This document shows positions 1 to 64,000 of a stretch of DNA of 64,000 nt, in pieces (positions within the stretch are counted from its first letter, which is position 1; every line of letters begins with the position of its first letter). The translations under genes and the position numbers were made by a program. This DNA comes from an uncultured Clostridium sp. (lineage in GTDB: Bacteria; Bacillota; Clostridia; TANB77; CAG-508), in the NCBI GenBank assembly GCA_947570695.1, contig CANOVB010000005.1, positions 67,487 through 131,486 on the forward strand, written 5' to 3'. Under the pieces are notes generated by a model. It searched no databases, had not been told where the DNA came from, and saw only the letters and a list, made by a program, of their open reading frames with translations.

Positions 1-105
1 AGTAAACTCAAGAATTAGTTTTTGAAAGTAGAAAATATTAAAATTAAATTCTATTAAAAATAGAAATGATAGATAATTAGAGAATAAATTAAGGGAGGAA
101 TTTTT

Positions 106-2112
106 ATGAAAAAATTAAATAAGAAGATTATTTCAGCTACAGTATTACTTACATTATTAATTTATACAATGCCAATATTAGCTTTTACAAATGAAGAAAC
201 TGTTTATTCGAAATTAGATTCAAATGGTAAAAAATATAAAACAATAGTAAGTACTTTTTTAAATGAAGATGAAATCGTTCAAAATGAAGTTCAAAAGGAT
301 TTACCAGTTGATTGTAAAGTAAAATATGAATTAGATGGAAAGGAAATTTCGTCAGAAGAATTAGCAGGAAAAAATGGAAACGTAAAAATAACATTAGAGT
401 ATATTAATAAGTTAGAAAATGAAGTCGATATTAATGGAAAAAATGAAACATTGTATACACCATTTTTTGTAATTTCAGGAACAATAATTGATAATGAGAA
501 TAATAAAAATATTAAGATTTCAAATGGAAAACTCATTAATGATGGAAGCAAAACTATAGTAATGGGAATTGCAATGCCAGGAATACAAGAGAGTTTAAAT
601 ATTTCAAAAGAAGAAGTAGAGATTCCAAGTAAAATAGAAATTACTATGGATAGTACAAATTTTGAAATGGGAAACATAATGAGCTATTGCACACCCAAGA
701 TATTGGAAAATGGAGAAATAGATGATATTTTAGAAAAAACAGATGAGCTTTTTGAAAAAGTAAATGACCTTCAAGATGCAACTAACAAAATAGAAGATGG
801 AGCTATAAGATTAAATGATGGAGTTGTAGTTCTAAATGATGGAGCAAAAAAATTAAATAGTGGTGCAAATGAATTAAGTGATGGTGTTGGCACATTAAAA
901 AGTGGAACTTCTAAACTTACAACAGGTGCTAACTCTTTAAAAAACGGTGCAACAGAATATACATCCAAATCAAAAGAATTTAATGGGGCAGTAAATAGTT
1001 TAACTGGTGCAATAGGCACAATGAATTCAAGCTATGATGCTATTAATGGAGGTCTGGCAAGTTTAAATGCAAATGCTCCAACATTATCTGCTGGTGCAAA
1101 TTCTGTTAGCTCTGGTGCACAAGATTTATATAATGGACTAAATGCTCTTAATAGTACATTAAATGGAATACCAGTAACTAAAAGCACTTCAAATACAGTA
1201 TCAGTAACTCCGAACAACTCAGATAAAATATCAAAAATTCAAGGTATAACATCAAATAATGAAGATTTATTAGATACATTAAATGCAAATAATGAAGCAT
1301 TAAAAATAGTAGCAAGTACTTTAACAGATGAGAATGCTAAAGCAAGTATTGAAAGTCAAATAGCTGCAAATACAGCTACAATAGCAGCACTTAGAGGTAA
1401 TGATGCAGAACTAAATGGAGTAGCTACAAGTTTAAATGAACCAATAACTTATACTGCAAATAATACATCAGCAAATACAGATGTTATGAATACAATAAAA
1501 GGAACAATAGGAGTTCTAACAGAAGGTGCAAAAAAAGTTTCAGATGGTGCTTCGGCAGTTGCTAAAGGTGCAGGGGATGCACAAAGTGCTATATCAGCAT
1601 TAAGTGCAGGATCAAGTAATTTTAAAGGAGCATTAGATCAATTAAATTCCTCATCATCACAACTATTGTCAGCAAATAATAAATTAACAGAAGCAGCTGG
1701 AACAATAGCAAGTGGAGCAAATGAACTTGCAAATGGAGCAATAAGCTTAGACCAAGGTGCAAATAAATTATCAGACGGAACAAATAGTTTGAAAAATGGA
1801 ACTAATGATTTAGAATCAGGTACAAATACATTATTAAATGGAAGTAATGAATTAGTAGATGGAATAAAAAAATTTAATAATGAAGGAATAAAAGAAATTA
1901 ATAATTACGTAAATAAAGATTTAAAAAATACAGTAACAAGAATTGAAAAATTAGAAAACTTATCAGCAGACTTTAATAAATTTGGCTCAGAAGAGCAAAG
2001 AGAAGCTATTAAATTTATTAATATATTAGATAGTATAAAAACAAGTGCTAAAGAGGAAAAAGAGGAGGATATAATGTTAACAACTGGTGAAAAAGAAGAA
2101 AAGGAAAAATAA
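106..2112 (+). CDS. YhgE/Pip-domain surface protein; has an N-terminal signal/anchor and a long degenerate repeat array, but lacks the C-terminal multi-TM module of full-length YhgE/Pip
   Basis: ATG at 106 sits 8 nt after GGGAGG (93-98). Hydrophobic N-terminus ISATVLLTLLIYTMPILAF. Repeats such as LNDGAKKLNSGANELSDGVGTLKSGTSKLTTGANSLKNGA are typical of the YhgE/Pip family (recognised from memory). Acidic K/E tail. Confidence 0.7.
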   Translation: MKKLNKKIISATVLLTLLIYTMPILAFTNEETVYSKLDSNGKKYKTIVSTFLNEDEIVQNEVQKDLPVDCKVKYELDGKEISSEELAGKNGNVKITLEYINKLENEVDINGKNETLYTPFFVISGTIIDNENNKNIKISNGKLINDGSKTIVMGIAMPGIQESLNISKEEVEIPSKIEITMDSTNFEMGNIMSYCTPKILENGEIDDILEKTDELFEKVNDLQDATNKIEDGAIRLNDGVVVLNDGAKKLNSGANELSDGVGTLKSGTSKLTTGANSLKNGATEYTSKSKEFNGAVNSLTGAIGTMNSSYDAINGGLASLNANAPTLSAGANSVSSGAQDLYNGLNALNSTLNGIPVTKSTSNTVSVTPNNSDKISKIQGITSNNEDLLDTLNANNEALKIVASTLTDENAKASIESQIAANTATIAALRGNDAELNGVATSLNEPITYTANNTSANTDVMNTIKGTIGVLTEGAKKVSDGASAVAKGAGDAQSAISALSAGSSNFKGALDQLNSSSSQLLSANNKLTEAAGTIASGANELANGAISLDQGANKLSDGTNSLKNGTNDLESGTNTLLNGSNELVDGIKKFNNEGIKEINNYVNKDLKNTVTRIEKLENLSADFNKFGSEEQREAIKFINILDSIKTSAKEEKEEDIMLTTGEKEEKEK

Positions 2113-2164
2113 AATATTTGTAAGTGTTTTGAAAAGATAGAATTTTAAGTTTATAATGGTAAAT

Positions 2165-2197
2165 AAAAAAGTGGGTATTCAGGCTTCCCACTTTTTA
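2165..2197. terminator. Bidirectional rho-independent terminator between convergent genes
   Basis: Hairpin aagtggg-N11-cccactt flanked by an A-run on the left and a T-run on the right. Confidence 0.7.
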
Positions 2198-2218
2198 TTA
2201 CATATTTATTTTAAAAAA

Positions 2219-4564
2219 TTAATTATTATTTGAGTTAAATGATGTTATTGCATCTTCATTATCGAACTTATAAGATAAATTTGATTCATTATTTTGAATT
2301 GGATCCATATCATTTGGATTATCTGGTTTAGCATGGAAATTAATATTTCTTAAATCAAATTTATTTTTGCTATAATCATCATTATCACTACCAGCTGTTG
2401 ATATTCCATTTGTAAATTTATTAAAATTATATTTTTTAATTTTTTGTTTTTCTTTATATCTTGATTCCAAGAAATCGATTTTTGCTTGACCAACAAGGTT
2501 TTTACCTTTTAAATCTTTTGTTTTATATATAATGAATTTAAATTTTAATGCCTGAACCTTACCAGCCTTAAAGTTTGGTATCCATTGCCACTTGATGCTC
2601 TTGTAAGTATCATCATATTTACCTTGATCTGTCTTATAATCATGAGTAAACATCCAACGTCTCTTATCTCCAAGTTCTTTTTCCCACCATTCATTATCTT
2701 CTGGGGTGTTATTACCAAATATAACTTTAGTAGTACAGTTAGCTAAAATTGTTTGTCTAAAGTTATAATCATTTTTAATACCAAATTGTGATAAGTTTTG
2801 AGATGATATAATTGTTCCAACTCTATATTTTCTATATAAAGTAAATATATCTTCTGTTGCTTTACATACAAAAGGTGGAAATTCATCAATATATAGGAAG
2901 TGGGGGATTCTAGTTTTTTCGTTTCCTGGTCTAGATAATACTGATTGTTGCATAAGTAGTATAAAGAATAGACCAAAAGCTTTGTGTATACTAGCTCCTA
3001 AATCGCCACGTCGTGTACATACTAAAGTTACATCTCCATTTACTAAAGCTTTATCATAATTTAAATTATTTGCTCTGTTACATAATATATTTCTAACACC
3101 TGGATACCTAAGTAGATTTTCAAGTTGTGAAGCAGAAGCTTGTAAGTATCTTGCTGTTTCTTCACGACCTTGAGCAGTTTTATAGAATGTTTTCTTAAAG
3201 TATCCAAGCTGAATTTTATATTCTTCAGCAAGTTCTGGATATTGCTTCATTTGTTCTGCCATTTGTTCTATTAAATCAAAATCATTTAATAGTTCTAATA
3301 AATCTTCTAAGTTTGGAAGTAAGCCTTCATGTTCTCTAGGATAAACTTCTTTTAACATTAATACTAAATTTTCAATGGCTTGAGTAACTATATTTTCCAT
3401 AAAAGCTTCATCATGATTTCCAAAATTTGGTACTTCTTCAGATGCGTACATTCTTTTTAGGATAGAAGATATAGCTATTGAAGTTTTCATAGGATCTTCA
3501 TAAGTGAATGGATTTAATCCTATAGAGCTATTGTCATTTGGGTCTATGATATGATATTTAACACCAAAGTTATTTGCAATATCCTTTACATGAGTTATTG
3601 ATTCATAATCAGGAGCCATATAAGTTATACCAAGATTTTTGTAAATTGAATTTTCACCATCATAATTATAAAGCATTTTTGCAAAATATGCTTTGAAAAC
3701 TTTTTCTTTACTTGGTACAGGTGTAATCATATTTAAATTAAAGTTTTCATTTATATAATCATTAGAAAAAGGACAAGAAAGAGTAGCTATATTAGTACGC
3801 AATGCTGTATATCCTAATTCTTTTGAAGTTTCTTTGAAAAAATATTTTTTCTCTAAATCTCTTGCAATCATTGGCTCAAACATCATTGAAGTTTTTCCTG
3901 AACCAGATACACCAACAATTAAAGTAGATTCAAAACGCCTAGATTCTGGAGTTTTGATTGTTTTTCCAGTTTCTCTGTCTCTACATAAGAACATTTCACA
4001 AGTAAATGGACCCATTCCAATAGATTTGTCTGATAAATCTATTCCGCCATAATCCCAAATTGATTCTTTAATGTATAATGTGTCATCAACTTTTGTATAT
4101 AACCATTTAAAAAATGGGAATATTGTACATACTGGAATATACCAAGCAAATGCTGAAAAAGCAGGCTTTATTAAATCCATAAAATTTGCAATAATATAAG
4201 AATAGTTTGGTACAGAGAAAAGTAATAACCATCCTAAATGGTTTATCCATTGAACAATCATTGATATTACTACTATATGTAACGCTGAAGCGTATATATA
4301 AAAGAAAGATGTTTTTGTGTATTTATCTGTAGCAAATTTTGATGAAGGAGAGAAGTAAAATGCAAATACTGGACATGCTAAAGCTAGTGTATATGTTATT
4401 GGACCCCAATAAGATACAGATAATCCAGAGAAAACTATAAATAGTACTTCTACAATTCTGTCAACACAAATATAGATAGAAATCAATGTTAAAATATAAG
4501 TAGCAAAGGTATTCCTATCAGTTTTTAATAATTTCAAAAATTTATCAATGTATTTCATAATCAT
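2219..4564 (-). CDS. Membrane-anchored TraD/TraG/VirD4-like (type IV coupling protein family) P-loop ATPase
   Basis: N-terminal roughly 170 aa is polytopic and hydrophobic. Walker A GVSGSGKTS. Walker B-like FLYIDEFPPF followed by TIISSQNLSQF, resembling the TraG-D_C region. N/D-rich C-terminal tail. Confidence 0.65.
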   Translation of the reverse strand: MIMKYIDKFLKLLKTDRNTFATYILTLISIYICVDRIVEVLFIVFSGLSVSYWGPITYTLALACPVFAFYFSPSSKFATDKYTKTSFFYIYASALHIVVISMIVQWINHLGWLLLFSVPNYSYIIANFMDLIKPAFSAFAWYIPVCTIFPFFKWLYTKVDDTLYIKESIWDYGGIDLSDKSIGMGPFTCEMFLCRDRETGKTIKTPESRRFESTLIVGVSGSGKTSMMFEPMIARDLEKKYFFKETSKELGYTALRTNIATLSCPFSNDYINENFNLNMITPVPSKEKVFKAYFAKMLYNYDGENSIYKNLGITYMAPDYESITHVKDIANNFGVKYHIIDPNDNSSIGLNPFTYEDPMKTSIAISSILKRMYASEEVPNFGNHDEAFMENIVTQAIENLVLMLKEVYPREHEGLLPNLEDLLELLNDFDLIEQMAEQMKQYPELAEEYKIQLGYFKKTFYKTAQGREETARYLQASASQLENLLRYPGVRNILCNRANNLNYDKALVNGDVTLVCTRRGDLGASIHKAFGLFFILLMQQSVLSRPGNEKTRIPHFLYIDEFPPFVCKATEDIFTLYRKYRVGTIISSQNLSQFGIKNDYNFRQTILANCTTKVIFGNNTPEDNEWWEKELGDKRRWMFTHDYKTDQGKYDDTYKSIKWQWIPNFKAGKVQALKFKFIIYKTKDLKGKNLVGQAKIDFLESRYKEKQKIKKYNFNKFTNGISTAGSDNDDYSKNKFDLRNINFHAKPDNPNDMDPIQNNESNLSYKFDNEDAITSFNSNNN

Positions 4565-4731
4565 AATTAAATTCCTCTTTATAAAAAACTATACATATAT
4601 ATTATCTTACAAAATGGGAAAAAAATCAAGCTTTTTGGCAAAAAAACCTTGATTTCCGTAAGAAAAATAAGAATAAAAATATAAATTTTTAATAAAATTT
4701 AATAAAAATTGATTTTGAGAGAGGGAAAGTC

Positions 4732-6288
4732 TTGAAAAAAATAGAAATTACCGATTTTTTTAAAGGAATAATATCATTAGTAATATCTCAAATTCTTATA
4801 AAAATTTTTGGAGTTATTTATAGTTTATATATAACAAATAAAAATGGATTTGGAGATGAAGGAAATGCTATATATATGAGCGGATATCAGATATATGCAT
4901 TATTACTTACAATATCTTCTATTGGAGTTCCGAATGCAATTTCTAAAATTATTTCGGAGAAAAAATCCATAAAAGATTACACAAATTTAGAAAGAATATT
5001 CAAAATATCAGTATTTGTTTTTGCAGTAATTGGATTTTTTGGAACAGTTACATTATTTATTTTTTCTGGTTTTATTGCTGAAAACATTTTACAAATACCA
5101 GAAACAAAATTGAGTTTAATGGTTTTATCGCCAGCAATATTTTTTGTTTCAATAAGTTCTGTTGTTAGAGGATATTGCAATGGAGAGAATAAAATATATG
5201 TTACAGCCAAATCGCAGTTTTTTGAACAAATAATCAAATCAGTATTAACAATTACACTTGTAGAAATATTATCAAGATTTCCAAATTCAAATACAGAAAT
5301 TTTAGCTGCAATCGCAAATTTTGCAACAACTTTAGCGACTTTTTGTAGCCTAATGTACATATTAAAAAAGTATAGAAAAATAAAAAAACAAAATATATAT
5401 TTAAGTAAATATAATTTTCCTAAAGAAAGAATATTTACTATAATAAGAAAAGTTTTGATAATATCAATTCCTATGACTACAAGTGCTATTTTAACATCAT
5501 TAGGAAAAAATGTTGATTCTGTTACAGTAGTTAGAATACTTAAAAATATTTTAGGAGAAGAAACTGCAATTATAAAATATGGAATATTAAGTTCTAAAGT
5601 GGATATATTAATAGCATTACCATTATCATTTAATATTGCAATTTCAACAGCGTTAATACCAGAAATATCCAGAAAGAAGGCAATTAATGATATATCAGGA
5701 ATAGTAAAAAAAATAGAAACTTCTATATTAATTACTATTATAATAGGAATACCATCTACATTTGGAATGTGTTTTTATTCTGAGCAAATTTTTGATTTAT
5801 TATATCCAAGAGCAAATGAAGGAGCAATTTTACTTAGCATAGCATCTTTTAGTATAATATTTTCATTACTTGTACAGACTATAAATGGAATCCTTCAAGG
5901 TCTGGGGAAAAATAATGTACCAGTTTTAGCATCAGTAATTGGATTATTAGTAAAAATATTTTCTAATATAATATTAATAAGAGTAGAGGGAATATATGAA
6001 AAAGGAGCAATTATAGGAAATATATTATCAAATATAGTTTCATTTATAATTGTATATATTGCATTAATAAGAAATATTGATATAAAATTAAATTTGCTTA
6101 AAAAAGGGATAAAACCTATTTTAGCAAGTGCGATTATGATATTTTTTTCATTAAAAATATATAATTTTTTAGTATTAAAAAATATAAATATTAATATTTG
6201 TACAATAAGTTCTATTTTCTTTGCTATACTAATTTATATTTTTTGCTGCTTTTTTATGAAAATTTTAAAGAAAAATGAAATCTCGTGA
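4732..6288 (+). CDS. spoVB: MOP-superfamily polysaccharide/lipid II flippase (SpoVB/MurJ-like)
   Basis: 518 aa with about 14 predicted TM segments. TTG start preceded by GAGAGAGGGAAAG. Size and architecture are typical of SpoVB in spore formers; the symbol is tentative. Confidence 0.6.
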   Translation: MKKIEITDFFKGIISLVISQILIKIFGVIYSLYITNKNGFGDEGNAIYMSGYQIYALLLTISSIGVPNAISKIISEKKSIKDYTNLERIFKISVFVFAVIGFFGTVTLFIFSGFIAENILQIPETKLSLMVLSPAIFFVSISSVVRGYCNGENKIYVTAKSQFFEQIIKSVLTITLVEILSRFPNSNTEILAAIANFATTLATFCSLMYILKKYRKIKKQNIYLSKYNFPKERIFTIIRKVLIISIPMTTSAILTSLGKNVDSVTVVRILKNILGEETAIIKYGILSSKVDILIALPLSFNIAISTALIPEISRKKAINDISGIVKKIETSILITIIIGIPSTFGMCFYSEQIFDLLYPRANEGAILLSIASFSIIFSLLVQTINGILQGLGKNNVPVLASVIGLLVKIFSNIILIRVEGIYEKGAIIGNILSNIVSFIIVYIALIRNIDIKLNLLKKGIKPILASAIMIFFSLKIYNFLVLKNININICTISSIFFAILIYIFCCFFMKILKKNEIS

Positions 6289-6470
6289 AAGCCTTATAAA
6301 TAGCAGACAAACCGGAAAAAAATTCTTAAAAAAGCTGAAAAATAAGTAAATTTTTCAAAAAAAAATAAAAAAAAGAAGGATTTTAGCACATTTTGGCGAA
6401 TAAAAATATTGTAGAACAAATTAATAGATATTCTACATAACACTAAAATCTATTAGGAGGTAATTTTAAA

Positions 6471-6749
6471 ATGAACAAAGCTGAATTAATCGCAGCAATA
6501 GCTGCAAAAACAGGAGAAACAAAAAAATCTGCAGAAGAATCTGTAAACGCATTTGTTAGCGTAGTAACAGAATCTTTAACAAAAGGTGAGAAAGTTCAAT
6601 TAGTTGGATTTGGATCTTTTGAAGTAAGAAAAAGAGCAGCTAGAAAAGGAAGAAACCCACAAACTAAAGAAGAAATCAAAATACCTGCATCAAAAGCTCC
6701 AGTATTTAAAGCTGGAAAAGCATTAAAAGATTTAGTAAATAAAAAATAG
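6471..6749 (+). CDS. hup: DNA-binding protein HU
   Basis: [11 protein letters not shown]...[42 protein letters not shown] is the canonical HU/IHF signature. AGGAGG RBS. Confidence 0.97.
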
Positions 6750-6810
6750 GAATTATATAAAGTTTATATGAATTCATAGGAAAGTAGTGCTAAGGTGGCA
6801 CTGCTTTTTT

Positions 6811-7030
6811 ATTTAGTAGAAAAGAGCTATGCATCATACTAAATAAAAGCTTGCGCTAATTTTACACACAAATTTAATAATGCCAATATTAAAAATATTG
6901 ATATACTGATACTGTAATAGCTAAAACTTAAATAGTATTAGTAATTTTGTGTGAGCGAACATTTCTTAATTATGTGAAATGAGCTACAGATAAGTTATTG
7001 CAGAGGAAAGATGTGGACAATTTAGAAAAG
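6811..7030 (+). repeat. Intergenic repeat family IGR-1, copy R1, with an IGR-2 element nested in its module-C hairpin loop
   Basis: Hairpin atttagta..tactaaat, then aaaagcttgcgctaattt, then stem cacacaaatt(6864-6873)/aattttgtgtg(6943-6953) enclosing about 70 nt homologous to 21241-21312. It is followed by ctacagataagttattgcagag, which is shared with copy R2. Confidence 0.7.
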
Positions 7031-7212
7031 TTTTATCTTTTACATATAATATTTAGGCAATTTAGAAAAAAGTTTATTTTGCATATTAAGTATTTTTAGC
7101 TTTGTTTAAAAAATAAGTTTTATAGTTTTCTTGAAAAAACATATAAGTAATGATAACATAATAAAAAACAATTTATTTGTATTTTATTAAAAATAAAGAA
7201 ATGGTGGATATT

Positions 7213-7704
7213 ATGAAAAAAACTCTAAAAGTTATTTGTATAATTTGTGTAATAAGTTTAATTATTCTATTTACAATTAAAAATTTAAAAAAGAGTAATA
7301 ATTTAGAAAGAGATTTTGAAAAAGAACAGCAGGTTTTAGCAATAATAGAGGAAGATAGAAATAATTATATGGGACAAGGTGATGAATATATATCATATTG
7401 GGCTCCTAAACAAGCTATTTTAGATGAAGAAATAGATAAGCTTTTTATAAGACATTTAGAAGAAAAATACTATGAAGAATTAATGAATAATATTTCTAGT
7501 GAAATGAAAGAAAATTCTAGTGAAATTCCAAAAAGTACAAAAAAATTAGTAAGAGAAGCAATAAATTTATATAATGGAAATAAAATTACAGATTATGAAA
7601 AAGAAGTCTTAAAATATATTTTTGAAGGAATATATTTTACAGTTTCCACTGAAGATAGTAAGCTAGCGGATGAATTAAATACAACTGGAATAGAATTTAA
7701 ATAA
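7213..7704 (+). CDS. Hypothetical membrane-anchored protein
   Basis: Preferred start is ATG 7213 (MKKTLKVICIICVISLIILF signal/anchor) after GGTGGA. The ORF track starts at 7177. Confidence 0.6.
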   Translation: MKKTLKVICIICVISLIILFTIKNLKKSNNLERDFEKEQQVLAIIEEDRNNYMGQGDEYISYWAPKQAILDEEIDKLFIRHLEEKYYEELMNNISSEMKENSSEIPKSTKKLVREAINLYNGNKITDYEKEVLKYIFEGIYFTVSTEDSKLADELNTTGIEFK

Positions 7705-7777
7705 AAGTATTGCAAAAAGAAATTAGTAATAATATAATATAAGTGATTTTACAAAGGATAAATGGAGGTGTAGCAAA

Positions 7778-8218
7778 GTGGAACAATATGAAGTAATTTT
7801 TCTAGATGAAGATAGAAAAACAATTCTTGATCGTCAATTTATAAACAGTGGAGAAGCTGTAAAATATAATGGAAAAACACCTGTTAAAGAACCAACAAAT
7901 CAAGTAAAGTATACTTTTTCTGGTTGGACAGGCGAAGAAAAAATGAGTTCAGTTCAAGAAAAACTTGTATTAATAGCAAAATATTCAGCAGAAACAGTTA
8001 CTGCCTCAAAAGATGAAAATGCAATGTTAGAAGCTTCTTTAGCTAATGCAGAAAATACAAATTTAAATGCTACTATAGAAGCTGGTCAAAAAGTTAATGA
8101 ACAGAGTAAAGCCCTAGAAAAAGATTCAAGAACAGCAGAAGAAATAGTAAATGACGTTTTAGAAAATGGAAAAACAGAAATAGGACAAGAAGTAAATAAA
8201 GATAATATAGAAAGATAA
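7778..8218 (+). CDS. Hypothetical protein; N-terminal segment resembles a single Listeria-Bacteroides (Flg_new-type) repeat
   Basis: GTG start 8 nt after GGAGGTG. YEVIFLDED...VKYNGKTPVKEPTNQVKYTFSGWTG resembles the repeat consensus (from memory). Confidence 0.55.
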   Translation: MEQYEVIFLDEDRKTILDRQFINSGEAVKYNGKTPVKEPTNQVKYTFSGWTGEEKMSSVQEKLVLIAKYSAETVTASKDENAMLEASLANAENTNLNATIEAGQKVNEQSKALEKDSRTAEEIVNDVLENGKTEIGQEVNKDNIER

Positions 8219-8244
8219 ATACAAATGATAGTGAGGGGTTACAA

Positions 8245-8844
8245 ATGAGTGTTGTAATTACGATTGATGACATACGAGCTTATGCAGAAGTTGATTATAT
8301 TATTAATCATATGAATCAAAAATACATAGATAAAGTTCCTAAAAAAATTTTAGCTTTTTTTTCTGAGCTTAAAGATCCAAATTATTATGTAAAAGTTGAC
8401 CCTTATGTGCCACTTCAAAATCAAGGTTTAAAAAGGTATACTTTAGAAATAATTGCATTATTACATTTAAAATATTGGTGTGAAGATGAAGAAAGAAAAA
8501 AAGAATTATATGGTATAATGCTTCGTAATCAAGAAAAATTAGAAGAGCAAATGAGAGATAAATTTAGCGTAGATAAATTATTTGGAAATAATTCATCAGA
8601 TGAAAAGACTGAAGGACAAGAAAAAGAAGATTTTACGAAACCTAGAGTTGTTCAAAGATATAGCCAATATACAGAGCAAAATACTGATATACAAGATTTT
8701 ACTGATCATGTTGAAGAAACTAATATAGCACAATCAGAAAATAATTTAGTTTCAGAAACTAATATTTTAAAAGCAAAAAGTTTTTTTGAAAAAATAAAAG
8801 AAAAGATTTTATCAATTTTTAGCAAAAAAGAAAAAAGTAATTAA
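8245..8844 (+). CDS. Hypothetical protein
   Basis: ATG after GTGAGGGG. 199 aa with host-like codon usage and no recognisable motif. Confidence 0.55.
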   Translation: MSVVITIDDIRAYAEVDYIINHMNQKYIDKVPKKILAFFSELKDPNYYVKVDPYVPLQNQGLKRYTLEIIALLHLKYWCEDEERKKELYGIMLRNQEKLEEQMRDKFSVDKLFGNNSSDEKTEGQEKEDFTKPRVVQRYSQYTEQNTDIQDFTDHVEETNIAQSENNLVSETNILKAKSFFEKIKEKILSIFSKKEKSN

Positions 8845-8876
8845 ATAGTAAAAGAAGAACTTTTTAAAGTTCTTTT

Positions 8877-9072
8877 TTATATTATAGGAAATTGCTAAAA
8901 AATTCTAAAAGCTTCGCCAAAATTTGAGCACAATTTTACTATGTAAAATTGGTGCAAAAACATTTCTTAGATGTAGCAAATGAAATGAACTACAGATAAG
9001 TTATTGCAGAGAAAAGGAGAGGACATTTGCGTTTGTTTTTTGCAATTATCATAATGTACTCTTTTGTTTTTT
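8877..9072 (+). repeat. Intergenic repeat family IGR-1, copy R2
   Basis: Modules: tattataggaaattgc..., aaaagcttcgccaaaattt, hairpin gcacaattttac-tat-gtaaaattggtgc, ctacagataagttattgcagag, and long stem gagaggacatt...aatgtactcttttgtttt. Confidence 0.7.
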
Positions 9073-9150
9073 AGAAGAATATGCAATTAAATAAAATACA
9101 TTTTAAATATTATTTACTTTTATACTTTTGAGAAAAAATATGATAAAGTA

Positions 9151-9179
9151 TTGACAAACATTAAAAAAAGTAGTAATAT
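9151..9179 (+). promoter_or_regulatory. Sigma-A type promoter of the infC-rpmI-rplT operon
   Basis: TTGACA (9151-9156), 17-nt spacer, TAATAT (9174-9179). Confidence 0.6.
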
Positions 9180-9180
9180 A

Positions 9181-9322
9181 TTAATGTTTTAAGAAGAAGT
9201 ATCCACTTCTCACCTTATCTTAAGTTAAGAGCATAAGGTTAGAATTTAAATAGTTATGATTAATATAATTATTGGAATTAGTATGTGGATTTGGCTTTTT
9301 AAAATAAGTCAAATTTTTTTTT
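9181..9322 (+). promoter_or_regulatory. L20 leader-like attenuator upstream of infC
   Basis: Nested hairpins agaagt/acttct and accttat..cttaa-g-ttaag..ataaggt. A terminator atttggctt(9289-9297)/aagtcaaat(9306-9314) plus T9 sits immediately before the infC RBS. Position and layout match the Firmicute L20-controlled leader. The family assignment was not checked with a covariance model. Confidence 0.55.
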
Positions 9323-9333
9323 GGAGGTGTTTT

Positions 9334-9846
9334 ATTATAAAACAAGAATTGCCTATAAATAGACAAATAAGAGAAAAAGAAGTTCAAGTAATTAGTGATA
9401 CAGGAGAAAAATTAGGAGTTCTTTCTTTAGATGCAGCATTAGAGCTTGCAGAAGAAAAGAATTTAGATTTAGTATTAGTTTCACCAAATGCAAGTCCAGT
9501 AGTTTGTAAATTAATGAACTATGGAAAATACAAATTTGAACAAGCTAAGAAAGAAAAAGAGTCTAGGAAGAATCAAAAAACTGTTGAATTAAAAGAAATA
9601 AGGGTTACTCCTAATATAGGAGACCATGACTTTGGATTTAAAAGTAAAAATGCTAGAGCTTTTTTAGAGGCTGGTAATAAAGTAAAATTTACTGTTAGAT
9701 TTAGAGGAAGAGAATTAAATAATGTTAAAGCTGGTGAAACAGTTTTAAATAAATTTGTTGAAGATTTAGCTGATATTTCAACAGTAGAGAAAAAGCCATT
9801 TTTGGAAGGTAAGACAATGTTTGTAATTTTAACAAAAAAAATATAA
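9334..9846 (+). CDS. infC: Translation initiation factor IF-3 (ATT start codon)
   Basis: ATT at 9334 lies 6 nt after GGAGG (9323-9327). An AUU start is the conserved autoregulatory feature of infC. IIKQELPINRQIREKEVQVI...VCKLMNYGKYKFE is typical IF-3. The ORF-track extension back to 9256 is hydrophobic nonsense. Confidence 0.93.
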   Translation: MIKQELPINRQIREKEVQVISDTGEKLGVLSLDAALELAEEKNLDLVLVSPNASPVVCKLMNYGKYKFEQAKKEKESRKNQKTVELKEIRVTPNIGDHDFGFKSKNARAFLEAGNKVKFTVRFRGRELNNVKAGETVLNKFVEDLADISTVEKKPFLEGKTMFVILTKKI

Positions 9847-9870
9847 AAAAATGTGAAGGGAGATTTCAAA

Positions 9871-10074
9871 ATGCCAAAATTAAAAACAAACAAGGCTGCA
9901 AGTAAGAGATACTCTTATACAGCTAAAGACAAAGTAAAAAGAACAAAAGCTAATAGAAGACATCGTTTAGCTACAAAAACAACAAGACAAAGAAAAACAG
10001 GAAAAATTCAAAATGCATATGCAGATAAAACTGTAGAAGCAGGAATTAAAAGATTATTACCATATGGTAACTAG
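9871..10074 (+). CDS. rpmI: 50S ribosomal protein L35
   Basis: MPKLKTNKAASKRY... ATG 9871 follows GAAGGGAG. The track start at 9853 (GTG) is unlikely. Confidence 0.93.
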   Translation: MPKLKTNKAASKRYSYTAKDKVKRTKANRRHRLATKTTRQRKTGKIQNAYADKTVEAGIKRLLPYGN

Positions 10075-10107
10075 GATTAAATTTAGGATAGAAGGAGTTG
10101 AAAATAA

Positions 10108-10458
10108 ATGGCAAGAGTAAAAACAGCAAGAACAACAAGAGCAAGACATAAAAAAGTATTAAAACAAGCAAAAGGATACTATGGAGCAAAACATTATAGA
10201 TTTAGAAATGCTAAACAAGCAGTTATGAAATCTGGAATGTATGCTTATGTAGGAAGAAAAGATAAAAAATCAGATTTTAGAAAATTATGGATAGTTAGAA
10301 TTAACGCAGCAGCTAGAATGAATGGATTAACATACAGCAAAATGATAGCTGGACTTAAAAAAGCTAATGTAACAATAAATAGAAAAATGTTAGCAGAAAT
10401 AGCTGTTTCAGATAGCAAAGCCTTTGCAGAACTTGCAGAGATTGCTAAAAAAGCATAA
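10108..10458 (+). CDS. rplT: 50S ribosomal protein L20
   Basis: [28 protein letters not shown]... is canonical L20. Confidence 0.97.
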
Positions 10459-10524
10459 AATTAAAAAGTAAATTTGGTAAAAAAATCAAAGGTTATTAAA
10501 AATAATTTTTGATTTTTTTTAATA

Positions 10525-10553
10525 TTGCAAAAATGCCTAGAGTGATATATAAT
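10525..10553 (+). promoter_or_regulatory. Sigma-A type promoter of leuS
   Basis: TTGCAA (10525-10530), 17-nt spacer, TATAAT (10548-10553). It follows the rplT terminator aaaatcaaa...tttgatttttttt. Confidence 0.55.
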
Positions 10554-10589
10554 AAAAAACATCATAATAAAGAAAAGGGAGAGAAAGCT

Positions 10590-13502
10590 ATGGGATATAA
10601 TTTTAAAGAAGTAGAAGAAAAATGGCAAAAAAAATGGTATGAAGAAGGAACTTTTAATGCAAAACAAGATTTTACAAATAAAAAGAAATGGTATGGATTA
10701 ATAGAATTTCCTTATCCATCAGGGCAAGGTCTACATGTAGGACATCCAAGATCTTATACAGCATTAGATATTATTGCAAGAAAGAAAAGAATGGAAGGAT
10801 ATAATGTTTTGTATCCTATTGGTTTTGATGCTTTCGGACTCCCAGCTGAAAATTATGCTATTAAAAATCATGTTCACCCAAAAATAACAACAGAAAATAA
10901 TGTAAATCATTTTAGAGAACAATTAAAATCTTTAGGATTTTCTTTTGATTGGTCAAGAGAAGTAAATACAACAGATCCAGAATATTATAAATGGACACAA
11001 TGGATTTTTATTCAATTATATAAACATGGATTAGCTTATAAAGCTACTATGCCAATTAATTTCTGTACTGGTTGTAAAGTTGGATTAGCAAATGAGGAAG
11101 TTGTTAATGGTGTTTGCGAAAGATGTGGAAGCCCAGTAGTGCAAAAAGAAAAATCACAATGGATGCTTAAAATAACAGAATATGCTCAAAGATTAATTGA
11201 TGATTTAGATGATATAGATTATTTAGATAAAATAAAAGCTCAACAAAAGAATTGGATAGGTAGAAGTGAAGGGGCAGAGGTTAATTTTAAAGTTGCCTCT
11301 GATGAAGATATTATATTTAATAAAGATTCAAAAGTAGAGAAAATTAATTCTAGTGAAAATGATTCTTTATTAATTTATACTACTAGACCAGATACAATAT
11401 TTGGAGCAACATATATGGTTGTAGCTCCAGAACATGAATTAATAAAAAAATATGCAGATAAAATTACTAATTTATCAGAAGTAGAAGAATATAAGAAAAA
11501 AGCTGCTTTAAAATCTGATTTTGAAAGATCAGAGTTAAATAAAGAAAAAACTGGTGTTGAAATTAAAGGACTTAAAGCAATTAATCCATTAACAAATGAA
11601 GCTATTCCAATTTGGATTTCTGATTATGTTTTAATTACTTATGGGACAGGTGCTATTATGGCAGTTCCTGCACATGATGATAGAGATTTTGAATTTGCAA
11701 CTAAATTTAATTTACCTATAAAACAAGTTATTGCACCAGTATTTTATGGAACAGGAGATTCAGAAGTAAGACCAGATAAGAAAAATACAGAAAGAAAAGT
11801 CATTAATGTAGTTGTAAAACATCCAACAGAAAAAAAATTCTTATGTGTAAACAATGATAAATTTGGATTTAAGAATTTTGTTATGGGTGGATTTGAAGGA
11901 GAAGAAACGCCAGTAGAAGCAGCAGCTAGAGAGCTTAGAGAAGAAACTGGTTATACTGATTTTAGAGTGGATTATGTTTTTGATTTTATTTATAAATCAA
12001 AATTTTATGCTGCACATAAAGATGTAAATAGAGATATTACTTGTTATACTGTTGCTGTAACTTTAAATTCATTAAAACAAGAAAAAGTATCAGAAGAAGA
12101 ACAAAAAATTCAATATCCAGTATGGGTAAATGCAGATAAATTAAATGAATATTTAACAACAGAAGAACATATATACACATATTCATTATATGAAAAACCT
12201 CAAGCCTTTACAGATGTTGAAAAAGGAGTTGCTATAAATTCAGATTTCCTAAATGGATTATCTTCAAAAGAAGCTATAAAAAAGGCAACAGATTATATTG
12301 AAGAAAAGAAATTAGGAGAAAGAAAAGTAAATTATAAATTACGTGATTGGGTATTTTCTCGTCAAAGATATTGGGGAGAGCCAATACCAATGGTATATTG
12401 CGAAGATTGTGGCTGGAATCCAATTAAAGAAGAAGAATTACCACTCGTACTTCCAGATATAGAAGATTATGAACCGGGAGAAAATGGAGAGTCACCTTTA
12501 GCAAAACAAACAGAATGGATAAAAACAAAATGTCCATGTTGTGGTAAGGATGCTAAAAGAGAAACAGATACAATGCCACAGTGGGCAGGTTCTTCATGGT
12601 ATTTCCTAAGATATATGGATGCTCATAATAAAGAAGCTTTGGCTTCAAAGGAAGCATTAGAATATTGGTCACCAATAGATTGGTATAATGGAGGAATGGA
12701 GCATACAACACTTCACTTATTATACTCAAGATTTTGGCATAAATTTTTATATGATATTGGTGTTGTTCCAACAAAAGAGCCATATCAAAAACGTACTTCA
12801 CATGGTATGATTTTAGGTGGAAATGGTGAAAAAATGTCTAAATCAAAAGGAAATGTTATAAATCCTGATGATATAGTTAAAGAGTTTGGTGCAGATACTT
12901 TTAGAGTATATGAAATGTTTATGGGACCTTTTGATCAAACAGCACCATGGTCTATGGAATCTATTAGAGGATGTGGCAAATTCTTAGATAGAGTATGGAA
13001 TATGCAAGATATTTTGGTAGACGGAGATGAATATTCTAAAGAGCATGAAAAAATGATGCATAAAGCTATAAAAAAAGTTACTTCAGATATTGAGGAAATG
13101 AAATTTAATACTTCAGTTGCAGAATTTATGAAAATGACAAATGAATTTTATAAGGATAAAAAGATTAATAAGGCAGAATATAAAACATTTTTACAATTAT
13201 TAAATCCATTTGCACCACATATGACAGAAGAATTATTTAATATTCTAGGAGAGACTAAGACAATAAATGAAACACCTTGGCCAAAATATGATGAAGCTAA
13301 AACTATTGATGATGAAATAGAAATACCAGTACAAGTAAATGGAAAGGTAAAAGCTGTTATTACTGCTAATAAAGAAGCTTCTCAAGAAGAAGTTAAGGCT
13401 ATAGTAGATAGTAATGAAATAATTAAAAATGCTTTGGCAGGAAAAAATGTAGTAAAAGAAATTTATGTAAAAGGAAAAATATACAATATAGTAGTTAAAT
13501 AA
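10590..13502 (+). CDS. leuS: Leucyl-tRNA synthetase carrying an internal Nudix-domain insertion (11733-12227)
   Basis: Start is ATG 10590 ([16 protein letters not shown]) after AAGGGAGAG. HIGH-type [13 protein letters not shown], two CxxC...CxxC zinc knuckles, and the editing-domain blocks [19 protein letters not shown] and [14 protein letters not shown] Nudix box [23 protein letters not shown] lies at 11886-11954. Confidence 0.95.
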
Positions 13503-13578
13503 TAAAAAAGTGAATTTAAATATTTCAAAATGAACCTAATTGTTAGACGAATCTGTTTAATAAGAAGGGTTCATTTTT

Positions 13579-13920
13579 TATATAATAAAAGATTGCTTTC
13601 AGATTTCTATTATATAAAGCTTTAAGTAAAAGTTGGGCACGATTTTATAAAATAAAATCAGAATATATAGTATTTTTAGATGTAAAAAATGCGCAGATAG
13701 GTTATTGAAGAAAAAAGATGAGGATATTTGCATTTTTACAATTATTATAGTGTCCGCTTTAATCCTATAATAGGAATTTGCTTAGTAATTTCTATTATAG
13801 AATAACTTTTCTAAAATTTGTACACAATTTTACTATGCAAAATTGACACGGAAACAAATACGAGGATATTGGCATTTAGTTTTTACTTTTGCAATTATTA
13901 TAATATTCACTTTTGTTCTT
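13579..13920 (+). repeat. Intergenic repeat family IGR-1, two tandem copies (R3a about 13579-13762, R3b about 13765-13920)
   Basis: Each copy begins with a tataata(g/a)ga...tctattata hairpin. R3b has acaattttac-tat-gcaaaattg and the long stem gaaacaaatacgaggatatt...aatattcacttttgttctt. Confidence 0.7.
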
Positions 13921-13996
13921 ATTTAAATAAAAATATGTTGATACTATGAAAACTGAATTTTAATAGTATAAAATGGAGAATATAAAAATTTATATT

Positions 13997-14572
13997 CTAA
14001 TATTTTAAATTAGGTATTTGCTTTGATATTGATTCAAAATTTGGTTTATATTTTTTTAACATATCATAAAATTTTTTTGAATGTGTTTTATATTTTAAAT
14101 GACAGAATTCATGGAAAATTATATATTCAATAATTTCTTTTGAATACATTACAATATATGGGTTTACAAGAATTGCTTGTAAGTCTTTATCACATGTAGC
14201 AAGATAGCCAGAAATTTTTTGAATTTCATAGTCTTCAGGCGCAAATCCAAAAGTATGTCTTGCTTTTTCCATAACATTTTCTATTTCGTTTTCAGCTATT
14301 TTTGTATACATTTTTAATAAAATGGTATTTAATAATTTTTGATTATTTCTTTTTCTATAATTCATAGGTAAATGAATATTTATAAAATTTTCTTCAAGAT
14401 TTAATTCTGGTTTTTCTATATTTAAATAATATACATTTACAGAGTAATTTAATCCGAAAATTCTAGTGAATTTTGGTAATAAAGTTTCATCTTTTCCTAA
14501 TATGAAATGTTCATTATTACTATATTCAAATTCCTTGATATTATTGCTTTTTACTCTTTTAAAAATATTCAT
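13997..14572 (-). CDS. YgjP-like (DUF45/M48-type, SprT-like) zinc metallopeptidase
   Basis: C-terminal HEFCHLKYKTHSKKFY (an HExxH...H motif in the characteristic DUF45 context). GGAGG RBS. Confidence 0.75.
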   Translation of the reverse strand: MNIFKRVKSNNIKEFEYSNNEHFILGKDETLLPKFTRIFGLNYSVNVYYLNIEKPELNLEENFINIHLPMNYRKRNNQKLLNTILLKMYTKIAENEIENVMEKARHTFGFAPEDYEIQKISGYLATCDKDLQAILVNPYIVMYSKEIIEYIIFHEFCHLKYKTHSKKFYDMLKKYKPNFESISKQIPNLKY

Positions 14573-14621
14573 TTTTTTATCCTCCTACAAAATATATGTT
14601 CGGTAAAACTTTGTTTGTTTT

Positions 14622-14673
14622 ATTTTACAATTTAAAAAATAAAATGTCAATACTTTTTCGAAAAAATGTTCGG
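14622..14673 (-). promoter_or_regulatory. Promoter of the ygjP-like gene with a flanking LexA (Cheo)-like box
   Basis: On the minus strand: TTGACA (14650-14645), 17-nt spacer, TAAAAT (14627-14622). CGAAAAAATGTTCG (14659-14672) matches CGAACnnnnGTTCG at 13 of 14 positions. A second half-site ATGTTCGGTA lies at 14596-14605. Confidence 0.45.
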
Positions 14674-14700
14674 TATTTTTAAAAAATAAAGAAACTTTAT

Positions 14701-14734
14701 AAAATAAAAAACGCGGGGGCGGAAAACCGCCCCC
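14701..14734 (-). terminator. GC-rich rho-independent terminator at the end of island 1
   Basis: gggggcgg-aaaa-ccgccccc (14715-14734) followed on the minus strand by a U-run (plus-strand aaaataaaaaa 14701-14711). Confidence 0.85.
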
Positions 14735-14821
14735 AACATGGTTTGAAGATTGCAATAGTAAGGGATTTGAAAGTGCTAATTTACCGTAATCCGAAGTGCC
14801 AGCATGTGAACATCACGAACG

Positions 14822-16099
14822 TTACGTGATATTCAATGTTTTGCCGTTGGTCAAGACCACTTGTGTTACGAGTCCCAATTTGTTGGTGTTGAAGCTCGCA
14901 GCGTCGTAACAGAACCGATAGCCGTCCTGAGGGCGGTCATAGATGGAACTGACGAACACCTGATTATCCCTGATATAGCAGAACTGCTTATCAGAGATGA
15001 AGCCGAAAGCGGTGATGTTTGACATGTACCACCCTGTATAGATTCTCGAGGCGATAATCGTCCCATTGAGATACAGGGAGCCGTCTGTAAGCATCAGAGT
15101 GTTGCTTTCAACTGTGCCCTTGGTGTACAAGGTAGCATAGGTGTCCTTTACGACAGCGTAGGTTTCCTTAGCAATCCACTTGTCGTTTGTGGAGGTGAAT
15201 TGCTTCAGGGTGTAAGTGGACTTCTCTGTAACGATTTCCGAGAGGAAACCATTGCTGTCAGTCCTGAAGGTCTTGAACTTGCTGTCCAGGGTAACCTTCT
15301 CCGCAGAGTACCAGTTTCCGAAAGTGAAACGGTACAGAGTACCATTGCTTTCGTAGAGGTACACGTTGTAGCTGGTATCGAATCCCAAGAATTTAGCACC
15401 CTTAAGGGTGTCGGACAGCCGGACGCCGTGAGTTGCATTGAGAACGCTCTTTTCGTCTTTGCTCACAATGATGGAAACCTTCAGGTTGCCAAACTCGTAA
15501 GCGTTACGAACGAACTCGCTCTCAGCGTTGGTGTACATTTCAACACGGCTGGTGTTATTTCCCGGCCTCTGAGGAACAGAAGGCTGAGAAGGCTGGCTGG
15601 GTTGAGACGGCTGGGAAGGCTGAGTCGGCGTACTGGGAACGGTGCTACCAGTAAGAGACTGGTTACCACTTGTGGTTTGCACCGAAGTTGCCAGATCGTC
15701 GCTGTTGTAAAGCAGACATGTTACGCCAGAAGCGTACCAAGTCGATTGCTTACCATCGCTTCCAACGCTAATCAGTGCACCAGCGCTGGTGACGTAGAAG
15801 AAATCGCCATTTGTGGCAAAGCCGTTGTAACGGGAACCGGAGCCAGCAGAGTTGCTCGCAAGAACGGTTCCATTGTTGTTATACACGGTGCTGCCGATGC
15901 TGTAAAAGCTTTTGCTGGGAACGTGGGCGTCCTGCCGGCGGTCATAGGTGTACAGCTTGTACCAGGTGCAGCCCGAGGAGGCGTCATCATAGGTAAAGCC
16001 GTACGGCGCTGTGTCGGCGGTCGTGGCGGCGAAAGCAGTGGGGCAGACCCCAAAGAAGCAGCACACAACCAGGAACAATGCGATCAAAGATTTTTTCAT
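14822..16099 (-). CDS. Secreted two-domain protein of unknown function with a (PSQ)n linker; GC-rich and foreign in composition
   Basis: Start is ATG 16099 (MKKSLIALFLVVCCFFGVCPTAFA|ATTAD, a signal peptide) after GAAAGG. The linker is PSTPTQPSQPSQPSQPSQPSVPQRPG. GC3-rich codons differ from all neighbouring genes. Confidence 0.8.
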   Translation of the reverse strand: MKKSLIALFLVVCCFFGVCPTAFAATTADTAPYGFTYDDASSGCTWYKLYTYDRRQDAHVPSKSFYSIGSTVYNNNGTVLASNSAGSGSRYNGFATNGDFFYVTSAGALISVGSDGKQSTWYASGVTCLLYNSDDLATSVQTTSGNQSLTGSTVPSTPTQPSQPSQPSQPSQPSVPQRPGNNTSRVEMYTNAESEFVRNAYEFGNLKVSIIVSKDEKSVLNATHGVRLSDTLKGAKFLGFDTSYNVYLYESNGTLYRFTFGNWYSAEKVTLDSKFKTFRTDSNGFLSEIVTEKSTYTLKQFTSTNDKWIAKETYAVVKDTYATLYTKGTVESNTLMLTDGSLYLNGTIIASRIYTGWYMSNITAFGFISDKQFCYIRDNQVFVSSIYDRPQDGYRFCYDAASFNTNKLGLVTQVVLTNGKTLNIT

Positions 16100-16247
16100 G
16101 TTAGTCAACCTTTCTGTGTTAAAATAAATCTTCAAAACCATGTTAGTTCAACAAATAGCCAAAAGGTCAGCTAAATAAAGTTGAACATCAAATCCCATAA
16201 AATCATTATAGCACAAACTAGTAAAAAAGGCAAATTTATGTAAAGCT

Positions 16248-16287
16248 ATAAAAAGCGTGCCCCAGCTTGCACTGGGGCACATTTTTG
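16248..16287. terminator. GC-rich bidirectional terminator between the two island-1 genes
   Basis: gtgcccca-N8-tggggcac with an A-run upstream and a T-run downstream. Confidence 0.8.
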
Positions 16288-16308
16288 TGAATAAGATTCA
16301 CCTAAAAA

Positions 16309-16749
16309 TTAGAAATTCGCGTTTGGATCATCTGATAATTTGTACAGTAAATAGTCTGGGTCAACCTGAACGATATAGTGACTTCCACTTTTGGTGGTGA
16401 AAAGAAACCAGTCGGGTGCAATTTCTTCAAATGACTCTACTAGAGTCGTATTGAGATATTTTACACTGGTATCTGTAACACTAACAATAACGGAAGCTCT
16501 TTTACCCTTTGTAGGGTAACATAAGCAGACTCCAACTGTGGATTTATGTTTTAACTGAAGTTCAGTTATGTTAACAAACCATTCCACAGGGAAAAAATGC
16601 TCTACGTCGTCAATCTTGACAATGTACCGTTCAAAACCACTCATGTATACTGTCCACGAGGCCTCATATGCTTCTCCAACTTCTAAAAGCCTAAAATTGC
16701 ATTTTGGACCGCCGTGGATATCAATAGAACCATTGTACACGAGTTTCAC
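16309..16749 (-). CDS. Hypothetical 146-aa protein (island 1, intermediate GC)
   Basis: GTG start 7 nt after GAGGTG. It has its own terminator at 16248-16287. No motif recognised. Confidence 0.6.
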   Translation of the reverse strand: MKLVYNGSIDIHGGPKCNFRLLEVGEAYEASWTVYMSGFERYIVKIDDVEHFFPVEWFVNITELQLKHKSTVGVCLCYPTKGKRASVIVSVTDTSVKYLNTTLVESFEEIAPDWFLFTTKSGSHYIVQVDPDYLLYKLSDDPNANF

Positions 16750-16998
16750 AACACATCACCTCTAAATAATAATTTTTGAAATGCTGAGCTTTAGATTTGT
16801 AAATATGAAACTTATCCATAGTATGATAACATGTTTGCATAAAAAGGTCAAACTAGTTTTATTGAGTTTTAATCGTGTGTTTGTATTTTTATGTCACAAT
16901 CTGCATTTAATTGTACAATATTTACAATTAATTTATAAACATAAACTCAATGGTAAGTGTTTTGTATTTTATTAGAAGTTTTAATAACTTGTAAAATA

Positions 16999-17367
16999 TT
17001 ATTGTTTCTTAATCTTAGGTTTAGATACCAAAGAAGCAATATAACCAAAGAAAATTGCTGCTGCGATTCCTCCTGCTGCTGCTTTAATTCCACCAGTAAA
17101 TGCACCAATAAAACCAGAAGAACTAATTTCTGATATTGTTCCTTTAGCAAGTAGATTACCGAATCCTGTTAATGGAACTGTTGCACCACAACCAGCAAAA
17201 TCAATTAAATATTTATACCAGCCAAGACCACCTAAAATAACTCCTAATGTTACATAAGTTACAAGTATACGTGCAGGAGTTAGTTTAGTTTTATCTATCA
17301 AAATCTGTCCAATAATACAAATAACTCCTCCAACAATAAATGCTTTTAAAATCATGTACCAATCCAT
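16999..17367 (-). CDS. spoVAE: Stage V sporulation protein AE (SpoVAE/SpoVAEB-type)
   Basis: MDWYMILKAFIVGGVICIIGQILID...GATVPLTGFGNLLAKG is typical of SpoVAC/AE-family membrane proteins. Start at ATG 17367 is preferred over the track start at 17448. Confidence 0.85.
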   Translation of the reverse strand: MDWYMILKAFIVGGVICIIGQILIDKTKLTPARILVTYVTLGVILGGLGWYKYLIDFAGCGATVPLTGFGNLLAKGTISEISSSGFIGAFTGGIKAAAGGIAAAIFFGYIASLVSKPKIKKQ

Positions 17368-17437
17368 ATTGTTAAATCCTTTTATAATAAATTTAGGTTT
17401 TTTAGGATACCTAGAAACCTTTAATATAAATAATATA

Positions 17438-18451
17438 TTAAATTTCAATACTTATAGCATGAGCTATACCAGGTATTGATTCACCTTGCTGGGTACTGGT
17501 TGAATTCATTAAAGCTCCAGTTGCTATCATTAAAACTTTTTTATATTTTTTTTCTTGTAGCATTTTATAAACATATCCTGAAAATACACTTGCAATACAA
17601 CCACAGCCAGAACCACCAGAATGAGTATCTTGATTTTCTTTATCAAAAATAAGAACACCACAATCATTATAATTTGATTTTATGTTGTACCCTTTGGAAG
17701 AGGCTAAATCTATTAGAATATCTTTTCCAATATGACCTAAATCACCAGTAAATATTGCATCATAATAACTTGGATTTCTTCCTGTATCTTTAAAATGAGA
17801 GATAAGAGTATCTTCAGCAGCACCAGCCATAGCAGCTCCCATATTGTTTGCATCTTTTATACCCATATCAACAATTTTTCCAGGTGTAAAACTTGTTATA
17901 AATGGACCATTTCCATTTTTAGTAAGAACTGCACATCCAGCACCTGTGACAGTCCACTGACTTGAAGGGGGCCTTTGATTTCCTAGTTCTAGTGGAAATC
18001 TGAATTGCTTTTCAGCACTACAAAAATGACTTGATGCAGAACATATTACATTATTTGCAAAATCACCATCTATAAAACTTGAAGCAACTATTAAACTTTC
18101 AACAAAAGTTGAACATGCGCCAAATAAACCTATAAAAGGTATATTAGTTTCTCTTAATCCAAAAGAAGATGCAATACACTGATTTAATAAATCACCAGCA
18201 AAACAAAAATCTATATCACTTGAAGCAATTCCTGATTTAGATATAGCCATATTAACAGTTTCTTTAACTATTTTACTTTCAGCACTTTCCCAACTTTTTT
18301 CACCCCAAAATTCATCATCCAAACATTGATCAAAGAATTGATGAAGTGGACCTTCTTTTTCCTTAGGACCAACTATAGAAGCTGTAGTAGCAATATTTAT
18401 TGGGTTAGATAAAATATAACTTTGATTACCAACTTTTTTTATAAAAATCAC
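17438..18451 (-). CDS. spoVAD: Stage V sporulation protein AD (thiolase-fold, DPA-binding)
   Basis: IVGPKEKEGPL...FAGDLLNQ...GACST...GGSGCGC blocks are typical of SpoVAD. The exact start is uncertain because the GTG at 18451 abuts the AAGGAGA RBS. Confidence 0.88.
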   Translation of the reverse strand: MIFIKKVGNQSYILSNPINIATTASIVGPKEKEGPLHQFFDQCLDDEFWGEKSWESAESKIVKETVNMAISKSGIASSDIDFCFAGDLLNQCIASSFGLRETNIPFIGLFGACSTFVESLIVASSFIDGDFANNVICSASSHFCSAEKQFRFPLELGNQRPPSSQWTVTGAGCAVLTKNGNGPFITSFTPGKIVDMGIKDANNMGAAMAGAAEDTLISHFKDTGRNPSYYDAIFTGDLGHIGKDILIDLASSKGYNIKSNYNDCGVLIFDKENQDTHSGGSGCGCIASVFSGYVYKMLQEKKYKKVLMIATGALMNSTSTQQGESIPGIAHAISIEI

Positions 18452-18476
18452 TCTCCTTAAAAAATAATGACCGATG

Positions 18477-18581
18477 GGGGACGTTTGTTAATGGACATTT
18501 TTGTCCGTTAGGGATAGATATTATTTATTTTTTAAACATCTGTAATAAAGAGGACAAAAATGTCCATTAACAAACGTCCCC
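18477..18581. repeat. Palindromic element PE-30: perfect 30-bp inverted repeats with a 45-bp spacer, inside the spoVAC-spoVAD intergenic region
   Basis: ggggacgtttgttaatggacatttttgtcc (18477-18506) and its exact reverse complement (18552-18581). The same arms recur at 47584-47647. Confidence 0.9.
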
Positions 18582-18590
18582 AAAAGGATA

Positions 18591-19055
18591 TCAAACTAGT
18601 GTTAAACTTTGAGTATTAAATATAATGTAAATTAAACCAACAATAATACTTGAAGAAATACCATACACAAGAACTGGTCCTGCAATAGTAAACATTTTTG
18701 CGCCAACACCCATTACATATCCTTCTGATTTATATTCCATAGCAGGTGAAACAATAGAATTTGCAAATCCAGTTATAGGTACTAAAGAACCAGCACCAGC
18801 AAATTTACCAATTTTGTTAAATATATTTAATCCTGTTAAAAAAGCACTAGCAAATACTAAAAGCATAGATACAATAGTATAAGAATTTGTTTCATCTATT
18901 CCACGGATTTTACACATTTCAAAAATGATTTGACCAATAGCACAAATTAATCCGCCAACCCAAAATGCATTAAAACAATTTTTTAATATTGGAGAATTAG
19001 GCGTTTTTTCATCTACATAGGTTTGATATTCTTCTTTACTTTGAATAGGTTTCAA
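18591..19055 (-). CDS. spoVAC: Stage V sporulation protein AC
   Basis: TPNSPILKNCFNAFWVGGLICAIGQ...GAGSLVPITGFANSIVSPAMEYKSEG is typical SpoVAC. TTG start 7 nt after AAAGGAGA. Confidence 0.9.
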   Translation of the reverse strand: MKPIQSKEEYQTYVDEKTPNSPILKNCFNAFWVGGLICAIGQIIFEMCKIRGIDETNSYTIVSMLLVFASAFLTGLNIFNKIGKFAGAGSLVPITGFANSIVSPAMEYKSEGYVMGVGAKMFTIAGPVLVYGISSSIIVGLIYIIFNTQSLTLV

Positions 19056-19255
19056 AAAATCATCTCCTTTTTATAAATTTTAAACTTATATTTTCCAAAA
19101 AATACATTTGTTATTCATATAAATTTCATAAAATTTTAATAAAATCGTAAAATAGAAAAATATTTTAATATTGAAATAAATCAGAAACTTATATTTTTAC
19201 TAGATTGAAATATTTTCTATCCAAGCTTTCTAAAAAGAAAAAAGGAGATTTAAAT

Positions 19256-21205
19256 ATGGATAAATATTTAAAATTATTAAGTAAAACTTATAAAAATATT
19301 CAAGAAGTTAGTGAAGAAATTATAAATCTTCAAGCAATTTTAAACCTTCCAAAAGGAACAGAATTGTTTTTAAGTGATATTCATGGAGAATATGAAGCAT
19401 TTATACATATTCTTAATAATGGTTCAGGTATAATAAAAAGTAAAATCGAAGATATATATGAAAAAACATTGGATGAAGAAAGTAGAAAAGATTTAGCAAC
19501 TTTAATTTATTATCCAGAAGAAAAACTTAATATGATAAAAAAAGAAAAAAGTAATTTAAATGAATGGTATAAAATTACTTTATATAGATTAATTGAGGTA
19601 ACTAAGGCTGTGAGCTCAAAATATACTCGTTCAAAGGTAAGAAAGGCAATGCCTAAGGGGTTTGATTATATAATAGATGAACTTTTACATCTTCAAGGAG
19701 AAGATGCAAACAAAGAAAAATATTATAAACAGATTGTTGAAAGTATTATTGATTTAAATAGAGCAGATAATTTTATTGTAGCAATTTCTGAATTAATTAA
19801 AAGAATGGCAATAGATCATTTGCATATAGTTGGAGATATTTATGATAGGGGACCAGGAGCCCCGATTATAATGGATAAATTAATGGATTTCCACAGTTTG
19901 GATATAGAATGGGGAAATCATGACATACTTTGGATGGGAGCTGCTACTGGAAATGAAGCATGTATTAGTAATGTTGTAAGAATTTGTAGTAGATATGATA
20001 ATTTAGCAACATTAGAAGAAGGGTATGGAATTAATATTAGACCATTATCAATTTTTGCAACTGAAATGTACAAAGATGATGAATGCAAAGCATTTCTTCC
20101 AAGAAATAAGGAAATGTCTAAATATAGTAATACTGATAAAATTGTTTTATCAAAAATTCAAAAAGCAATATCAGTAATTCAATTTAAAGTAGAAGGACAG
20201 CTTATAAAGAAACATCCAGAATATAAAATGAAAGATAGATTACTACTTGACAAGATTGATTTTGAAAAAGGAGTAGTAAAAATAGATGGTAAAGAATATA
20301 AATTAAATGATATTAATTTTCCTACTATAGATATAAAAAATCCATATAAACTAACAAAAGAAGAAAAAGAAATTATGGAAAGATTAAAAAATTCTTTTAT
20401 GCATAGTGAAAAATTAAATGCTCATGTTAATTTTCTATATTCTAAAGGGCATGTTTATAAAAAATTTAATTCTAATATATTATTTCATGGTTGCATACCA
20501 ATGAAGGAAAATGGAGAATTTGATAAAGTAGAAATTTTAGGCAAATCACTAAAAGGCAAAGAACTATTAGATCATATAGAAAATGTTGCACATAAAGCTT
20601 ATTTTGGAGAGCCAAATGAGGCAAATCAAGAAGCAATAGATTTAATGTGGTATTTTTGGTGCGGTCCAAAATCACCATTATTTGGTAAAGACAAAGCCGC
20701 TACTTTTGAGAGATATTTCCTTGATGAAAAAGAGCTACATAAAGAGCATAAAAATCCTTATTATAGTTTAATAAATAGCGAAGAAATTTGTGATAAAATA
20801 TTAGAAAACTTTGAAACAAGTATTGAAGAGGGACATATAATAAATGGGCATGTACCAGTAAAAGCGAAAGATGGAGAAAGTCCTGTAAAAGCTGGTGGAA
20901 AAATGATAGTTATTGATGGTGGTTTTGCAAAAGCATATCAACCAACCACTGGAATTGCTGGTTATACATTGACTTATAATTCACACGGATTGGTTTTAGC
21001 AATGAATGAACCTTTTGAATCAAAAGCAAAAGCTATAAAAGAAGGATTAGATATTAGAACTCAAACAGTTTTAAAAGAAGATGTTGTAAGTAGAAAAAGT
21101 GTTGCTGATACAGATATAGGAAAAAAATTGCAAGAAGAGATTTCAGATTTAAAACAATTATTAATTGCATATAGAGAAGGTGTTTTAAAAGAAAATTTAC
21201 AATAA
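19256..21205 (+). CDS. fbp: Fructose-1,6-bisphosphatase class 3
   Basis: MDKYLKLLSKTY...LSDIHGEYEAF...VGDIYDRGP...WGNHD are metallophosphatase motifs in the class-3 FBPase context. ATG 19256 follows AAAGGAGA. Confidence 0.92.
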   Translation: MDKYLKLLSKTYKNIQEVSEEIINLQAILNLPKGTELFLSDIHGEYEAFIHILNNGSGIIKSKIEDIYEKTLDEESRKDLATLIYYPEEKLNMIKKEKSNLNEWYKITLYRLIEVTKAVSSKYTRSKVRKAMPKGFDYIIDELLHLQGEDANKEKYYKQIVESIIDLNRADNFIVAISELIKRMAIDHLHIVGDIYDRGPGAPIIMDKLMDFHSLDIEWGNHDILWMGAATGNEACISNVVRICSRYDNLATLEEGYGINIRPLSIFATEMYKDDECKAFLPRNKEMSKYSNTDKIVLSKIQKAISVIQFKVEGQLIKKHPEYKMKDRLLLDKIDFEKGVVKIDGKEYKLNDINFPTIDIKNPYKLTKEEKEIMERLKNSFMHSEKLNAHVNFLYSKGHVYKKFNSNILFHGCIPMKENGEFDKVEILGKSLKGKELLDHIENVAHKAYFGEPNEANQEAIDLMWYFWCGPKSPLFGKDKAATFERYFLDEKELHKEHKNPYYSLINSEEICDKILENFETSIEEGHIINGHVPVKAKDGESPVKAGGKMIVIDGGFAKAYQPTTGIAGYTLTYNSHGLVLAMNEPFESKAKAIKEGLDIRTQTVLKEDVVSRKSVADTDIGKKLQEEISDLKQLLIAYREGVLKENLQ

Positions 21206-21231
21206 ATGTTATATAAAAGATTCAACAAATA

Positions 21232-21335
21232 TTATATGCAAATTAAATGATGTCAATATTAAAATGTTGATATACTGATGCAGGAAAAGTTAAAACTTAA
21301 CAGTATTAGTAACTTGATATACAAACAAATTTTGA
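21232..21335 (+). repeat. Intergenic repeat family IGR-2 (free-standing copy)
   Basis: About 78 nt (21241-21312) align at roughly 80% identity by eye with 6870-6945, e.g. caatattaaaa(t/a)(g/a)ttgatatactgat...taaaacttaa(c/at)agtattagtaa. Confidence 0.7.
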
Positions 21336-21475
21336 AGGAGAATAAAATAAATTATAAATAAATTATGGAAACACAAGTAAATTAATTAAATAAAGCTCAT
21401 ATAAACATAAAATTAATTAGTTAAATAAATTATGGAAAAAAGTAAAATAAAATTGAATGTATAGAAAAATTATTA

Positions 21476-21522
21476 GAAAAGAGAAAAACCCATAAAATAA
21501 GCGAGTTTTTCTCTTTTTTTCT
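21476..21522. terminator. Rho-independent terminator about 270 nt downstream of fbp
   Basis: aaaagagaaaaac-N15-gtttttctctttt followed by a T-run. Confidence 0.7.
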
Positions 21523-21648
21523 AAGTCAAACTATTGACATTTTTTGTAAAAAAAGATATAAATATACATATAAAAGTGAAATAAAATGTGATATTATATG
21601 TTTATGTAAAAAAATGTGTTTTTTTACTGTAAACAAAGGAGAAATGTA

Positions 21649-23262
21649 ATGTTAAGCTGTTTGGGAATTTATGTAGATAAAAACTTAATAAAATACGCAA
21701 AATTAAAAAAGAACAAAGATACATTAAAAGTTGAAGCTTTTAATGTTGAAGCTTTTGAGAATTTAGATGTTGCATTAAAAAAAGTTATAAATGAAACAAA
21801 CAGTTCAAGAATTCCAATAAGTATAAATATATCAGATGAGCTTTACAATTATTTTGAAGTATTCTCAGTTTTAGAAAAAAAGGATATTACAAAATCTTTA
21901 GATATAGAATTTGAAATGTTATGTGATTCAAGAGGATATGATAAAAGTTTGCTTGAATCAAGATATATTTTAATGGAAAACAAAAATAATTATGATAAAT
22001 ATAAATCATTATATATATCTGCAAATAAAAATGAAATAGATAGAAAATTGAGTATTCTTTCAGAGTATAAATTAGCTTCAATGACACCAGTTTCAACAAG
22101 TATAACAAATCTTATTGAACCAAAACAGGGCGAAAATATTGCAATTATTAATATAGAAAATGAAACAAAAATTACAACTATAATAGATGGTCAAATTAGT
22201 AGAGTTGATGTTTTAAATTCAGGAATGGATGAGATATCACAAAAAATAAATAAAATAGAATTATCATGGAAAAAAGCTTATGATGTGTATAAAAATATTA
22301 CAATTTATGCTCATGAAGTTTTAAGCTTAGAAGAAGATGAGAATGAATATATAGATATTGTAATGCCAGTTTTATATAAAATAGCAAATGAATCAAAAAA
22401 AATAATTAATACTTCTAAAGATAGAATAGACAAAGTTTATATAACAGGTACAGGTGCAACAATTAATAATGTTGATTTATATTTCCAAGAGTTTTTTAAA
22501 AAAGCAAAATGTGAAATATTAAAACCATTTTTTATTGATTCTAGTTCTTTAAAAGTACCAGCAAAAGAATATATAGAAGTAAATTCTGCTATTGCACTTG
22601 CCTTAGATGGATTAGGGTATGTAAATAAAGATTTAAATTTTGCACCAGTATCCAAATTTGATAATATAGATATTGAAACAATAATGAATTCTAAAGATAA
22701 TATAGATTTTAAAAATTGGAAAAATTCATTTAAATCACCTTTTGATATACAAGAAAAAATGATAGCAAGAGGAATTGCAGTATTTTTAATAGCAACTATT
22801 GGTTTTTCTGTAATGGGAACTAGTATTATGAATCAAATAAGTTTGCAAAAAGATGAAGCAAAAGAACAGCTAACTCAAACTATTGCTCAAATATCAACAA
22901 TGGAGAGTGAACTTTCAAGAATAGAAAGTCAGACCAATCAATATGCTACTTTGATTAATAGCGTAGATTCTTTAAATGAAGCAAATGCTAGTGTTCAAAA
23001 TAGTAGAATAATATCTAAAGGTGCTATACCAAATTTATTAACAAGAATAATGTTTATAATACCGCAACAAGTACAAGTTATTTCAATAGAAAATAAAGAA
23101 GGTAAACATATTATTATAGAGGCTGTATCAGAAAAATATGAACAATTAGGTTACTTTTCAGCTGCAATAAAAAATGATGGTATGCTTCAAAATATTCAAT
23201 CAACAAGTGCTACAAAAAGTGATTCACTTGTTCAAATTACAATAGAAGGAGATTTACCATGA
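21649..23262 (+). CDS. Type IV pilus assembly protein, PilM-PilN fusion
   Basis: N-terminal actin-like ATPase-fold region (LGIYVDKNLIKYAKL..., ITGTGATINN), then a TM segment (IAVFLIATIGFSVMG) and a coiled coil, as in clostridial PilMN. ATG 21649 follows AAAGGAGA. Confidence 0.7.
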   Translation: MLSCLGIYVDKNLIKYAKLKKNKDTLKVEAFNVEAFENLDVALKKVINETNSSRIPISINISDELYNYFEVFSVLEKKDITKSLDIEFEMLCDSRGYDKSLLESRYILMENKNNYDKYKSLYISANKNEIDRKLSILSEYKLASMTPVSTSITNLIEPKQGENIAIINIENETKITTIIDGQISRVDVLNSGMDEISQKINKIELSWKKAYDVYKNITIYAHEVLSLEEDENEYIDIVMPVLYKIANESKKIINTSKDRIDKVYITGTGATINNVDLYFQEFFKKAKCEILKPFFIDSSSLKVPAKEYIEVNSAIALALDGLGYVNKDLNFAPVSKFDNIDIETIMNSKDNIDFKNWKNSFKSPFDIQEKMIARGIAVFLIATIGFSVMGTSIMNQISLQKDEAKEQLTQTIAQISTMESELSRIESQTNQYATLINSVDSLNEANASVQNSRIISKGAIPNLLTRIMFIIPQQVQVISIENKEGKHIIIEAVSEKYEQLGYFSAAIKNDGMLQNIQSTSATKSDSLVQITIEGDLP

Positions 23263-23927
23263 GAAAATTAGTATTAATTGTTGTACTTATATTAACAGGA
23301 ATATTGTGTTTTTCAGTAATATTTTTTGGAATTAAAATTGGAAATTTTAAAATAAGTAGTTATAGTGAAATTGAAGCTGAAAATGGATTAAGAAAAACAT
23401 TATTAGTAGATTTAAATGAAAAAAATTCAGTTGAATTTACATCTAAACAATCTTCTTTAGACACAGCTGTTAACCAATATGAAACTAAAAAAGCAGAGTA
23501 TGAAGAATTAGTAGCAAAAGGTGAAATAGCAGATATATCAACATATAATTCAGTAGATTTATATGATTTAGATTTTCTATATACAGTAATAGGAAATTAT
23601 GCTACAGAAAAAGGTGTTGCTTTATCATTAGATATTTTTAGAAGTTCTAATGCAACATCAAAATCTGAAGAATATACAATTTGTGATTTGAATTTTACAA
23701 TAACAGGAGACTATATATCAATAACAGAATTTATTTCTAGTTTAGAAGATAATGATCAACTAAGTTTTGAGATAAGGGATTTTATGTTAGAAAAAGGTGG
23801 GGAAAACTTGCAAGCTACTTTTGTAGTAAAAGAAGTCCCTATTAATAGTAAAGACTTATTATCTGTGCCAACATCTGCACAGTCAACTTATGATGAAATG
23901 TTAAATTCAAATGGTTCAAATAATTAA
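23259..23927 (+). CDS. PilO-like pilus assembly protein (N-terminal TM plus coiled coil)
   Basis: Translationally coupled to pilMN by a 4-nt overlap. The call rests on TM plus coiled-coil architecture and gene context only. Confidence 0.5.
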   Translation: MRKLVLIVVLILTGILCFSVIFFGIKIGNFKISSYSEIEAENGLRKTLLVDLNEKNSVEFTSKQSSLDTAVNQYETKKAEYEELVAKGEIADISTYNSVDLYDLDFLYTVIGNYATEKGVALSLDIFRSSNATSKSEEYTICDLNFTITGDYISITEFISSLEDNDQLSFEIRDFMLEKGGENLQATFVVKEVPINSKDLLSVPTSAQSTYDEMLNSNGSNN

Positions 23928-23960
23928 AATTAGATTTGATTTAGAAGGAATGGTAAGAAA

Positions 23961-24563
23961 ATGGGTAGTAAAATAGCAAAAGAGATATTTATAATTGTGT
24001 TACTTCTTATAGTAGTACTTTTTACGATAGGAATTTTATTTTATGAATTTATACCTTCAAAAAATGAAAATATAAGTTCTTCAAAATATACACCAACAGA
24101 TAAGGTTGTTGCAACACTTGCCGAAATACAAGAAAATGGCGGCATCGATTATTCTAAAGGTGATAATACAAATTCATTATTAAAATCTTATAGTATAAAT
24201 AAAAGTGATTTAAGTGGATATCAATCTGAAAATTATTATGAGAGTGGAAAAAAAGATCCTTTTGCAGAATATTCAGAATCAGTTGCAGAAGAAGTAATAA
24301 AAGAACCTAAAGTAAATACAGTAGATAATAATAAAGTAAAAGATAAAAATACAGTTAGTAATACGGTAACAAAAAAAGAACCAAATACTACTAATACAGT
24401 AACAAATACTACCCCAAATAATACTACAAATACTTCTTCAAGCAGTTCAGAATCATTAACAGAATATTTAAAAAATAAAAATAAAAATACAACAAAAGAT
24501 CAAAATAAAACAGACAATAATTCATCTACAGGAATATATTTTGAAAAGAAAGATTCAAAATAA
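23961..24563 (+). CDS. Hypothetical membrane-anchored protein with a T/N-rich tail (pilus cluster)
   Basis: N-terminal TM IFIIVLLLIVVLFTIGILFY. Low-complexity NTTNT C-terminus. Confidence 0.5.
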   Translation: MGSKIAKEIFIIVLLLIVVLFTIGILFYEFIPSKNENISSSKYTPTDKVVATLAEIQENGGIDYSKGDNTNSLLKSYSINKSDLSGYQSENYYESGKKDPFAEYSESVAEEVIKEPKVNTVDNNKVKDKNTVSNTVTKKEPNTTNTVTNTTPNNTTNTSSSSSESLTEYLKNKNKNTTKDQNKTDNNSSTGIYFEKKDSK

Positions 24564-24581
24564 AATTTAAGGAGAATAGTT

Positions 24582-24752
24582 ATGAAATCACAAAAAGGAA
24601 TGGGCAGAGTACAATTTTTAGTAGCAGTAGTGGCATTAATATTAATAGCTGGAGCAGCGACTTATACACTTATAGATAGTTATAATTCTTCAAAAGAAAA
24701 CAGAAAAGTTATACCAAATACAAATACCAGTAATACCAACACATTAAATTAG
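24582..24752 (+). CDS. 56-aa membrane peptide (pilus cluster)
   Basis: ATG 24582 lies 7 nt after AAGGAGA. Sequence MKSQKGMGRVQFLVAVVALILIAGAATYTLIDSY... It is below the ORF-track size cut-off. Confidence 0.45.
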   Translation: MKSQKGMGRVQFLVAVVALILIAGAATYTLIDSYNSSKENRKVIPNTNTSNTNTLN

Positions 24753-24830
24753 ATTTTATATTTAAAACTTATAGGCATGTACATTTGAATATTAATGTAT
24801 ATGCCTATTTATGTAATTAGGTTAAAAAGT

Positions 24831-25856
24831 ATGGAAGAAAAAAATAAGTTTGTTAAAAATAATTTTATATCATTTGATGTTATTTTTTCAATTTTTGTAA
24901 TTTTATCAATAATAGCGATTATTACAATAGTATGTACTAAAATAAATTTGGAACTTCAAATAGTGAGGAAAAAAGCACGAGCTATAATAATAATTACAAA
25001 CATAGTAGAAAATATAAATTCTAGGAATTATACAGAGTTTGAAAAATATATTCAAGAAATTTCTATGATAGGAATTTCTAAAAAGATGGAAACTAATTTT
25101 CAAAATATAATTGTTGATGGAAATGAATGTAATGAAACATTTCTAGGGACACAGATTCCTAATGGCTATGTGCTTGAACTTGAAATTGATGGTTCAAAAG
25201 ATATATTTTCATTAGAAAAACAAATAAAAATAAATATAAAATTTTTAGTAGGTTCTTCAGAATATAATCAGAAAATTACTACAAGTATTGAGAGCGAGAA
25301 AATAAGTGAATGTAATAGCCCAATTATTTCAGATGAGTATTTTGAGCCTTTAGGGATAAGTACATATTATTATAATATTATACCTATTAAATATTCGAAT
25401 GAGGAAAAAGCTTATGTAAAAACAACAATAGGGGATAAAGAGTGGTATAACTATTCCGCAAAAGAATGGGCAAGAGTTTTAGTGTTTTTGAAAGATGGAG
25501 AAGATATAGAGGGAAGATTTATTAATTCTAATGGAGTGGTAAAAAATATAGCAGAATTTGATGGATATAGTATTGACGTAAATAACTATATGTATGTATG
25601 GATACCTAATTTTTCAATAAAGGAAAATACTTCTTATTTTAGATATAAAACAGGAAAAAATGTTATAAAAATGGATTTATCTCATGCTAATGATAAAATA
25701 TTAAATATAAATACAGTAGGAGAAAATGTTGAAGATGTCTCAAAAACTTGTAGTTTTGAAGGAATATATGGAGTTTGGAAAAAGCTTGGAGATGAAACAG
25801 ACGAGTATTATAGTTATTTTAATCTTACAAAATATGCTCCTATAAATATGCATTAA
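24831..25856 (+). CDS. Hypothetical protein with a pilin-like N-terminal hydrophobic helix (possible large minor pilin)
   Basis: KNN-FISFDVIFSIFVILSIIAIIT has an acidic residue at +5 but no Gly at -1. The hairpin ataggcat..atgcctat (24772-24812) covers the alternative ATG at 24795, so ATG 24831 is preferred. Confidence 0.4.
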   Translation: MEEKNKFVKNNFISFDVIFSIFVILSIIAIITIVCTKINLELQIVRKKARAIIIITNIVENINSRNYTEFEKYIQEISMIGISKKMETNFQNIIVDGNECNETFLGTQIPNGYVLELEIDGSKDIFSLEKQIKINIKFLVGSSEYNQKITTSIESEKISECNSPIISDEYFEPLGISTYYYNIIPIKYSNEEKAYVKTTIGDKEWYNYSAKEWARVLVFLKDGEDIEGRFINSNGVVKNIAEFDGYSIDVNNYMYVWIPNFSIKENTSYFRYKTGKNVIKMDLSHANDKILNINTVGENVEDVSKTCSFEGIYGVWKKLGDETDEYYSYFNLTKYAPINMH

Positions 25857-25889
25857 TAAAATAATAAAAAATTAAAGAAAGGAGGAAAT

Positions 25890-27161
25890 ATGGCTAATAG
25901 TTTTATATGTAAAGTTCTTACTCCACAAGGACAAGTAGTAAAAATTAAAATGACTGAAAATGATAAAATTGAATGTTTAAAGAAACTAAAAAGAAATGGA
26001 ATGACACCAATTAGTATAAAGCATTCATTAAGCAAATTTAAAAGTTTAGAAAAAGGAACCGCAAAGATATATTCAAAAAGAAAAAATGTGAAAAAAAATA
26101 ACATAATAATTCAATTATCTAATAGAGTATCTACACAAGAAATAAAAGTATTTACACAAGATTTTTATATGTTAAAGAAATCTAATTTTACTAGTGAACA
26201 TGCATTAAAAACAATTATAAGTAATACCAAAAACCTAGAACTAAAAAGAGTTCTAAATATAATGCTAAAAAGTATACAAAAAGGAATACCTCTGTATAAA
26301 ACTATGGAAGAATATAAAAACATATTTCCTTTAGAATATACGTATTTAATAAAAATGGGAGAGTTAACAGGAAAATTAGAAGTTTCTTTAGAATATGTTA
26401 TTAAATATTTAGATAATGAAGAAAAATTAAAATCAAGAATTAACAAGATTTTAATTCCTAATATTATAATGTTCTTATGCATAATAATACTTACGTTTTC
26501 AGCTATTTTAATAGGAATACCATTACTTAAGAATATATTTATGATAAATGGCAGTATTAATATACCAAAAGGTATTTTAGTGATATCAAATATTTTATCT
26601 AAAGTTTTTAAATACTGGTATATTATAGTATTGCTTATAGCAAGCATAATAGTAATTTTTATTAAATTTATAAATTCAGATGAAGGAAAATATAGGTTTG
26701 ATAAATTTATTTGTACTAATATATTATTTGGGAAGATTATATATTTTTTAAATTTTTCTAGGATATTAAGTTCTTTAGAAATTAACTTAAAAAATAAAAT
26801 GAGGCTTCAAGATGCTTTAGATATTAGTAAGAATGTTATAAAAAATACATATATTTTAAATACACTTGAGAAATCGGCCAATAATATTTATATTGGTAAA
26901 TCTTGGATAGAACCTTTGGAGGAAAATTTAAGTCCAATAATAATTGAATTATTAAAAAAAGGATCAAAAAATAATTTAATTGAAGTTATTGAGAAAGTAA
27001 TTGAATATATAAATATTGAGATTGAAAATGAAATGAATAGATTATTAAAAATTTTGCCAGAAATTTCTTATGGAATAGTGGGAATTTCAATATTGATATT
27101 TGTTATTACAGTTTTATTACCTTGTATACAAATATATTTAAGTGGATTTTTATTTAGTTAA
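25890..27161 (+). CDS. pilC: Type II secretion system F family / PilC platform protein
   Basis: Two GspF-type repeats and 3 TM segments. N-terminus FICKVLTPQGQVVKIKMTENDKIECLKKLKRNGMTPISI is typical of PilC. Confidence 0.8.
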   Translation: MANSFICKVLTPQGQVVKIKMTENDKIECLKKLKRNGMTPISIKHSLSKFKSLEKGTAKIYSKRKNVKKNNIIIQLSNRVSTQEIKVFTQDFYMLKKSNFTSEHALKTIISNTKNLELKRVLNIMLKSIQKGIPLYKTMEEYKNIFPLEYTYLIKMGELTGKLEVSLEYVIKYLDNEEKLKSRINKILIPNIIMFLCIIILTFSAILIGIPLLKNIFMINGSINIPKGILVISNILSKVFKYWYIIVLLIASIIVIFIKFINSDEGKYRFDKFICTNILFGKIIYFLNFSRILSSLEINLKNKMRLQDALDISKNVIKNTYILNTLEKSANNIYIGKSWIEPLEENLSPIIIELLKKGSKNNLIEVIEKVIEYINIEIENEMNRLLKILPEISYGIVGISILIFVITVLLPCIQIYLSGFLFS

Positions 27162-27189
27162 AAAATATTTAAAAGGAGTACAAAAGAAA

Positions 27190-28095
27190 ATGGATATAGG
27201 AATTGATTTAGGTGGAAGTCATATAGGAGTAGGAATAATAGAAGATGGAAATTTGATTTCTACAGTAGATAAGTTTTTTTCTAAAGAAGATAGAGAAAAT
27301 ATAGAAGTTGCAATATTAAAAAATATAGAAGAATTAATTAATAGGATATCATTTGAAAATAATTTATCTTTAGATAAGATAAATAAAATAGGAGTGGCAT
27401 CACCAGGAACGATTACAAATGGACACATAATTTCTTGGAATTTGAACTTAAAAAATTTTGATTTACAATCTAAGCTAATAGAAAAATATAATAAACCTGT
27501 TAAAATAAGAAATGATGGAAAATGTGCAGCATTAGCAGAAAAAAAGTATGGATCAATGAAAAATTATAATGATTGTGTATTTATAAATATTGGAACCGGA
27601 ATAGGTGGAGCGGCATTTATTGGTGGAAAACTTTTAGAACCTAAAAGATATTCTGGTTTTGAATTTGGACATATAACACTTGTAAAAGATGGAATACAAT
27701 GTACTTGTGGAAAAAAAGGATGTTTTGAGAGATATGCATCAATAAAAGCTTTAAAAGACAAAATAACTAATACATTAAATATAGATGGAACAGACATTTC
27801 AGGACAATATTTAAGAGAAGAGATAATGGTAAAATATCATAAACAATTAGAAAAGGATATTAACGAATTTATTGATTATTTAAGAATTGGTGTATGTAAT
27901 TTAATAGATATATTTGAACCAGAAGTAGTTTGTTTTGGAGGTAGTTTTTCGTATTATGAAGGACATCCAGTACTAAATAATTTAATTGAAGAAATAGATA
28001 AAAAAGGCTCAAGGTTTAATGAAGGAAAAACTGAAATTGTAACAGCAAATTTAAAAAATGATGCAGGGATAATCGGTTCAGTAATTGATTTTTAG
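27190..28095 (+). CDS. glk: ROK-family glucokinase
   Basis: MDIGIDLGGSHIGVG..., NDGKCAALAE, and the zinc motif GHITLVKDGIQCTCGKKGCFE. ATG 27190 follows AAAAGGAG. Confidence 0.88.
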   Translation: MDIGIDLGGSHIGVGIIEDGNLISTVDKFFSKEDRENIEVAILKNIEELINRISFENNLSLDKINKIGVASPGTITNGHIISWNLNLKNFDLQSKLIEKYNKPVKIRNDGKCAALAEKKYGSMKNYNDCVFINIGTGIGGAAFIGGKLLEPKRYSGFEFGHITLVKDGIQCTCGKKGCFERYASIKALKDKITNTLNIDGTDISGQYLREEIMVKYHKQLEKDINEFIDYLRIGVCNLIDIFEPEVVCFGGSFSYYEGHPVLNNLIEEIDKKGSRFNEGKTEIVTANLKNDAGIIGSVIDF

Positions 28096-28115
28096 TGCTT
28101 AAGTTAGCTTAAAGG

Positions 28116-28144
28116 TTGACATAATTTGAACAGAATGGTATAAT
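28116..28144 (+). promoter_or_regulatory. Near-perfect consensus sigma-A promoter of the GC-rich cassette
   Basis: TTGACA (28116-28121), 17-nt spacer containing TG at 28136-28137, TATAAT (28139-28144). Confidence 0.75.
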
Positions 28145-28180
28145 AAATATTGACCCAAAAACTTTTAGGAGGAAATTGTG

Positions 28181-28528
28181 ATGAACGGTAGCAACAATCG
28201 CACTATGGAGTTGACGGCAATGAACGAGCAAGGCGTTTTCACCCTGATTTTCCGGGATGACGAGCTGCTGAGAGAGTTCGAGAACATGGTTTCCATGTTC
28301 AACCGGAAGCAGGAAGAGCTGATCGTCACCGAGATCGGCGAAAGCAACGGCAGAATCTTTGAGGTCAAGCGCGTCGAGGGACGCCCCACTTGTTGGGAGC
28401 TGGCTCTGCACAAGTATATGAGCCTGTCCAACACCACAAAGACCAACAAGATTACCGGAAAGAAGTACGAGCCTGTACTGTTTACGCCGCTGCGCTTCGT
28501 GAGTCAGACAGAAGAAGCGGCCTGCTAA
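28181..28528 (+). CDS. Hypothetical 115-aa protein (GC-rich cassette, island 2)
   Basis: AGGAGG (28167-28172), 8 nt, then ATG 28181. About 52% GC in sampled lines. GC3-rich codons. No motif recognised. Confidence 0.7.
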   Translation: MNGSNNRTMELTAMNEQGVFTLIFRDDELLREFENMVSMFNRKQEELIVTEIGESNGRIFEVKRVEGRPTCWELALHKYMSLSNTTKTNKITGKKYEPVLFTPLRFVSQTEEAAC

Positions 28529-28587
28529 TCACAAACCATTGCTGGAGCCAAACAAAAAAGGAGTTTTTAAGGAGATGGCACCAGCAG

Positions 28588-28614
28588 CCCCGCCACTATG
28601 GCGGGGTTTTATTT
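28588..28614 (+). terminator. Rho-independent terminator of the GC-rich cassette
   Basis: ccccgcca-cta-tggcgggg followed by ttttattt. Confidence 0.85.
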
Positions 28615-28615
28615 A

Positions 28616-28870
28616 TATAATAGGAAATTCCTATAGAATTCCTATTATATAAAGCCTTCGGCAACATTTCACAGAAAAATTGCTATGCAATTTTTTGCGG
28701 GCGAACAAAGACGAGCCACTTAAATACACTAAAATGTTTGAGAATTTTAAAAGTGGCTCTTTTGTTCTTTAATAGAAAAGTGCTCTGTACTTTTATTAGA
28801 TAAAGCTTTCATCGACTTTATACAGAAAAACGATAAAGCAATTTTTTATAATATAAAGAAGTTGCCAAAA
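28616..28870 (+). repeat. Intergenic repeat family IGR-1, copy R5a (28616-28770) plus truncated R5b (28771-28870)
   Basis: taataggaaattc..gaattcctatta hairpin, ataaagccttcggcaacattt, gaaaaattgc-tat-gcaatttttt hairpin, and long stem gaacaaagacgagccactt...aagtggctcttttgttc. The second unit begins aatagaaaagtgctctgtacttttatt gataaagctttc. Confidence 0.75.
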
Positions 28871-28924
28871 TTTACAGGAATCCCCAAAATAATACATGAA
28901 ATATAAAAAAATAGAAAAAATATG

Positions 28925-28980
28925 TTGACAATTATTTTTTTTATAACTATAATGAATATATGAACAAATATTCATATATT
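28925..28980 (+). promoter_or_regulatory. Sigma-A promoter overlapping an ArsR/SmtB-type 12-2-12 operator
   Basis: TTGACA (28925-28930), 17-nt spacer, TATAAT (28948-28953). AATATATGAACAAATATTCATATATT (28955-28980) matches the SmtB/CzrA operator pattern aATAxxTGAACAxxTATTCAxxTATt. Confidence 0.75.
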
Positions 28981-29035
28981 CACATATGATAAATTAATAA
29001 AAATCAATAGTTCAAAAAGAGGGGGAAATTTTGCA

Positions 29036-29395
29036 ATGAATGAAGAATTAATTAATGAAGATATTCAGATAGTCGATGAAAGAAAAGTAAAAAAGGTAAA
29101 AGAAACACTACCATCTGATGAATTAATTTTTGATTTAGCTGAATTATTTAAAGTTTTTGGAGATTCAACAAGAATGAAAATAATATGTGCTTTATTAGAA
29201 GAAGAACTTTGTGTAGGGGATATAGCAAGTATAACAAATTCAACACCATCTGCAATTTCACATCAATTAAGAGTGTTAAAACAGTCAAAGCTTGTTAAAT
29301 ATAGAAAAGAAGGAAAAATAGTTTATTATTCACTTGATGATGATCATGTAAAACAAATCTTTGAGAAAGGTCGTGAACACATTGAAGAAGTATAA
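29036..29395 (+). CDS. ArsR/SmtB-family metalloregulator
   Basis: FKVFGDSTRMKIICALLEEELCVGDIASITNSTPSAISHQLRVLKQSKLVKYRKEGKIVYYSL is the ArsR winged-helix signature. Confidence 0.9.
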   Translation: MNEELINEDIQIVDERKVKKVKETLPSDELIFDLAELFKVFGDSTRMKIICALLEEELCVGDIASITNSTPSAISHQLRVLKQSKLVKYRKEGKIVYYSLDDDHVKQIFEKGREHIEEV

Positions 29396-31457
29396 TTTTT
29401 TACTTAAAAATTTAGATTGTGCTAATTGTGCAAATAAAATTCAAAATAAATTAGCAGAAAATAAAGACTACAAAAATGTTAATGTTAATTTTAGTACATT
29501 AAAATTAACATTAGAAAGCGAACTAGAGAATATAAAACAAGATATTGTAAAAATTGTTTCTGAATTAGAACCAGGAGTAGAAGTAATAGATATGCATAAT
29601 CATATTCATGCTAATAAAGAAGATAAAAAAAAGCCAAAAATAAACAAGAATTTTGTAAGATTAATGGTTGGAATAATTTTCATGATATTTGGGCTATTTA
29701 TTAACCTTCCAAGAAATTATAATTTAATATGTACAGTTTTTGCTTATGCAATCTTATTATATAGAACAACAAAAAATGCATTGAAACTATTAAAAAATAA
29801 GGTAATAGATGAAAATTTTTTAGTAACGATTTCTTGTATTGGAGCTTTTTTTATAGGAGAACAAAAAGAAGGACTAATGGTTATAGTTTTATATGAAATA
29901 GGAAAATTATTAGAGGATAAAGCTGTTAATAATACGAGAAAATCAATTACGAATTTAATGGATATAAAGCCAGAGTATGCAAATTTGAAACATGAACATC
30001 ATGAGCATAGGGTAAACCCAGAGGAAGTAAATGTAGGAGACATTATAATTGTAAAACAAGGGGAAAAAGTAGCGTTAGATGGGATAGTAATTTCAGGAGA
30101 AGCTTCATTAAATACAGCATCATTAACAGGAGAAAGTAAACTTTTAAAAGTAAAAGAAAATGATAATATAATTTCAGGTAGTATAAACGAAAAAGGATTA
30201 ATTGAAGTAAAAGTAACAGAAAAATATGAAAATAGTACAGTAAAGAGAATACTAGAATTAGTTGAAAATGCTACTGATAAAAAAGCAAAAACTGAAACTT
30301 TTGTAAATAAAGCTTCAAGAATTTATACTCCAATAGTAGTAGCTTTAGCATTAGCTGTTGCAATATTTTTACCATTAATATTAAATATACAATATTCAGA
30401 AAGTATATACAGAGCTTTAATATTTTTAGTAGTTTCTTGCCCTTGTGCTATTGTTATATCAGTTCCTTTAAGTTATTTTACAGGAATAGGAAAAGCCTCA
30501 AAATCTGGAATATTAATAAAAGGAAGTAATTACTTAGATAGTTTAAAAAATATTGGGGAAATTGTATTTGACAAAACAGGAACTCTTACAAAAGGAGAAT
30601 TTGGAGTAGAAGAAATAAAACCATATTCAAGCAAATATACTGAAAATGAAATATTAGAATATGCAGCATTAGGAGAAAGTCTATCTAATCATCCTATTGC
30701 TATAGCAATATTAAAAGAATATGGAAAAGTTATAGAAAAAGATAAAATAATAAATTTTGAAGAGGTTTCTGGGAAGGGAATAAAATATAAAATTGAAAAT
30801 AAAGAAGTTAAAATAGGAAATTCTGACTTTACGGGAGCTAAAAATGAAGATAAAATTGGAACAGTTATTTATGTAAAAATAGATGATGAAATTGCTGGAG
30901 ATATAGTATTAAATGATATTTTAAAACCAGAGACAAAAGAAGCAATAGGTAAATTAAAATCTTTAGGAATTAAAACAAAAATGTTTACAGGAGACAATAA
31001 AGATATAGCAAAAAAGATTGGGAATGAAATCGAAATAGATGAAATAAGATCAGAAATGCTACCACAAGATAAATATAATGAAGTAGAAAAAATAATAAAT
31101 AAAAAAAGAGAAACAAAAGAAAAAGTAGCATTTGTAGGAGATGGAATTAATGATTCTCCAGTTTTAGCACTATCTGATATAGGAATTTCAATGGGAGGAA
31201 TTGGTGCAAGTTCAGCTATTGAAGCATCAGATGTTGTTATTATGACAGATGATTTAATAAAAATCGAAGAAGCAATCAATATATCTAAAAAAACAAATAA
31301 AATAATAATGCAAAACTTATTGTTTGCTTTATTAATAAAGGTTTTAGTACTAATTTTGAGTATGTTTGGAATAGCACAAATGTGGCAAGCAGTTTTTGCA
31401 GATGTTGGAGTAACACTAATTACAATATTAAATACAATGAGAATATTAAAAAATTAA
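29361..31457 (+). CDS. P1B-type heavy-metal (Cd/Zn/Co-type) translocating ATPase
   Basis: N-terminal HMA-like CANC, CPC motif (VVSCPCAIVISVP), DKTGTLT, GDGINDSP. The start is uncertain: TTG 29361, GTG 29373 or TTG 29382, all overlapping the arsR end. Confidence 0.9.
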   Translation: MRKVVNTLKKYNFLLKNLDCANCANKIQNKLAENKDYKNVNVNFSTLKLTLESELENIKQDIVKIVSELEPGVEVIDMHNHIHANKEDKKKPKINKNFVRLMVGIIFMIFGLFINLPRNYNLICTVFAYAILLYRTTKNALKLLKNKVIDENFLVTISCIGAFFIGEQKEGLMVIVLYEIGKLLEDKAVNNTRKSITNLMDIKPEYANLKHEHHEHRVNPEEVNVGDIIIVKQGEKVALDGIVISGEASLNTASLTGESKLLKVKENDNIISGSINEKGLIEVKVTEKYENSTVKRILELVENATDKKAKTETFVNKASRIYTPIVVALALAVAIFLPLILNIQYSESIYRALIFLVVSCPCAIVISVPLSYFTGIGKASKSGILIKGSNYLDSLKNIGEIVFDKTGTLTKGEFGVEEIKPYSSKYTENEILEYAALGESLSNHPIAIAILKEYGKVIEKDKIINFEEVSGKGIKYKIENKEVKIGNSDFTGAKNEDKIGTVIYVKIDDEIAGDIVLNDILKPETKEAIGKLKSLGIKTKMFTGDNKDIAKKIGNEIEIDEIRSEMLPQDKYNEVEKIINKKRETKEKVAFVGDGINDSPVLALSDIGISMGGIGASSAIEASDVVIMTDDLIKIEEAINISKKTNKIIMQNLLFALLIKVLVLILSMFGIAQMWQAVFADVGVTLITILNTMRILKN

Positions 31458-31461
31458 ATAT

Positions 31462-31516
31462 AAAAAATCAAGGGGACCCGTTTTGTGATTAGCTCACAAA
31501 CGGGTCCCTCTTTTTG
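31462..31516. terminator. Bidirectional GC-rich terminator at the left edge of island 3
   Basis: gggacccgttttgtga-ttagc-tcacaaacgggtccc with an A-run upstream and a T-run downstream. Confidence 0.85.
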
Positions 31517-31527
31517 GAAAAGTTTGC

Positions 31528-32037
31528 TTACAGCAGACTGAGAAACTCAGGGGGACAAAACAGAGGTCTGTAGTCCGTGAAGTCCTTAATCAGCTGTTTC
31601 AGGTTTTCTTGACTGATATTATCAGCCACATAGGCAACCAAAGGCTTGAGTAGATGCTTGCCGGGGGCGTTCTGAACAAGAGCGATTCCGTAAACATCTT
31701 TTTTTACAGTCAGAATCACATCTTTGGAGGTCTTTTCCTTGTAATCACGGATTGCTTTCCAAAACTCATCAAAAGAGGTAACATTGGAAGCTTTGGTGCT
31801 GAAGGAAAGAGACCAAGCGATTTTCTGACCGCGGCTTTTCGGCATTTCAGCCCTGATGACAGAGGGAGCTTTGTTCATTCCGTTGTGCGAAATGTAGAAA
31901 CATTCCCCAATGCTTGCTTGGCAGTTAGTGGATGGGTATCCACATAAAGATGTCCGCAACTCATGACCATCAAATGAAGCTCTAACAGATTCAGAGATTG
32001 TGATGGACATAGGAGATTTCCACAAAAAAACCTGCAT
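31528..32037 (-). CDS. Hypothetical 169-aa protein (island 3, GC-rich)
   Basis: ATG 32037 lies 5 nt after GGAAAGG. About 52% GC in sampled lines. No motif recognised. Confidence 0.65.
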   Translation of the reverse strand: MQVFLWKSPMSITISESVRASFDGHELRTSLCGYPSTNCQASIGECFYISHNGMNKAPSVIRAEMPKSRGQKIAWSLSFSTKASNVTSFDEFWKAIRDYKEKTSKDVILTVKKDVYGIALVQNAPGKHLLKPLVAYVADNISQENLKQLIKDFTDYRPLFCPPEFLSLL

Positions 32038-32336
32038 TCTTACCTTTCCCTACGGTAGCAAAAGGCTACTTTCGTTCCCAAAATTTGGTATAGTAGTATG
32101 TTTTGGGCTAACATTTTGTTGAATTTTTGCCTGAATTGACTTTAAAACATAGGCAGATATATAGTTTCAACATTCCTATTATAACATAGATTAACATAAA
32201 TTTCAATTTTAATATTTAATAGTTTTATACTTTACTATAAAATTGCATATTATATATGTTATAATAAATATAATGTCCCAGAGAGGAACGTATTGCATGC
32301 CTGTAATTAGGCATATGACAACAGGAGGAGATCGCA

Positions 32337-32747
32337 ATGAAAAGACGGAGAAAAAAGCCTAGTCCTATGAGTAAAATTTTGGTATTCGTGGCAGGGGTAC
32401 TTTTGGGAGTATCAGCTACACTGAGCTATTTTACATTTTCTGAGTACCAAAATAGTCCCCCTAAACCCGCCAACCCAAGAATGAACATAGTTGCACACGG
32501 CTCATGGATTCATTCTAATGATGGTGGCAGTTATACTATTTCAGCTTTAGGTTATGGAAAACTGTACTCTAATGTCGCGTTCAGTAATGAGGTTTCAGCA
32601 ACTGAGCACCCTGTCGAGGTTCGTAGTGAGGGATATACGATACAAATCGACATTGTAGGATGGTATAAAAAAACAGTAACTATGACTGCTGGAGAGTCAC
32701 TGCTAATAGGTGTACCTGAGGCTTATCTTTATGTAATTGTTGTCTAA
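32337..32747 (+). CDS. Hypothetical 136-aa membrane-anchored protein (island 3)
   Basis: AGGAGGAG RBS. MKRRRKKPSPMSKILVFVAGVLLGVSATLSYFTF (basic N-terminus plus one TM), followed by a beta-rich domain. Confidence 0.65.
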   Translation: MKRRRKKPSPMSKILVFVAGVLLGVSATLSYFTFSEYQNSPPKPANPRMNIVAHGSWIHSNDGGSYTISALGYGKLYSNVAFSNEVSATEHPVEVRSEGYTIQIDIVGWYKKTVTMTAGESLLIGVPEAYLYVIVV

Positions 32748-32753
32748 GGCAAA

Positions 32754-32793
32754 AGAGCCGGAGTGAATGAGAATTCAAATTCACTCCGGCTCT
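32754..32793 (+). terminator. 15-bp GC-rich hairpin at the right edge of island 3 (no canonical U-tract)
   Basis: agagccggagtgaat-N10-attcactccggctct. Confidence 0.5.
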
Positions 32794-32983
32794 AGACGCT
32801 TTATTATCAAGAGCGACTGATATATTATTATAAAAAATTGTAATTAGTTAGATACCAGAATTTCTAAAAAGATTGATTTTTAACCAAAAGAAGAGTATAA
32901 TGTATAAGTATTTTATATAAGTATAAATAAAATTACATAAACTTGATTTATATAATTTTTTAGCTAAAGATGGAGGAAGTATT

Positions 32984-33979
32984 ATGAAAAAAACAATATT
33001 AAGTGGAATTCAAGCCACAGGCAGTTTAACTTTAGGAAATTATTTAGGAGCATTAAATAATTGGGTAGAAATGCAAGATGAATATGATTGTTATTATATG
33101 ATTGCAGATTTACATACTTTAACAATTAGAAATGATCCAGAAAAATTAAGAGAAAATACTTTAAATTTAATTGCATTATACATTGCAGCAGGATTAGATC
33201 CAGATAAAAATACTATATTTATTCAATCACATATTCCTGCACATACACAACTATCTTGGGTTCTAAATTGTTATACTTATATGGGTGAACTAAATAGAAT
33301 GACACAATTTAAAGATAAGAGTGCAAAACATGCAGATAATATAAATAGCGGATTATATACATATCCAGTATTAATGGCTGCTGATATATTAATATATAAT
33401 GCTGATTTAGTACCAGTTGGAGAGGATCAAAAACAACATTTAGAAATAGCAAGAGATATAGCAGATAGATTTAATTCTTTATATGGAGAAACTTTTAAAA
33501 TGCCAGAGCCTTATATAGGAAAAGTAGGTGCAAGAATAATGGGATTACAAAATCCAACAGCCAAAATGAGCAAAAGTGCGGTAGACCCAATGGATAAAAT
33601 TCTTTTAACAGATGAACCAGATGAAATTAGAAAAAAATTTAAAAAAGCAGTTACAGATTCTGAAAATTGTGTAAGATATAATAGAGAAACAAAACCAGGT
33701 GTAAGTAATTTAATGGCTATCTATGGAATAATAAAAAATAAAACAATGGAGGATATTGAAAAAGAATTTGAAGGTCAAGGCTATGGAGTATTTAAAACAG
33801 CTGTAGCAGAAGCTGTAGTTGAAAGATTAGAACCACTACAAAAAAGATATAATGAGTTATTAGAAAACAAAGAGGAATTAATGGCAATTTGTGAAAAAGG
33901 TGCTAAAAAAGCAACTGAAAAAGCAAATAAATTAGTTAAAGATGTTTATAAGAAAGTAGGATTAGTGGTTAATGAATAA
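32984..33979 (+). CDS. trpS: Tryptophanyl-tRNA synthetase
   Basis: ILSGIQATGSLTLGNYLGA..., GEDQKQHLE, and the KMSKS motif. Confidence 0.95.
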   Translation: MKKTILSGIQATGSLTLGNYLGALNNWVEMQDEYDCYYMIADLHTLTIRNDPEKLRENTLNLIALYIAAGLDPDKNTIFIQSHIPAHTQLSWVLNCYTYMGELNRMTQFKDKSAKHADNINSGLYTYPVLMAADILIYNADLVPVGEDQKQHLEIARDIADRFNSLYGETFKMPEPYIGKVGARIMGLQNPTAKMSKSAVDPMDKILLTDEPDEIRKKFKKAVTDSENCVRYNRETKPGVSNLMAIYGIIKNKTMEDIEKEFEGQGYGVFKTAVAEAVVERLEPLQKRYNELLENKEELMAICEKGAKKATEKANKLVKDVYKKVGLVVNE

Positions 33980-34325
33980 TTATGTAAAAGAATTTTCAAA
34001 TGAACCAAGCTTTACAAGAGATGGATTTGATGGATATATATTAGATATAAAAAATGAAAATATTGTTATAACTTATGAAAAAGTTTATAAAGGGCATGAT
34101 AAATATTGTACAAATACAAAAATTACACACATATATTATGTTTTATCAGGAAATGGAAAATTTAAAATAAAAAATGATATATATGAAGTAAAAAAAGGAA
34201 ATATTATTGAAATCCCACCTAATACAAAATTTATATTTGCAGGTGAAATGGAATTGTTATTAATAATGAATCCTAAATTTAAAGCTGAATATGAAATTGT
34301 AGGAGAGGGTAACGATTTGTATTAA
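33972..34325 (+). CDS. Small cupin-like protein
   Basis: Overlaps the trpS stop by 8 nt. YYVLSGNGKFKIKNDIYEVKKGNIIEIPPNTKFIFAGEM resembles a cupin barrel. Confidence 0.5.
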   Translation: MNNYVKEFSNEPSFTRDGFDGYILDIKNENIVITYEKVYKGHDKYCTNTKITHIYYVLSGNGKFKIKNDIYEVKKGNIIEIPPNTKFIFAGEMELLLIMNPKFKAEYEIVGEGNDLY

Positions 34326-34367
34326 GGTTTATAGGTACCTATTTAAAAATCTAAATATATTAATTAA

Positions 34368-35654
<1,287 letters not shown>

Positions 35655-35716
35655 AAATTAAAAAAATGGTTTCATAATTTATTTAAAATTCATATTATAC
35701 TTCTAGGAGGTGTAGT

Positions 35717-36238
35717 ATGAATTTTGAAGTTTTATACAATAATTTTGATGAAATAGATAATGAACCATATCCTAAAATTCGTGATATAAAACCAGATTAT
35801 AGATTTGGAAAAATGCTATATAATTCATATGCTGGTTCTTATGGAGAACTAACAGCAATAACACAATATGTTTATGAGGATATGACAAATGAAGAAACAA
35901 AAGAATTAAGAAATGTTTTGATGAGAGTATCAATAGATGAAATGCATCATTTAAAAATATTAGGAGAGTTATTAAGTGCACTTGGATTTATACCATATTA
36001 TATGGGAAGTAGAAATAATAAATGGTGCTCAGATAGAGTAAAATATAGATTTAATTCAGTAGAAGAAATGATGAAATATAATATACAGCTTGAAAAGATG
36101 GCAATAAAAGAATATGAGAGATTAATAGAAAATACAGAAGATACATGTATAAAAGAAATACTATCAAGAATTATTAAAGATGAAGAAAATCACATAAGGA
36201 TATTTAAAGTAGTAGGAGGAATAAAAGACAACTGCTAG
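35717..36238 (+). CDS. Ferritin-like di-metal protein (CotJC / Mn-catalase-like)
   Basis: GELTAITQYVYE..., DEMHHLKILGELL and KDEENHIRIF (two ExxH motifs), typical of CotJC-type spore proteins. Confidence 0.7.
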   Translation: MNFEVLYNNFDEIDNEPYPKIRDIKPDYRFGKMLYNSYAGSYGELTAITQYVYEDMTNEETKELRNVLMRVSIDEMHHLKILGELLSALGFIPYYMGSRNNKWCSDRVKYRFNSVEEMMKYNIQLEKMAIKEYERLIENTEDTCIKEILSRIIKDEENHIRIFKVVGGIKDNC

Positions 36239-36328
36239 GGAGTATGTAAAATATAGAAAAACTATAATAATAAAATTATATTAAAATTTTGCGTTTAAAC
36301 ACATAATAAATAAAAAAATAATAAACGC

Positions 36329-36357
36329 TTGCAAAAATAAGAAGCATTTATTATAAT
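36329..36357 (+). promoter_or_regulatory. Sigma-A type promoter ahead of the duplicated mini-ORF modules
   Basis: TTGCAA (36329-36334), 17-nt spacer, TATAAT (36352-36357). Confidence 0.55.
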
Positions 36358-36393
36358 AAAAATGTATTAATAAAAAGAAAAGGAAAAATAAAA

Positions 36394-36462
36394 ATGCATA
36401 AACTTAAAACCATTGCAAGAGTACACACACACACACACACACACACACAAGTAGAATTTTAA
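36394..36462 (+). CDS. Leader-like mini-ORF MHKLKTIARVHTHTHTHTQVEF (22 aa)
   Basis: AGGA lies 9 nt upstream of the ATG. The His-Thr repeat is encoded by the (AC)13 tract. Translation is unproven. Confidence 0.35.
   Translation: MHKLKTIARVHTHTHTHTQVEF
36423..36449. repeat. (AC)13 dinucleotide microsatellite
   Basis: acacacacacacacacacacacacaca, counted directly. The paralogous site 36827-36838 carries only an interrupted short tract (acatacacacaca). Confidence 0.95.
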
Positions 36463-36505
36463 AAGAAGAAAAAAGAGTAGATAACATCTACTCTAAAAGC
36501 AATGT

Positions 36506-36570
36506 AAAAAATAGGTCTTTCCTAAGCAAATATAGAAATATGTTTGTTTAGAAGTGACCTATTTTTTATT
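36506..36570 (+). terminator. Long-stem terminator T1 between mini-ORF 1 and 34-aa ORF 1
   Basis: aaaaaataggtc...gacctatttttt, with an internally paired loop (ctttcctaagcaaa/tttgtttagaag) and a T-run. Confidence 0.65.
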
Positions 36571-36630
36571 TTGAATTTAATTATAAAAAATTAAAGAGTA
36601 GGAAAATAAAAAAGAAAGGAGATAAAATAT

Positions 36631-36735
36631 ATGGAAAATAGCAAAATGCATTATCAAACGCCAGAATTTACATATGGAGTGATGGTGGATATTTATAAAG
36701 AAATAGGAAAAGATAGCCCTTCTATCATAGAATAA
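36631..36735 (+). CDS. 34-aa peptide MENSKMHYQTPEFTYGVMVDIYKEIGKDSPSIIE
   Basis: AGGAGA lies 8 nt upstream of the ATG. It is paralogous to the ORF at 37024 through the shared Y-x-T-P-E-[FL]-x-x-G-x-[MI]-x-D-[IL]-[YF] motif. Confidence 0.55.
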   Translation: MENSKMHYQTPEFTYGVMVDIYKEIGKDSPSIIE

Positions 36736-36767
36736 ATATTGAAAAAACGAAATAAAGTATAAAAGTA

Positions 36768-36895
36768 TAATAACAAAAGAAAAGGAAAAATGAAACATGC
36801 ATAAACTTAAAAACGTTGCAAGAGTACATACACACACAAGTAGAAATTTAAAAGAAGAAAAAGAGTAGATAATATCTACTCTAGAGCTGTTGTAA
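36768..36895 (+). repeat. Direct repeat unit 2 (paralogue of 36368-36500)
   Basis: See unit 1. Contains the mini-ORF at 36797-36868 and the hairpin agagtagat-aat-atctactct (36862-36882). Confidence 0.85.
36797..36868 (+). CDS. Leader-like mini-ORF MHKLKNVARVHTHTSRNLKEEKE (23 aa)
   Basis: Same start context as 36394. The shorter AC tract puts it in a different downstream frame, so it terminates at a TAG inside the hairpin arm. Confidence 0.3.
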   Translation: MHKLKNVARVHTHTSRNLKEEKE

Positions 36896-36916
36896 ATCAA
36901 ATAATATTAAGAATAA

Positions 36917-36960
36917 AGTCTTTAATTAGAAAAAGGTTTTCTAATTGGAGGCTTTTTTTT
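36917..36960 (+). terminator. Terminator T2 between mini-ORF 2 and 34-aa ORF 2
   Basis: tttaattagaaaa-gg-ttttctaattgg followed by aggc and T8. Confidence 0.65.
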
Positions 36961-37023
36961 GCGTGAAAATATATTATTTTGCAATTTAAAAAAGCTTATT
37001 AAATAAAAAGGAGATTATTGATA

Positions 37024-37128
37024 ATGAATGATAAATTTAAAATAGAATATAAAACTCCAGAATTAAAATTGGGAGAAATAACGGATTTATTTATTGCAAC
37101 AGCATGGAAAAGTGAAGATTATATGTAA
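37024..37128 (+). CDS. 34-aa peptide MNDKFKIEYKTPELKLGEITDLFIATAWKSEDYM
   Basis: AAGGAGA lies 9 nt upstream of the ATG. It is a paralogue of 36631-36735. Confidence 0.55.
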   Translation: MNDKFKIEYKTPELKLGEITDLFIATAWKSEDYM

Positions 37129-37161
37129 AAAAGAGAGATAGAAAATAATCTATTATAAGTA

Positions 37162-37189
37162 TTTACATTTTTTAATTTTATGATATAAT
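37162..37189 (+). promoter_or_regulatory. Extended -10 promoter of the T-box operon
   Basis: TTTACA (37162-37167), 16-nt spacer, TGaTATAAT (37181-37189). Confidence 0.55.
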
Positions 37190-37195
37190 ATGTAA

Positions 37196-37435
37196 CATAG
37201 TAAAAAAGGCGTTTGATTAAGAATTAAGTAGTAAATAAACTTTTTAAAAGAGAGCTTATGGTTGGTGAGAATAAGTAAAAGAATTTACGAAATCTACTCT
37301 TAAGAGTTTCTAGAAAACTAGACCGAGTTATTGCAGGTTATAGCAATTTGAAAGATGGATTAGATTAATCTAAAAAAGGTGGTACCGCGATATATTCGCC
37401 CTTATGTATTTTTTACATGGGGGCGTTTTTGTTTA
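37196..37435 (+). promoter_or_regulatory. T-box leader, probable Ser (UCU) specifier
   Basis: T-box sequence aaaaaaGGTGGTACCGCG (37372-37389). Terminator cgcccttatgta-ttttt-tacatgggggcg plus T5 (37397-37430). Stem-I AGAGA and GGTGAGA elements. The specifier-loop candidate is GAAA-TCT-A (TCT at 37293-37295). serS is the third gene downstream. Confidence 0.85.
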
Positions 37436-37483
37436 AAATATTATATTTTACGAAAGATAAATAGAAAAATTAGGAGGTAAATT

Positions 37484-38284
37484 ATGATATTTAATGGAAA
37501 TGATATTAAAAAATTAATTGATGAAGAAAAGATAATTGATAATTGTGATAAGGAATATATTGCTTCAGGTTCGTGTGATATATCAATGAGCAAGGAAATC
37601 TTAAAAATAAAGAAGACTTTTAAACCAATAGATTTATCAAGTCCTGAAAATATAGAAAATATGTATGAAAAAATAGAAATTAAAGAAAGCTACAATTTTA
37701 AACCTAATGAAGTTATTTTTGTAAAATTAAACGAAAAAATAAATTTACCATCAAATATTGTAGCACATATAAGACCTAGAACTTCATTAAGTAGATTAGG
37801 TATAATAATAAATTTTCAACATATTAATGCAGGATATAGTGGTACTTTAAATATAGCAATGTATAATCTATCTCCTAATACTTATAAAATACAGCCAGGA
37901 ATGAGAATAGGGCAGATTGTATTTGAGGAGTTAACAGATGGAATTACTGATGATTTAATATATGGAAACGAAAAGAATCCAAGCTACCAAAACGAAGATG
38001 GGTTAACTGGCTCAAAGATATATGGTGATTTTGTAGGAAAAGTATTTAGACATTTTAAGGGAAACTATTATTTTATAGAAGATGTTAGCACAGATTCTGA
38101 AACTAAAGAAGATATAATAGTTTATAGACCCTTGTATGAGAGACAAGATTCTATGCTTTGGACAAGACCAGCAAAAATGTTTTTTGAGGAAATTGATGAA
38201 AATAGAAAAGATAATGTAACTGGTCAAAAACACAGGTTTGAACTGGTTGAAGATTTAAGTAAAGATTATATAAGTGAAAAATAA
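37484..38284 (+). CDS. dCTP deaminase/dUTPase-fold protein fused to a C-terminal DUF1653 domain
   Basis: N-terminal IRPRTSLSRLGIIINFQHINAGYSGTLNIAMYNLSPNTYKIQPGMRIGQIVFEEL is the Dcd-family signature. C-terminal FRHFKGNYYFIEDV...IIVYRPLY...WTRPAKMFFE...GQKHRFELV is the DUF1653 signature (recognised from memory). Confidence 0.75.
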   Translation: MIFNGNDIKKLIDEEKIIDNCDKEYIASGSCDISMSKEILKIKKTFKPIDLSSPENIENMYEKIEIKESYNFKPNEVIFVKLNEKINLPSNIVAHIRPRTSLSRLGIIINFQHINAGYSGTLNIAMYNLSPNTYKIQPGMRIGQIVFEELTDGITDDLIYGNEKNPSYQNEDGLTGSKIYGDFVGKVFRHFKGNYYFIEDVSTDSETKEDIIVYRPLYERQDSMLWTRPAKMFFEEIDENRKDNVTGQKHRFELVEDLSKDYISEK

Positions 38285-38296
38285 GGAGGAAGCATT

Positions 38297-38530
38297 ATGG
38301 AAAAAGTAGAAGTAGGAAGAAAATATAGACATTTTAAAGGAATTGAAATTGAAGTTTTAGGTATTGCAAAGCACTCCGAGACCTTAGAAAATTTAGTAAT
38401 TTATACTCATTTAGGAACAGGTGATATGTGGGCAAGACCAGAAGAAATGTTTTTATCAGATGAAGATGTAACTAAAAAAGCAGGAAATACAACAGGACAA
38501 AAATATAGATTTGAACTTATAGATGAATAA
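38297..38530 (+). CDS. Stand-alone DUF1653 protein
   Basis: YRHFKGIEIEVLGIAKHSETLENLVIYTHLGTGDMWARPEEMFLS...GQKYRFELI. It is a paralogue of the C-terminus of the preceding gene. Confidence 0.75.
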   Translation: MEKVEVGRKYRHFKGIEIEVLGIAKHSETLENLVIYTHLGTGDMWARPEEMFLSDEDVTKKAGNTTGQKYRFELIDE

Positions 38531-38598
38531 AATTAATATACATAAAATAGTAAATTTTACTAAAAGAAAATTACATATATTAAAATTGGAGGATAAAA

Positions 38599-39882
38599 AT
38601 GATAGATATTAAAATTTTAAGAGAAAATCCAGAAATGGTAAAAGAAAATATAAGAAAAAAATTTCAAGATCATAAATTAGTTTTAGTAGATGAAGTTTTA
38701 GAATTAGATAAAGAAAGCAGAGAGCTAACATTAGTGTGTGATGAGCTTCGTATGAAAAGAAATTCTACTAGTAAAGAAATAGGAAATTTAATGGCAAATG
38801 GGAATAAGGAAGAAGCTGAAAACAAAAAGAAAGAAGTGCAAGAAATTAATGAGAAATTAGAAGCAAATGAGGGCAGAGAAGCAGAATTAAAGGAAGAAAT
38901 AAAATCAAGAATGATGAAAATACCAAATATAATGGATGCATCAGTTCCTATAGGTAAAGATGATAGTGAAAACGTAGAAAATGAAAAATTTGGAGATCCA
39001 GTTGTTCCAGATTATGAAATTCCATATCATGCAGATATAATTGAAAGTTTTAATGGATTGGATAAAGAAAGCGCTGGTAGAACAAGTGGAAATGGATTTT
39101 ATTATTTATTAGGTGATGTAGCAAGACTTCATGAAGCAATGATTGCTTATGCTAGAGATTTTATGATAGATAAAGGATTTACTTATTGTATACCTCCTTT
39201 TATGATTAGAAGTGATGTTGTAAATGGAGTTATGAGCTTTGAAGAATTAGAAGCAATGATGTATAAAATAGAGGGAGAAGATTTATATTTAATTGGAACA
39301 AGTGAACATTCAATGATTGGAAAATTTAAAGGTCAAATTGTAAAAGAAGAAGAATTACCTATTGCTATAACAGGATATTCTCCTTGCTTTAGAAAAGAAG
39401 TTGGATCTCATGGATTAGAAGAGAGAGGCTTGTATAGAGTTCATCAATTTGAAAAACAAGAAATGATTGTTCTTTGTAAACCAGAGGATCAAATGGATTG
39501 GTATAATAAAATGTGGAGTTATACAGTAGAATTTTTTAGAAGTTTAGATGTACCAGTAAGAACTTTAGAATGTTGCAGTGGAGATTTAGCAGACTTAAAA
39601 GTTAAATCTTGTGATGTTGAGGCATGGAGCCCACGTCAAAAGAAGTATTTTGAGGTAGGTAGTTGTTCTACGTTAGGAGATGCACAAGCAAGAAGATTAG
39701 GAATTAGAGCAAAAGGAGATAAAGGAAATTATTTAGTAGCTACTTTAAATAATACTGTAGTAGCAAGTCCAAGAGGTCTAATCGCAGTTTTAGAAAATAA
39801 TTATCAAGCAGATGGAAGCGTATTAGTACCAAAAGCTTTACAAAAATATATGGGTGGAAAAGAAAAAATAATGACCAAATAG
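38599..39882 (+). CDS. serS: Seryl-tRNA synthetase
   Basis: N-terminal coiled-coil arm and class II motifs (YLIGTSEHS, FRKEVGSHG..GLYRVHQFEK, GDAQARRL, LNNTVVASPR). Confidence 0.96.
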   Translation: MIDIKILRENPEMVKENIRKKFQDHKLVLVDEVLELDKESRELTLVCDELRMKRNSTSKEIGNLMANGNKEEAENKKKEVQEINEKLEANEGREAELKEEIKSRMMKIPNIMDASVPIGKDDSENVENEKFGDPVVPDYEIPYHADIIESFNGLDKESAGRTSGNGFYYLLGDVARLHEAMIAYARDFMIDKGFTYCIPPFMIRSDVVNGVMSFEELEAMMYKIEGEDLYLIGTSEHSMIGKFKGQIVKEEELPIAITGYSPCFRKEVGSHGLEERGLYRVHQFEKQEMIVLCKPEDQMDWYNKMWSYTVEFFRSLDVPVRTLECCSGDLADLKVKSCDVEAWSPRQKKYFEVGSCSTLGDAQARRLGIRAKGDKGNYLVATLNNTVVASPRGLIAVLENNYQADGSVLVPKALQKYMGGKEKIMTK

Positions 39883-39897
39883 GGACAAGGAGAAATT

Positions 39898-40488
39898 ATG
39901 ATAGTAAAAAATCCTAGATTTGAAATATCAGCGGTAAGCAAAAAACAATATCCTAATGGAAACTTGCCAGAAATTGTACTTGTTGGTAAATCTAATGTTG
40001 GTAAATCATCTTTTGTAAATACTATGATTAATAGAAAAAAATTAGCAAGAACAAGTAATGTTCCTGGAAAAACTAGGCAAATAAATTTTTATAATATTGA
40101 TGAAAAGTTTTATTTTGTTGATTTGCCTGGATATGGTTTTAGTAAGATGTCTAAAAAAGAGCAGATTATATCTGGTAAATATATTGAAGAGTATTTAGAA
40201 GAAGGAAAAAATATCGCTTTAATAGTATTTCTATTAGATATAAGACATAAACCAACAGAAGATGATATGCTTATGTATGATTATATTTTAAGAAGTAATT
40301 TACCATTTATAGTTGTTACTAATAAAGCAGACAAAATTGCAATAACAAAAGTAGATGGAGAGGTAGAACGAATAAAAGAAGTTTTAGGAATATCATATAG
40401 TACAATATTGCCATTTTCGGCTGAAAGAAAAATATATTCTGATTATGTTTGGAAAGAAATTGAAAAATTTCTTCCAAAATATGAATAA
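39898..40488 (+). CDS. engB: Ribosome-biogenesis GTPase EngB/YsxC
   Basis: GKSNVGKSSFVNTMINRKKLARTSNVPGKTRQINFY, DLPGYG, NKADK. Confidence 0.93.
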   Translation: MIVKNPRFEISAVSKKQYPNGNLPEIVLVGKSNVGKSSFVNTMINRKKLARTSNVPGKTRQINFYNIDEKFYFVDLPGYGFSKMSKKEQIISGKYIEEYLEEGKNIALIVFLLDIRHKPTEDDMLMYDYILRSNLPFIVVTNKADKIAITKVDGEVERIKEVLGISYSTILPFSAERKIYSDYVWKEIEKFLPKYE

Positions 40489-40576
40489 AATTTTAAATTA
40501 TGCATAAAATTATATAAAACTTAAAAAGAGTGTTAGCAAAATTTCTAACATTCTTTTTTGTAAATAAGGAGATTTT

Positions 40577-40813
40577 ATGTATAATGAGTATGTTAGAGAA
40601 GTTAAAATAAATGAGAAAAATGATGAAGAAAAAAATGTAGAACTTTTAAATAATATACATGTAGTAAAAAATGCTTTAACTAATATGTATAATAATTTAC
40701 AGTTTGCTGATAGTGACTTAATTGATTATTATACCTATCAGATAAAAGCAGAAGAAGCAAAGTATAATTATTTAATAAAACAAGCCAAAAAAAGAAATCT
40801 AAATATAATTTAG
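40577..40813 (+). CDS. YaaL/DUF2508-like small protein
   Basis: ...FADSDLIDYYTYQIKAEEAKYNYLIKQAKK resembles the DUF2508 C-terminal signature (from memory). Confidence 0.55.
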   Translation: MYNEYVREVKINEKNDEEKNVELLNNIHVVKNALTNMYNNLQFADSDLIDYYTYQIKAEEAKYNYLIKQAKKRNLNII

Positions 40814-40964
40814 ATTATCAAAATACCGTATAGACAATAATTGTTTTTTGCTTATATATAAGTAAATGTTAAATTCAAGTTACAAATTGATATAAAAAAG
40901 TGATAGCCAAAATTTAAAATATAATAGTATAATAATTATATAAATAAATTTTGGAGAAAATGTT

Positions 40965-41654
40965 ATGAAATTTAATGAAAAAATTTTAGAATTAAGAAAA
41001 GGAAAAGGATATTCACAAGAAGAATTAAGTTTTAAATTAAATGTAGCAAGACAAACTATTTCCAAATGGGAAAGTGGAAGTACAACACCTGATATGGATA
41101 ATCTTATAAAATTATCTAAAATATTTGATATTAGTGTAGATGAACTTATAGGAAAAGAAATTTCAAAAGAAGATAGAACTAATGAAGAATTAGTAAGAAT
41201 AGAATATAGAGACAATGACACATATTATGATATAAATATTACAGATAAAACTTATACAAAAGCAAAATGTGAGTTAGGAAAAGAACTAATTTGCAGTCCG
41301 ACAATATTAAAGATGGAACAAAAACTAGATTATAAATTAAAATTATCAAGTGGGTGGGGAAGATTATTTTTAGCAAGTAATTATTTTTACAAAATATATG
41401 TAAGAGAAATTAATAAAGAACAAAATATTATAGTAGAGCCAAGATATATGGACAGATATAATGATATGCTACAGATAAATGCTTCGTATTTATGTAATTC
41501 AGAACCTCATTTATCTTATTCTATGGACACTTACACATCAGACAATAGATATATTAGAGAAAATTATGATTGGACACAATGGGAAGAAAAGTATGCAAAA
41601 GATTGGCAAATTGAATTACCAGATTTAACTGAATATACTTTAATAGAAAAATAA
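40965..41654 (+). CDS. XRE-family HTH regulator with an uncharacterised 160-aa C-terminal domain
   Basis: ILELRKGKGYSQEELSFKLNVARQTISKWESGSTTPDMDNLIKLSKIFDISVDELIG. Confidence 0.85.
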   Translation: MKFNEKILELRKGKGYSQEELSFKLNVARQTISKWESGSTTPDMDNLIKLSKIFDISVDELIGKEISKEDRTNEELVRIEYRDNDTYYDINITDKTYTKAKCELGKELICSPTILKMEQKLDYKLKLSSGWGRLFLASNYFYKIYVREINKEQNIIVEPRYMDRYNDMLQINASYLCNSEPHLSYSMDTYTSDNRYIRENYDWTQWEEKYAKDWQIELPDLTEYTLIEK

Positions 41655-41695
41655 AATAGAGCCCAATTCAAAATGAATTGGGCTCTATTTTTTAT
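41652..41695. terminator. Bidirectional terminator between the XRE gene and glmS
   Basis: atagagcccaattca-aaat-gaattgggctctat flanked by A and T runs. Confidence 0.85.
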
Positions 41696-43527
41696 TCAAC
41701 AGTAACTGATTTTGCTAAATTTCTTGGCTTATCAACATCTAATCCTTTTTCTTTAGAAATATAATATGCTAAAATTTGAAGTGGCACAACTGAAAGAACA
41801 GGAGAGATAAGTATATTAGTTTTTGGTATTCTAATTACTTCATCAAAATCATGATTTAATTCTTGATTTGTAACTATAAAAGTTTTAGCTCCACGAGTTA
41901 CAACTTCTTGAATATTACTAACTGATTTTTCAACTAAAAGCCTATTAGTTAATACAGAAACAACAGTTACTCCATTTTCAATTAAAGCGATTGCACCATG
42001 TTTTAATTCTCCAGAAGGATAAGCTTCTGAATGAATATAAGAAATTTCTTTAAGTTTTAAAGAACCTTCTAATGCAACTGTATGGTCAACTCCTCTACCA
42101 ATAAAAAATACATCTTTTTCTTTATATATTTTCTGAGCAAAAGCTTTTATTTTATCTGTATTTTTCAAAACTTCTTCAAGTTGTGTAGGAAGAAGTAGTA
42201 TGTCTTTTTTTAGTTCTTCTAATTTTTCTTTATTTAAACCTAATTTTTCCGCAAAATTAATTGCAAGTATTGTAAGCAATACAATTTGAGAAGTATAAGC
42301 TTTAGTAGATGCAACAGCTATTTCTGGACCTGCATGTGTATAAAGAGTATAATCTGCTTCTCTTGAAATTGATGATCCTATTACATTTGATATTGCAATA
42401 GTTTTGGAATTATGAGCTTTAGCAAGTTTTAAAGCTGCGATTGTGTCAGCTGTTTCTCCAGATTGAGTTATAAATAAGCATAAAGTTTTCTCATTTATAA
42501 TAGGGTTTCTATATCTAAATTCAGAAGCAGCTTCAACCTCAACTGGAATTTCACATAAACTTTCAAAAGTAGTTTTGCAGGCCATACCAGCATGCATAGC
42601 TGTACCACAAGCTACTATGAATATTTTATTAATTGATTGTAAGAATTTTTTATCTAAATCTATTTCTGGAAGAACAGAAGCAGATTTTTCTGGAAGTCTA
42701 GAACCTATAGTTTCTCTAATTGATTTTGGTTGTTCATTAATTTCTTTTAACATGAAATCAGGATATCCATCTTTTTCAGCGGCTCCAGCATCCCAAGTGA
42801 TATTTTTCAATTCTTTATCTATTTTATTTAAATTTTCATCATAAAATGTTACATTATTTTTATCTATAAATGCAAATTCTTTATCATTTAATAAATAAAA
42901 ATCTTTTGTAAATGATAATATTGCAGGAATATCAGAGCTTATATAACATTCTCCAGTTCCTTTTCCTATAACTAATGGACTATCTTTACGAACTACAACC
43001 ATATTTTTAGGAAAATCTGAACATAAAATTTCTAATGCGTAACTTCCTTTTAACATTTTACAAGCATCTGTAACTGCATGCATAAATCTTTTTTCATTTT
43101 TTTCTTTTGATGATTCATAATAAAAATGTATTAAATTAGGTATAACCTCAGTATCTGTTTCAGATAGAAAATGATATTTATGAGATTTTAAAAATTCTTT
43201 TAAATCGGCATAATTTTCAATAATACCATTATGAACTACAGCAAATTTTTCTGAGTTATCTAAATGAGGGTGAGAATTAGTGCTAGATGGCTTACCATGT
43301 GTTGCCCATCTAGTATGACCAATTCCTAGCGTTCCTTCTAGTTTTTCTATTCCGTCTATTTTTTCAAGTTCACTAACACGACCTTTATTTTTTATATTTC
43401 TAATACCACTATTTTCCATAGTAGCTATTCCAGCAGAGTCATATCCTCTGTATTCTAGTCTTAAAAGACCATTAATTAATATTGGCTTTGCTTTTTTTTC
43501 TCCTATATAACCAACTATTCCACACAT
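41692..43527 (-). CDS. glmS: Glutamine--fructose-6-phosphate aminotransferase
   Basis: MCGIVGYIG... (N-terminal nucleophile Cys), two SIS domains, and a C-terminal ...KPRNLAKSVTVE. Confidence 0.97.
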   Translation of the reverse strand: MCGIVGYIGEKKAKPILINGLLRLEYRGYDSAGIATMENSGIRNIKNKGRVSELEKIDGIEKLEGTLGIGHTRWATHGKPSSTNSHPHLDNSEKFAVVHNGIIENYADLKEFLKSHKYHFLSETDTEVIPNLIHFYYESSKEKNEKRFMHAVTDACKMLKGSYALEILCSDFPKNMVVVRKDSPLVIGKGTGECYISSDIPAILSFTKDFYLLNDKEFAFIDKNNVTFYDENLNKIDKELKNITWDAGAAEKDGYPDFMLKEINEQPKSIRETIGSRLPEKSASVLPEIDLDKKFLQSINKIFIVACGTAMHAGMACKTTFESLCEIPVEVEAASEFRYRNPIINEKTLCLFITQSGETADTIAALKLAKAHNSKTIAISNVIGSSISREADYTLYTHAGPEIAVASTKAYTSQIVLLTILAINFAEKLGLNKEKLEELKKDILLLPTQLEEVLKNTDKIKAFAQKIYKEKDVFFIGRGVDHTVALEGSLKLKEISYIHSEAYPSGELKHGAIALIENGVTVVSVLTNRLLVEKSVSNIQEVVTRGAKTFIVTNQELNHDFDEVIRIPKTNILISPVLSVVPLQILAYYISKEKGLDVDKPRNLAKSVTVE

Positions 43528-43599
43528 AAAAAATCCACCTTTCTAATTAAATTAGGGTATGTTTTTTAAAGGCAATATATTGCCCCTAAACCTAATTTA

Positions 43600-43788
43600 A
43601 GAATAGGGTGTAAGCTAACTTAATATGATTACTGGTTAAAAATCTGTTATAGTATTGCTACTATTTTTTTTCTTAACCTATGGTAGTAATTACCACTAGA
43701 GCATCCGCCGAATCTTTCGATAACTCTAGACCTCGTCAACTATTTTTAAAATTTATATGTATAAAAATTTTAAAGTAGTCCTGGCGCT
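43600..43788 (-). ncRNA. glmS ribozyme
   Basis: The minus strand reads A|GCGCCAGGACU...GACGAGGUCUAGAGUUAUCGAAAGAUUCGGCGGAUGCUCUAG. This matches the conserved core AGCGCCAGAACU...GACGAGG...GUUAUCGAA..UUCGGCGGAUGCC directly upstream of glmS. The 3' limit is approximate. Confidence 0.9.
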
Positions 43789-44087
43789 AACCTTTGTTTT
43801 AAATAATATACTCCTTTCTAAACTTTTGCTTACAAACTAGAAATTAAAAATTTTTTCTAGTAACCTATTTCTTTTATATAATATTCGAATTTTTTTAAAA
43901 TGTCAATATTATTTTTTGGATGTTAATGAATGTATATATATAAATGCATTCTAAATATTGAGGCTCTAAGAATTAAAATTTAAATAATTCTGGTAAAACA
44001 TTGCTAAAAGGAAATAAATATTCTTTACATGAAAAAGTAATTATAATATAATAGCTATGTATTAAAAATAGATTGGAATTGGTATGT

Positions 44088-44606
44088 ATGGAAGAAAACT
44101 TAAAAGTTATGTATGAGGAAGATGAAATTCAAAAAAGAATTAAAGAAGTAGCTGAAGAGATTGATAGAGATTATGAAGGCAAAGAAGTTGTTGTAGTTTC
44201 AGTCCTTAAAGGAGCAATATTTTTTACTGTTGATTTGGTAAAAAAAATGAAAACTCCAATAGAACTAGAAACAGTACAAATTTCAAGTTATTCTGGAACT
44301 GAAAGTACTGGAAAAATTACTTTAAAAAAAGATTTAGATAGAAGTATAGACTCAAAAGATGTTTTAATAGTTGAAGATATTGTAGACACAGGTCATACTT
44401 TAAAATTCTTAAAAGAATATTTACTTTCTAAAAATCCAAATAGTGTAAAAATAGCTGTTTTTATGGACAAAAAAGAAAGAAGACAAGTAGATATTGATAT
44501 AGATTATACAGGATTTGTAATTCCAAATAAATTTGTTGTTGGTTATGGATTTGACGTAGATGAAAAAGGAAGAAATATTCCTTATGTAGGCTATATAGAT
44601 AATTAA
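44088..44606 (+). CDS. hpt: Hypoxanthine(-guanine) phosphoribosyltransferase
   Basis: VLKGAIFFTVDL..., the PRPP motif VLIVEDIVDTGHTL, FVVGYGFDVDEKGRNIPYVG. ATG 44088 is preferred. Confidence 0.93.
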   Translation: MEENLKVMYEEDEIQKRIKEVAEEIDRDYEGKEVVVVSVLKGAIFFTVDLVKKMKTPIELETVQISSYSGTESTGKITLKKDLDRSIDSKDVLIVEDIVDTGHTLKFLKEYLLSKNPNSVKIAVFMDKKERRQVDIDIDYTGFVIPNKFVVGYGFDVDEKGRNIPYVGYIDN

Positions 44607-44627
44607 ACAAGAAATCAAGGTGAGAAA

Positions 44628-46415
44628 ATGTTTGATATTGAAGAAGAATTAAAAAAGCTTCCAGATAAACCAGGTGTTTATTTAATGCACGATAAAGAAG
44701 ATACTGTTATATACGTGGGAAAAGCTGTTGTTTTAAAAAATAGAGTTAGACAGTATTTTAGAAAAAATAATAAAACACCAAGAATAGAAAAAATGGTTTC
44801 TTTAATAGATCATTTTGAATATATTGTTGTTGGTAGTGAAGATGAAGCTTTAATTTTAGAATGTAATTTGATAAAAAAGTACAGACCAAAATTTAATGTA
44901 TTACTTAAAGACGATAAAACATATCCATATATAAAAATAGATATGAAATCAGATTATCCAAGTGTTTTTATAACTAGAAGGATACAAAACGATGGGGCTA
45001 AATATTTTGGTCCTTATGCAAATGCAGGTGCAGCAAAAGAAATGGTTAATTTTATAAAAGAGAAATTCCAAATAAGACAATGTAAAAATTTTAAAAATCA
45101 AGATAGAGCTTGTTTAAATTACCATATAAAAAAATGTTTAGCACCATGTATGGGATATGTTTCAAAAGAAGAATATAGAAATCAAATTAATCAGATTGCA
45201 TTACTCCTTGATGGAAAAATTGATACTATAATTAAAAATTTACAAGTTGAAATGAATGAAGCATCAAAAAAATTAGAATTTGAAAAAGCAGCTACTATTC
45301 GAGATAGAATTATGGCAATAGAAAGGGTATCTGAAAAACAAAAAGTATCAAATATTTCTGAAAATAATATTGATGTAATTGGATTATTTAAAAACGAAGT
45401 TACAGTATGCATAGAAATGTTTTTTATTAGAAATAGTAAAATGATAGGCAGAGAGCACTATTTTTTTGATGAACTTAAAGATATGGAAGAAAGTGAAATT
45501 GTATCAGGTTTTATAAAACAGTATTATATGGATAAAAAAGATTTTCCAAGTAAGATCATGCTTAGATATAATTTAGAAGAAAAAGAAGTCTTAGAAAATT
45601 GGCTTTCAAATAAGGGAAATAGGAAAGTTGAACTTAAAAGTCCACAAAAAGGTGAAAAATTACGCTTTGTTGAAATGGCAGAATTAAATAGTAGAATTAC
45701 ATTAGAAAATAAAGTAAAAGATAAAACAGATATTTTAATTGAATTAAGAGATGTATTAGATTTAGATTATTTGCCATATAAAATTGAGAGTTTTGATATA
45801 TCAAATATTTCTGGCAATTTTATTGTTGCAGGAATGTGTGTTGCACAAAATGGAGTAATAAAAAGAAATTTATCAAGAAGGTTTAAAATAAAAACTGTTT
45901 TTGGACAAGATGATCCTAGATGTATGCAAGAAGTAGTAACAAGAAGATTAAAACATTCAGTAGGAGAAAATCAAGATGAAGGGTTTGGAAGTTTACCTGA
46001 TTTAATTTTGGCGGATGGCGGTATTACTCAAATTAGAGCAATAAAAAATGCTATGGATGAGGTAGGAGTTAATCTTCCAGTTTATGGAATGGTAAAAGAT
46101 GATAAACATTCTACGAGAGCTTTAATTGATGAAGATAAAACTGAATATAAAATTTCTGAAAATTTATTTAACTTTATTACAAATTTGCAAGATGAGGTTC
46201 ATAAAACGGCTATTGAATATCATAGAAAAGTACGTGACAAAGAAATGACAAAATCAAAGCTAGACTATATTGAAGGAATAGGTGAAAAGAAAAGAACAGA
46301 ATTATTAAAAAAATTTGGTAGTGTTAAAAAAATTAAAGAAGCGTCTATAGAAGAAATTTCTAGCATTAAAGGAATAAATAAAGCTTTAGCAGAGAAAATC
46401 AAAAAGGAATTGTAA
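44628..46415 (+). CDS. uvrC: Excinuclease ABC subunit C
   Basis: GIY-YIG N-terminus (PGVYLMHDKEDTVIYVGKA...), UVR domain (FEKAATIRDRI), and a C-terminal (HhH)2. Confidence 0.96.
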   Translation: MFDIEEELKKLPDKPGVYLMHDKEDTVIYVGKAVVLKNRVRQYFRKNNKTPRIEKMVSLIDHFEYIVVGSEDEALILECNLIKKYRPKFNVLLKDDKTYPYIKIDMKSDYPSVFITRRIQNDGAKYFGPYANAGAAKEMVNFIKEKFQIRQCKNFKNQDRACLNYHIKKCLAPCMGYVSKEEYRNQINQIALLLDGKIDTIIKNLQVEMNEASKKLEFEKAATIRDRIMAIERVSEKQKVSNISENNIDVIGLFKNEVTVCIEMFFIRNSKMIGREHYFFDELKDMEESEIVSGFIKQYYMDKKDFPSKIMLRYNLEEKEVLENWLSNKGNRKVELKSPQKGEKLRFVEMAELNSRITLENKVKDKTDILIELRDVLDLDYLPYKIESFDISNISGNFIVAGMCVAQNGVIKRNLSRRFKIKTVFGQDDPRCMQEVVTRRLKHSVGENQDEGFGSLPDLILADGGITQIRAIKNAMDEVGVNLPVYGMVKDDKHSTRALIDEDKTEYKISENLFNFITNLQDEVHKTAIEYHRKVRDKEMTKSKLDYIEGIGEKKRTELLKKFGSVKKIKEASIEEISSIKGINKALAEKIKKEL

Positions 46416-46542
46416 TTTCTTATAAACATAAAAAATATTTTATAAATTTTATAAAAAATAGTAATAAAAATAAATTCTTTGAATATATATTATAATAACT
46501 AGTTTTTAGTTAAAATTTAATTTTACGAAAGAAGGTATTTTT

Positions 46543-46647
46543 ATGAAGAAAATTTGGTTAGGGATATTATTAATTAGTACAAGCTTAAGTTTTATTATTT
46601 TAGGATATTTATTATATAATTTTGTAGCAACATTACAGATTTTATAA
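46543..46647 (+). CDS. 34-aa hydrophobic membrane peptide MKKIWLGILLISTSLSFIILGYLLYNFVATLQIL
   Basis: ATG follows GAAAGAAGG. It has a single TM segment. It is below the ORF-track cut-off and expression is unproven. Confidence 0.35.
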   Translation: MKKIWLGILLISTSLSFIILGYLLYNFVATLQIL

Positions 46648-46722
46648 AACAGTTTCAAACTTGCTATTTATAAGAAAAAAGTGGTATAATAAATACGTTA
46701 AAAAATTAAAGGATTAGAAAAT

Positions 46723-47586
46723 ATGGAAATAGCAAGTAATTGGAAAGATTATGAAATTTTAGATATGTCTGATGGTGAAAAGCTTGAAAAATGGAATAAT
46801 ATTATTTTAATAAGGCCAGATCCTCAGATAATTTGGAAAGAAAAAACTTTCCCTGAAAAATGGAAAAGTGCTGATGCTAGATATAGCAGAAGTAATACTG
46901 GTGGTGGAGCTTGGCAATATCATAAGAATTTGCCAAAAGCTTGGCAAGTTCATTATAAAGATTTAACTTTTAATATAAAACCAATGGGGTTTAAACACAC
47001 AGGTCTTTTCCCAGAACAGGCAGTTAATTGGGATTGGATGATAAATAAAATAAAAACAGATGGTAGAAAAGATATAAAAGTATTAAATCTTTTTGCATAT
47101 ACAGGAGGAGCAACAGTAGCTTGTAGCTATGCTGGTGCTTCTGTTTGTCATGTTGATAGTTCAAAAGGTATGGTATCATGGGCAAAAGAAAATATTGCAT
47201 CATCAGGACTTAGTGACAGACCAGTTAGATTTATAATTGATGATGTTACAAAGTTTGTTAATAGAGAAATAAGAAGAGGAAATAAATATGATGCAATAAT
47301 AATGGATCCGCCTTCTTATGGAAGAGGAAAAAATGGAGAAGTATGGCAATTTGAAAACAATATATCTGATTTAGTAGAATTATGTGCAAATGTTTTATCA
47401 AATGAACCATTATTCTTTTTGATAAATTCTTATACAACAGGGATTTCATCAAAAGTTTTAGAAAATATTTTAAGTTTAAAATTAAAAATGAAAAACGGTA
47501 AATTATCATCAGGAGAAATTGGTTTACCTATGAAAAATTCAAAATTAGTGCTTCCATGTGGAATATATGGAAGATGGGAGAGATGA
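46723..47586 (+). CDS. Class I SAM-dependent (RlmI/RlmK-like) methyltransferase
   Basis: VLNLFAYTGGATVACSYAG (motif I) and IIMDPPSYGRGKNGEVW (the DPPxY-type motif IV). Confidence 0.8.
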   Translation: MEIASNWKDYEILDMSDGEKLEKWNNIILIRPDPQIIWKEKTFPEKWKSADARYSRSNTGGGAWQYHKNLPKAWQVHYKDLTFNIKPMGFKHTGLFPEQAVNWDWMINKIKTDGRKDIKVLNLFAYTGGATVACSYAGASVCHVDSSKGMVSWAKENIASSGLSDRPVRFIIDDVTKFVNREIRRGNKYDAIIMDPPSYGRGKNGEVWQFENNISDLVELCANVLSNEPLFFLINSYTTGISSKVLENILSLKLKMKNGKLSSGEIGLPMKNSKLVLPCGIYGRWER

Positions 47587-47647
47587 CCCTTAGGGGACGT
47601 TTGTTAATGGACATTTTTGTCCATTAACAAACGTCCCCTAAGGGTCA
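47584..47647. repeat. Palindromic element PE-30, compact copy (64-nt near-perfect palindrome overlapping the methyltransferase stop codon)
   Basis: tgacccttaggggacgtttgttaatggac-atttttg-tccattaacaaacgtcccctaagggtca. The arm sequence is identical to 18477-18502. Confidence 0.9.
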
Positions 47648-47659
47648 AAAGGAGATATA

Positions 47660-48337
47660 ATGAAAGATTTAAAAGTACTATATGAAGATAATCATATAAT
47701 AGTGGTAGAGAAACCTGTGAATATTCCATCACAAGGGGATAAAACTGGTGATGAAGATATGCTTTCTATTATAAAAAAATATTTGAAAGAAAAATATAAT
47801 AAACCAGGAGAAGTGTATTTAGGTCTAGTTCATAGATTAGACAGACCAACAGGTGGTGTAATGGTTTTTGCAAGAACCTCAAAAGCCGCTTCCAGACTTA
47901 GTGAGCAAATAAGAGAAAAACAAATGCATAAAAAGTATTTGTGTATAGTTGATGGGAAAATGGAAAATACAAAAGGAAGTATGAAAGATTTTCTTTTGAA
48001 AAATGAAAAAACAAATACAAGTAAAGTTGTTAAAGAAGGAACTAAAAATGCAAAAGAAGCAATTTTAGATTATGAAGTAGTAAAATATAATGAAGAAATA
48101 AATATGTCAGTTGTAAAGGTTGATTTACATACAGGAAGGCATCATCAAATAAGAGTTCAATTTTCATCAAGAGGTCATAGTTTATCTGGAGATCAAAAAT
48201 ATGGAACAAGGGGGCGAGGAAAAGGACTTGCTCTTTGGGCATATAGTTTAAGCTTTTTACATCCAATAACAAAGGAAAGAATAGAATTTGAAGATTATCC
48301 AGAAGTTACAGGAAGCTGGAAAATTTTAGAAAGTTAA
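47660..48337 (+). CDS. RluA-family pseudouridine synthase (no S4 domain)
   Basis: LGLVHRLDRPTGGVMVFARTSKAASRL and HTGRHHQIRVQF. Confidence 0.88.
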   Translation: MKDLKVLYEDNHIIVVEKPVNIPSQGDKTGDEDMLSIIKKYLKEKYNKPGEVYLGLVHRLDRPTGGVMVFARTSKAASRLSEQIREKQMHKKYLCIVDGKMENTKGSMKDFLLKNEKTNTSKVVKEGTKNAKEAILDYEVVKYNEEINMSVVKVDLHTGRHHQIRVQFSSRGHSLSGDQKYGTRGRGKGLALWAYSLSFLHPITKERIEFEDYPEVTGSWKILES

Positions 48338-48344
48338 AGTACAT

Positions 48345-48385
48345 AATAGAAAGTGCTTTGCACCAATGTAAAATAAAGTTTTAGT
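48345..48385 (+). repeat. Truncated IGR-1 fragment (modules A/B only)
   Basis: aatagaaagtgctttgcac...aaataaagtttt; compare 57601-57640. Confidence 0.5.
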
Positions 48386-48486
48386 GATAATGAAAGTTTA
48401 GAAAAAGTTATTAATTTATTAAAGGTATATTTTTTAAAAATTAGAATACCCTTTACTAAATAAATTTTAGTGGAGGGGATTTTTTT

Positions 48487-49266
48487 ATGGATAAAATAAT
48501 GAGATACAGTTTTGTTGTAGGACTTTTAATAGTTTGCATTTTACAATTCGCATTGTCTTCACAAGCAAATACCTTAAGTAATGAACTTTTGGCTTGGGGA
48601 TTTAGAAGAGGTGAAAATCATAAACAGGCAAGCTTAGATACTGCAAGTGAGAAAGTTATAAGAGAATTTGAAGGAATTTCAATGGGAAATCCAAATAGTC
48701 AAAAAATTTATTTAACTTTTGATTGTGGATATGAAGCAGGATATACAGAAGCAATTTTAGATGCACTTGCTGAAAATGATGTTAAAGCAAGTTTTTTTAT
48801 TACAGCACATTATTTAAATACAGCAGGTGATATTGTAAAAAGAATGATTGAAGAAGGTCATATCGTAGGAAATCATACTGTTAATCATAAATGCTTACCT
48901 AATATTAGTGATGATGAAATAAAAAAGGAAGTTATGGATTTGCATAATAGTTTATATGAAAAATTTGGATATGAGATGACATATTTTAGACCACCAAAAG
49001 GTGAATTTAGTGAGAGAGTTATAAGTGTAGTAAAAGACTTAGGATATACCACAGTTATGTGGTCTTCTGCATATGATGACTGGGATAAAGAAAAACAAGG
49101 AAGAGAAGAATATGGAAAAAAGAAAATAGTAGATAATGTACATAATGGCTGTGTATTATTATTACATGCAACTTCAAGTGATAATAGTAAAATTTTATCT
49201 GATGTAATAAAAGATATAAAAAATATGGGATATGAATTTAAAAATATAAATGAATTTGAATGGTAG
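48487..49266 (+). CDS. pdaA: Polysaccharide deacetylase, PdaA-like (spore cortex delta-lactam biosynthesis)
   Basis: Signal peptide, then YLTFDCGYEAGYT...VKASFFITAHYL...GNHTVNHK...LLLHA (NodB motifs in the PdaA arrangement). Confidence 0.8.
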   Translation: MDKIMRYSFVVGLLIVCILQFALSSQANTLSNELLAWGFRRGENHKQASLDTASEKVIREFEGISMGNPNSQKIYLTFDCGYEAGYTEAILDALAENDVKASFFITAHYLNTAGDIVKRMIEEGHIVGNHTVNHKCLPNISDDEIKKEVMDLHNSLYEKFGYEMTYFRPPKGEFSERVISVVKDLGYTTVMWSSAYDDWDKEKQGREEYGKKKIVDNVHNGCVLLLHATSSDNSKILSDVIKDIKNMGYEFKNINEFEW

Positions 49267-49404
49267 AATAAAAGTAAATAATTAAGAAATAGTAGATAAT
49301 AGATAATTTAATTTTTTTTAAGTTATCTATTTTATTATTTTTAAAAAGATGATATAATGCAAATGAAAATTTAATATGAAATAAAAGGGGTTTTCACAAT
49401 ATAA

Positions 49405-51147
49405 ATGGAAGAAAACGAAAGCAAAAATATATTAAAAAAAATATTCAAAAATGAAAACTTTACTAATTATATAATAATATTAATAGTTAGTATCATAATA
49501 AGTATACCTTTAACAAAAGGATATATTATAGGACATGATTCGGATGCACATATATCAAGAGTTATGAGTACTGTAATTAGTTTAAAGTCACATCAAATTT
49601 TGCCTATGATATCATCAAATTATGTAAATGGATTGGGATATTCTTGGAATTTATTTTATCCACCACTTACAAATTATTTAGCAGTTATTTTAAGGGTGGT
49701 TTGTCAGTCATATACTCAAAGTTTAAATTTATTAGTGTTTTTTAGTATTATAATATCTGGAATATTTATGTATAATTTTGCACAAAAAGTAAGTAAATCT
49801 AAAAAAGTTGGACTACTTTCTGCAGTATTTTATATAACAATTCCATACAGAATATCTGATATTTATGTTAGATATGCAATGGGAGAAATTGTTTCTTTTG
49901 CATTTTTACCACTAGTATTTAATGGATTATATAGTATTTTGGAGGAGAATGGAAAAAGAAATTATTTGCTTACAATAGGTGCAGTAGGACTTTTATTAAC
50001 ACATAATATTACAACACTATTAGTAATTATAGTATGTAACATATTTGTTATTTTACATATAGATAGATTTAAAAAACTTCAAGTTATTAGAGACTTACTT
50101 ATAAATGCGATTTTTATTTTACTTATAGTAGCATGTTTTTATGGACCATTTGTTGAAAGTAAAAATGCGACAGACTATGCTGTATTTGGAGGTTTTACAA
50201 ATGAAGAAACTTTAAGTAAAAATGCAGTAAGTTTATGGGAAATTTTGATTGGAAAATTGTATTTTAAAGATGAGGTAGAAGTAGGATTTAGAATTTCAGT
50301 TGCGATTGGATTAGTAACAATTATTCCATTAGTTTTAACTCCATTTATATATAAAAAGATTGAAAAAAGTAAAAGAAGAATGTATATAATTTCAATAGTT
50401 TTAATTTTACTAACTATATTTGCTTCAAGTAAATATATGGTATGGAACTTTATGCCTGAAATATTTAAGTTTATACAGTTTCCATATAGACTATTAATTA
50501 TAACTAGCTTTTTAATAAGCATTATATCAGCAATTAATTTAGAAAAGATATTTGAAAAATTCACATATAGAAAAATATTAATAATTACTATTATAGCTTT
50601 AGTATATATTACACCATTATTAATTTGTACAAAAGTTGATCAAAATTATGATGAGAATAAATATTATGAAATAGAAAAAAATGAGAATCCTTATCCAGGT
50701 TCAAAATCGGATTTTTCTTCAACTTATGAATATTTACCAAGTAATGGATATAATAATTTGGTTTATTTATTTGAAAGATCAAGAAATCCAGAATTTTTAA
50801 TAGGACCAGGGGCTATTACAGAAGTACAAATTGATAGATTTAATAATTATATTTTCCATGTTGAAAATTTTGGAACTAATATATTAAAAATAGAAATGCC
50901 AATGGTATATTATTTAGGTTATGAAGTTACTTTTGAAGGAGAAAATTTAGGATATGAAGAATCAGATTTAGGTTTAATAATGATAACTACTCCTGATGGA
51001 AAAAGTGGAACAATGACAGTTAAATATACTGGTACAGAACTTGCTAAAAAATGTTTAATAACATCAGTAATCTCAGGTTTTGTATTTGTAATATATATTT
51101 TAATTTCAGAAATTATAATTTATAAAAAACGAAAAAGGAATATTTAA
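49405..51147 (+). CDS. Polytopic membrane protein, GT-C-like (PTPS-related/YfhO-like family)
   Basis: 580 aa with more than 10 TM segments. An early periplasmic-loop motif GHDSDAHISR. C-terminal extracytoplasmic domain followed by a final TM. Confidence 0.6.
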   Translation: MEENESKNILKKIFKNENFTNYIIILIVSIIISIPLTKGYIIGHDSDAHISRVMSTVISLKSHQILPMISSNYVNGLGYSWNLFYPPLTNYLAVILRVVCQSYTQSLNLLVFFSIIISGIFMYNFAQKVSKSKKVGLLSAVFYITIPYRISDIYVRYAMGEIVSFAFLPLVFNGLYSILEENGKRNYLLTIGAVGLLLTHNITTLLVIIVCNIFVILHIDRFKKLQVIRDLLINAIFILLIVACFYGPFVESKNATDYAVFGGFTNEETLSKNAVSLWEILIGKLYFKDEVEVGFRISVAIGLVTIIPLVLTPFIYKKIEKSKRRMYIISIVLILLTIFASSKYMVWNFMPEIFKFIQFPYRLLIITSFLISIISAINLEKIFEKFTYRKILIITIIALVYITPLLICTKVDQNYDENKYYEIEKNENPYPGSKSDFSSTYEYLPSNGYNNLVYLFERSRNPEFLIGPGAITEVQIDRFNNYIFHVENFGTNILKIEMPMVYYLGYEVTFEGENLGYEESDLGLIMITTPDGKSGTMTVKYTGTELAKKCLITSVISGFVFVIYILISEIIIYKKRKRNI

Positions 51148-51170
51148 AATTATAGTAGAAGGGGAAAAAG

Positions 51171-52841
51171 ATGGAAACAAATTCTGAAAAAGAGGAACTT
51201 CAAAATAGTAATGAAGAAATCGAAAATAGCAAACAAGAAGAAACTAAGGATTTAAAGAAAACAGAAGAAAAAAAAGAAAGAAAAAAGATTAGTTTTAAAA
51301 ACATTAATTGGATGACTGTTTTTAAAGAAATTGCTTATTGGGTGTTTGTAGGAATTTTAATATTATTTTTTGATTATTTAGAATTTAAAACTCCAGAAAA
51401 ATTGAGTGCTACAAATTATTTAAGTATGGATCCTAAAAGAGCACAAGCATTTATAGTATTATTTATATTTGCGCTAGTACTGGATATTGCTTTACATATT
51501 ACAAAAATCAAGAAGTTACAAATATATCAAAAATTTATAATATTAGCTGTTTCAATAGGAGTTTGTTATTGGGTAGCAGTTCCTTTTGGACAAGGAACTG
51601 ATGAAGTATCACATTTTTTGAGAGTATATGAAATTTCAAAAAAATATACTACTTTAAATTATCAAGATACAACTGAATTTCCAACAGAATTCGAAAAATT
51701 AGCTGTATTCCAACAAAGTAGAGAGATTTCTTATGATACATATAAAGAACATTTTGGAAGTTTTAATGTAATTTCAACAGAAAAAGCTGATATGGGATAT
51801 GCATATTGGAATATGAGATTATATTCACCAATTCAATATTTTCCACAAGCTGTGGCTCTTACGGTAGGAAGAATAGTAAGTAATAATATTTTAGTAATTG
51901 GAACTTTTGCAAGAGTAGGAGGATTTTTAGCTTGGGTATTACTTTGTGCTTATGCTATAAAAATTGTTCCAAATAGAAAAACTTTATTTATGATATTATG
52001 TTTATTACCAGTTAATATTTTTTCAGCAGTATGTATTTCAGGAGATACATTAACAAATGCAGCTTGTATGGTTTTCGTAGCAATGATTTATAGAAAAGTT
52101 TATTTAAAAGAAAAAATAGAATTAAAAGATAAAATTGTTTTAATTTTATCTGGATGCTTAATGGCACTTTGTAAAATTGTTTATTTACCATTTGTCTTTT
52201 TAGCACTGCTTCTAAAAAAAGAAAACTTTGATAGCAAAAAAGCTTGTATAGTATTTATAATTATTCTTATTGCTCTATCTTGTATAGTTGGAATTGGATG
52301 GTTAAAAATAGGAAATCAAAATTTGGTAGAATCTAATGCTGCTTCTAAAGATCAAGTTAAATTTATATTGCAAGATCCATTACATTATTTTTTAATAATG
52401 TTACATACTTTTGAAGAAAAAGGAACAGATTATATTTATCAATTAACAACAGGATTAGAGTTGATTTGTCATGGAAAAACAACAATATATCCAATAATTG
52501 GATATATAATTAGTATCGTAGTTGTTTTAGGAATATTTGTAAATGAAGATGATAAAGACACAAAAATAAATATTATTAGAAAAGTACTAGTATGGCTTAT
52601 TATATTAGGAGTTTCAGCACTAATTGCTACAGCAATATATGTACAATGGACATCGTTAATGGAAATTGGAAGATATATGATAGCAGGAATTCAAGGAAGA
52701 TATTTTATACCTGTTGTTTTATTATTAATATTTACAATAGATTCAGCAAGATTAAGTATAAAAAATAGAAATTTAATTTCATTTTTAACTATTATGCAAT
52801 TACCAGTTTTAGCGTTAATTATAAATACATTTGTAAAATAG
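51171..52841 (+). CDS. Polytopic membrane protein, DUF2142-like (GT-C-like)
   Basis: Acidic/K-rich cytoplasmic N-terminus, more than 10 TM segments, and a GQGTDEVSHFLRVYE loop motif typical of DUF2142 (from memory). Confidence 0.6.
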   Translation: METNSEKEELQNSNEEIENSKQEETKDLKKTEEKKERKKISFKNINWMTVFKEIAYWVFVGILILFFDYLEFKTPEKLSATNYLSMDPKRAQAFIVLFIFALVLDIALHITKIKKLQIYQKFIILAVSIGVCYWVAVPFGQGTDEVSHFLRVYEISKKYTTLNYQDTTEFPTEFEKLAVFQQSREISYDTYKEHFGSFNVISTEKADMGYAYWNMRLYSPIQYFPQAVALTVGRIVSNNILVIGTFARVGGFLAWVLLCAYAIKIVPNRKTLFMILCLLPVNIFSAVCISGDTLTNAACMVFVAMIYRKVYLKEKIELKDKIVLILSGCLMALCKIVYLPFVFLALLLKKENFDSKKACIVFIIILIALSCIVGIGWLKIGNQNLVESNAASKDQVKFILQDPLHYFLIMLHTFEEKGTDYIYQLTTGLELICHGKTTIYPIIGYIISIVVVLGIFVNEDDKDTKINIIRKVLVWLIILGVSALIATAIYVQWTSLMEIGRYMIAGIQGRYFIPVVLLLIFTIDSARLSIKNRNLISFLTIMQLPVLALIINTFVK

Positions 52842-52861
52842 TTTAGTTTAGGAGAGTTTAT

Positions 52862-53338
52862 ATGAATTTTTTGGATATAGAAATAGATGAAGCATTATTT
52901 AAAAAATTAGTTATAGCTTCATTAGTTCTAATATGTATATATATGGCATTTACAATGAGTTCTATGCTAGTATTTAAAACATATACATTAGGAGCAAACA
53001 CTTCTGCAAATGATGAAAGCATCAATACACATATTGATTTATTGTCAATAGACGGAAAAAAGATTGAAATAACAGGATGGGCTTATGATAAGGATCAACC
53101 TATAAAAAAAGTTAATAGTAGTTTTGTTTTAAAAAATCAAGAAACAGATAAAATGTATTTAATGAGAACTGTTATGGAAAAAAATGAAGGACTAGAACAG
53201 ATAGGATATGCAAATGCTGGAATGCATGCACAATGTTTACGTTTAGGATTACCAAAAGGAAAATATCAAATTTATGTTCTTTATAAAAATGATGGACAAG
53301 ATATTTTGGCAGATACATTAATACCTTTTGAAATATAA
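52862..53338 (+). CDS. Hypothetical membrane-anchored protein
   Basis: One TM (LVIASLVLICIYMAFTMSSMLVF) followed by a beta-rich domain. Confidence 0.55.
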   Translation: MNFLDIEIDEALFKKLVIASLVLICIYMAFTMSSMLVFKTYTLGANTSANDESINTHIDLLSIDGKKIEITGWAYDKDQPIKKVNSSFVLKNQETDKMYLMRTVMEKNEGLEQIGYANAGMHAQCLRLGLPKGKYQIYVLYKNDGQDILADTLIPFEI

Positions 53339-53365
53339 TAAATTGTAAAGGTGGAAGTTTAAGTA

Positions 53366-54742
53366 ATGAAAGAAAATTTTAAAAAATTCATAAGTGATGG
53401 TAGAGGTGTTATTTTAACAATATTTATTTTGCAATTAATATTAGTTATTTTTGTAACACCAAATAGATTTGATGATGAAAGATTCTTAGGGTGGATAAGC
53501 CAAAGACCTATATTTGACGTTCTTGTAGATAGATATACTAATTGGACATCAAGAGTAATTATTGATGGAACAATATTTACTTTACTAAAAATATCAAAAT
53601 ATGCTTGGATGCTAGTTCATGCTGGAATGATGGCTTTAATAGGATATTCAATATTAAAATTATTTTTAAAAAAGGAAAATAGAACTCAGATGAGTTCTAT
53701 GGTATTAATCCTGATTTTAATATATCCTATAAATCTTATGGCAGAAACAGGTTGGGGAGCAACCACTTCAAATTATATGTGGCCACTGGCAACGGCACTT
53801 TTTGCTTTAATTCCAATAAAAAAAGCATGGGATAAAGAAAAATTTAGATGGTTTCAATTTCCACTTTATGCAATAGCTTTAATTTATGCATGTAATCAAG
53901 AACAAACATGTGCAATATTATTTGGAACATATACTTTATTTACAATATTACTTATTATAAAAGATAAGAAGATTCATCCAATGGTTGTAATTCAACTTTT
54001 ATTAACAGTTTTGAGCTTAGTTTTTATATTTACAACACCAGGAAACTATATTAGGCAAAATACAGAGATGGAGATGAATTTTCCAAATTTTGAAATGTTA
54101 ACTTTCCAAGATAAATTATCACTTGGATTTACATCTACAGCTAATGTAATATTTAATAATTATAGCATACCATTTGGAGCATTAAGTTTGTGTATTTTAG
54201 TATATATTTGTATTACATACAAAGAAAGAATATATAAAATAATAGCAGCAATACCATTTGTATCTATTTGTGTGTTAAGTTATTTTAGAGATATTGTTTT
54301 TAATGTATTTCCATATTTTAGAGAATTTATAAAAGTATTTACAACTAGTGATGGAACAATTTTAACAGTAGCAAATAGTAATAATTTATTTAATGTTTTT
54401 CCAATAATTTTTTCATTAATTATATTTATTTGTTTACTACTTAGCATATTAATAATTTTTAAAAATATAAAAAATAATCTTGCTGCTTTAGTATTTTTAG
54501 TTGGACTTGCTTCAAGAGTTATGATGGGATTTTCTCCAACTATATTTGCCTCAGGAGTAAGAACTACAATATTTTTTGATTTTTCTATGTTAATTGTAAT
54601 ATTGTTAATTTGGCAAGAGTTTTCTAAAAAAACAGAAAAAAATGATATAAAAACTCAAAAAAAATTAGGCATAGTACTTGAATGTACGGGAATATTACAA
54701 TATATAAATGCATTATTATATATTTTAATTTCACAAAAATAG
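53366..54742 (+). CDS. Polytopic membrane protein of unknown function (possible third GT-C-like protein)
   Basis: 458 aa with about 11 TM segments. An N-terminal loop reads NRFDDERFLGW. Confidence 0.55.
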   Translation: MKENFKKFISDGRGVILTIFILQLILVIFVTPNRFDDERFLGWISQRPIFDVLVDRYTNWTSRVIIDGTIFTLLKISKYAWMLVHAGMMALIGYSILKLFLKKENRTQMSSMVLILILIYPINLMAETGWGATTSNYMWPLATALFALIPIKKAWDKEKFRWFQFPLYAIALIYACNQEQTCAILFGTYTLFTILLIIKDKKIHPMVVIQLLLTVLSLVFIFTTPGNYIRQNTEMEMNFPNFEMLTFQDKLSLGFTSTANVIFNNYSIPFGALSLCILVYICITYKERIYKIIAAIPFVSICVLSYFRDIVFNVFPYFREFIKVFTTSDGTILTVANSNNLFNVFPIIFSLIIFICLLLSILIIFKNIKNNLAALVFLVGLASRVMMGFSPTIFASGVRTTIFFDFSMLIVILLIWQEFSKKTEKNDIKTQKKLGIVLECTGILQYINALLYILISQK

Positions 54743-54826
54743 GAACAAAAAAATTGAAGGTACATAACGAAGTAAAAATATATAAAAAATAAAATAATGT
54801 TCCTAAATTACGAAGGAGGGTAAAAG

Positions 54827-57511
54827 ATGAATGTTTCAAATTTTACAGAAAAATCTAAAGAGGCAATAACTGCTGCAAGTAATATTACAACAAGAAATAA
54901 TAATCCAGAAATTACAGAATTTCATTTATTAGCAGCGTTTTTAGAAGATAGAGAAAGTTTAATAACTTTATTATTTAAAAAGATGGATGTTGATGTAAAT
55001 TCTTTAAATACATTAATTCAATCAGAAATAGATAAGATGCCTAAAGTTACAGGATCAGTAGCTCTTCGATTTTCTGCTGAAGTTGAAAAAGCACTAGATG
55101 AGGCAGAAAAACAAGCAAGAAATATGAAAGATGATTTTATTTCTGTAGAGCATTTAATGCTAGGAATTTTTGAGTGTGCAACTGAAAATTTAAAAAGAAT
55201 TTTAAAAAACTATAAAGTTGATAAACATAAATTTTTAGTGGCATTAAAAGATATTAGAGGAAATGTATCAGTAAATTCTGATACACCTGAGAATTCTTAT
55301 GATGTATTAGGAAGATTTGGCAAAAATGTAACAGAACTAGCAAAACAGAATAAATTAAATCCTGTTATTGGTAGAGATGATGAAATTAGGAATGTAATAA
55401 GAATTCTATCACGTAAAACAAAAAATAACCCAGTATTAATAGGAGAGCCTGGTGTTGGTAAAACAGCAATAGTTGAAGGATTAGCACAAAGAATTGTTAG
55501 AGGAGATGTGCCAACAAGTTTAAAAGGGAAAACAATTTTTGAATTGGATTTAGGATTATTAATAGCAGGAGCAAAGTATAAAGGAGAATTTGAAGAAAGA
55601 TTAACAAGTGTTTTAAAAGAAATAGATAAAAGTGAAGGAAATATTATATTATTTATAGATGAAATTCACAATTTAGTTGGAGCTGGTAAATCAGATGGAG
55701 CAATGGATGCAAGTAATCTTTTAAAACCACGTTTAGCTAGAGGAGAACTTCACTGTGTTGGTGCTACAACTTTAGATGAATATAGGGAATATATAGAAAA
55801 AGATCCAGCACTTACAAGACGTTTTCAACAAGTGCTAGTTCAAGAGCCAACAGTAGAAGATGCAATTACAATTTTACGTGGAATTCAAGAAAAATTTGAG
55901 ATTTTCCATGGAGTAAAAATACAAGATTCAGCATTGATTGCTGCGGCAACATTATCAAATAGGTATATTTCAGATAGGTTTCTTCCAGATAAAGCAATAG
56001 ACTTAATAGATGAAGCATGTAGTATGATAAGAACAGAAGTGGAATCAATGCCAACAGAGTTAGATGTAATTTCTAGAAAAATAATGCAATATGAAATAGA
56101 AGAAAAATCATTAGAAAAAGAGGACCCAGAGGATGTTAGAGTACAAAAGCAGCTAACAACAATAAGAGGTGAGCTTTCAAAATTAAGAGAAAAATTTCAA
56201 GATATGAAAGCAAAATGGGAAAATGAAAAGAAAAATATATCAAGAATTCAAAAATTGAAAGAGAAAATAGATGATGTAAATGCACAAATTGAAAAAGCAG
56301 AAAGAAATTATGATTTAAACAAAGCAGCTGAATTAAAATATTCAACTTTACCAAATTTAAAAAAGGTTTTAGAGCAAGAAGAAAAAGAAGTAGAAAAAAC
56401 TCAAGGCAAAAATACTTTATTAAGAAATAAAGTTACAGAAGAGGAAATTGCAACAGTTGTTTCAAAATGGACAGGAATTCCAGTATCAAAACTTGCAGAA
56501 GCAGAAAAAGCAAAATTACTTAATTTAGAAAATATATTACATGAGAGAGTTATAGGGCAAGATGAGGCAGTAAAAAAAGTAAGTGAAGCAATAATAAGAG
56601 CAAGAGCTGGGATTGCTAATCCTAATAGACCAATAGGTTCATTCTTGTTCTTAGGTCCTACAGGTGTTGGAAAAACAGAACTTGGAAAAACTTTAGCAGC
56701 AACACTTTTTGATGATGAAAAAAATATGATAAGAATAGATATGTCTGAATATATGGAAAAATTTAGTGTTACAAGATTAATTGGTGCACCTCCTGGATAT
56801 ATTGGATATGAAGAAGGAGGACAGTTAACAGAAGCTGTTAGAAGAAAACCATATTCAGTTGTTTTATTTGATGAGGTTGAAAAGGCACATCCAGATGTAT
56901 TTAATATTTTTTTACAAATACTTGATGATGGAAGAGTAACAGATTCACAGGGGAGATTAATAGATTTTAAAAATACAGTAATTATATTAACTTCAAATTT
57001 AGGTTCTCAATATATATTAAATAGTATTGCAGAACATAAAGAAATTACAGAAGAGGCAAGAGATGCTGTAGATAAAATTTTAAAACAGCATTTTAGGCCA
57101 GAATTTTTAAATAGATTAGATGAAATAATTTGTTTTAAAGCTTTAGATAAAGAAGCAGTATATAATATAGTTGAACTTATATTAAAAGGTGTTATAAATA
57201 GAATAAAAGAAAAGGGAATAGAGCTTTCATTTACTAAAAATTCAATAAGATGGTTAGTAGAAGAAGGATATGATATGGAATTTGGTGCAAGACCATTAAA
57301 AAGAATTGTGCAATCTCAAGTAGAAACTCTTATAGCTAAAAAGCTTATAGCAAATGAAATTGTTGATGGAGATAAAATTGAAGTTTATTATGATAAACGA
57401 ATTGCAGGGCTTAATATTAGACCAAAACAAGAAATTGTCTCTAATGGTAATACGATTAGTAACAAACAAGAAGAAACTTCTAGTAATCAAGGAGATAATA
57501 ATCCAGAATAA
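54827..57511 (+). CDS. clpB: Chaperone/disaggregase ClpB
   Basis: Clp_N repeats, NBD1 GEPGVGKTAIVEGLAQRIV, a long M-domain coiled coil, NBD2 GPTGVGKTELGKTLA. It has a roughly 30-aa N/S-rich C-terminal tail. Confidence 0.96.
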   Translation: MNVSNFTEKSKEAITAASNITTRNNNPEITEFHLLAAFLEDRESLITLLFKKMDVDVNSLNTLIQSEIDKMPKVTGSVALRFSAEVEKALDEAEKQARNMKDDFISVEHLMLGIFECATENLKRILKNYKVDKHKFLVALKDIRGNVSVNSDTPENSYDVLGRFGKNVTELAKQNKLNPVIGRDDEIRNVIRILSRKTKNNPVLIGEPGVGKTAIVEGLAQRIVRGDVPTSLKGKTIFELDLGLLIAGAKYKGEFEERLTSVLKEIDKSEGNIILFIDEIHNLVGAGKSDGAMDASNLLKPRLARGELHCVGATTLDEYREYIEKDPALTRRFQQVLVQEPTVEDAITILRGIQEKFEIFHGVKIQDSALIAAATLSNRYISDRFLPDKAIDLIDEACSMIRTEVESMPTELDVISRKIMQYEIEEKSLEKEDPEDVRVQKQLTTIRGELSKLREKFQDMKAKWENEKKNISRIQKLKEKIDDVNAQIEKAERNYDLNKAAELKYSTLPNLKKVLEQEEKEVEKTQGKNTLLRNKVTEEEIATVVSKWTGIPVSKLAEAEKAKLLNLENILHERVIGQDEAVKKVSEAIIRARAGIANPNRPIGSFLFLGPTGVGKTELGKTLAATLFDDEKNMIRIDMSEYMEKFSVTRLIGAPPGYIGYEEGGQLTEAVRRKPYSVVLFDEVEKAHPDVFNIFLQILDDGRVTDSQGRLIDFKNTVIILTSNLGSQYILNSIAEHKEITEEARDAVDKILKQHFRPEFLNRLDEIICFKALDKEAVYNIVELILKGVINRIKEKGIELSFTKNSIRWLVEEGYDMEFGARPLKRIVQSQVETLIAKKLIANEIVDGDKIEVYYDKRIAGLNIRPKQEIVSNGNTISNKQEETSSNQGDNNPE

Positions 57512-57560
57512 AAAAGAAAATTAAAAGATTACTAAACAAAGGAATTGGGAAGATGAGAAT

Positions 57561-57597
57561 AAAAAAGATATTTACATTTTTGTAAATATCTTTTTTA
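57561..57597 (+). terminator. clpB terminator
   Basis: aagatatttac-attttt-gtaaatatctt followed by a T-run. Confidence 0.8.
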
Positions 57598-57600
57598 TTT

Positions 57601-57808
57601 AATAGGGAAGTGCTTTGCACTTCCCTATTAAATAAAGCTTTCAGCAACTTTGTGCAGAAAAAATTCAAAGAAATTTTTCGCACATCGAACAAAGACGAGG
57701 GCATTTGCAATAAATTTTGTCTTTTTCAATTTTCATAATGCCTTCTTTTGTTCTTATATGACATTTGCTTTTATATTTTTCAATTATAATAATGTCCTTT
57801 TGAGTTCT
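57601..57808 (+). repeat. Intergenic repeat family IGR-1, copy R6 (best-preserved full copy plus an extra module D)
   Basis: Module A: aatagggaagtgc-ttt-gcacttccctatt (57601-57629). Module B: aaataaagctttcagcaactttg. Module C: gtgcagaaaaaattc-aaa-gaaatttttcgcac (57652-57683). Module D: gaacaaagacgagggcatt...aatgccttcttttgttc (57687-57754). Module D': gacatttgc...aatgtccttttgagttct (to 57808). Confidence 0.8.
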
Positions 57809-57825
57809 AATTTAAACATATTTAA

Positions 57826-60800
57826 TTAGTTTCCATCTGAAATTTTATAAACAATATTAAAATATTCAAATTTATCTGTTTCATTATTATATAGACAATC
57901 TAAATAAGAATTTAATTCTACAATATTTTTACAAGCTGTTATTATTGCTGGATTTAGATTAGAAGTAAACATTAAATCTAATCCTAAGTCTATAGCTGCA
58001 CGAATTGATGATTTTTCTTTTACTCTCATAAGAGTATAAGCCTCTTTGAAACGGGCAGATATAGGATTTTTATATACAGAAAGTGGAACAGTATATTCAT
58101 TTTCTATAACATCATCTACTGTTTTATATTTTTCAGAACCATTAAGTTTTTCACCAATTTCTTCTGAAGTATAAGGTAAGTACACTTTTTGAGTTTCTTC
58201 TGAAATTAGAAGAGTATTGCAATCATAAATTGATGAGACTAAAGCTTCTTCTTCATTTTCTAATTTTGAAATTATATCAGATAAAGAATCCATCATTTTA
58301 AATAAATCACTAGCAGGATCATTATCTATATCTATTTCAGAACTAATATCATTTTGGATATCTATTCTGTTTAAAGTATCAATATTATCGAAATTATTTC
58401 CTTCATTAAAGAATTCAGCAACATCAGTATGTTGAACATTAGTTTCTTTATCAATTTCAATATCAATATTTTCTTCACTAAATTCTTCACTAATACCAAA
58501 ATCTTCTTTATTTAAATTTTCACTACAATAGGTGATTTCTTCATTAGCATTGTAAATATCTTCTGAAGAATTATTTTGAATTTTACCATTTTCTTCATTA
58601 ATATTTTTTTCAACTGGTGCTCCAACTGTTAAAATTTCATTTTCAACATCTGATTCAAGCTCTATTTTTTCTGAAGTATTATCTAAGTCAAAAGAAACAT
58701 TTAATGTATTAGAAGACTCAAAAGATAAAACTTCTGTTAATAATTCCTCTTTCATCTTTTCATCAATATCACATTCAGATGAAGAAAGTTTTTCTTCAAA
58801 AATACTTTCTATGCTAGAAGCCTCATCATTAACTATATCTGATTCAGCAATAGTTTCTATATCTTTAATGTAATTTACATTTTCGGCTTCATTATCTAAA
58901 CTAGAGATATCATCATTTATATTGTCTATTTTAGTTGGAACTACGATGTTGTTATAGTAAGTAGCTTCATCATTAAGTGATAAATCATCAGAAATAGGGG
59001 AAGGAGCTACCTGAACTTCTGGTACAGCAACAGTATTAGCTGCAGCTACTTCTTGAATGGCTTCTAATGGTTTGGCAGTTGGTTCAAAATTATTTAAAAC
59101 ATTATGAATATCATTTTTCAATGAATTAACATCTGTTTGTAAGAAACTGTTTCCAAATGGTGTATTTAAGTTTGAATTTATAAAATTAGTTTCATCAAAA
59201 CTGAATTTTTTAAATATATTTGAAAATGCAGGAGTTGAAGATTTAGAACTTTCAGGTTTTGAAAAGCCTATTACATCCGTATTAATACTGCCAGCTACTT
59301 CAAAGGATAATTTATTTGTTAAATTAGTAGATGTTTCATCAATATTATTAAATGGAATAATGTTATCTGCTGCTTCATCTAAAACTACTCCATTTGTATA
59401 GTCATCATTTTCTATAGATGAATTTTCTTTTTCATAAAAATTTTCAGAAGGTAGTATATCATAATTATTAAAGTATATATTTAAATCTATATCTTTATCT
59501 TGAACTTCAACTTTATCTGAAGTTTCAGTTACTTCATCAATATTATCAATAACTTCTTCTTGTGTATCGCTTAAAATTTCATTTGCTTCATAACTAGTTT
59601 CAGAATCGTTTTGTATATCGCCTAAAGTTTTATCTACTTCATAGTTAGTTTTAGAATCTTCTTGTGTATTATCTGAAATTTCATTTGATTCATAATTAGT
59701 TTCATCTTGAATATTATTTGAAACTTCATTTATTTCGGAAATATTTTGTATATAATCATTAACATCATTTATAACTTCATCTTCAGAATTAATAGAATAG
59801 TCGTCAATTTTGTTAGTAATTTCAGCACAATCAGAGCTATTTAAATTGTCTACTTCCTCATCAATAATTTCAACTTCTGAATTAGTTTCAATTAAAGAGT
59901 CATATTCTTTTTCAATTTCTAATTCAGTATCAACATCAGCTTCAGAAACAACAATATCAAGTCCATTATCTATATCTCCAAGTAGAGGAGAATAATCGTT
60001 TCCTATTGAAGTTTTCACTTTACTAATATCAATAATTTTATCTGAATTTATATTTCCATCATTAATAGAATTTTCATTTTCTTCAACAATTTCTCCAGTA
60101 ATGTTGAATATATCTGAAATTTCTGTATCTATAATATTTGTAACATCATCTGAATTTGTTTCATTAATAATAGAATTATCAGAGATTTCTGCTTGATCAT
60201 TTGTTATATCATCAAAAGAGCAAATATCTTCAATTAAATCAGAAGAGTTATCTTCGATTTCTGTAATTACATTATTAATAGCAGATGCAATTTCTGATTC
60301 AATATCATAAGTTTCATCTGTTTTTATATTATCAACTTCTTCGATAGTAGAGGTATAGATATCATCAGTTTCGTTTTCTGAGTCTGTAACTGTAATATCA
60401 AATTTTTTAAATACAGAAGGTTCATAGAAAAATGTTGCATTTTGATTTATAGAAGAATCCTTTTTTGTGGATGCGCTAGAAACAACAGGTGTAACAACTA
60501 GAAGTGGCACATCTTGTAGTGGAACTTCTTTTTTTTCATTTGCAACTCCATTAACAGGTTCTTTAAATTCTTCTTTAACTGTTTCTTTATTTTTCCCTAA
60601 ATTTAAACAAAGATTTCTTTTTCTAGAATTGCCTTTTTTTACTATATCTGGTCTTATAATACTATGCTTAATTGCAGAATTTATAGAGACTGTAGGCAAT
60701 ACTTCAGGCTCTATTTTTACATTTTCTTTTTTTGGTTTAGAGACTTTTTCTGTAGTTTTTTTCTTAGTGTCTACAGTTGTTTTTTTGGCAGTAGTTTTTT

Positions 60801-60891
60801 TACTAATTTTTAATGTTGGTTTTGATTTTGATTTTGCTTTAGATTTTGATCCTGCTTTTTTTTCAACTGCTTTTGCGGATTTTGTTACCAT
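57826..60891 (-). CDS. 1021-aa protein with a lysine-rich N-terminus, a roughly 750-aa D/E/N/S/I-rich low-complexity core and a roughly 150-aa ordered C-terminal domain
   Basis: GGAGG RBS. N-terminus KSAKAVEKKAGSKSKAKSKSKPTLKISKKTTAKKTT. Tandem roughly 16-aa repeats (TNYESNEISDNTQEDSK / TNYEVDKTLGDIQNDSE / TSYEANEILSDTQEE). C-terminus ...YLPYTSEEIGEKL...NPAIITACKNIVELNSYLDCLYN. Confidence 0.75.
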   Translation of the reverse strand: MVTKSAKAVEKKAGSKSKAKSKSKPTLKISKKTTAKKTTVDTKKKTTEKVSKPKKENVKIEPEVLPTVSINSAIKHSIIRPDIVKKGNSRKRNLCLNLGKNKETVKEEFKEPVNGVANEKKEVPLQDVPLLVVTPVVSSASTKKDSSINQNATFFYEPSVFKKFDITVTDSENETDDIYTSTIEEVDNIKTDETYDIESEIASAINNVITEIEDNSSDLIEDICSFDDITNDQAEISDNSIINETNSDDVTNIIDTEISDIFNITGEIVEENENSINDGNINSDKIIDISKVKTSIGNDYSPLLGDIDNGLDIVVSEADVDTELEIEKEYDSLIETNSEVEIIDEEVDNLNSSDCAEITNKIDDYSINSEDEVINDVNDYIQNISEINEVSNNIQDETNYESNEISDNTQEDSKTNYEVDKTLGDIQNDSETSYEANEILSDTQEEVIDNIDEVTETSDKVEVQDKDIDLNIYFNNYDILPSENFYEKENSSIENDDYTNGVVLDEAADNIIPFNNIDETSTNLTNKLSFEVAGSINTDVIGFSKPESSKSSTPAFSNIFKKFSFDETNFINSNLNTPFGNSFLQTDVNSLKNDIHNVLNNFEPTAKPLEAIQEVAAANTVAVPEVQVAPSPISDDLSLNDEATYYNNIVVPTKIDNINDDISSLDNEAENVNYIKDIETIAESDIVNDEASSIESIFEEKLSSSECDIDEKMKEELLTEVLSFESSNTLNVSFDLDNTSEKIELESDVENEILTVGAPVEKNINEENGKIQNNSSEDIYNANEEITYCSENLNKEDFGISEEFSEENIDIEIDKETNVQHTDVAEFFNEGNNFDNIDTLNRIDIQNDISSEIDIDNDPASDLFKMMDSLSDIISKLENEEEALVSSIYDCNTLLISEETQKVYLPYTSEEIGEKLNGSEKYKTVDDVIENEYTVPLSVYKNPISARFKEAYTLMRVKEKSSIRAAIDLGLDLMFTSNLNPAIITACKNIVELNSYLDCLYNNETDKFEYFNIVYKISDGN

Positions 60892-61132
60892 TTCATAACC
60901 TCCATATCGACAAAATAATTCAACTTATCTTATGTTTATACAAGACATTATAATATAAGAAGAAAAAAATGTAAATGCATTTTCGAGTAAAAAATATTAA
61001 ATTGTGTTACATTTTTGTTACAAAAATATTAATAAAATTTATACAAAATGTAACATAAAATTTATTGAATGGGCAAATTTACAATGTTATACTCAAACTG
61101 TCAAGTAAGATAAGCAAAAGGAGCGATTGATT

Positions 61133-61663
61133 ATGGCAGATAGTCCAGAAGTAATAGAGGCAAGAGAGAAAAGGGATGATAGAGATTTTTTCTTAAGTAG
61201 AGTTGAAGAAATGCCAAATTTAATTGAGTGGGCAAATGATCAAATACGTGATGATAAAGAAGTTATTATGAAGGCAATTAAATCTGATGGTGGGGCATTG
61301 GAGTTTGCAAGTAATAGGCTTAAAGATGATAAAGAAGTTTTATTAGAAGCAGTTAGCCAGTCAGGATGGACTTGCTGTTATGCTAGTGAAAAGTTGAAGA
61401 CTGATAAAGATGTTCTTTTAACAGCTTCAAAAAATGATGGACAAGTTTTATATTTTGCAAGCAAAGAACTTAGAGATGATAAAGATGTAGTACTTGCTGC
61501 AGTAGAAAATAAACCTATTATTTTAAAATATGCAAGTTTTAGATTAAGAAATGATAAAGAAGTAGCTATAAAAGCTGTTAGTAAAGCTAAGAAAAAAGTT
61601 TGGGATTATATTTCTCCTGAACTTAGAGAAGACGAAGAGATAAAGAAATTGTTAGAAGAATAG
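61133..61663 (+). CDS. DUF4116 repeat protein
   Basis: Five copies of a roughly 30-aa repeat D(D/K)KEV(I/L/V)..A(I/V)...G.(A/V)L.(F/Y)AS..L(K/R)(D/N)D. ATG 61133 follows AAAGGAG. Confidence 0.75.
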   Translation: MADSPEVIEAREKRDDRDFFLSRVEEMPNLIEWANDQIRDDKEVIMKAIKSDGGALEFASNRLKDDKEVLLEAVSQSGWTCCYASEKLKTDKDVLLTASKNDGQVLYFASKELRDDKDVVLAAVENKPIILKYASFRLRNDKEVAIKAVSKAKKKVWDYISPELREDEEIKKLLEE

Positions 61664-61690
61664 AATAAAAGAGGATATTATAATAATTGT

Positions 61691-61815
61691 AAAAACAAAA
61701 CTAAATGATAATGATGTCATCTTTGTTGTGTGTGCTGATTTTATTTTATAAAATTGTATACAAATTTTGATGAAGCTTTTTTATAGAAATTGCAGAGCAA
61801 TTTACTATAATATAA
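61691..61815 (-). repeat. Intergenic repeat family IGR-1, copy R7 (inverted orientation, short form)
   Basis: The reverse complement reads tattatagtaaattgc-tct-gcaatttctataa aaaagcttcatcaaaatttgtatacaattttataaaataaaatcag...aacaaagatgac...ttttgttttt; compare R3a. Confidence 0.65.
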
Positions 61816-61874
61816 AAAAATAGAATAAACCTTTCTTTTTAGAATATATAATTAAAAAGAGAGGTTTTATTTTT

Positions 61875-62144
61875 ATGAGAGATTATAGTAAAGTTAGTAA
61901 GTTTTTAGAAATACCAAGAGAGGTTATAAGTAATATTCCTAAAATTACTATAACTGGTTTTGATGAAATTTTAATAGAAAATTTTAAAGGAATATTAGAA
62001 TATGAAGATTTTTTTGCTAGAATAAGTACAGAAATTGGAAATATAAACATAAATGGGTTCAATTTAAAATTAAATCAAATGACTGATAATGATATTTTAG
62101 TTAGTGGAAAAATTGAAAATATAGATTTTGAAAATGGAAAATAA
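61875..62144 (+). CDS. yqfC: Sporulation protein YqfC (YabP/YqfC family)
   Basis: LEIPREVISNIPKITITGFDEILIENFKGILEYEDFFARIST is the family signature. It is followed by yqfD, as in other spore formers. Confidence 0.88.
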   Translation: MRDYSKVSKFLEIPREVISNIPKITITGFDEILIENFKGILEYEDFFARISTEIGNININGFNLKLNQMTDNDILVSGKIENIDFENGK

Positions 62145-62154
62145 GGAGTAAATT

Positions 62155-63340
62155 ATGATATTCAAAGTTATATATATGTTTTTTGCTGGCTATGTTAATT
62201 TAGCGATTGAAGGATTTTTTATTGAACGATTTATAAATATTTGTAGAAGCAAAAACATTATTCTTCAAGATTTACATAGAGAAAATAATAGTTACATAAA
62301 GGCTAAAATTTTAAAATCTGATTTTAAAGAGATTAGACATATTGCCAAAAGAACAAAATGTAAAGTAAAAATAGAGAGGAAATTAGGGATCCCATTTTTG
62401 ATTAATAAATATAGAAAAAGAAAGATATTTGCAGTTGCGTTTTTGGTGATTGCAATTTCTATTTTTGCTCTTACAAAGTTTATTTGGAATATAGAAGTTG
62501 TTGGAAATGAAAATATTTCAAGAGAAGAAATCATAAATTTAGTTAGTGAATATGGCATCAAGGTTCGGAAAATTAAAGTCTAATATTAATATAGAAAAAG
62601 CTAGTAATTTAATTAGAATGGAAAGAGATGATTTATCTTGGATAGGAATTAATATAAAAGGGACAAATGCTATAATAACTATTAAAGAATCAATTAAAAT
62701 GCCAGAAATAATAGACAAAAATGAAATTTGCAATATTGTAGCTACAAAAGATGCTTGTATATCAAAATTAGTTGTACAAAATGGTACAGCAAGAGTTAAT
62801 GTTGGAGATGAAGTAAAAAAAGGTGATTTATTAGTGGAAGGAGTTATGGAAAGCGAACTTACAGGAAATAGATTTGTTCATGCAGAAGCTGATGTTTTTG
62901 GAAAAATATATTATCAAAAAGAAAAAAAAGAAACTTTTGTGCAAAATGAAAAAATAAAAACAGGAAATGAGGAACAAAAAAATGAAATTTGTATAAATAA
63001 TTTTAAAATAAATTTTAATAAAGGGGTTTCAAAATTCGAAAATTATGATACAATAACTTCAAGTAAAAAAATCAAGTTATTTTCTAATTTTTATATACCA
63101 ATAGAAATAAAACATATCACTAATGTCGAAATAGAAAATAGAATGAAAACATACTCTGAAGAGGAACTGAAGGAAAAAATACAAAAAGAATTAGAAGAGG
63201 AGTTAGAAAAGGAATATAAAATTTCAGAAATTGATGAGAAAAACAAGAAAAGAGAAGTAATTACAAATACAGAAGATGACGGAATTACTTTAACTTTAAT
63301 GTATGAAATACAAGAAGAAATTGGTATAAAGGCAAATTAG
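62155..63340 (+). pseudogene. yqfD: Sporulation protein YqfD interrupted by a 1-nt frameshift near 62560-62566 (or a sequencing indel)
   Basis: ORF 62155-62583 is the N-terminal half (GYVNLAIEGFFIERFINICRSKNI..., one TM, ...LVSEYGIK). ORF 62546-63340 in the next frame continues FGKLKSNINIEKASNLIRMERDDLSWIGINIKGTNAIITIKES. Skipping one g in atcaagGttc restores a roughly 395-aa YqfD-length protein. Confidence 0.75.
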
Positions 63341-63363
63341 ATTATAGAGGGGATGAGTAAATA

Positions 63364-64000
63364 ATGGTAGAGGAAAGAAGTTTAAAAGTACTTTCAAATG
63401 ATACAACGTTTTTTAATAAGGTTTCAAGAACATTAACAAAACTATTAACACCTACTAAAATAGGTATTAATGGAATGATGATTAATATAAAAAGAAGTTC
63501 TACAATTAAATCATATGAACAATTTAAAAATGCAGAATTAGTAAATGATCTTTCTAAAAAAGAACAATATCAAAATAGATATGAAGAAAGTTATACTTTA
63601 TATTTAGAGGCAATAGATAAACATATTATGGATTCTATTTATAAAAAGGTAAAAAATGATACGGCTTCAAATTTTGAAAAAGAAGCTCTTTCAAATTATT
63701 ATACAATAGTTCATTTAAAGGATAATGAGTATTTAGAATACAAATATAGGAAACAAAAATTTTTATTAGATTTAGATTATGATAGCTTAGTTGCAACTAA
63801 AAAAGAAAAAATATTAAATAAATATACTCCAATATATATTGAAAAATTAGATGTAATTTATAAAGGCTTATTAAAAAATTATTCAGTAAAATTGGCTGAT
63901 GGAATTAAGGCAAAAGTTGTAAATCAACTTGAAATTTATAAAAAAATATTTGAAACTCTTGAAGATTATATAAAAAATATATTACCAATAAAATTAAAAA
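63364..64000 (+). CDS. Hypothetical protein, 5' partial (runs off the window)
   Basis: ATG 63364 follows GAGGGGATGAG. The frame is open to the window end (MVEERSLKVLSNDTTFFNKVSRTL...). No motif recognised. Confidence 0.55.
   Translation, partial: MVEERSLKVLSNDTTFFNKVSRTLTKLLTPTKIGINGMMINIKRSSTIKSYEQFKNAELVNDLSKKEQYQNRYEESYTLYLEAIDKHIMDSIYKKVKNDTASNFEKEALSNYYTIVHLKDNEYLEYKYRKQKFLLDLDYDSLVATKKEKILNKYTPIYIEKLDVIYKGLLKNYSVKLADGIKAKVVNQLEIYKKIFETLEDYIKNILPIKLK

Follow-up and report, generated by a model that had tools for sequence, protein, structure and literature searches.

IGR-2, an AT-rich segment of 55 to 75 nt, most likely does not constitute a free-standing repeat family in its own right. 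It was found twice in the 64,000-nt stretch of DNA analyzed here (the window), both times enclosed by a stem, once within an IGR-1 mosaic repeat 3' of hup and once 3' of fbp. The explanation that we favor, tentatively and just short of calling it probable, is that IGR-2 is a long-loop module, optional within the mosaic IGR-1 family, that was gained at the tip of a hairpin and was copied together with its stem and leader. The sequences themselves are undescribed, but hairpin repeats built of modules, with a unit that is nested or optional, are a well-known kind.

The source genome is that of an uncultured, low-GC, sporulating Clostridia bacterium. The G+C content is 24 to 34% across the window, and the GC skew is positive almost throughout. 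The sporulation genes spoVAC/AD/AE adjoin fbp, yabP and yqfD are also inside the window, and an SASP gene is located just 3' of it, in a flanking locus (L047). A glmS ribozyme and a T-box are also present in the window. The HU protein of the window has a match of at least 90% identity that is titled "MAG: HU family DNA-binding protein [Clostridia bacterium]," and contig NODE_73 of ENA assembly ERZ14864678 is 99.99 to 100% identical to the window over two overlapping stretches. Sequences of 9.9 kb and 8.6 kb were added beyond the window, bringing the total for this genome to ~82.5 kb.

Some other features of the window were recorded. The leucyl-tRNA synthetase gene (10509 to 13502, + strand) encodes a product of 970 to 997 amino acids with a NUDIX Pfam match listed inside it; the leuS products of the relatives have 808 to 847 amino acids and no NUDIX match. 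The yqfD gene exists as two overlapping ORFs (62155 to 62583 and 62546 to 63340, + strand; 142 and 262 to 264 amino acids), both of which match PF06898 in all samples and which may represent a frameshift or a split gene. A pair of direct repeats (36356 to 36456/36759 to 36859 and 36459 to 36508/36847 to 36896; ~100 to 150 nt, 76% identical, with ~400-nt spacing) lies in the spacer 5' of the T-box (37203 to 37406) and is unrelated to IGR-1 and IGR-2. Four tandem units of ~45 to 51 nt (59555 to 59749) are located within a minus-strand ORF (57826 to 60891) of 1,021 amino acids and no recorded Pfam match, which may encode a repetitive surface protein.

The repeat R1 (6811 to 7038, + strand) follows the hup gene (6471 to 6749, + strand; Pfam Bac_DNA_binding) and its intrinsic terminator (6785 to 6811, + strand), in which a T run follows a G+C-rich stem of 7 bp that includes one G-T pair. 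The automatic terminator scan made no + strand call at this terminator, its single match there being on the minus strand (6802 to 6786); the hairpin is also kept in three relatives (L050, L062, and L063). The module C stem of R1 consists of a 17-nt inverted repeat (88% complementary) with the left arm CACACAAATTTAATAAT (6865 to 6881, + strand) and the right arm ATTAGTAATTTTGTGTG (6937 to 6953, + strand), and the repeat search placed 55 nt between the arms. The right arm overlaps the 3' arm of a second hairpin within the enclosed segment, and the two pairings are therefore alternatives. The original prediction had described this stem as cacacaaatt/aattttgtgtg around an unusually long loop, and that is what the sequence contains: the arms are present at 6865 to 6874 and 6943 to 6953, and the 10-nt arms enclose 68 nt, whereas the other IGR-1 copies have 3 to 5 nt here (tat in R2, R3b, and R4a).

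The extra segment was tested by in silico excision, an approach taken from work on pneumococcal repeats that are nested in one another (Croucher et al. 2011, PMC3049150). With an IGR-1 HMM trained without R1, intact R1 was matched only at 6811 to 6876 (10.9 bits, E value of 0.014), whereas R1 without 6881 to 6939 was matched across HMM positions 2 to 143 (24.8 bits, E value of 7.7e-7). The pairwise alignment of R1 and R2 is likewise strong on both sides of the insert. Since excision restores the profile match across the hairpin and R1 and R2 align on both sides, R1 is confirmed to be an IGR-1 copy carrying ~59 extra nt at the hairpin tip. In the MAFFT alignment, the insert columns relative to the short-loop IGR-1 copies correspond to ~6881 to 6939 (59 nt).

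That segment recurs 3' of fbp. Copy 1 (6871 to 6944, + strand) and copy 2 (21241 to 21312, + strand; 36 nt past the fbp stop codon, covariance model score of 103.9 bits) are 83.8% identical over 74 nt (blastn within the window, E value of 7e-15), so the alignment of ~80% that had been made by eye proved to be significant when computed. Together with the excision test, it bears out a discrete extra segment inside an IGR-1 hairpin that occurs again 3' of fbp. The longest exact match between the copies is the 13-nt block TTGATATACTGAT, and both cassette junctions are identical (CAAATT | ... AGTAA |). The composition of the cassette is extreme (~20 to 25% G+C), which is the one point in favor of a chance match in AT-rich DNA; such a match was ruled out, with practically no probability left to it, by the blastn E value and by a register that is kept across three helices.

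For two known copies, "family" is a generous word. No other blastn match in the window was better than an E value of 0.008, and the nhmmer profile of the IGR-2 pair found only the two known places in the window, the next match having an E value of 0.59. IGR-2 thus has two known copies in ~82.5 kb of this genome. When 205 kb, made up of the window, both of its flanks, and six loci of relatives, was searched with a covariance model, no third copy was detected, and no IGR-2 was found in ~120 kb of sequence from relatives. Of the "second repeat family" that had been proposed, therefore, a real second copy remains, with just two copies in all and no third in these 205 kb. The pattern GATATACTGATN{15,30}AGTATTAGTA matched 6 times in species-representative genomes and 16 times in JGI metagenomes, and all of these were chance matches as judged by nhmmer and composition; because the pattern scans of genomes and metagenomes missed even the known loci, they are hardly informative on how many copies this organism has. 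Two IGR-2 and two IGR-1 patterns gave only chance matches in viral contigs, and R1 had no blastn match in plasmid and phage collections. No ORF of at least 30 amino acids spans either IGR-2 copy, and the tiny ORFs over the copies differ in frame between them.

Copy 2 follows fbp (19256 to 21205, + strand), which encodes a class 3 fructose-1,6-bisphosphatase (PF06874) whose exact 649-amino-acid sequence is present on 20 contigs. It had been described as free-standing, but it is located inside an 8-bp stem at the same junctions, and its left flank matches R1 in register. The 5' arm of this stem (UAUAU-g-CAA; 21233 to 21241, + strand) was obtained with RNAfold and the 3' arm (UUG-AUAUA; 21315 to 21322, + strand) with both RNAfold and the consensus fold; relative to the R1 stem in the consensus fold, two C-G pairs have become U-A, with both sides changed and no pair broken. 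The left flank tatataaaagattcaacaaatattatatgc (21206 to 21240, + strand) resembles IGR-1 module B and the left stem arm and is identical to R1 (6836 to 6870) at 23 of 35 positions in register (empirical P value of 7e-5 over all window positions). The repeat search likewise found 76% identity between 6840 to 6894 and 21210 to 21264. On the right, the resemblance to R1 is marginal (29 of 60 positions in register; P value of 0.01, rising to 0.04 when AT-rich windows are the reference); locally, the best match there, AAATGAGCTACAGATAAGTTAT versus AAATAAATTATAAATAAATTAT, has identical offsets and lies where R1 has an optional 45-nt module of IGR-1. With the same stem and a left flank that is homologous in register, no known copy of IGR-2 lies outside a hairpin-tip context, and the unit shared by the two loci would be at least ~110 to 118 nt (leader, stem, and cassette) rather than the loop insert alone.

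The fbp-side host is probably a decayed, G/C-depleted IGR-1 copy, its flanks having 16% G+C compared with 23 to 33% in other IGR-1 copies. The IGR-1 profile HMMs did not match the flanks of copy 2, and after in silico excision of the cassette the locus had an E value of 19 (0.7 bits) against a profile of the R1/R2/R3a subtype; this would be because the flanks are strongly decayed. Unanchored searches with the flanks gave only noise-level matches that were not significant. As the profiles miss these flanks, the identity of the host as IGR-1 comes from the anchored pairwise comparison only. The first terminator-like hairpin 3' of fbp is an inverted repeat followed by a T run (21470 to 21524, + strand; 20-nt arms, 85% complementary in the repeat search), and the automatic terminator scan of 21100 to 21700 called nothing. 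Since copy 2 precedes this hairpin, it would sit in the fbp 3' UTR. Also 3' of copy 2, the 17-nt sequence TAAATAAATTATGGAAA is repeated exactly in direct orientation (21355 to 21371 and 21422 to 21438, 67 nt apart), followed by the terminator-like inverted repeat, and the entire ~300 nt have no counterpart in the relatives.

The host family is itself modular. IGR-1 is present in nine to ten copies in the 64 kb, all but one of them oriented like the + strand genes. A profile built from six copies matched at 8878 to 9042, 13580 to 13743, 13766 to 13922, 28614 to 28770, 28767 to 28844 (partial), 57597 to 57758, and 61658 to 61813 (minus strand). The shared parts are a leading palindrome, an "ataaagctt" leader, the module C hairpin, and a large terminal hairpin. 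In module C, the stem sequence varies from copy to copy while the pairing is kept and the loop is 3 to 5 nt. A module of ~45 nt is found only in R1, R2, and R3a, and the cassette, as a variable module, only in R1 and copy 2; IGR-1 is thus a mosaic with optional parts. All IGR-1 and IGR-2 copies are located between ORFs and are hairpin forming. R4a and R5 (28614 to 28770 and 57597 to 57758) show extreme folding (z scores of -6.7 and -8.4), and the other copies are decayed. Relatives carry IGR-1 members at other sites, e.g., after rplT (L050, 14590 to 14646), and these differing sites suggest that IGR-1 is or was mobile.

Several observations argue for the cassette as an optional module of this mosaic: it occupies the same stem position at both loci, where two double changes and one single change leave the pairing intact; IGR-1 already has another optional module, of ~45 nt; and the hup-site hairpins of relatives have unrelated loops of 11 and 16 nt. 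Against it stand the number of known copies, only two, the failure of the IGR-1 HMMs to recognize the flanks of copy 2, and a degree of conservation in the cassette that exceeds that of the flanks and that of every IGR-1 pair. Between the loci, 49 of 57 cassette positions are identical, compared with 30 of 44 in the left flank and 46 of 83 in the right (49/57 versus 76/127; Fisher P value of 3e-4). The difference lies at G/C sites, of which the cassette retains 10 of 12 (~77 to 83%) and the flanks 6 of 34 (~18 to 22%; P value of 9e-5), while A/T sites (39/45 versus 70/93; P value of 0.18) do not differ significantly. A mutation bias from G/C to A/T was rejected as the sole cause of the gap on the basis of these two comparisons. 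Other IGR-1 pairs with comparable A/T-site identity retain 49 to 67% of their G/C sites, and no two IGR-1 copies in the window are as alike as the two cassettes. This contrast suggests that the cassette is either younger than its hosts, through a second insertion or transfer into the same tip, or constrained while the fbp-side host decays. A one-time neutral duplication of the composite is therefore insufficient, and the module explanation needs either constraint on the cassette or its later arrival.

Later arrival is what would be expected if IGR-2 were a separate small nonautonomous mobile element (MITE- or PATE-like) that was inserted twice independently into module C tips and that targets the hairpin or the loop, as some insertion sequences target REP palindromes. 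We consider this possible but rather unlikely. The divergence of the cassette is about one-third that of its hosts in the A/T as well as the G/C class, the junctions of the two copies are identical, both sites lack the cassette in the nearest relatives, and there are precedents in the insertion sequences that target REPs (PMC1525189) and in the BOX, RUP, and SPRITE repeats, which are inserted into one another (PMC3049150). However, only two copies are known and none is in another context, and the left-flank homology reaches ~35 nt past the stem. The ends of the 55-nt core do not form an inverted repeat; the sole inverted repeat is the module C stem, which is also present in IGR-1 copies without the cassette. 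Its TA-rich junctions (TAATAATG ... TATTAGTAAT in R1 and AAATGATG ... TATTAGTAAC in copy 2) allow several readings of a target-site duplication, none of which is identical on both sides in both copies, and the CAAATT that precedes both copies is, with n = 2 and homologous flanks, indistinguishable from shared ancestry. No transposase Pfam match was found among the 20 window ORFs scanned, and neither 10 loci from other samples nor a 98.5%-identical strain (over 12 kb) showed a filled/empty polymorphism. Against the mobility that the original prediction had drawn from the nesting stand the absence of terminal inverted repeats in the cassette proper, of a clear target duplication, of filled and empty alleles, and of a transposase in those 20 ORFs. 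The idea of separate dynamics fares better, given how much more of the cassette than of its flanks is conserved, but constraint would fit this equally well. Both of the alternatives that the original prediction had offered, an optional structured domain and one element inside another, are kept here as readings.

Constraint is the core of another explanation, which we regard as unlikely, namely, that the stem and cassette form a functional three-way-junction RNA under purifying selection 3' of hup and fbp, perhaps as a 3'-UTR element for stability or processing, perhaps as a small RNA. The internal palindrome originally noted in the insert is present in copy 1 (CAATATT-AAA-AATATTG, 6884 to 6900) but imperfect in copy 2 (CAATATT-AAAA-TGTTG, 21254 to 21269). 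In the predicted + strand RNA, it corresponds to hairpin 1 of copy 1 (CAAUAUU-AAA-AAUAUUG, in both the minimum free energy [MFE] and consensus folds) and of copy 2, where the loop is minus one A and a U-A pair has become U-G. Hairpin 2 is predicted at 6904 to 6943 in copy 1 (+ strand; UACUGAUACUGU ... AUAGUAUUAGUA), with G-U pairs that form on the + strand only, and at 21273 to 21311 in copy 2 (+ strand), where an A-U pair has become G-U and the distal part is altered. The enclosing stem and the two hairpins give a predicted three-way junction in the sense fold of each copy.

The sense folds of copies 1 and 2 have energies of -22.6 and -16.4 kcal/mol (z scores of -4.1 and -2.9 versus shuffles), and the antisense folds have energies of -16.0 and -8.7 kcal/mol (z scores of -1.8 and +0.2); the asymmetry arises because several of the pairs are G-U, which form on the sense strand only, and it favors an RNA domain. 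The two-sequence consensus has 23 pairs, and all seven of the paired columns that differ keep pairing, including two double changes (CG to UA) and three changes to or from a wobble pair. Within the cassette, 2 of 36 consensus-paired columns differ, compared with 10 of ~32 unpaired ones (manual count). Also in favor of an RNA domain, the G/C positions retained (10 of 12) are mostly in stems while the flank G/C decayed, and both copies are oriented like the upstream gene. The pairing-preserving changes are only suggestive of structure, since there are two sequences and the structure was derived from the same two, and since copy 2 loses two distal pairs of hairpin 2 if the MFE structure of R1 itself is imposed on it. 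Furthermore, Rfam 15 gave no family match at gathering thresholds or at E values of up to 10, copy 1 sits after the hup terminator, and the cassette is absent from the same intergenic regions of all sampled relatives, which argues against a conserved regulator of hup or fbp.

Two other structural candidates were rejected. The hammerhead resemblance (CUGAU...GAAA; core CUGANGA) does not hold, as R1 has CUGAUAC and copy 2 CUGAUGC, with G8/A9 not kept, and there is no Rfam match. The complementarity of 6913 to 6929 with 7028 to 7044 (15 of 17) also arises in 2.2% of shuffles, and nothing convincing corresponds to it at copy 2.

A cassette that serves as a portable promoter is very unlikely. The block TTGATATACTGAT, the longest exact match between the copies, carries an extended -10 element (TGaTATACT) on the + strand, and both copies contain TTGGCA/TTGACA-16-TAAAAT/TAATAT on the minus strand, facing back into the upstream gene; promoter-like matches were found at 6880 to 6907 (+ strand), 6886 to 6859 (minus strand), and 21256 to 21229 (minus strand). 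However, promoter-like hexamers show no enrichment over shuffles in regions this AT rich (9 versus 6.0 ± 2.2 and 4 versus 6.1 ± 2.3), the + strand spacer is 16 nt in one copy and 15 nt in the other, and both downstream genes have better-placed promoter-like sites of their own, that of the gene after fbp being conserved in relatives.

Both loci recur unchanged in several other metagenome samples. Among the 10 loci fetched from same-species contigs, 9 were identical, and the remaining one (L004) differs at one base in the hup-side spacer. In the strain that is 98.5% identical over 12 kb (L045), the hup-side spacer, including R1 and R2, is unchanged. Of the 200 differences from that strain, 194 fall in one 2.5-kb patch (9000 to 11500) that spans infC-rpmI-rplT and the start of leuS and looks like a recombination import.

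In the related species, the sites differ. At fbp, the nearest relatives (fbp protein 85 to 88% identical) have spacers of 123 to 177 nt in which the downstream promoter is kept and copy 2 is absent, along with the ~300 nt that contain it. At hup, one relative has no repeat, and two have IGR-1-type elements directly after the conserved terminator, with unrelated hairpin loops of 11 and 16 nt and no cassette. Both cassette sites are thus lineage specific, and hairpin tips here probably turn over quickly. A match of hairpin 2 to the hup-side element of one relative (L063; tatagctaaactta) was rejected as not significant (shuffle P value of 0.3). A 163-amino-acid ORF (7213 to 7704, + strand), with an N-terminal signal or membrane anchor, shares with R1 a 917-nt segment (6794 to 7709) for which three related species have no counterpart between hup and the following gene; a homologue search among 5.8 billion proteins returned only the ORF itself.

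Compared with known systems, IGR-1/IGR-2 works like the BOX/BIME-type families but is a member of none, with no homology to a described family (BOX, BIME, ERIC, or Correia) detected via Rfam or the plasmid and phage collections. It shares with those families separable modules in different combinations and an intergenic, hairpin-forming character. The pneumococcal BOX, RUP, and SPRITE repeats are likewise intergenic and hairpin forming, and BOX is a composite with variable module content (PMC3049150). However, there is no sequence relationship, the hosts differ at the phylum level, and BOX and RUP occur in hundreds of copies with MITE-like ends, whereas only two copies of IGR-2 are known and it lacks ends of its own. 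The REP/BIME arrays of enterobacteria and pseudomonads resemble IGR-1 as mosaic arrays of palindromic units just 3' of genes, and REP palindromes are documented insertion targets of IS1397, ISKpn1, IS621, and ISPpu9/10 (PMC1525189, PMC3333891). REPs, in contrast, are short and G+C rich, and the elements known to insert into them are complete insertion sequences that encode a transposase, unlike the 55-nt noncoding cassette. With respect to REP-RAYT and IS200/IS605 PATE systems, neither a RAYT nor a Y1 transposase was present among the 20 scanned window ORFs; such elements are marked by subterminal hairpins, by a lack of terminal inverted repeats and target duplications, and by a conserved short target sequence on their 5' side, and although the cassette has two internal hairpins with CAAATT 5' of both copies, shared ancestry would look the same with n = 2 and homologous flanks. 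The likeness to MITE or foldback elements consists of 17-nt inverted arms around a short noncoding core (~89 nt overall) and of orthologous sites that are empty in relatives. However, these arms are the stem of the host repeat itself and differ between the copies, no parent insertion sequence is known, and the cassette lacks terminal inverted repeats of its own. Two copies are known in the ~82.5 kb of this genome.

Under the favored explanation of an optional IGR-1 module, a cassette of ~55 to 60 nt with two hairpins would fill the apical loop of module C in two IGR-1 members, the hairpin tip being a site of rapid sequence turnover. The cassette would have arisen or been captured once at such a tip and would have reached the second locus together with the enclosing stem and the left-hand leader once the lineage had separated from the nearest relatives sampled; in the alternative direction, the short-loop copies may be collapsed derivatives. 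On the sense strand, the cassette would convert a simple hairpin into a three-way junction. Copy 2 would belong to the fbp 3' UTR, and copy 1, being just beyond the hup terminator, would belong to read-through RNA. There, the cassette would add 3' RNA structure of the REP/BIME/BOX type, with transcript-end stabilization or attenuation, or would simply be tolerated; the effect on RNA ends is one that we infer by analogy with those repeats. It is improbable, though worth stating, that the cassette has a life of its own, either as a miniature element copied specifically into the tips of DNA or RNA hairpins of another repeat family or as a selected three-way-junction domain grafted onto a selfish hairpin repeat. 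The former would involve structure-directed targeting by an element that lacks ends of its own; under both, the cassette would stay intact while the host copy decays.

Nested repeats explain the lineage-specific intergenic expansions beside hup and fbp, and in practice they should be masked or modeled when small RNAs and 3' UTRs are annotated in these genomes. If the cassette is indeed targeted to hairpin tips or selected as RNA, it would be a compact case of modular intergenic repeats gaining parts and would provide a handle on repeat dynamics in an uncultured lineage of Clostridia.

Follow-up and report, generated by a model that had tools for sequence, protein, structure and literature searches.

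A Nudix hydrolase domain nested in the CP1 editing domain of a bacterial leucyl-tRNA synthetase

Accessory enzyme domains on aminoacyl-tRNA synthetases are known mainly from eukaryotes, and ApnN compounds formed in the synthetase side reaction are removed in trans, by NUDT2/HINT1 in the case of mammalian LysRS and by ApaH or RppH, with Np4A caps also involved, in E. coli. The logic that we propose below for a leucyl-tRNA synthetase (LeuRS) of an uncultured Clostridium sp. is the same, but the hydrolase, a separate protein in those circuits, is here covalently built into the synthetase, and its activity is putative. A precedent for curated fusions is the IleRS with a GNAT domain (NCBIfam NF040702, ileS_w_GNAT); compared by family listing, it likewise joins a class Ia synthetase to a small-molecule-modifying domain, but the enzyme class and the host synthetase differ, as presumably does the insertion site. 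In bacteria CP1 has been viewed as an inserted domain, never as a host, and a 2026 survey recorded zero host events for PF13603; our full-text literature search found no published description of a LeuRS-Nudix architecture.

The leuS gene and its inserted domain

In the window, meaning the whole 64,000-nucleotide stretch of DNA that was analysed, leuS and its surroundings comprise the following features:

9256..10458, + strand: infC, rpmI and rplT, upstream of leuS (open reading frames)
10590..13502, + strand: leuS coding sequence, bacterial-type LeuRS, 970 aa plus stop (open reading frame, TIGR00396, PDB matches)
10734..10745, + strand: HIGH-type class I signature HVGH, aa 49-52 (sequence reading; invariant in the relatives' alignment)
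11247..11732, + strand: N-terminal part of the CP1 editing domain, aa 220-381 (PF13603, motifs)
11379-11396, + strand: T-rich motif TTRPDT in CP1 (invariant among 13 relatives)
11661-11687, + strand: AVPAHDDRD, aa 358-366, holding the conserved editing Asp (invariant among 13 relatives)
11733..12203, + strand: inserted Nudix domain proper, aa 382 to about 538, a 20-aa N-terminal leader followed by an alpha/beta/alpha Nudix fold (PF00293, model, Foldseek, DNA breakpoints)
11886..11954, + strand: Nudix box GX5EX7REUXEEXGU, aa 433-455 (sequence reading; all fixed positions matched)
12003..12032, + strand: subfamily signature of 10 residues, aa 472-481, 17-26 residues past the Nudix box (kept in many LeuRS inserts, in the stand-alone proteins and in a ProRS insert)
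12204..12335, + strand: native linker and C-terminal remainder of CP1, about aa 539-582 (aligns with insert-less orthologues and with Thermus LeuRS from 378 onward)
12831..12845, + strand: KMSKS catalytic loop, aa 748-752 (sequence reading; invariant in the relatives' alignment)

Consistent with the preliminary description, which was made from the sequence alone, leuS is one uninterrupted gene: a single unbroken + strand open reading frame runs over 10509-13502, the ATG at 10590 (MGYNF...) gives a protein of 970 aa, and this protein scores 994.8 bits against TIGR00396 (leuS_bact; cut-off 548.4). Its top PDB matches are the Thermus and E. coli LeuRS (1H3N and 4AQ7), with which it shares the HIGH, KMSKS and T-rich motifs, the editing Asp, and the anticodon-binding and C-terminal domains, and PF13603 matches aa 220-384 with 191.7 bits (profile positions 1-143 of 185). 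As predicted from its sequence the enzyme is otherwise normal, its catalytic and editing motifs being intact. Two differences from Thermus LeuRS stand out, namely a missing leucine-specific domain (a gap opposite Thermus 591-636) and a Nudix domain of ~155 aa in place of the 14-residue loop that follows AVPAHDxRD. The gene order infC-rpmI-rplT-leuS is common to two insert-less loci (L075, L076) and an insert-bearing one (L077), and an Rfam search ahead of leuS found neither a leader nor a riboswitch.

The conserved LeuRS blocks on either side of the insert, PIKQVI at aa 376-381 and a second block at aa 542-551, had been said to lie normally close together, and this is indeed so: they are 14 residues apart in Thermus thermophilus LeuRS (1H3N, 363 to 378) and 19-50 aa apart in close insert-less relatives. 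The 165-aa extra segment previously placed between them (aa 382-546) is present, but its last ~8 residues (AFTDVEKG) are native LeuRS, since insert-less relatives carry them as well, and the acquired piece is thus about aa 382-538. DNA alignment with syntenic insert-less orthologues sets the junctions between I381 and A382 and between Q538 and A539.

Within this piece the Nudix box was found at the reported position with every fixed residue as claimed, and the suggested profile search of aa 382-546 was positive, PF00293 scoring 43.1 bits on the excised segment and 38.8 bits on the whole protein (aa 407-525) against a gathering score of 21.1. The expectation of a full Nudix fold in the editing-domain loop was likewise borne out by an AlphaFold model of the insert alone (pLDDT 91.6, pTM 0.85), for which the top 50 PDB matches in Foldseek were all Nudix enzymes with probability 1.0. 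Because the Pfam score, the perfect box and the AlphaFold/Foldseek fold agree, we conclude that CP1 carries, nested in one of its surface loops, a complete and self-contained Nudix module of ~155 aa. The AlphaFold model of full-length LeuRS had a pTM of 0.44, with pLDDT below 50 across most of the Rossmann core and 82-93 in the CP1 N-terminal stretch, probably due to a shallow LeuRS alignment; it was too poor to show where the Nudix active site points and was left out of the inter-domain geometry. An intein, or another self-splicing or mobile protein insertion, was considered and rejected: the 970-aa protein has no Hint or homing-endonuclease Pfam match, and a search of the junctions for terminal repeats and target duplications yielded only short repeats at chance level.

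The nearest solved structure is 2AZW of E. faecalis, which has no assigned function (profile E-value 2e-13). With this and other small stand-alone Nudix enzymes (YmfB/NudJ, the Aquifex Ap4A hydrolase 3I7U, CT771 and RppH) the inserted domain shares fold and box (TM 0.6-0.8, probability 1.0), but identity is only 14-26%, and the domain has its own signature, a 20-aa leader and an embedding in a synthetase. Stand-alone members from Saccharibacteria (P0001-P0055, ~160 aa) are 50-57% identical over the whole insert, and they begin (MAKEFFGTGDSAIRPDK...) and finish where the LeuRS inserts begin and finish; they are, however, free genes directly upstream of thrS and miaA, whereas the insert lies within leuS. 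The subfamily signature, which recurs in inserts from many loci as well as in the stand-alone proteins and a ProRS insert, probably corresponds to the X-loop, the element through which Nudix enzymes contact the substrate (PMC5389931).

Distribution and history of the insert

The preliminary description implied that the architecture is rare, and in this it was mistaken, for we found it in dozens of species-level genomes and in about 100 clusters at 50% identity. Of 64 related loci in species-representative genomes, which were found via peptide patterns such as EETGYTDF, 57 have a single long LeuS open reading frame with a Nudix domain at the same site. The same 970-aa protein, letter for letter, was retrieved from NCBI, ENA and Logan alike, with as many as 22 contigs carrying members. 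One could envision an artefact of assembly or annotation, whereby a contig is chimeric or two separate genes have been merged into one, and the far ends of two short ENA fragments that contain this junction (P0056, P0058) are in fact chimeric. Against this, the frame is unbroken, base composition does not shift at the junctions, the same protein occurs in several independent assemblies, and the architecture recurs in 57 genomes and in about 100 clusters of proteins; the chance that the fusion is such an artefact is negligible.

The subfamily is small, an exhaustive search of 1.84 billion representatives giving 309 matches at E<=1e-3, and among the best 150 of these 309 about 97 are LeuRS (91 by blastp and 6 fragments by Pfam). 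The LeuRS carriers have three insertion zones and one to three Nudix copies. ProRS carriers comprise P0287 (TIGR00408, 585.8 bits) and the fragments P0255, P0282 and P0361, and several Saccharibacteria contigs encode stand-alone copies 70-120 bp ahead of thrS, which is followed by miaA. The subfamily thus appears to be almost exclusively tied to aminoacyl-tRNA synthetases. Word-indexed searches with the insert or with a profile of 32 insert sequences brought up little besides the stand-alone proteins of ~160 aa and missed the LeuRS-embedded copies, the window protein included, so fusion counts were taken from the representative search and the genome scan. The hosts are low-GC gut Bacillota and many Patescibacteria (CPR); loci from Gracilibacteria and Peribacteria read through only under genetic code 25.

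Because the genome loci had been picked by box-like peptide patterns, the proportion with an intact box (54 of 58 pattern-found loci) is biased by the search, and box conservation was re-measured on an unbiased representative set of 166 domain copies. The metal-binding and catalytic glutamates are retained there at a rate of about 98% (E16 in 159, E19 in 157 and E20 in 159 of 161 scorable positions), and E7 to Q or R15 to A changes in the box are found in about a third of domain copies. For the insert dN/dS is 0.15-0.24, compared to 0.16 for the LeuRS backbone; dS is near saturation (0.9-1.0) when the window is compared with L001, L002 and L006. Judged by these ratios the insert is under purifying selection, which, along with the conserved glutamates, makes it highly probable that the domain is catalytically competent.

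Syntenic orthologues ~90% identical to the window LeuRS have no Nudix insert, and DNA alignment of their linkers disclosed clean breakpoints and no Nudix remnant. Insert similarity is uncoupled from backbone similarity, different Nudix subtypes occupying the same loop of related LeuRS backbones. The domain is, as far as sequence comparison can tell, dispensable and cassette-like, and its accessory status follows from the close orthologues that occupy an equivalent genomic setting and do without it. Repeated loss within the crown clade is the history favoured by the backbone tree. A transfer of the cassette to or from the L006 lineage is also apparent.

Substrate and role of the nested domain

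None of the curated Nudix equivalogs searched (MutT, RppH, YtkD, NudB, NudE and NudI) came anywhere near its cut-off, and no substrate-specific signature was matched. An identity as MutT 8-oxo-dGTPase (NF008044; 22.4 bits, cut-off 148) or as an RppH or YtkD RNA pyrophosphohydrolase (NF001936-8, TIGR02705; 20-26 bits, cut-offs 116-154) was therefore rejected. In the putative X-loop a conserved F/Y lies 17-18 residues past the box, with H/K and R after it; Ap4A/ApnA Nudix hydrolases have a conserved X-loop tyrosine downstream of the box (PMC5389931), the spacing rule for the Ap4A type being loose. The Ap4A hydrolases 3I7U, 4MPO and 1F3Y are among the structural and profile neighbours, no nearer than MutT1, YmfB, RppH and ADP-ribose pyrophosphatases, and these neighbours and the X-loop residues hint, weakly, at ApnA.

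The preliminary description proposed Ap4A turnover, clearance of mis-activated adenylates or alarmone coupling. Some role tied to the synthetases is reasonably probable, because the same Nudix subfamily occurs in ProRS and beside thrS. The association with ProRS and thrS does not single out Ap4A, and the other enzyme domains inserted in related LeuRS (Ham1, HAD and alpha/beta-hydrolase, see below) fit house-cleaning equally well. We infer that an active hydrolase is held on the synthetase, where its targets would most likely be adenylyl side-products of aminoacylation, that is, dinucleoside polyphosphates such as Ap4A or Ap3A, or Np4-type RNA caps that would form from aminoacyl-AMP and a nucleoside triphosphate; the domain would destroy these side-products at their place of origin. 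A substrate of the ApnN type is a possibility that we regard with some doubt, and a synthetase-tethered, active Nudix enzyme clearing adenylyl by-products such as Ap4A is the best overall explanation, which we put forward tentatively. Counting against it are the ~90% identical orthologues that manage without the domain and the nearest structure, 2AZW, being without an assigned function. LeuRS is not known to rank with the strongest producers of Ap4A. Clearance of aminoacyl-adenylates by the Nudix domain is chemically unlikely, because Nudix enzymes cleave pyrophosphate bonds and not the acyl-phosphate bond.

The main rival to the clearing of adenylyl by-products is general house-cleaning of the nucleotide pool, in which a MutT- or ITPase-like activity would dispose of damaged or non-canonical NTPs and LeuRS, as an essential, constitutively expressed protein with insertion-tolerant loops in a small genome, would be a mere carrier with no chemical coupling to aminoacylation. 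Related LeuRS contain Ham1/ITPase (P0248), HAD_2 (L040) and alpha/beta-hydrolase (L034) inserts, in L077 the fusion leuS is immediately followed by an NTPase_I-T (ITPase) gene, the host lineages have reduced genomes, and the structural neighbours include YmfB/NudJ, MutT1 and NudI, all of which would suit a carrier. A pure carrier, however, leaves unexplained why the subfamily is almost confined to synthetases or their neighbourhood (LeuRS, ProRS, thrS) rather than shared with other essential proteins, and with the MutT model so far below its cut-off (22 bits against 148) we consider house-cleaning unlikely. Still less probable is an RNA-directed enzyme, a 5'-end pyrophosphohydrolase or decapping activity (RppH-, YtkD- or Dcp2-like) acting on synthetase-bound tRNA or other RNA. 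YtkD and RppH give the best, though weak, NCBIfam matches, RppH, BdRppH, Dcp2 and AvrM14 are PDB neighbours, the stand-alone genes sit in a tRNA-related thrS-miaA neighbourhood, and ASCH, an RNA-associated domain, is co-inserted in the LeuRS of L014 and L056; but the YtkD and RppH scores are 5-6 fold under the family cut-offs, resemblances in fold of this kind are common to small Nudix enzymes in general, and the 5' ends of mature tRNAs are monophosphates made by RNase P.

Alternatively, the hydrolase could confer immunity tethered to the target, inactivating nucleotide toxins that mimic aminoacyl-adenylates, with cassettes exchanged under conflict-driven selection. This could account for the patchy, cassette-like spread, the replacement of subtypes at one site and the copy number of one to three, and it would agree with LeuRS, ProRS, ThrRS and IleRS being classic targets of natural inhibitors and with the existence of an NCBIfam model (NF040702) for GNAT-bearing IleRS. 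Known adenylate mimics, however, have sulfamoyl or phosphoramidate links and not pyrophosphates, and PADLOC produced only a marginal generic Nudix match (PHROGs likewise gave generic Nudix matches only), so immunity of this kind is improbable. A broader version, by which the Nudix family has repeatedly colonised synthetase genes and is swapped as a cassette because it serves as a target-tethered protection module, destroying either alarmones and cap precursors made by the synthetase (Ap4A, Np4N) or adenylate-mimicking toxins at the threatened active site, is quite unlikely, if slightly less so. Finally, the insertion could be selfish or neutral, or a structural or regulatory ligand-binding module without catalysis useful to the host, as its dispensability in close relatives, the incongruent histories of insert and backbone, the E7 and R15 changes in about a third of copies, and the DUF559 endonuclease-like domain that fills the same LeuRS loop in P0271 might suggest. 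The low dN/dS of the insert, its three nearly invariant catalytic glutamates, a window protein with no intein or homing-endonuclease signature, and junctions with no terminal repeats or target duplications argue to the contrary, and we give this reading only a slender chance.

Implications

In contrast to the survey's zero host events for PF13603, CP1 here hosts a second enzyme domain, and in both the candidate phyla radiation and gut Bacillota the Nudix subfamily seems to be all but confined to synthetases and their immediate gene neighbourhood. Automated annotation labels these proteins plain leucine--tRNA ligase, masking a putative second activity. Should Ap4A-type products be its substrates, the domain would offer a direct and simple experimental handle on the long-standing question of whether dinucleoside polyphosphates made by synthetases are by-products to clear or signals to adjust, and natural controls with and without the domain, ~90% identical, are already at hand. 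If it is instead a house-cleaning enzyme, it would show small-genome bacteria packing maintenance enzymes into essential proteins, and should the protection-module reading prove true, it would represent a new principle in the translation machinery of CPR and gut bacteria, the policing of metabolites or toxins on the enzyme itself.

A Nudix module within the editing domain of LeuRS

We found that a single open reading frame of the window encodes a 970-aa protein whose match to the NCBIfam equivalog of bacterial leucyl-tRNA synthetase (LeuRS) reaches 994.8 bits (cut-off 548.4) and in which Pfam recognizes class I catalytic, editing (CP1, PF13603), anticodon-binding and NUDIX domains.

Features of leuS and of the rest of the window
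nt 10509-13502, +: leuS open reading frame, with the 970-aa protein starting at the ATG at 10590
aa 220-384: LeuRS editing domain PF13603, profile positions 1-143 of 185 (Pfam)
aa 407-525: NUDIX domain, 38.8 bits vs gathering score 21.1 (Pfam)
aa 433-455, nt 11886-11954, +: Nudix box
nt 37203-37406, +: T-box leader (Rfam)
nt 43624-43799, -: glmS ribozyme (Rfam)

The excised 165-aa segment alone reaches 43.1 bits on the Pfam NUDIX model. Alignment to Thermus thermophilus LeuRS (1H3N) breaks at window residue 382 (chain 363) and restarts at 543 (chain 378), so the insert takes the place of a 14-residue editing-domain loop immediately after AVPAHDxRD. The single frame, both NUDIX scores and this loop position confirm the proposal of the preliminary description that a Nudix segment lies within the LeuRS editing region; the Nudix box is where it had been placed, but the 165-aa segment then delimited was slightly too long, its last ~8 residues (AFTDVEKG) being native LeuRS. 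Base composition is even over both junctions. The editing motifs, HIGH and KMSKS do not vary among relatives, whether these carry the insert or not, and judged by this conservation the host LeuRS looks fully functional. Unlike the Thermus enzyme, it has no counterpart (region of nt 12831) of the leucine-specific domain (chain residues 591-636), the alignment jumping from 590 to 637.

An AlphaFold model of the insert alone (42 homologues) has a mean pLDDT of 91.6, a pTM of 0.85 and the strand-helix-strand pattern typical of the Nudix fold; in the full-length model the editing and Nudix domains have pLDDT 82-96, with a low-confidence Rossmann core (pTM 0.44). The leading Foldseek PDB matches to the insert model are all Nudix enzymes: 2AZW of Enterococcus faecalis ranks first (TM 0.73/0.82), ahead of YmfB/NudJ, Aquifex Ap4A hydrolase, MutT1, RppH and CT771. 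2AZW, which also leads a profile search of PDB sequences (E = 2e-13), is listed as functionally undetermined in a comprehensive Nudix review (PMC5389931), and none of the curated functional models for MutT, RppH, YtkD, NudB, NudE and NudI comes near its cut-off for the insert.

The three glutamates of the REUXEE core hardly vary across 166 domain copies from an unbiased set of representatives (159/161, 157/161 and 159/161), and the commonest departure from the box is E7->Q co-varying with R15->A. Seven database proteins (P0245, P0266, P0276, P0305, P0306, P0322 and P0364) have G->W in the box (e.g., WWVEENES...EETWY), which fits genomes using UGA as glycine (code 25) translated with UGA read as Trp. 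In comparisons of the window with the genome loci L001, L002 and L006, dN/dS was 0.15-0.24 for the insert, and with L001 and L002 it was 0.16 for the backbone (LeuRS minus the insert), values that are rough with dS near saturation.

An assembly or annotation artefact was excluded. A public collection contains the identical 970-aa protein from NCBI, ENA and Logan sources; seven proteins make up its 90% cluster, and one of these occurs on 22 contigs, the longest of 234 kb. When one genome per species was scanned with peptide patterns taken from the insert, 64 loci emerged, 57 of which carry the Nudix domain at the same position inside one long LeuS frame (737 to 1224 aa). Four Gracilibacteria and Peribacteria loci (L049, L060, L061 and L063) read through only under genetic code 25, which is independent evidence that these genes are genuine.

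Two ENA contigs of ~820 bp (proteins P0056 and P0058), 86% identical to the window at the LeuS-Nudix junction and with unrelated far ends, one of them a biotin-synthase-like BATS domain, look like chimeras. The LeuS-Nudix frame of L037, a Clostridium sp. MAG (CP091739.1, 4802-7471), is in pieces through frameshift, pseudogene formation or sequencing error. Elsewhere in the window, the stretch 14700-16141, with G+C up to 0.46 as compared to ~0.2-0.3 around it, contains a 439-aa frame (14822-16141, -) with a signal-like N-terminus and PSQPSQPSQ repeats; the Rfam scan of the window gave no match ahead of leuS.

Synthetase hosts and cassette-like distribution of the insert

With the insert as query, an exhaustive HMMER search through 1.84 billion representatives (50% clusters) matched no more than 309 proteins at E<=1e-3, of which 122 reached E<=1e-10, indicating a small, distinct subfamily. 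Among the best 150 of the 309, LeuRS sequence adjoins one or both Nudix flanks in 91, Pfam identifies six further LeuRS fragments, and ~38 are stand-alone proteins of ~160 aa.

Positions of the 157 domain copies classified
CP1 loop as in the window: 82
Second zone near the CP1 entry (window residues ~207-260): 16
Third zone (residues ~600-655): 5
Prolyl-tRNA synthetase (ProRS): 1
Stand-alone: 38
Unclassified: 15

Some LeuRS (e.g., P0217, P0218, P0220 and P0222) carry two or three copies, with three NUDIX stretches in P0218 by Pfam. In the ProRS, P0287 (TIGR00408, 585.8 bits vs 437), the anticodon-binding and C-terminal domains flank a Nudix domain of the same type, which has the FYAVHKDVNR signature; P0255, P0282 and P0361, likewise ProRS, align to P0287 over the Nudix junction. 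The stand-alone genes nearest the window insert are 50-57% identical to it, with termini exactly matching those of the inserts. On several independent Saccharibacteria contigs, a stand-alone gene precedes thrS by 70-120 bp, with miaA after thrS:

L065/L066, 6001-8340: Nudix, thrS, miaA
L072, 5001-7353: Nudix, thrS, miaA
L009, 464-2811: Nudix, thrS, miaA
L010, 5962-8341: Nudix, thrS, miaA

The LeuRS and ProRS inserts and this adjacency tie the subfamily to three synthetases, of both classes.

The window backbone shares 89-92% identity with LeuRS of 806-865 aa in which a variable linker of 19-50 aa is all that occupies the site, as compared to only 76-81% with most other Nudix-bearing LeuRS. Because the order infC-rpmI-rplT-leuS-YgjP-SpoVA is common to the window, L075 and L076 (without insert) and L077 (with insert), the insert-free genes are true orthologues. 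In a neighbour-joining tree of 128 backbones, all basal positions are Nudix-bearing and the crown clade is mostly without the insert, the exceptions being the window, P0060 and P0066; this topology favours repeated recent loss in the crown clade. DNA alignment of the window with insert-free orthologues shows clean breakpoints and no Nudix remnant, so the insert may also have been regained.

Backbone and insert identities of pairs from the wider set
Window vs L006: backbone 57%, insert 76%
Window vs L043: backbone 78%, insert 32%
L011 vs L041: backbone 78%, insert 28%
L033 vs L042: backbone 81%, insert 33%
L043 vs L048: backbone 51%, insert 68%

Insert and backbone similarity are thus uncoupled over the wider set, the window-L006 identity peaks at residues ~321-500 in a sliding comparison, and the stand-alone branches in a tree of 220 domain copies are dispersed among embedded ones. 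The uncoupled identities and scattered stand-alone forms indicate that this one loop has repeatedly received, or exchanged, different Nudix subtypes. As to mechanism, the window protein has no Hint or homing-endonuclease signature and no flanking repeats were found at the junctions. A 34-nt direct repeat, 74% identical (11774-11807 and 12302-12335), lies off the breakpoints, encodes DKKNTERKV (Nudix leader) and EKKLGERKV (native LeuRS), and is probably due to chance in purine-rich sequence. The window editing domain has a second variable spot (nt 11247-11400, aa ~237-261), whose 25-aa segment is absent from P0060 and P0109 and reaches 43 aa in P0067 and P0068; the same spot serves other lineages as a Nudix or ASCH insertion zone.

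Possible role of the tethered domain

The CP1 domain of this intact LeuRS thus houses an intact Nudix module that is under selection and comes from a synthetase-dedicated subfamily. LeuRS, ProRS and ThrRS have aminoacyl-adenylate chemistry in common. In a side-reaction, ATP or another NTP attacks the aminoacyl-adenylate to give Ap4A or Ap4N, and LysU reportedly caps RNA with Np4; Nudix enzymes make up a main class of both asymmetric ApnA hydrolases and Np4 decapping enzymes. One could thus envision the domain as an active pyrophosphohydrolase held at the synthetase, where it would hydrolyse adenylyl by-products of aminoacylation. The X-loop of the subfamily has a conserved aromatic-H/K-R, which would be compatible with an ApnA/Np4 hydrolase. 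We rank this reading first, though tentatively, as one possibility among several. A Nudix enzyme is unlikely on chemical grounds to hydrolyse mis-activated aminoacyl-adenylates, another role suggested in the preliminary description.

Alternatively, the domain could sanitize the NTP pool generally, with LeuRS as a mere carrier. In Patescibacteria, related LeuRS carry further domains beside the Nudix domain and act as a hub of hydrolase insertions, of which several are of nucleotide house-cleaning type:

L040, 4840-8373, LeuS aa 541-695: HAD_2 phosphatase (FDFDGVIGNT motif), directly after Nudix in the same CP1 loop (Magasanikbacteria)
L034, 4846-8289, aa 608-718: alpha/beta-hydrolase
L014 and L056, aa ~251-353: ASCH domain
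P0248, aa 984-1167: Ham1/ITPase
P0271, aa 366-468: DUF559 (Vsr-like endonuclease)

The L040 editing domain thus houses two hydrolases in tandem. The Ham1, HAD and ITPase associations speak for NTP-pool sanitation, but restriction to synthetases is less well explained by it, and we regard this main rival as rather unlikely. Less probable readings are RNA-end processing, a module for toxin immunity and an insert that is selfish or structural. In L077, the closest fusion-bearing relative, an NTPase_I-T gene (ITPase/XTPase-type; 6019-6537) lies between the fusion leuS and the YgjP-like gene and is missing at the corresponding place in the window and in insert-free orthologous loci.

Novelty and significance

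LeuRS and Nudix domains both belong to known families, and a full-text literature search found no description of their combination, which is one case of a synthetase bearing an accessory enzyme domain. The Nudix clan review (PMC5389931) never mentions tRNA or synthetases, and a 2026 domain-insertion survey counts zero host events for the LeuRS editing domain, which it lists as insertion-exclusive. In contrast to IleRS with a GNAT domain, LeuRS with Nudix has no dedicated NCBIfam model. Because the architecture appears in precomputed Pfam annotations, it is undescribed rather than undiscoverable. A whole Nudix subfamily dedicated to synthetases is of interest beyond this single gene, as is its behavior as an exchangeable cassette, and its function is directly testable on natural pairs, ~90% identical, of which one member lacks the domain.

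Follow-up and report, generated by a model that had tools for sequence, protein, structure and literature searches.

A GC-rich exported-protein gene with complementary mRNA ends in the spoVA-ygjP interval of an AT-rich gut Clostridium

Layout and composition of the locus

The segment discussed here lies at 14703..16994 of the window, i.e. of the whole 64-kb stretch of DNA that was analysed, and carries two genes, both on the minus strand: gene A (14822..16099), which codes for a 425-aa exported protein with two predicted beta-propeller-like domains, and gene B (16309..16749), a 146-aa ORFan. The left-hand neighbour is spoVAE (16999..17367, minus strand), the last gene of spoVAC-AD-AE, assigned from Pfam annotations of related contigs and from synteny, and the right-hand neighbour is a gene for a YgjP-like metallopeptidase (13997..14572, minus strand; Pfam PF01863, E 2.7e-23, and synteny). 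The limits of the segment are given by blastn comparison with the nearest relatives (L022, L023 and L025): nucleotide homology ends at about 16995 and picks up again at about 14702, and the flanks are 84-90% identical. No tRNA was found in the window, and the edges show no notable direct repeat and no integrase or transposase ORF, in agreement with the initial annotation.

The segment has 43.7% GC as compared to 26.3-26.6% in the remaining window, and in steps of 300 nt a level of 42-54% is reached between 14650 and 16150, with about 18-33% on either side. The G+C counts that had been made by hand (34/60 at 14881-14940, 13/60 at 14581-14640) were reproduced exactly, and the compositional anomaly they pointed to is real and extreme: gene A has 51% GC and a GC3 of 0.64-0.65, the host 26% and about 0.11, while gene B stands at 39% GC with a GC3 of 0.36. 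About 45 host ORFs, including those of IF3 and L20, have GC3 values of 0.075-0.196, the exception being a 107-aa ORF at 36577-36900 (GC3 0.28); elsewhere in the 64-kb window there are only three more GC3 outliers, all of them small ORFs. The codon preferences noted for the 425-aa ORF are equally clear, CTG (41% vs 0% in the host), GGC (45% vs 5%), ACC (48% vs 2%) and GCC (26% vs 3%) being strongly favoured. The third positions of gene A contain C at 0.43 and G at 0.21, and the GC skew at the gene is about +0.1 on the plus strand, so the skew of its coding strand is negative. The antisense ORF of 324 aa that had been described as a shadow is indeed present (15200..16174, plus strand); it is no gene and owes its existence to the scarcity of stop codons on the GC-rich strand. 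A 310-aa minus-strand call in L002 is this same shadow ORF, called by one metagenome gene caller.

A sharp compositional step like this one may also be produced by an assembly chimera or a contaminant, an alternative that had been raised for this DNA and for which the step itself is the only argument. The order spoVAE-B-A-ygjP is seen unchanged in 21 contigs, which come from many independent assemblies and are 99.3-99.9% identical in nucleotide sequence; these contigs share one SpoVAD, and the same junctions are found in JGI and Logan contigs. Since the junctions recur on more than 20 contigs of independent assemblies and pipelines (JGI, ENA, NCBI, Logan), we consider a chimera excluded, its probability being practically nil. 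The island is a genuine chromosomal segment that is fixed in the species and consists of two independent monocistronic units.

Gene A and the A family

The protein of gene A begins with a signal peptide, MKKSLIALFLVVCCFFGVCPTAFA (16025..16099, minus strand), for which the sequence and alignment A1 suggest cleavage in front of an alanine; the A-x-A site is a conserved feature of the family and A24 is invariant in the same alignment. In the AF2 model the signal peptide region scores low in pLDDT and forms a helix at residues 4-15. The architecture proposed by the initial annotation was confirmed by this model, in which a disordered linker rich in P, S and Q (15560..15646, minus strand; pLDDT <50 at residues 152-180) parts two beta-rich domains. 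The linker holds a 9-nt repeat array (repeat family D1) and is polymorphic in copy number, with an 18-nt indel at 15597-15614 in L004/L005. The protein is rich in Thr, Ser, Gly and Tyr and poor in His and Met, and it gave no hit in Pfam or NCBIfam at E<=1, be it to SLH, CWB2, LysM or a similar wall-anchoring module or to any other family.

The initial annotation described gene A as an orphan dropped between ygjP and the spoVA operon, and neither part of this description holds. We found 122 homologues, at least 30 of them at 34-68% identity and all of these in AT-rich uncultured gut Clostridia; 13 species-level genome bins are represented besides further metagenome contigs, and the DNA of 13 genome loci and 14 metagenome loci could be recovered. 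Nearly all homologues occupy exactly the slot spoVAE-A-ygjP: gene A directly follows spoVAC-AD-AE in 12 of the 13 genome loci, and ygjP comes next in 11 (the L019 contig stops just past A). All relatives with enough flanking DNA have an A homologue in the slot, except the distant L026 type. Tandem A paralogues are present in L010, L016 and L018 (three loci, L018 being identical to L010 here). The distant L026 subgroup adjoins T4SS-like genes.

Among 5.8 billion proteins, the closest non-self relative of A is 65% identical and comes from the same locus of a 26% GC genome, while GC-rich hosts contain only remote relatives and none closer; only 65 of 1.84 billion cluster representatives match A. 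The flanks of every homologue with DNA (about 30 loci) have 24-35% GC, and no phage or plasmid match was found for gene A. The higher-GC Firmicute donor that had been postulated is thus not visible. The A family consists of lineage-restricted, fast-diversifying, Sec-exported proteins, previously unnamed and predicted to be propeller-like, and the window gene is the species' own copy. Probably these proteins are host- or phage-facing surface or secreted factors of uncultured gut Clostridia. The spoVA-ygjP-leuS interval, in turn, emerges as a plasticity zone of this AT-rich clade.

The expression cassette and the complementarity of the UTRs

The A family has a common cassette, arranged in the order extended -10 promoter, P1, hairpin HP, P2, SD, ORF, P1', P2' and terminator, no element of which matched an Rfam family. 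In the window all of its elements are on the minus strand. The promoter (16205..16233) has a -35 box TTGCCT, a 17-nt spacer and an extended -10 box TGcTATAAT, and would be a strong sigma-A-type promoter as judged from its match to the consensus. Nearly all family members have TGnTATAAT in their upstream region, L040 having TGnTAAAAT instead; the TG is missing in L026/L041, L037 and L044. The 5' arm of P1, UAUGGGAUUUGA (16188..16199), begins about 5 nt into the predicted transcript and is followed by the leader hairpin HP (16146..16186), which has an outer stem GUUCAAC/GUUGAAC and an inner stem, with compensatory changes in 10 of its 13 pairs according to RNAalifold. Covariance model R1 gives one match upstream of each A-family gene of groups I-III and of the L037/L040 type; nothing else was found in 320 kb at E<0.2, and the distant L026- and L044-type leaders are unmatched. 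The 5' arm of P2, ACAUGGUUUUGAAGAUU (16127..16143), lies just upstream of the SD sequence GAAAGG (16109-16114).

The 3'UTR contains a partner for each of the two arms, recognised by complementarity: P1' UCAAAUCCC (14762..14770) and P2' AAUCUUCAAACCAUGU (14736..14751), the latter abutting the stem of an intrinsic terminator (14714..14735; 9 pairs, 8 of them G-C, then a T-tract). Compact GC stems of an equivalent kind are found behind every A-family member. The hairpin terminators reported for genes A and B are both in place (14735-14714 and 16281-16256), although the statement that their style is not used by the host goes too far, as host terminators with G+C-containing stems exist (37397-37425, 41691-41653), even if they are less G+C-dense.

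In the window the P1 duplex has 9 bp (-13.8 kcal/mol) and the P2 duplex 18 bp (-20.4 kcal/mol), and cofolding gives -63.3 kcal/mol as compared to -48.2 +/- 4.0 kcal/mol for shuffles. P2 has 10-21 bp in nearly all copies, although a bulge or mismatch breaks the helix in L031 and L032, and different subfamilies have P2 sequences that are unrelated to each other. Cognate arms of P2 score 13.1 against 8.84 +/- 0.46 for permuted non-cognate ones (0/20000). The corresponding signal of P1 is weaker (9.76 vs 8.25 +/- 0.34, 2/20000); this helix is short, present in most family members and reduced to only about 6 bp in L019/L021. On the sense strand 258 bp of helix are formed as opposed to 207 on the antisense strand, and G-U pairs occur in the sense orientation only. 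By these sequence comparisons, the complementarity of the UTRs of A mRNA is conserved through compensatory change. P2 leaves the SD sequence uncovered, ending 2-15 nt upstream of it in all copies inspected.

The same segments might be read as inverted repeats in the DNA, at which a site-specific invertase flips the CDS with respect to the promoter and so brings about phase variation. Inverted complementary segments of 10-21 bp do bracket the SD sequence and the CDS with the promoter outside, and many family members are on very short contigs, as may be seen at invertible or hypervariable loci. We nevertheless regard this as highly improbable, given that A is co-oriented with spoVA and ygjP at every locus with flanks, that helix mismatches take the form of G-U only when read in the mRNA sense, that the repeats run P1, P2...P1', P2' and not as a nested palindrome, and that no recombinase was found nearby. 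As for the pairing of the mRNA ends, P1 and P2 are in crossing, i.e. non-nested order, so both cannot form one simple panhandle. We propose that the ends of A mRNA pair via P1:P1' and P2:P2', P2 being stacked on the terminator, and that this pairing may protect the 5' end and the leader against RNases or adjust translation. A secreted or surface protein that is under diversifying selection would thereby be made at a high and lasting level.

History of the window allele

The A tree and the flanks tell different stories. The window A joins allele group III in 60 of 60 bootstraps, pairs with L006 in 60 of 60 and joins L022/L023 in none of 60, while the flanks unite the window with L022, L023 and L025 in 87 of 100. 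In other words, the window has a group III allele where its nearest relatives have group I, and its leader motifs, too, belong to the group II/III type. This discordance makes some non-vertical history, or a sorting of paralogues, likely, and to this extent the horizontal acquisition proposed at the outset finds support, although the slot and the family are ancestral and come without a donor. The differential loss of ancient tandem paralogues would yield the same discordance. We infer that the window allele class either was acquired by exchange with another lineage or goes back to a sorting of ancestral tandem paralogues.

Pattern and possible causes of the GC excess

Synonymous GC is raised in every A homologue and reaches its maximum in the window species. 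In 13 genomes the A alleles have GC4 values of 0.18-0.55, and the host flank genes 0.03-0.085 (GC3 0.09-0.13). The shift affects all codon classes together and is uniform along the gene; GC1 and GC2 of gene A are slightly up as well, as under a general compositional pressure. In gene A 74% of the NNY codons end in C, and the G-ending fraction of the NNR codons goes up to 0.68. This parallel rise of G-ending codons argues against a simple tRNA adaptation. GC3 is the same at conserved and variable residues, i.e. selection for translational accuracy is not seen.

The UTRs do not follow the coding sequence. The 5'UTR of the A alleles stays at 0.20-0.40 GC, the proximal 3'UTR has 0.25-0.30 GC in the GC-rich alleles L006, L014, L015 and L031, and the start and stop codons are GC boundaries in several GC-rich alleles, an exception being the window gene, in which the first 40 nt of the 3'UTR have 50% GC. 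A GC excess that is family-wide, synonymous and bounded by the CDS, with homologous UTRs that are AT-rich, is not the pattern predicted by a fresh block of foreign DNA, which was the explanation offered by the initial annotation. The window and L006 alleles are synonymously saturated (four-fold identity 0.33, with about 0.28 expected at random; 0.42-0.66 in the flanks), and both are GC-rich. For related alleles whose hosts are also related (84-91% identity in the flanks), GC3 varies from 0.33 to 0.63. Parsimony polarisation of the substitutions is biased and was given no weight.

There are two candidates for the cause of the GC-rich coding sequence, maintenance in situ and import from an unsampled reservoir. 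According to the latter, the segment or the A CDS would be a recent, unameliorated import recombined into the resident cassette, and the family a series of imports at varied stages of amelioration. The codon profile of gene A is like that of a gene native to a clostridial genome of medium GC: a GC3 of 0.65 goes together with a preference for CTG, ACC, GGC, AAG and CAG, which is typical of mid-GC Clostridia. This profile, together with the three more GC3-rich small ORFs in the same 64 kb, of which the one searched is an ORFan, makes a recurrent entry of GC-rich DNA possible. The discordance of the A phylogeny with the flanks points the same way, and so does the fact that the fall of GC3 across alleles consists of C3 going down and T3 going up while the pyrimidine content stays high, as fits a transition-driven decay from a C3-rich ancestor. 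Distant superfamily members, such as P0205 and P0215, have the amino-acid make-up of GC-richer hosts, and the T4SS-like genes beside the L026 subgroup may be counted here as well. Against an import speak the lack of a donor (the nearest non-self homologue, at 65% identity, sits at the same locus of a 26% GC genome, and all of the approximately 30 loci are AT-rich), the promoter, leader and 3'UTR elements, which are AT-rich and have their homologues in alleles of AT-rich hosts, the GC boundaries at start and stop codons, the saturation of two alleles that are nevertheless both GC-rich, and edges free of mobility genes, tRNA and repeats. On this evidence we find a recent import unlikely, if still worth serious consideration.

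GC-biased gene conversion at an allele-exchange hot spot, where under diversifying selection repeated rounds of conversion would drive W->S fixation, concerns only the cause of the GC excess. A hypervariable locus with a discordant tree and tandem paralogues as possible conversion partners would be a suitable setting, the shift extends to all codon classes and to GC1 and GC2, a codon-accuracy signal is absent, and there is a precedent in the vls locus of Borrelia, a GC-rich, recombining antigen locus in an AT-rich genome (PMC11499132). Conversion tracts, however, should ignore the CDS boundaries at which the enrichment ends, the alleles with the highest GC (window, L031, L006) occur at the locus as single copies, and silent cassettes are absent from the 64-kb window. 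The excess of about 50 GC3 points also appears too large; we know of no report of bacterial GC-biased gene conversion that comes near this value, the known effects being far below, and we hold this cause to be decidedly unlikely. The least convincing of the proposed causes is translational selection, by which A would be the most highly expressed gene and C-ending codons optimal. It could account for the C-ending NNY codons (74%) and would agree with the cassette, which has a promoter that is strong by consensus, a structured leader and a tight terminator, as well as with the composition of the protein, since abundant surface proteins share a make-up rich in Thr, Ser, Gly and Tyr and poor in His and Met. 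But G-ending NNR codons are up equally (0.68), CTG makes up 41% of the Leu codons in A and 0% in host genes, IF3 and L20 are unshifted (NNY C 0.12, four-fold C 0.01), and conserved and variable residues are equal in GC3, so that it seems very improbable.

The explanation that we prefer, and consider reasonably probable as a whole, is that of an A cassette in an ancestral slot, with paired mRNA ends, an exchanged or sorted allele and a GC content kept in situ. The coding GC would then be maintained by a gene-specific force and would not be a fresh foreign signature, candidate forces being selection on the mRNA or coding sequence and a recombination-associated W->S bias. A more specific version, which we put forward tentatively and with more doubt than conviction, is that mRNA-level selection keeps the A-family coding sequences GC-rich in genomes with a neutral equilibrium GC3 of about 0.1 and, together with a closed loop (P1:P1', P2:P2', leader hairpin and terminator), gives an unusually long-lived, high-output message for a hypervariable secreted protein; selection might in this case, for instance, remove AU-rich RNase target sites and add mRNA structure.

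Comparison with known systems

It is worthwhile to set the A cassette beside known cases of UTR pairing. In the hbs mRNA of B. subtilis a 14-bp interaction of the 5'UTR and 3'UTR modulates, i.e. limits, cleavage by RNase Y (PMC5737220). A resembles hbs in that its Firmicute mRNA is monocistronic and has a structured leader and a predicted 5'/3'UTR helix of similar length beside the translation-initiation region. Unlike hbs, the A mRNA has two predicted, crossing helices and a conserved leader hairpin, its protein is unrelated, and its helices covary across a whole protein family. In the icaR mRNA of S. aureus the 5'UTR and 3'UTR are reported to pair (PMC3868564), a 3'UTR motif pairing with the SD region, whereby translation is repressed. 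The two systems are alike in that two UTRs of one mRNA are complementary, as a cis-regulatory device in icaR and by prediction in A, and they differ in that P2 of A leaves the SD sequence free, ending 2-15 nt upstream. The covarying double pairing with its leader hairpin adds a family-wide comparative case to the very few bacterial ones that have been studied (hbs, icaR).

With respect to composition, the vls cassettes of Borrelia have 49.1% GC in a 28.6% GC genome and are regarded by the authors as selectively maintained and not as foreign (PMC11499132). Both loci are variable, code for exported proteins and have about 50% GC in an AT-rich genome. The vls locus, however, has arrays of silent cassettes, whereas the 64-kb window contains no second A-like sequence and only some relatives have full-length tandem paralogues. 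The coding strand of vls has a strong positive GC skew and G-runs, in contrast to the negative skew and C-rich third positions of A, and the variation is within a clone in vls and between species in A.

The cassettes for S-layer and other major surface proteins of Firmicutes, such as the slpA cassette of C. difficile and slpA of Lactobacillus, are characterised by a signal peptide, two domains, a strong promoter, a long structured leader, divergence and allele replacement at a fixed locus. Gene A shares the signal peptide, the two domains and the long structured leader, its promoter is strong by consensus, and it is extremely divergent between close lineages and cassette-like at a fixed locus; it differs in its predicted propeller-like fold and in having no detectable SLH, CWB2 or other anchor. 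The segment also resembles a classical genomic islet in that its composition is atypical, its borders are sharp and it contains an ORFan (gene B), but the slot and A are ancestral to the clade, and mobility genes, tRNA, flanking repeats and a donor are all absent.

When a strongly GC-rich gene turns up in an AT-rich genome, it is routinely taken for a fresh horizontal transfer. In the A family the same anomaly is found in the same slot of many species, in the CDS only, with AT-rich conserved UTRs around it and a donor not in sight. If the GC content is kept up in situ, the locus amounts to a replicated natural experiment on the causes of GC enrichment in bacteria, be it selection, biased conversion or import, and would be a caution to composition-based island callers; if mRNA-level selection is responsible, it would be a natural, replicated case of synonymous GC enrichment tied to bacterial 5'-3' UTR pairing. 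The results on UTR pairing, the protein family and the plasticity zone stand whatever explains the GC excess.

The ORFan neighbour of gene A

Gene B has a GTG start preceded by the ribosome binding site AGAGGTGA. A promoter-like site (16823..16851, minus strand; TTGACC, 17-nt spacer, TG-TATCAT) was found upstream of it by consensus scan, and its terminator (16256..16281, minus strand) lies between B and the promoter of A. The protein gave no match in Pfam, PHROG, NCBIfam or PADLOC and no phage or plasmid match, and its AF2 model has no confident fold (pLDDT 41.6). The GC3-rich small ORF at 28181-28528, the one of three that was searched, likewise has almost no homologues. Of the two genes that had been called orphans, gene B alone has no counterpart at this locus in close relatives; it is species-specific and inserted between spoVAE and the promoter of A.

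Composition of the segment

The segment between spoVAE and ygjP departs from its surroundings in base composition. In 300-nt windows the G+C content is 0.19-0.27 over 14350-14800, rises to 0.42-0.54 between 14650 and 16150, stays at 0.34-0.41 until about 16900 and is back at 0.23-0.34 beyond that point. The minus strand carries two open reading frames here, gene A (14822-16099, 425 aa, starting MKKSLIAL) and gene B (16309-16749, 146 aa, GTG start). In a comparison of about 50 non-overlapping ORFs of the window, the G+C content at third codon positions (GC3) is 0.64 in A and 0.36 in B, while host genes, IF3 and L20 included, have values of 0.075-0.196 and one 107-aa ORF has 0.28. The compositional anomaly described in the initial annotation is borne out (0.64-0.65 in A vs mostly 0.075-0.196 in host genes), and its hand counts of G+C (34/60 and 13/60) proved exact on recount. 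The codons CTG, GGC, ACC and GCC, said to be almost absent from neighbouring genes, make up 26-48% of their amino acids in A vs 0-5% in host genes; the 324-aa antisense shadow ORF is present, and both hairpin terminators lie where they had been placed. No tRNA genes were found anywhere in the window, nor any meaningful direct repeats at the edges of the segment.

Besides A and B, only three small ORFs of the window deviate in GC3, at 28178-28528 (plus strand, GC3 0.74), 31528-32037 (minus strand, 0.48) and 32337-32747 (plus strand, 0.31). Each has an apparent promoter of its own and a GC-rich terminator. The first, searched as 28181-28528, has just three homologues, all fragmentary, among 5.8 billion proteins, and with these ORFs it can be said that GC-rich ORFans recur in this genome.

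The segment in the species and its relatives

The arrangement is not an artefact of assembly. JGI contigs encode the exact protein B, Logan contigs encode a copy of A that is 99% identical, and the neighbours are the same on all of them. The SpoVAD of the window was located on 21 contigs that stem from many ENA and NCBI assemblies, and spoVAE, the 146-aa gene, the 425-aa gene, ygjP and leuS are present on every one of the 21. Five same-species contigs (L001-L005) are 99.3-99.9% identical to the window at the nucleotide level across both junctions, the sole length difference being an 18-nt change in the PSQ repeat. Since independent assemblies share the junctions, the chimera that had been offered as an alternative is ruled out, and the segment is fixed and chromosomal. 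The copy number of the linker repeat varies between strains, as 18 nt (two PSQ units) at 15597-15614 differ in the Logan contigs L004 and L005.

Gene A was thought to be an orphan, but a search of 5.8 billion clustered proteins gave 122 homologues, unnamed sequences of about 400-420 aa in which Pfam domains are absent; a profile search gave only 65 matches among 1.84 billion cluster representatives. About 30 distinct loci were obtained from the DNA of homologues at 65%, 53% and lower identity, together with a single scan of genome collections and another of metagenome collections. Of the 13 species-level genome bins, 12 have the gene order spoVAC-spoVAD-spoVAE followed by A, and in 11 of them ygjP, usually also leuS, comes next (the contig of locus L019 stops just past A). 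The flanking proteins are 70-97% identical to those of the window and A only 40-65%. When the window is aligned with its nearest relatives, nucleotide homology (84-90% identity across the flanks) is lost at about 16995 and picked up again at about 14702, so that the variable segment extends exactly from the spoVAE stop codon to the region upstream of the ygjP promoter. Gene A is a local allele of a clade-specific, fast-evolving family of exported proteins in a conserved slot, and the core of the earlier proposal, that two orphan genes had recently been dropped in by a higher-GC Firmicute donor, fails for this gene. A phage or plasmid origin was also considered and rejected, as neither A nor B gave a nucleotide or protein match to phages or plasmids.

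The most distant members of the family, the L026 subgroup (34% identity), are located away from spoVA and adjoin T4SS-like genes; at L026 itself TrbL/VirB6-like and TrwB/VirD4-like genes lie on one side of the A-type gene and tadA-dnaX on the other (3944-6910, 9523-12596).

The two proteins

The signal peptide of the A protein ends in a conserved A-x-A site; it is followed by a first domain of about 120 aa, a disordered linker rich in P/S/T and, at the C terminus, a second domain of about 240 aa. It has no recognisable catalytic or anchoring motif. Searches with A and B in Pfam, PHROGs, NCBIfam, PADLOC and PDB sequences gave no match; none of these libraries names the family of A, and known domains are likewise absent from its distant members of 530-575 aa. 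We infer that A is either secreted or exposed at the cell surface and that the host or phages exert diversifying selection on it.

For gene B the orphan status stands: it matches no family, has no homologue other than itself and is missing from every relative. It is a lineage-specific insertion. B is probably expressed, since it has a good ribosome binding site, a promoter-like site and its own terminator. Its single-sequence AF2 model is unusable (pLDDT 41.6).

A conserved cassette with predicted pairing of its untranslated regions

Nearly every member of the A family is preceded by TGnTATAAT. In the window the promoter is at 16233-16205 on the minus strand (-35 box TTGCCT, 17-nt spacer, TGcTATAAT) and, judged by these boxes, would be strong and vegetative. 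It is followed by a leader of about 100 nt with three elements, P1, HP and P2. P1 starts 12-15 nt past the -10 box, at about +5 of the transcript, and is complementary to a segment (P1') situated 10-60 nt past the stop codon; the pair is UAUGGGAUUUG/CAAAUCCCAUA in allele groups II and III, AUAGGGAUU/AAUCCCUAU in group I, and of unrelated sequence in L037 (AGAAUUAUGCGU/GCGCAUAAUUCU), L040, L044 and L026. HP is a two-tier hairpin in which 10 of the 13 pairs show compensatory double changes (RNAalifold). P2 lies 2-15 nt upstream of the Shine-Dalgarno sequence (SD) and is complementary over 10-21 bp to a partner (P2') directly upstream of the terminator; its sequences are unrelated across subfamilies (L026, GCUCGAGAAGUGCAC/GUGCACUUCUCGGGC; L037, GUUUCUCAAGGCCAUAA/UUAUGGCCUUGAGGAAC; L022, a 21-bp helix). 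The L026 subgroup retains both pairings with sequences of its own.

The pairings were evaluated by scoring ungapped helices between each 5'UTR and every 3'UTR of 17 subfamily representatives, cognate combinations being compared with permuted ones. For P2 the cognate mean was 13.1 vs 8.84 +/- 0.46, a value reached by none of 20,000 permutations, and for P1 it was 9.76 vs 8.25 +/- 0.34, reached by 2 of 20,000. Where the helices depart from Watson-Crick pairing, the mRNA strand has G-U pairs (totals of 258 bp sense, 207 bp antisense and 197 bp with Watson-Crick pairs only), which points to pairing of RNA rather than to inverted repeats in the DNA. In the window the calculated energies are -13.8 kcal/mol for P1 and -20.4 kcal/mol for P2, and the two UTRs cofold at -63.3 kcal/mol vs -48.2 +/- 4.0 for shuffled sequences. 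From 5' to 3' the transcript reads P1, HP, P2, SD, CDS, P1', P2' and terminator, so the two long-range helices cross; this may mean a pseudoknot-like closure, alternative pairings, or a 3'UTR that acts after processing.

A covariance model built from the leader has a single match directly upstream of each A gene in groups I-III and in the L037/L040 type, including loci outside its training set, and no other match with E<0.2 in 320 kb; the leaders of the L026 and L044 types are too divergent for it. No Rfam family matches the leader. Two sub-threshold Rfam matches, both at the terminator of B, are most likely due to chance; one of them, BjrC68 (23.5 bits vs a gathering score of 39), covers 16247-16311 on the minus strand and overlaps the terminator hairpin, a GC-rich stem-loop. 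By-eye inspection of the other GC-rich islets revealed no convincing UTR pairing of this kind. Two tandem A paralogues are present at three loci, L010, L016 and L018 (L018 and L010 do not differ here). Within these duplications (L010, 7900-10713; L016, 7842-10661) each copy has a complete promoter, P1-HP-P2 leader, 3'UTR partners and terminator, and thus the whole cassette is the unit of duplication.

A is carried by a conserved cassette with covarying RNA structure. This architecture is a new observation, and in this locus a hypervariable cassette for an exported protein is combined with a GC anomaly that persists and with double 5'/3'UTR pairing. If the 3'UTR pairs with the 5' end and with the region before the SD, this could protect the message, for which the hbs transcript of B. 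subtilis is a model, as its 14-bp 5'/3'UTR helix limits cleavage by RNase Y (PMC5737220). Alternatively the pairing might tune translation, as modelled by icaR (PMC3868564), although in the A cassette the SD is left uncovered.

History of the A alleles

In neighbour-joining bootstraps the window allele fell into group III (window, L006, L031, L032, L014, L015, L010_1 and L016_1) in 60/60 replicates; it was sister to L006 in all 60 and joined to the nearest relatives L022/L023 in none. The tree of the flanks (LeuS, YgjP and SpoVAC, 1130 columns) groups the window with L022, L023 and L025 in 87 of 100 replicates and puts L006 on a deep branch; an earlier placement of L006 was an artefact of its split spoVAD, and these three proteins were used instead. 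The leader motifs agree with the allele tree, being of the group II/III type in the window and of the group I type in the nearest relatives. The non-vertical component proposed for the history of A stands, given this discordance. Either the whole cassette was exchanged between lineages or ancient tandem paralogues were differentially retained, and exchange and hidden paralogy look alike as long as the species tree has no firm root relative to L006. More generally, we infer that allele classes were exchanged or sorted between lineages.

Extent and cause of the GC excess

The GC excess is common to the whole family, lies in synonymous changes and hardly extends beyond the coding sequence. Flanking housekeeping genes have a GC3 of 0.09-0.13 and a four-fold GC of 0.03-0.085 in 13 of 13 genomes, and the four-fold GC of A alleles is 0.18-0.55. 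The GC3 of A is 0.23 in L022, 0.33-0.52 in further alleles, 0.55 in L006, 0.63 in L031 and 0.65 in the window. NNY, NNR and four-fold codons shift together, with C in excess of G. The flanks of A loci are AT-rich in all contexts (24-35% GC), the 5'UTRs of the family have a GC content of 0.20-0.40 regardless of the CDS, and the first 40 nt past the stop codon have 0.25-0.30 in the GC-rich alleles L006, L014, L015 and L031, the window being the exception with 0.50. GC3 is even along A without local blocks, which rules out mosaic or recombinant blocks, and the window contains no silent cassettes of A. IF3 and L20 have zero codon shift.

Four-fold identity in the flanks between the window and its relatives is 0.42-0.66, with about 0.45 expected at random for such composition, which implies large synonymous divergence among these species. 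For the window and L006, the two most similar GC-rich alleles (67% amino-acid identity), it is 0.33, with about 0.28 expected at random; the four-fold sites are saturated and both alleles are still GC-rich. Related group III alleles within one host sub-clade (flanks 84-91% identical) range in GC3 from 0.33 to 0.63. These numbers do not fit one old import that was then ameliorated neutrally and at a uniform rate.

Two readings remain, namely that GC-rich alleles arrive repeatedly from an unsampled reservoir, or that a gene-specific force of varying strength keeps GC high in situ. Import from an unsampled mid-GC reservoir is the less probable of the two; in its favour, the codon profile of A looks native to a mid-GC genome, and the same window has other GC-rich small ORFs, including the one with three fragmentary homologues. 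We favour maintenance in situ because all sampled hosts are AT-rich, the homologous UTRs are AT-rich, the GC boundaries track the CDS, saturated alleles are still GC-rich and sister alleles in sister hosts differ widely in GC. There is a precedent in the Borrelia vls cassettes, a variable-antigen locus with 49.1% GC in a genome of 28.6%, where the high GC was read as selectively maintained (PMC11499132). The favoured force is selection on the mRNA or coding sequence; biased conversion is less likely. An Akashi-type test for translational accuracy was negative, i.e. such selection is not visible in A, as GC3 does not differ between conserved and variable residues. In a parsimony polarisation W->S changes equalled or exceeded S->W changes on several branches, a count that is unreliable because strong compositional bias mis-polarises changes and the outgroups are distant.

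Neighbouring genes

This clade has a plasticity zone in the spoVAE-ygjP-leuS interval. At L017 the slot also contains, on either side of A, an ABC exporter and a radical-SAM/SPASM gene that is accompanied by a 146-aa ORF (5398-7185, 9440-11527), and at L010 a radical-SAM gene and a small ORF lie between ygjP and leuS (12260-13403). In L006-L009, from a mouse-gut species with a 65%-identical A, spoVAD is split into 194 + 154 aa and spoVAE is truncated to 79 aa (about 6414-7716); both lesions are seen in the four independent assemblies and suggest that the spoVA operon is decaying in this lineage.

The ygjP promoter (14622-14650) is bracketed by two copies of the motif TACCGAACAT(A/T)TTTT, at 14591-14605 and 14661-14675, and the motif is also found ahead of ygjP in relatives. 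The motif resembles the LexA (Cheo) box of Firmicutes, CGAAC-N4-GTTCG; this hints that the YgjP/SprT-like metallopeptidase is SOS-regulated. Finally, LeuS (10509-13502, plus strand) has a NUDIX domain inserted after the editing domain, at residues of about 434-552 (Pfam PF00293, E 1.2e-9). Every contig of the window species has this insert (LeuS of 970 aa), which is absent from the LeuS of L006 (811 aa) and L010 (865 aa).

Follow-up and report, generated by a model that had tools for sequence, protein, structure and literature searches.

GC-rich islands in an AT-rich uncultured gut Clostridia genome are probably old hypervariable slots for moron-like gene cassettes

Three GC-rich islands lie in the window (the whole 64-kb stretch of DNA analyzed here), and they are probably old hypervariable slots holding moron-like units, in which genes A, C, and D would be long-term residents and B and E later additions, with the decay from GC to AT slowed or balanced. 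As part of this explanation, the GC-richness would likely be a lasting property of the gene families and not the residue of a recent transfer. Atypical composition is routinely read as recent horizontal transfer, with amelioration used as a clock, and an earlier note on this DNA had called the islands unameliorated. That description fails for A, C, and D, whose homologues in the same slots of other species share 25–70% amino acid identity and are saturated at synonymous sites, and it keeps some force for B and E, which are lineage-specific.

The GC content of the whole window is 27%. GC3 is 0.07–0.20 across the 48 host open reading frames (ORFs), with the sole exception of a doubtful 107-aa ORF (0.28), versus 0.31–0.75 in the five island ORFs (A 0.65, B 0.36, C 0.74, D 0.48, and E 0.31), which bears out the compositional contrast first noted; the non-coding portions of the islands have intermediate GC. 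A and C use codons in the manner of a mid-GC Firmicute, the host never uses CTG, CGC, or CGG, and the GC excess raises third positions in general and favors no particular "optimal" codons. All five ORFs sit between intact host genes, as the earlier note had it: island 1 between a YgjP-like gene and the SpoVA operon, island 2 between ROK and ArsR-CadA, and island 3 between CadA and TrpS, in a chromosomal housekeeping region (LeuRS, SpoVA operon, type IV pilus genes, ROK, CadA, TrpRS). The reported lack of mobility features was also confirmed, as none of the marks of a genomic island was found: no ORF of the 64-kb window has an integrase, transposase, or recombinase domain, the islands contain no tRNAs or tRNA/att targets, and direct repeats flanking them do not exceed chance-level short matches. 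The description "small orphan ORFs" needs qualification, since A encodes 425 aa and its family comprises ∼122 clusters, a few relatives are known for each of B, C, and D, and only E is strictly an orphan.

Structured RNA genes are the usual cause of GC-rich islands in AT-rich genomes, and they were ruled out here, as Rfam gave no match in the islands (the only matches in the window, a T-box and a glmS ribozyme, lie outside them) or in seven related loci, and neither the islands nor the related loci gave a tRNA. The five island proteins had no match in Pfam, PHROG, NCBIfam, PADLOC, or a PDB-sequence search, and a defense-system or named-family identity was therefore dropped. Antisense ORFs over A and C were judged a by-product of high GC3 and not second genes, since conservation lies in the sense frame. 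A palindromic 62-nt element was rejected as a dispersed repeat or insertion signal, having one copy in the window and sporadic copies elsewhere.

Each cassette is predicted to be an autonomous unit with a promoter, a ribosome-binding site (RBS), an ORF, and a GC-rich terminator hairpin, the promoters and terminators being consensus matches. The features are as follows.

14703..16994, no strand: island 1, variable segment of the YgjP/SpoVAE slot with cassettes A and B (alignment to L042)
14714..14735, minus strand: intrinsic terminator of gene A, 9-bp GC stem then T-run (terminator scan, sequence)
14822..16099, minus strand: gene A, 425 aa, GC 0.51, GC3 0.65 (ORF; syntenic homologues in about 20 loci)
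16124..16198, minus strand: structured 5′ leader RNA of A-family genes, two-tier stem-loop, 14 bp (RNAalifold, covariation controls)
16205..16233, minus strand: promoter-like site of gene A, TTGCCT-17-TATAAT with extended TG (consensus match)
16256..16281, minus strand: intrinsic terminator of gene B, 11-bp stem, also scoring on the plus strand (terminator scan)
16309..16749, minus strand: gene B, 146 aa, GC3 0.36 (ORF)
16823..16851, minus strand: promoter-like site of gene B, TTGACC-17-TATCAT with TG (consensus match)
28116..28144, plus strand: predicted promoter of gene C, perfect sigma-70-type, TTGACA-17-TATAAT with TG, then an AGGAGG RBS (consensus match)
28181..28528, plus strand: gene C, 115 aa, GC 0.53, GC3 0.74 (ORF)
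28586..28608, plus strand: intrinsic terminator of gene C (terminator scan)
31472..31510, no strand: bidirectional terminator hairpin, about 15 bp, common to the convergent cadA and gene D (sequence, D-transcript fold)
31528..32037, minus strand: gene D, GC3 0.48, 160 or 169 aa according to which start codon is used (ORF)
32038..32206, minus strand: conserved promoter/leader region of gene D, with a small stem-loop just before the RBS (conservation)
32207..32866, plus strand: cassette E, gene E and its terminator (empty-site alignment)
32337..32747, plus strand: gene E, 136 aa, N-terminal transmembrane segment, GC3 0.31 (ORF)
32754..32793, plus strand: terminator hairpin of gene E, 15-bp perfect core, weak T-run (sequence/fold)

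Promoter-like sites and terminators thus flank A, B, and C, and terminator hairpins are present for D and E, with D also having a conserved upstream region. Every one of the five hairpins marks the 3′ end of an island ORF, with a T-run after it (weak for E), and the five have no core sequence in common; because they carry T-runs and share no motif, they are the genes' own intrinsic terminators. The GC-rich hairpins of the earlier note therefore exist, but they are not the boundaries of an element. Selection on mRNA structure was set aside as a source of the GC, as the folding z-scores (−2.8 to −5.0) are confounded by these same hairpins.

The product of gene A is a predicted secreted, all-beta, two-domain protein, for which a fold search gave just generic beta-propeller-like matches with low TM-scores. 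The leader ahead of gene A is a new structured RNA that is not in Rfam: its pairing is backed by covariation (RNAalifold and covariation controls), within the slot common to the clade it preceded all A-family genes that were examined, and its covariance model matches solely upstream of A-family genes. The promoter-like site upstream of the leader keeps its position across the family, and promoter and leader are inherited together with the gene. The leader may regulate, or at least accompanies, this secreted beta-rich family. The upstream region of gene D is 72–83% identical to the D-upstream regions of L046–L049; a structure prediction for D from three sequences only reached a pLDDT of 46, too low for use.

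Homologues of A, C, and D at 25–70% amino acid identity occupy the same slots in other species. A homologues are found in the slot between YgjP and SpoVA/FBPase in about 20 loci from different species (flank GC 0.27–0.34, gene GC3 0.23–0.65), 11 species lack any cassette in this slot, L054 has two in tandem, and the junctions differ between species. In most related species, a gene of the fast-evolving C family follows ROK immediately downstream (11 species, GC3 0.32–0.62), and D homologues adjoin TrpS in related genomes. Alignment to the sister species L042 shows 81–90% DNA identity in the flanks, which ends at 14702 and restarts at 16995, with no similarity between these positions; gene B is missing from L042 and is a lineage-specific addition, its distant relatives being GC-rich genes in other AT-rich genomes. 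Similarly, cassette E is 660 bp of extra DNA relative to an empty site in L048, no E homologue was found outside the species, and E is a lineage-specific insertion. The empty-site comparison proposed in the earlier note divides the cassettes, with A, C, and D being old slot residents and B and E not ancestral, and the proposed search for the same cassettes elsewhere returned A, C, and D in their own slots, although no hairpin marked an element end. A slot may hold no cassette, one cassette, a tandem pair, or a replacement; breakpoints are sharp, and att sites are lacking. The identity of A-family members follows that of their hosts (Spearman 0.64, p = 2e-8) with discontinuities; for example, host identity between the window and L042 is 0.92 versus 0.44 for A, and the nearest A (0.67) occurs in the distant L012. 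Because A similarity is partly incongruent with the host tree, some A alleles may be recent replacements and not vertical descendants. Within the species the islands are fixed, and strains are 99.9–100% identical, which makes polymorphism uninformative for the timing of the insertions.

The rates of evolution also point to long residence. The island genes have dN/dS of 0.08–0.15 and dS 1.7–3.8 times that of their neighbors, synonymous sites between species are saturated, and all known members of families A–D are richer in GC than the AT-rich genomes around them. At 4-fold sites, G/C is far more stable than in neighboring host genes (p down to 1e-11). Under a two-state model of neutral decay with host parameters, whose rates derive from few G/C sites in host genes and whose expected decay could be inflated by rate heterogeneity or context-dependent mutation, A in L022/L023 has 65 conserved versus 24 mismatched 4-fold G/C sites (p = 1e-11), C in L020/L021 likewise conserves G/C beyond neutral decay (p = 1e-5), and the same comparison is not significant for C in L022/L023. 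Polarizing substitutions against L052 was given up because this outgroup is AT-shifted and biases parsimony. GC3 forms a continuum of 0.23–0.75 in which adjacent cassettes differ, and both traits could stem from arrival at different times; in their codon usage, A and C look as imported DNA would, which could count against long residence.

In the explanation that we consider probable, the three intergenic slots would predate the species and be common to a clade of very AT-rich uncultured gut Clostridia, each holding at least one moron-like unit (promoter, RBS, ORF, and intrinsic terminator, in some cases with a structured leader). Some metagenome-assembled genomes of the slot-bearing clade are labeled Candidatus Scatovivens. 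Genes A, C, and D would be long-term slot residents that evolve much faster than their neighbors, though under purifying selection, with B and E having joined later beside A and D, respectively. Between the conserved flanking genes, whole cassettes would be lost, duplicated in tandem, replaced, or inserted, presumably by homologous recombination in the flanks, perhaps after DNA uptake, and the first arrivals may have come by illegitimate joining; this combination is the most economical mechanism. Att sites and repeats are lacking, as is a recombinase in the 64-kb window. The insertion route without mobility genes suggested in the earlier note would thus survive as recombinase-free turnover of autonomous cassettes, and not as recent delivery of A, C, and D. 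Finally, some force would slow or balance the GC-to-AT decay set by host mutation bias.

One possibility for this force is that the slots are recombination hot spots through diversifying exchange of alleles, with GC-biased gene conversion or nucleotide-content selection keeping GC3 high in situ. Such maintenance accords with the general third-position excess, the unusually stable G/C synonymous sites, and the allele discontinuities and presence/absence variation, which point to frequent exchange, and GC3 is raised in recombining genes across most bacterial groups analyzed in one study (PMC4450053). The shift needed here, however, is from a GC3 of about 0.06–0.1 to 0.5–0.75, and GC3 differs strongly between adjacent cassettes and between tandem paralogues 250 bp apart. 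The differences that set recombinant genes apart from non-recombinant ones in bacteria are reportedly much smaller than this, and in-situ maintenance is rather unlikely. It is conceivable, if somewhat doubtful, that a gene-specific force holds several unrelated fast-evolving accessory families at GC3 0.4–0.75 over long times without an outside GC-rich reservoir, in genomes with a neutral equilibrium GC3 of about 0.06–0.1; the candidate forces could be strong GC-biased conversion tied to cassette exchange or direct nucleotide-content selection.

Alternatively, the cassettes may have come from mid-GC DNA in the clade ancestor and still be decaying, on the premise that G/C has a lower mutation rate within GC-rich stretches than when isolated in AT-rich DNA, so that host-derived rates overestimate the decay. 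The within-family GC3 continuum, the intermediate GC of the non-coding island parts, and the raised dS, which is about what AT-biased mutation on GC-rich sequence would give, are all in keeping with such slow, self-stabilizing amelioration. It is nevertheless unlikely, since both copies of C in L020/L021 have a GC3 of 0.56–0.62 at a saturated dS (1.5), an ancestral GC3 above 0.9, or even above 1, would be required, and the donor lineage was not found.

Recent insertion of each island from a mid-GC donor by an unrecognized cassette route is very unlikely, and as stated it is refuted for A, C, and D. The mid-GC-like codon usage of A and C, the sharp junctions of the lineage-specific B and E, and the very different, AT-richer gene in the A slot of L042 would suit it, but diverged homologues of A, C, and D fill the same slots in many species, the promoter and leader of A are family-wide, and the closest non-conspecific relatives are just 65–70% identical and likewise in AT-rich genomes. 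Recent transfer would show as absence from the site in close relatives together with a near-identical donor copy; the first was found for B and E, and a search of 5.8 billion proteins, phages, plasmids, and viral contigs gave no donor copy. No relatives of the island families turned up in genomes of mid or high GC, in phages or plasmids, or in IMG/VR, and a mobile-element reservoir was ruled out, as A–E had no match in phage records and A none in plasmid records or IMG/VR contigs. An assembly or binning artefact joining foreign reads into an AT-rich contig, which the earlier note had allowed for and which might be suggested by so extreme a contrast in composition and by the many short contigs with island genes alone, is practically negligible, as the same junctions recur at 99.9–100% identity in numerous independent assemblies from ENA, NCBI, JGI, and Logan, on 20–235 kb contigs from differing samples, sources, and contig-naming schemes, and homologous cassettes occupy the same slots of other species.

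If the slots are indeed old, strongly atypical genes are here syntenic residents whose synonymous G/C sites resist host mutation bias, and composition-based transfer calls and amelioration-based dating would mislead in this clade. A gene-specific force would amount to stable compositional "micro-isochores" in bacteria, and if its cause is GC-biased conversion or nucleotide-content selection, such forces could be measured at the islands, a compact natural system in which their effects are very large. In addition, recurrent permissive cassette slots, a secreted beta-rich protein family, and a new structured leader RNA are defined in an uncultured gut lineage.

Among known systems, integrons share the side-by-side arrangement of small, mostly orphan ORFs, each followed by a perfect or imperfect inverted repeat. 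The islands differ in that the 64-kb window has no integrase, attI, or attC consensus (R″/R′ core motifs), the hairpins carry T-runs and no common motif, and each cassette has its own promoter-like site in mixed orientations, whereas integron cassettes are promoterless. The vls locus of Borrelia is a surface-protein locus that evolves fast and is GC-rich within a genome of 28% GC, and gene A similarly encodes a fast-evolving secreted protein and is far GC-richer than its AT-rich genome; unlike vls, the islands have neither arrays of silent cassettes nor repeats that could serve segmental gene conversion, and they comprise several unrelated families, including proteins without an evident signal peptide or membrane segment. 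O-antigen and capsule clusters are hypervariable loci exchanged by recombination in conserved flanks, with persistently atypical GC. The slots resemble them in their conserved flanks, variable content, deeply diverged alleles off the species tree, and lasting atypical composition without mobility genes, but they hold single small genes and not biosynthetic clusters, they deviate to high GC in an AT-rich genome, and flank exchange is here a proposed mechanism. Phage morons are independent promoter-ORF-terminator units of atypical GC inserted between genes (PMC3594210). The cassettes depart from these in location, as they lie in a chromosomal housekeeping region and not in a prophage, with no PHROG or phage-database match at the cassettes, and in age, as three of the five are old syntenic families and not sporadic additions. 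They resemble morons in having their own predicted promoter and factor-independent terminator, in lying between two genes of conserved order with deviant GC, and in being "more DNA" relative to related genomes, as cassette E is relative to L048.

The window has a GC content of 27% and encodes functions typical of spore-forming Clostridia, including LeuRS, IF3, the SpoVA operon, a type IV pilus cluster (between islands 1 and 2), and ROK, together with ArsR-CadA, TrpRS, Obg, SerRS, GlmS with its ribozyme, UvrC, ClpB, and YqfD. Third-codon-position GC (GC3) is 0.07–0.20 in the host ORFs, with the single exception of one doubtful ORF (0.28), and the five ORFs of the GC-rich islands, which are real and were accurately described in the earlier note, lie far outside this range (0.31–0.74):

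14822–16099, minus strand: gene A (island 1), 425 aa, GC3 0.65
16309–16749, minus strand: gene B (island 1), 146 aa, GC3 0.36
28181–28528, plus strand: gene C (island 2), 115 aa, GC3 0.74
31528–32037, minus strand: gene D (island 3), 160/169 aa, GC3 0.48
32337–32747, plus strand: gene E (island 3), 136 aa, GC3 0.31

The cassette families (units of promoter, ORF, and terminator) are genuine genes, with dN/dS of 0.08–0.15 in close species pairs and elevated values of both dN and dS, the latter 1.7–3.8 times that of neighbouring genes. The A–E proteins have no matches in Pfam, PHROGs, NCBIfam, or PADLOC. A is predicted to be a secreted protein with a signal peptide, its structural model (pLDDT 80) showing two all-beta domains joined by a disordered Pro/Ser/Gln linker, for which fold matches were generic, beta-propeller-like, and of low TM-score only. 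E has an N-terminal membrane segment; B, C, and D offered no functional clue, and the structural model of D was unusable. RNA genes were ruled out as the content of the islands, with zero Rfam or tRNA matches inside them.

The islands are fixed in the species and are no artefact, which disposes of the earlier suggestion of foreign fragments in the assembly: proteins identical to B, C, D, and E were found on 85–132 contigs (NCBI, ENA, JGI, and Logan), those of 20–235 kb carry the same neighbours as the window, and 11 of them are 98.8–100% identical to it overall and identical across all three islands. Between otherwise clonal strains (the window vs. L007 and L011), substitution-dense patches with 35–62 variable sites per 500 bp occur at 10301–11300 and 18800–19300, in LeuRS and near spoVAC, and look like imported recombination tracts.

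Every island ORF is preceded by a sigma-70-like promoter identified by consensus match, which in C matches TTGACA-17-TATAAT perfectly, has an extended TG, and is followed by an AGGAGG RBS, and is closed by a GC-rich hairpin and a T-run (weak only after the hairpin of E), the hairpin at about 31472–31510 being common to D and the convergent cadA. The hairpins, previously taken for the ends of inserted elements, are therefore the intrinsic terminators of the A–E genes. The islands are indeed mobility-gene-free, since the 64-kb window encodes neither a recombinase nor a transposase and a repeat search found no meaningful direct repeats flanking them. Directly after the C terminator lies an element of ~62 nt (28608–28669) with a perfect 15-nt inverted repeat (TTTATATAATAGGAA…TTCCTATTATATAAA; arms 28612–28626 and 28639–28653), 82% identical to a stretch directly after the terminator of an A-type cassette in a different slot of the sister species L042 (7336–7396). 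Further counterparts occur in L059 (5312–5372) and L056 (8663–8705), and weaker partial repeats at 28794–28847 and 28847–28873, and the element is not dispersed in the window.

Other features of the window were also recorded. A 781-aa ORF of host-like composition (2219–4564, minus strand) with TraG/TraD/TrwB-type coupling-protein domains is the only conjugation-like signature, with no relaxase or integrase nearby. A T-box leader (37203–37406, plus strand) precedes an unusual gene for this position, an ORF (37484–38284, plus strand) fusing a dCTP-deaminase-like domain to DUF1653, with SerRS further downstream, and a glmS ribozyme (43624–43799, minus strand) precedes glmS, as expected. Two overlapping ORFs (62155–62583 and 62546–63340, plus strand) together make up the sporulation gene yqfD, one matching the N-terminal and the other the C-terminal part of its Pfam model; the split is due to a frameshift (a pseudogene or a sequencing error) or is programmed.

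With a pilus gene between the islands as anchor, 27 syntenic loci from different species were obtained, and protein look-ups together with a JGI scan supplied others; the anchored loci belong to a clade of uncultured, very AT-rich gut Clostridia, several MAGs of which are labelled Candidatus Scatovivens. In slot 1, the gap between the YgjP-like gene and SpoVAE, about 20 loci hold an A-family gene at 34–67% identity (adjoining FBPase where SpoVA is missing), with GC3 of 0.23–0.65 between flanks that are all AT-rich (GC 0.27–0.34). A tandem pair occurs in L054, and the slot is empty (144–257 bp) in 11 species. B was not found in slot 1 of other species; its family consists of three distant relatives (33–45% identity) in unrelated contexts, GC-rich (GC3 0.38–0.44) within other AT-rich genomes. 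The identity of A-family members correlates with that of their hosts (rho 0.64, p 2e-8), a sign that the family is long resident, and discontinuities point to occasional allele replacement: host identity is 0.92 vs. 0.44 for A between the window and L042, its closest relative among the loci, and 0.95 vs. 0.56 between L054 and L056, and the nearest A to that of the window sits in the distant L012. In L042, whose flank DNA is 81–90% identical, homology with the window ends at 14702, the foot of the A terminator, and restarts at 16995, the SpoVAE stop codon, with no DNA similarity in between; its slot holds an AT-richer A-type gene (44% identical, GC3 0.23) without B, and the junction positions are unequal, with neither a common core nor a duplication found.

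A pair of conserved AATGTTCGGTA repeats together with the palindrome cgaaaaaatgttcg (14591–14605 and 14649–14675), upstream of the gene for the YgjP-like metallopeptidase, resembles a LexA/Cheo (SOS) box, and the conservation of this region (78–91% identity across all related species) suggests that the gene may be under SOS control. A fourth slot (LeuRS/YgjP), empty in the window, holds moderately GC-enriched cassettes (GC3 0.24–0.36) in relatives, all on the minus strand (L020 4518–5066, L021 4489–4989, L040 4564–5064, L025 4568–5059, and L015 3801–4226) and including a GNAT-like family judged by eye from sequence, which suggests that cassette slots are a general feature of the clade.

Slot 2, downstream of ROK, holds in 11 species a small gene of 83–160 aa that aligns with C through a common core (…E·NG·Y·V…W··L··KY…) and has GC3 of 0.32–0.62 throughout, while some species have additional genes or a different AT-rich gene instead. 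In slot 3, upstream of TrpS, D has only two relatives (70% and 59% identity), both GC-enriched (GC3 0.51 and 0.37) and flanked by AT-rich sequence. In L048, D directly adjoins TrpS (92% identical to that of the window) without E, and when the spacers are aligned, E, its promoter, and its terminator together form a 660-bp insertion (32207–32866) in place of about 61 bp; no E homologue was found outside the window species. The genes that relatives carry after the C slot are all lacking in the window, where ArsR-CadA, of host-like composition and missing from this position in all related loci, stands between the C and D slots, and a rearrangement has thus occurred around these slots in the window lineage. 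A, C, and D, as long-established syntenic families with homologues in the slots of relatives, consequently do not fit the description of the islands as three unameliorated insertions; B and E, inserted in this lineage alone, fit it in spirit. Empty sites were found for slot 1 (in the 11 species) and for E (in L048). A 12-6-12 inverted repeat (TGAATATATGAA…TTCATATATTCA; 28925–28982) upstream of arsR-cadA overlaps a perfect TTGACA-17-TATAAT promoter and looks like an ArsR/CadC-type operator.

The A promoter and a leader of ~75 nt are conserved as DNA despite a saturated coding sequence. The leader, found ahead of every A-family gene examined, runs, after the -10 box, through AUGGGAUUUG, a two-tier stem-loop (7 + 7 bp), and a UGGGAUUU-like repeat to the RBS, and contains several GGA motifs. 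Compensatory double changes occur in 11 of the 14 pairs, leader cells are paired in 94.8% vs. 81% in shuffles (0/500 attaining the observed value), and pairing collapses in slid registers. A covariance model matches only upstream of A-family genes, including copies left out of model building and both tandem copies of L054 (3874–3950 and 5350–5427), with one match in the window (16124–16198, minus strand) and others in L012 (5898–5972), L022 (5813–5888, minus strand), and elsewhere. A-family genes are therefore passed on as modules that comprise the entire transcription unit. This structured leader, which has no Rfam match, is new and previously undescribed, and a CsrA-type or other protein-binding role is speculation. 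The D leader has a small stem-loop (32040–32080, minus strand) directly before the RBS, whose stem shows compensatory changes between species (GUAGC…GCUAC, GUAGCC…GGCUAC, and GUAGCU…AGCUAC); ahead of it, close to the promoter, lies a conserved inverted repeat, UGCCU…AGGCA.

Under neutral decay, the cassettes would long since have come to match the host in composition. In the close pair L022/L023 (host proteins 94–99% identical, host dS about 0.26), host 4-fold G/C sites have mostly turned over (~25 conserved vs. ~116 mismatched; exp(-kT) = 0.27), and gene A has 65 G/C sites conserved vs. 24 mismatched, which under a two-state model, with host rates from few G/C sites and substitutions unpolarised, gives p about 1e-11 against the most favourable neutral expectation and would require an ancestral GC3 of 0.92–0.95. 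Similarly, the test gives p 1e-5 for C in L020/L021, where dS is 1.5 yet GC3 is 0.62 and 0.56, p 1e-4 for C in L020/L040, and p 0.03–0.05 for the GNAT-like GC-rich gene of the fourth slot; for C in L022/L023, G/C stability was not significant. The GC excess is a general third-position shift (CTG, AAG, ATC, GGC, and CGG/CGC) with no preference for Firmicute "optimal" codons. Adjacent cassettes are unequal in GC3 (A 0.65/B 0.36, D 0.48/E 0.31, and the L054 tandem 0.44/0.28), and the determinant is therefore cassette-specific, not regional. Selection on nucleotide content may keep the cassettes GC-rich, or context-dependent mutation may shield G/C within GC-rich stretches. GC-biased conversion tied to frequent exchange may instead be at work (PMC4450053), but the effect required seems to us far above the differences described there. 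The cassettes may finally be drawn from an unsampled reservoir. No A-family member has the amino-acid make-up of a high-GC organism, AT-rich genomes host 20/20 A loci, 4/4 B loci, and all C and D loci, and no copies were found in phage records (A–E) or in plasmid or viral-contig (IMG/VR) collections (A). A more novel compositional mechanism is conceivable, although we are inclined to doubt it.

The host frequency of CTG, CGC, and CGG is 0.00 over about 10,000 codons, CGG is used by all five island genes, and CTG or CGC by most; translation of the cassettes would be throttled in a genome without the matching tRNAs, and the window contains no tRNA genes. The interest of the system lies in long-lasting GC-richness in several cassette families that evolve fast, are unrelated to one another, and occur only in very AT-rich genomes, and also in the new leader RNA.

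The units that vary in the slots are entire cassettes, the flanks are conserved, and the breakpoints fall sharply where the flanking genes end; slots were seen empty, single, tandem, replaced, and added to, with no att sites, repeats, or recombinase at them. Cassettes would be replaced and spread by homologous recombination in the conserved flanks, and first arrivals such as E and B may have occurred by illegitimate joining; new dedicated insertion machinery is neither needed nor indicated. The system is one of moron-like cassettes in hypervariable slots, and the putative first arrivals of B and E can be likened to phage morons, for which illegitimate joining has been proposed as the route of insertion (PMC3594210).
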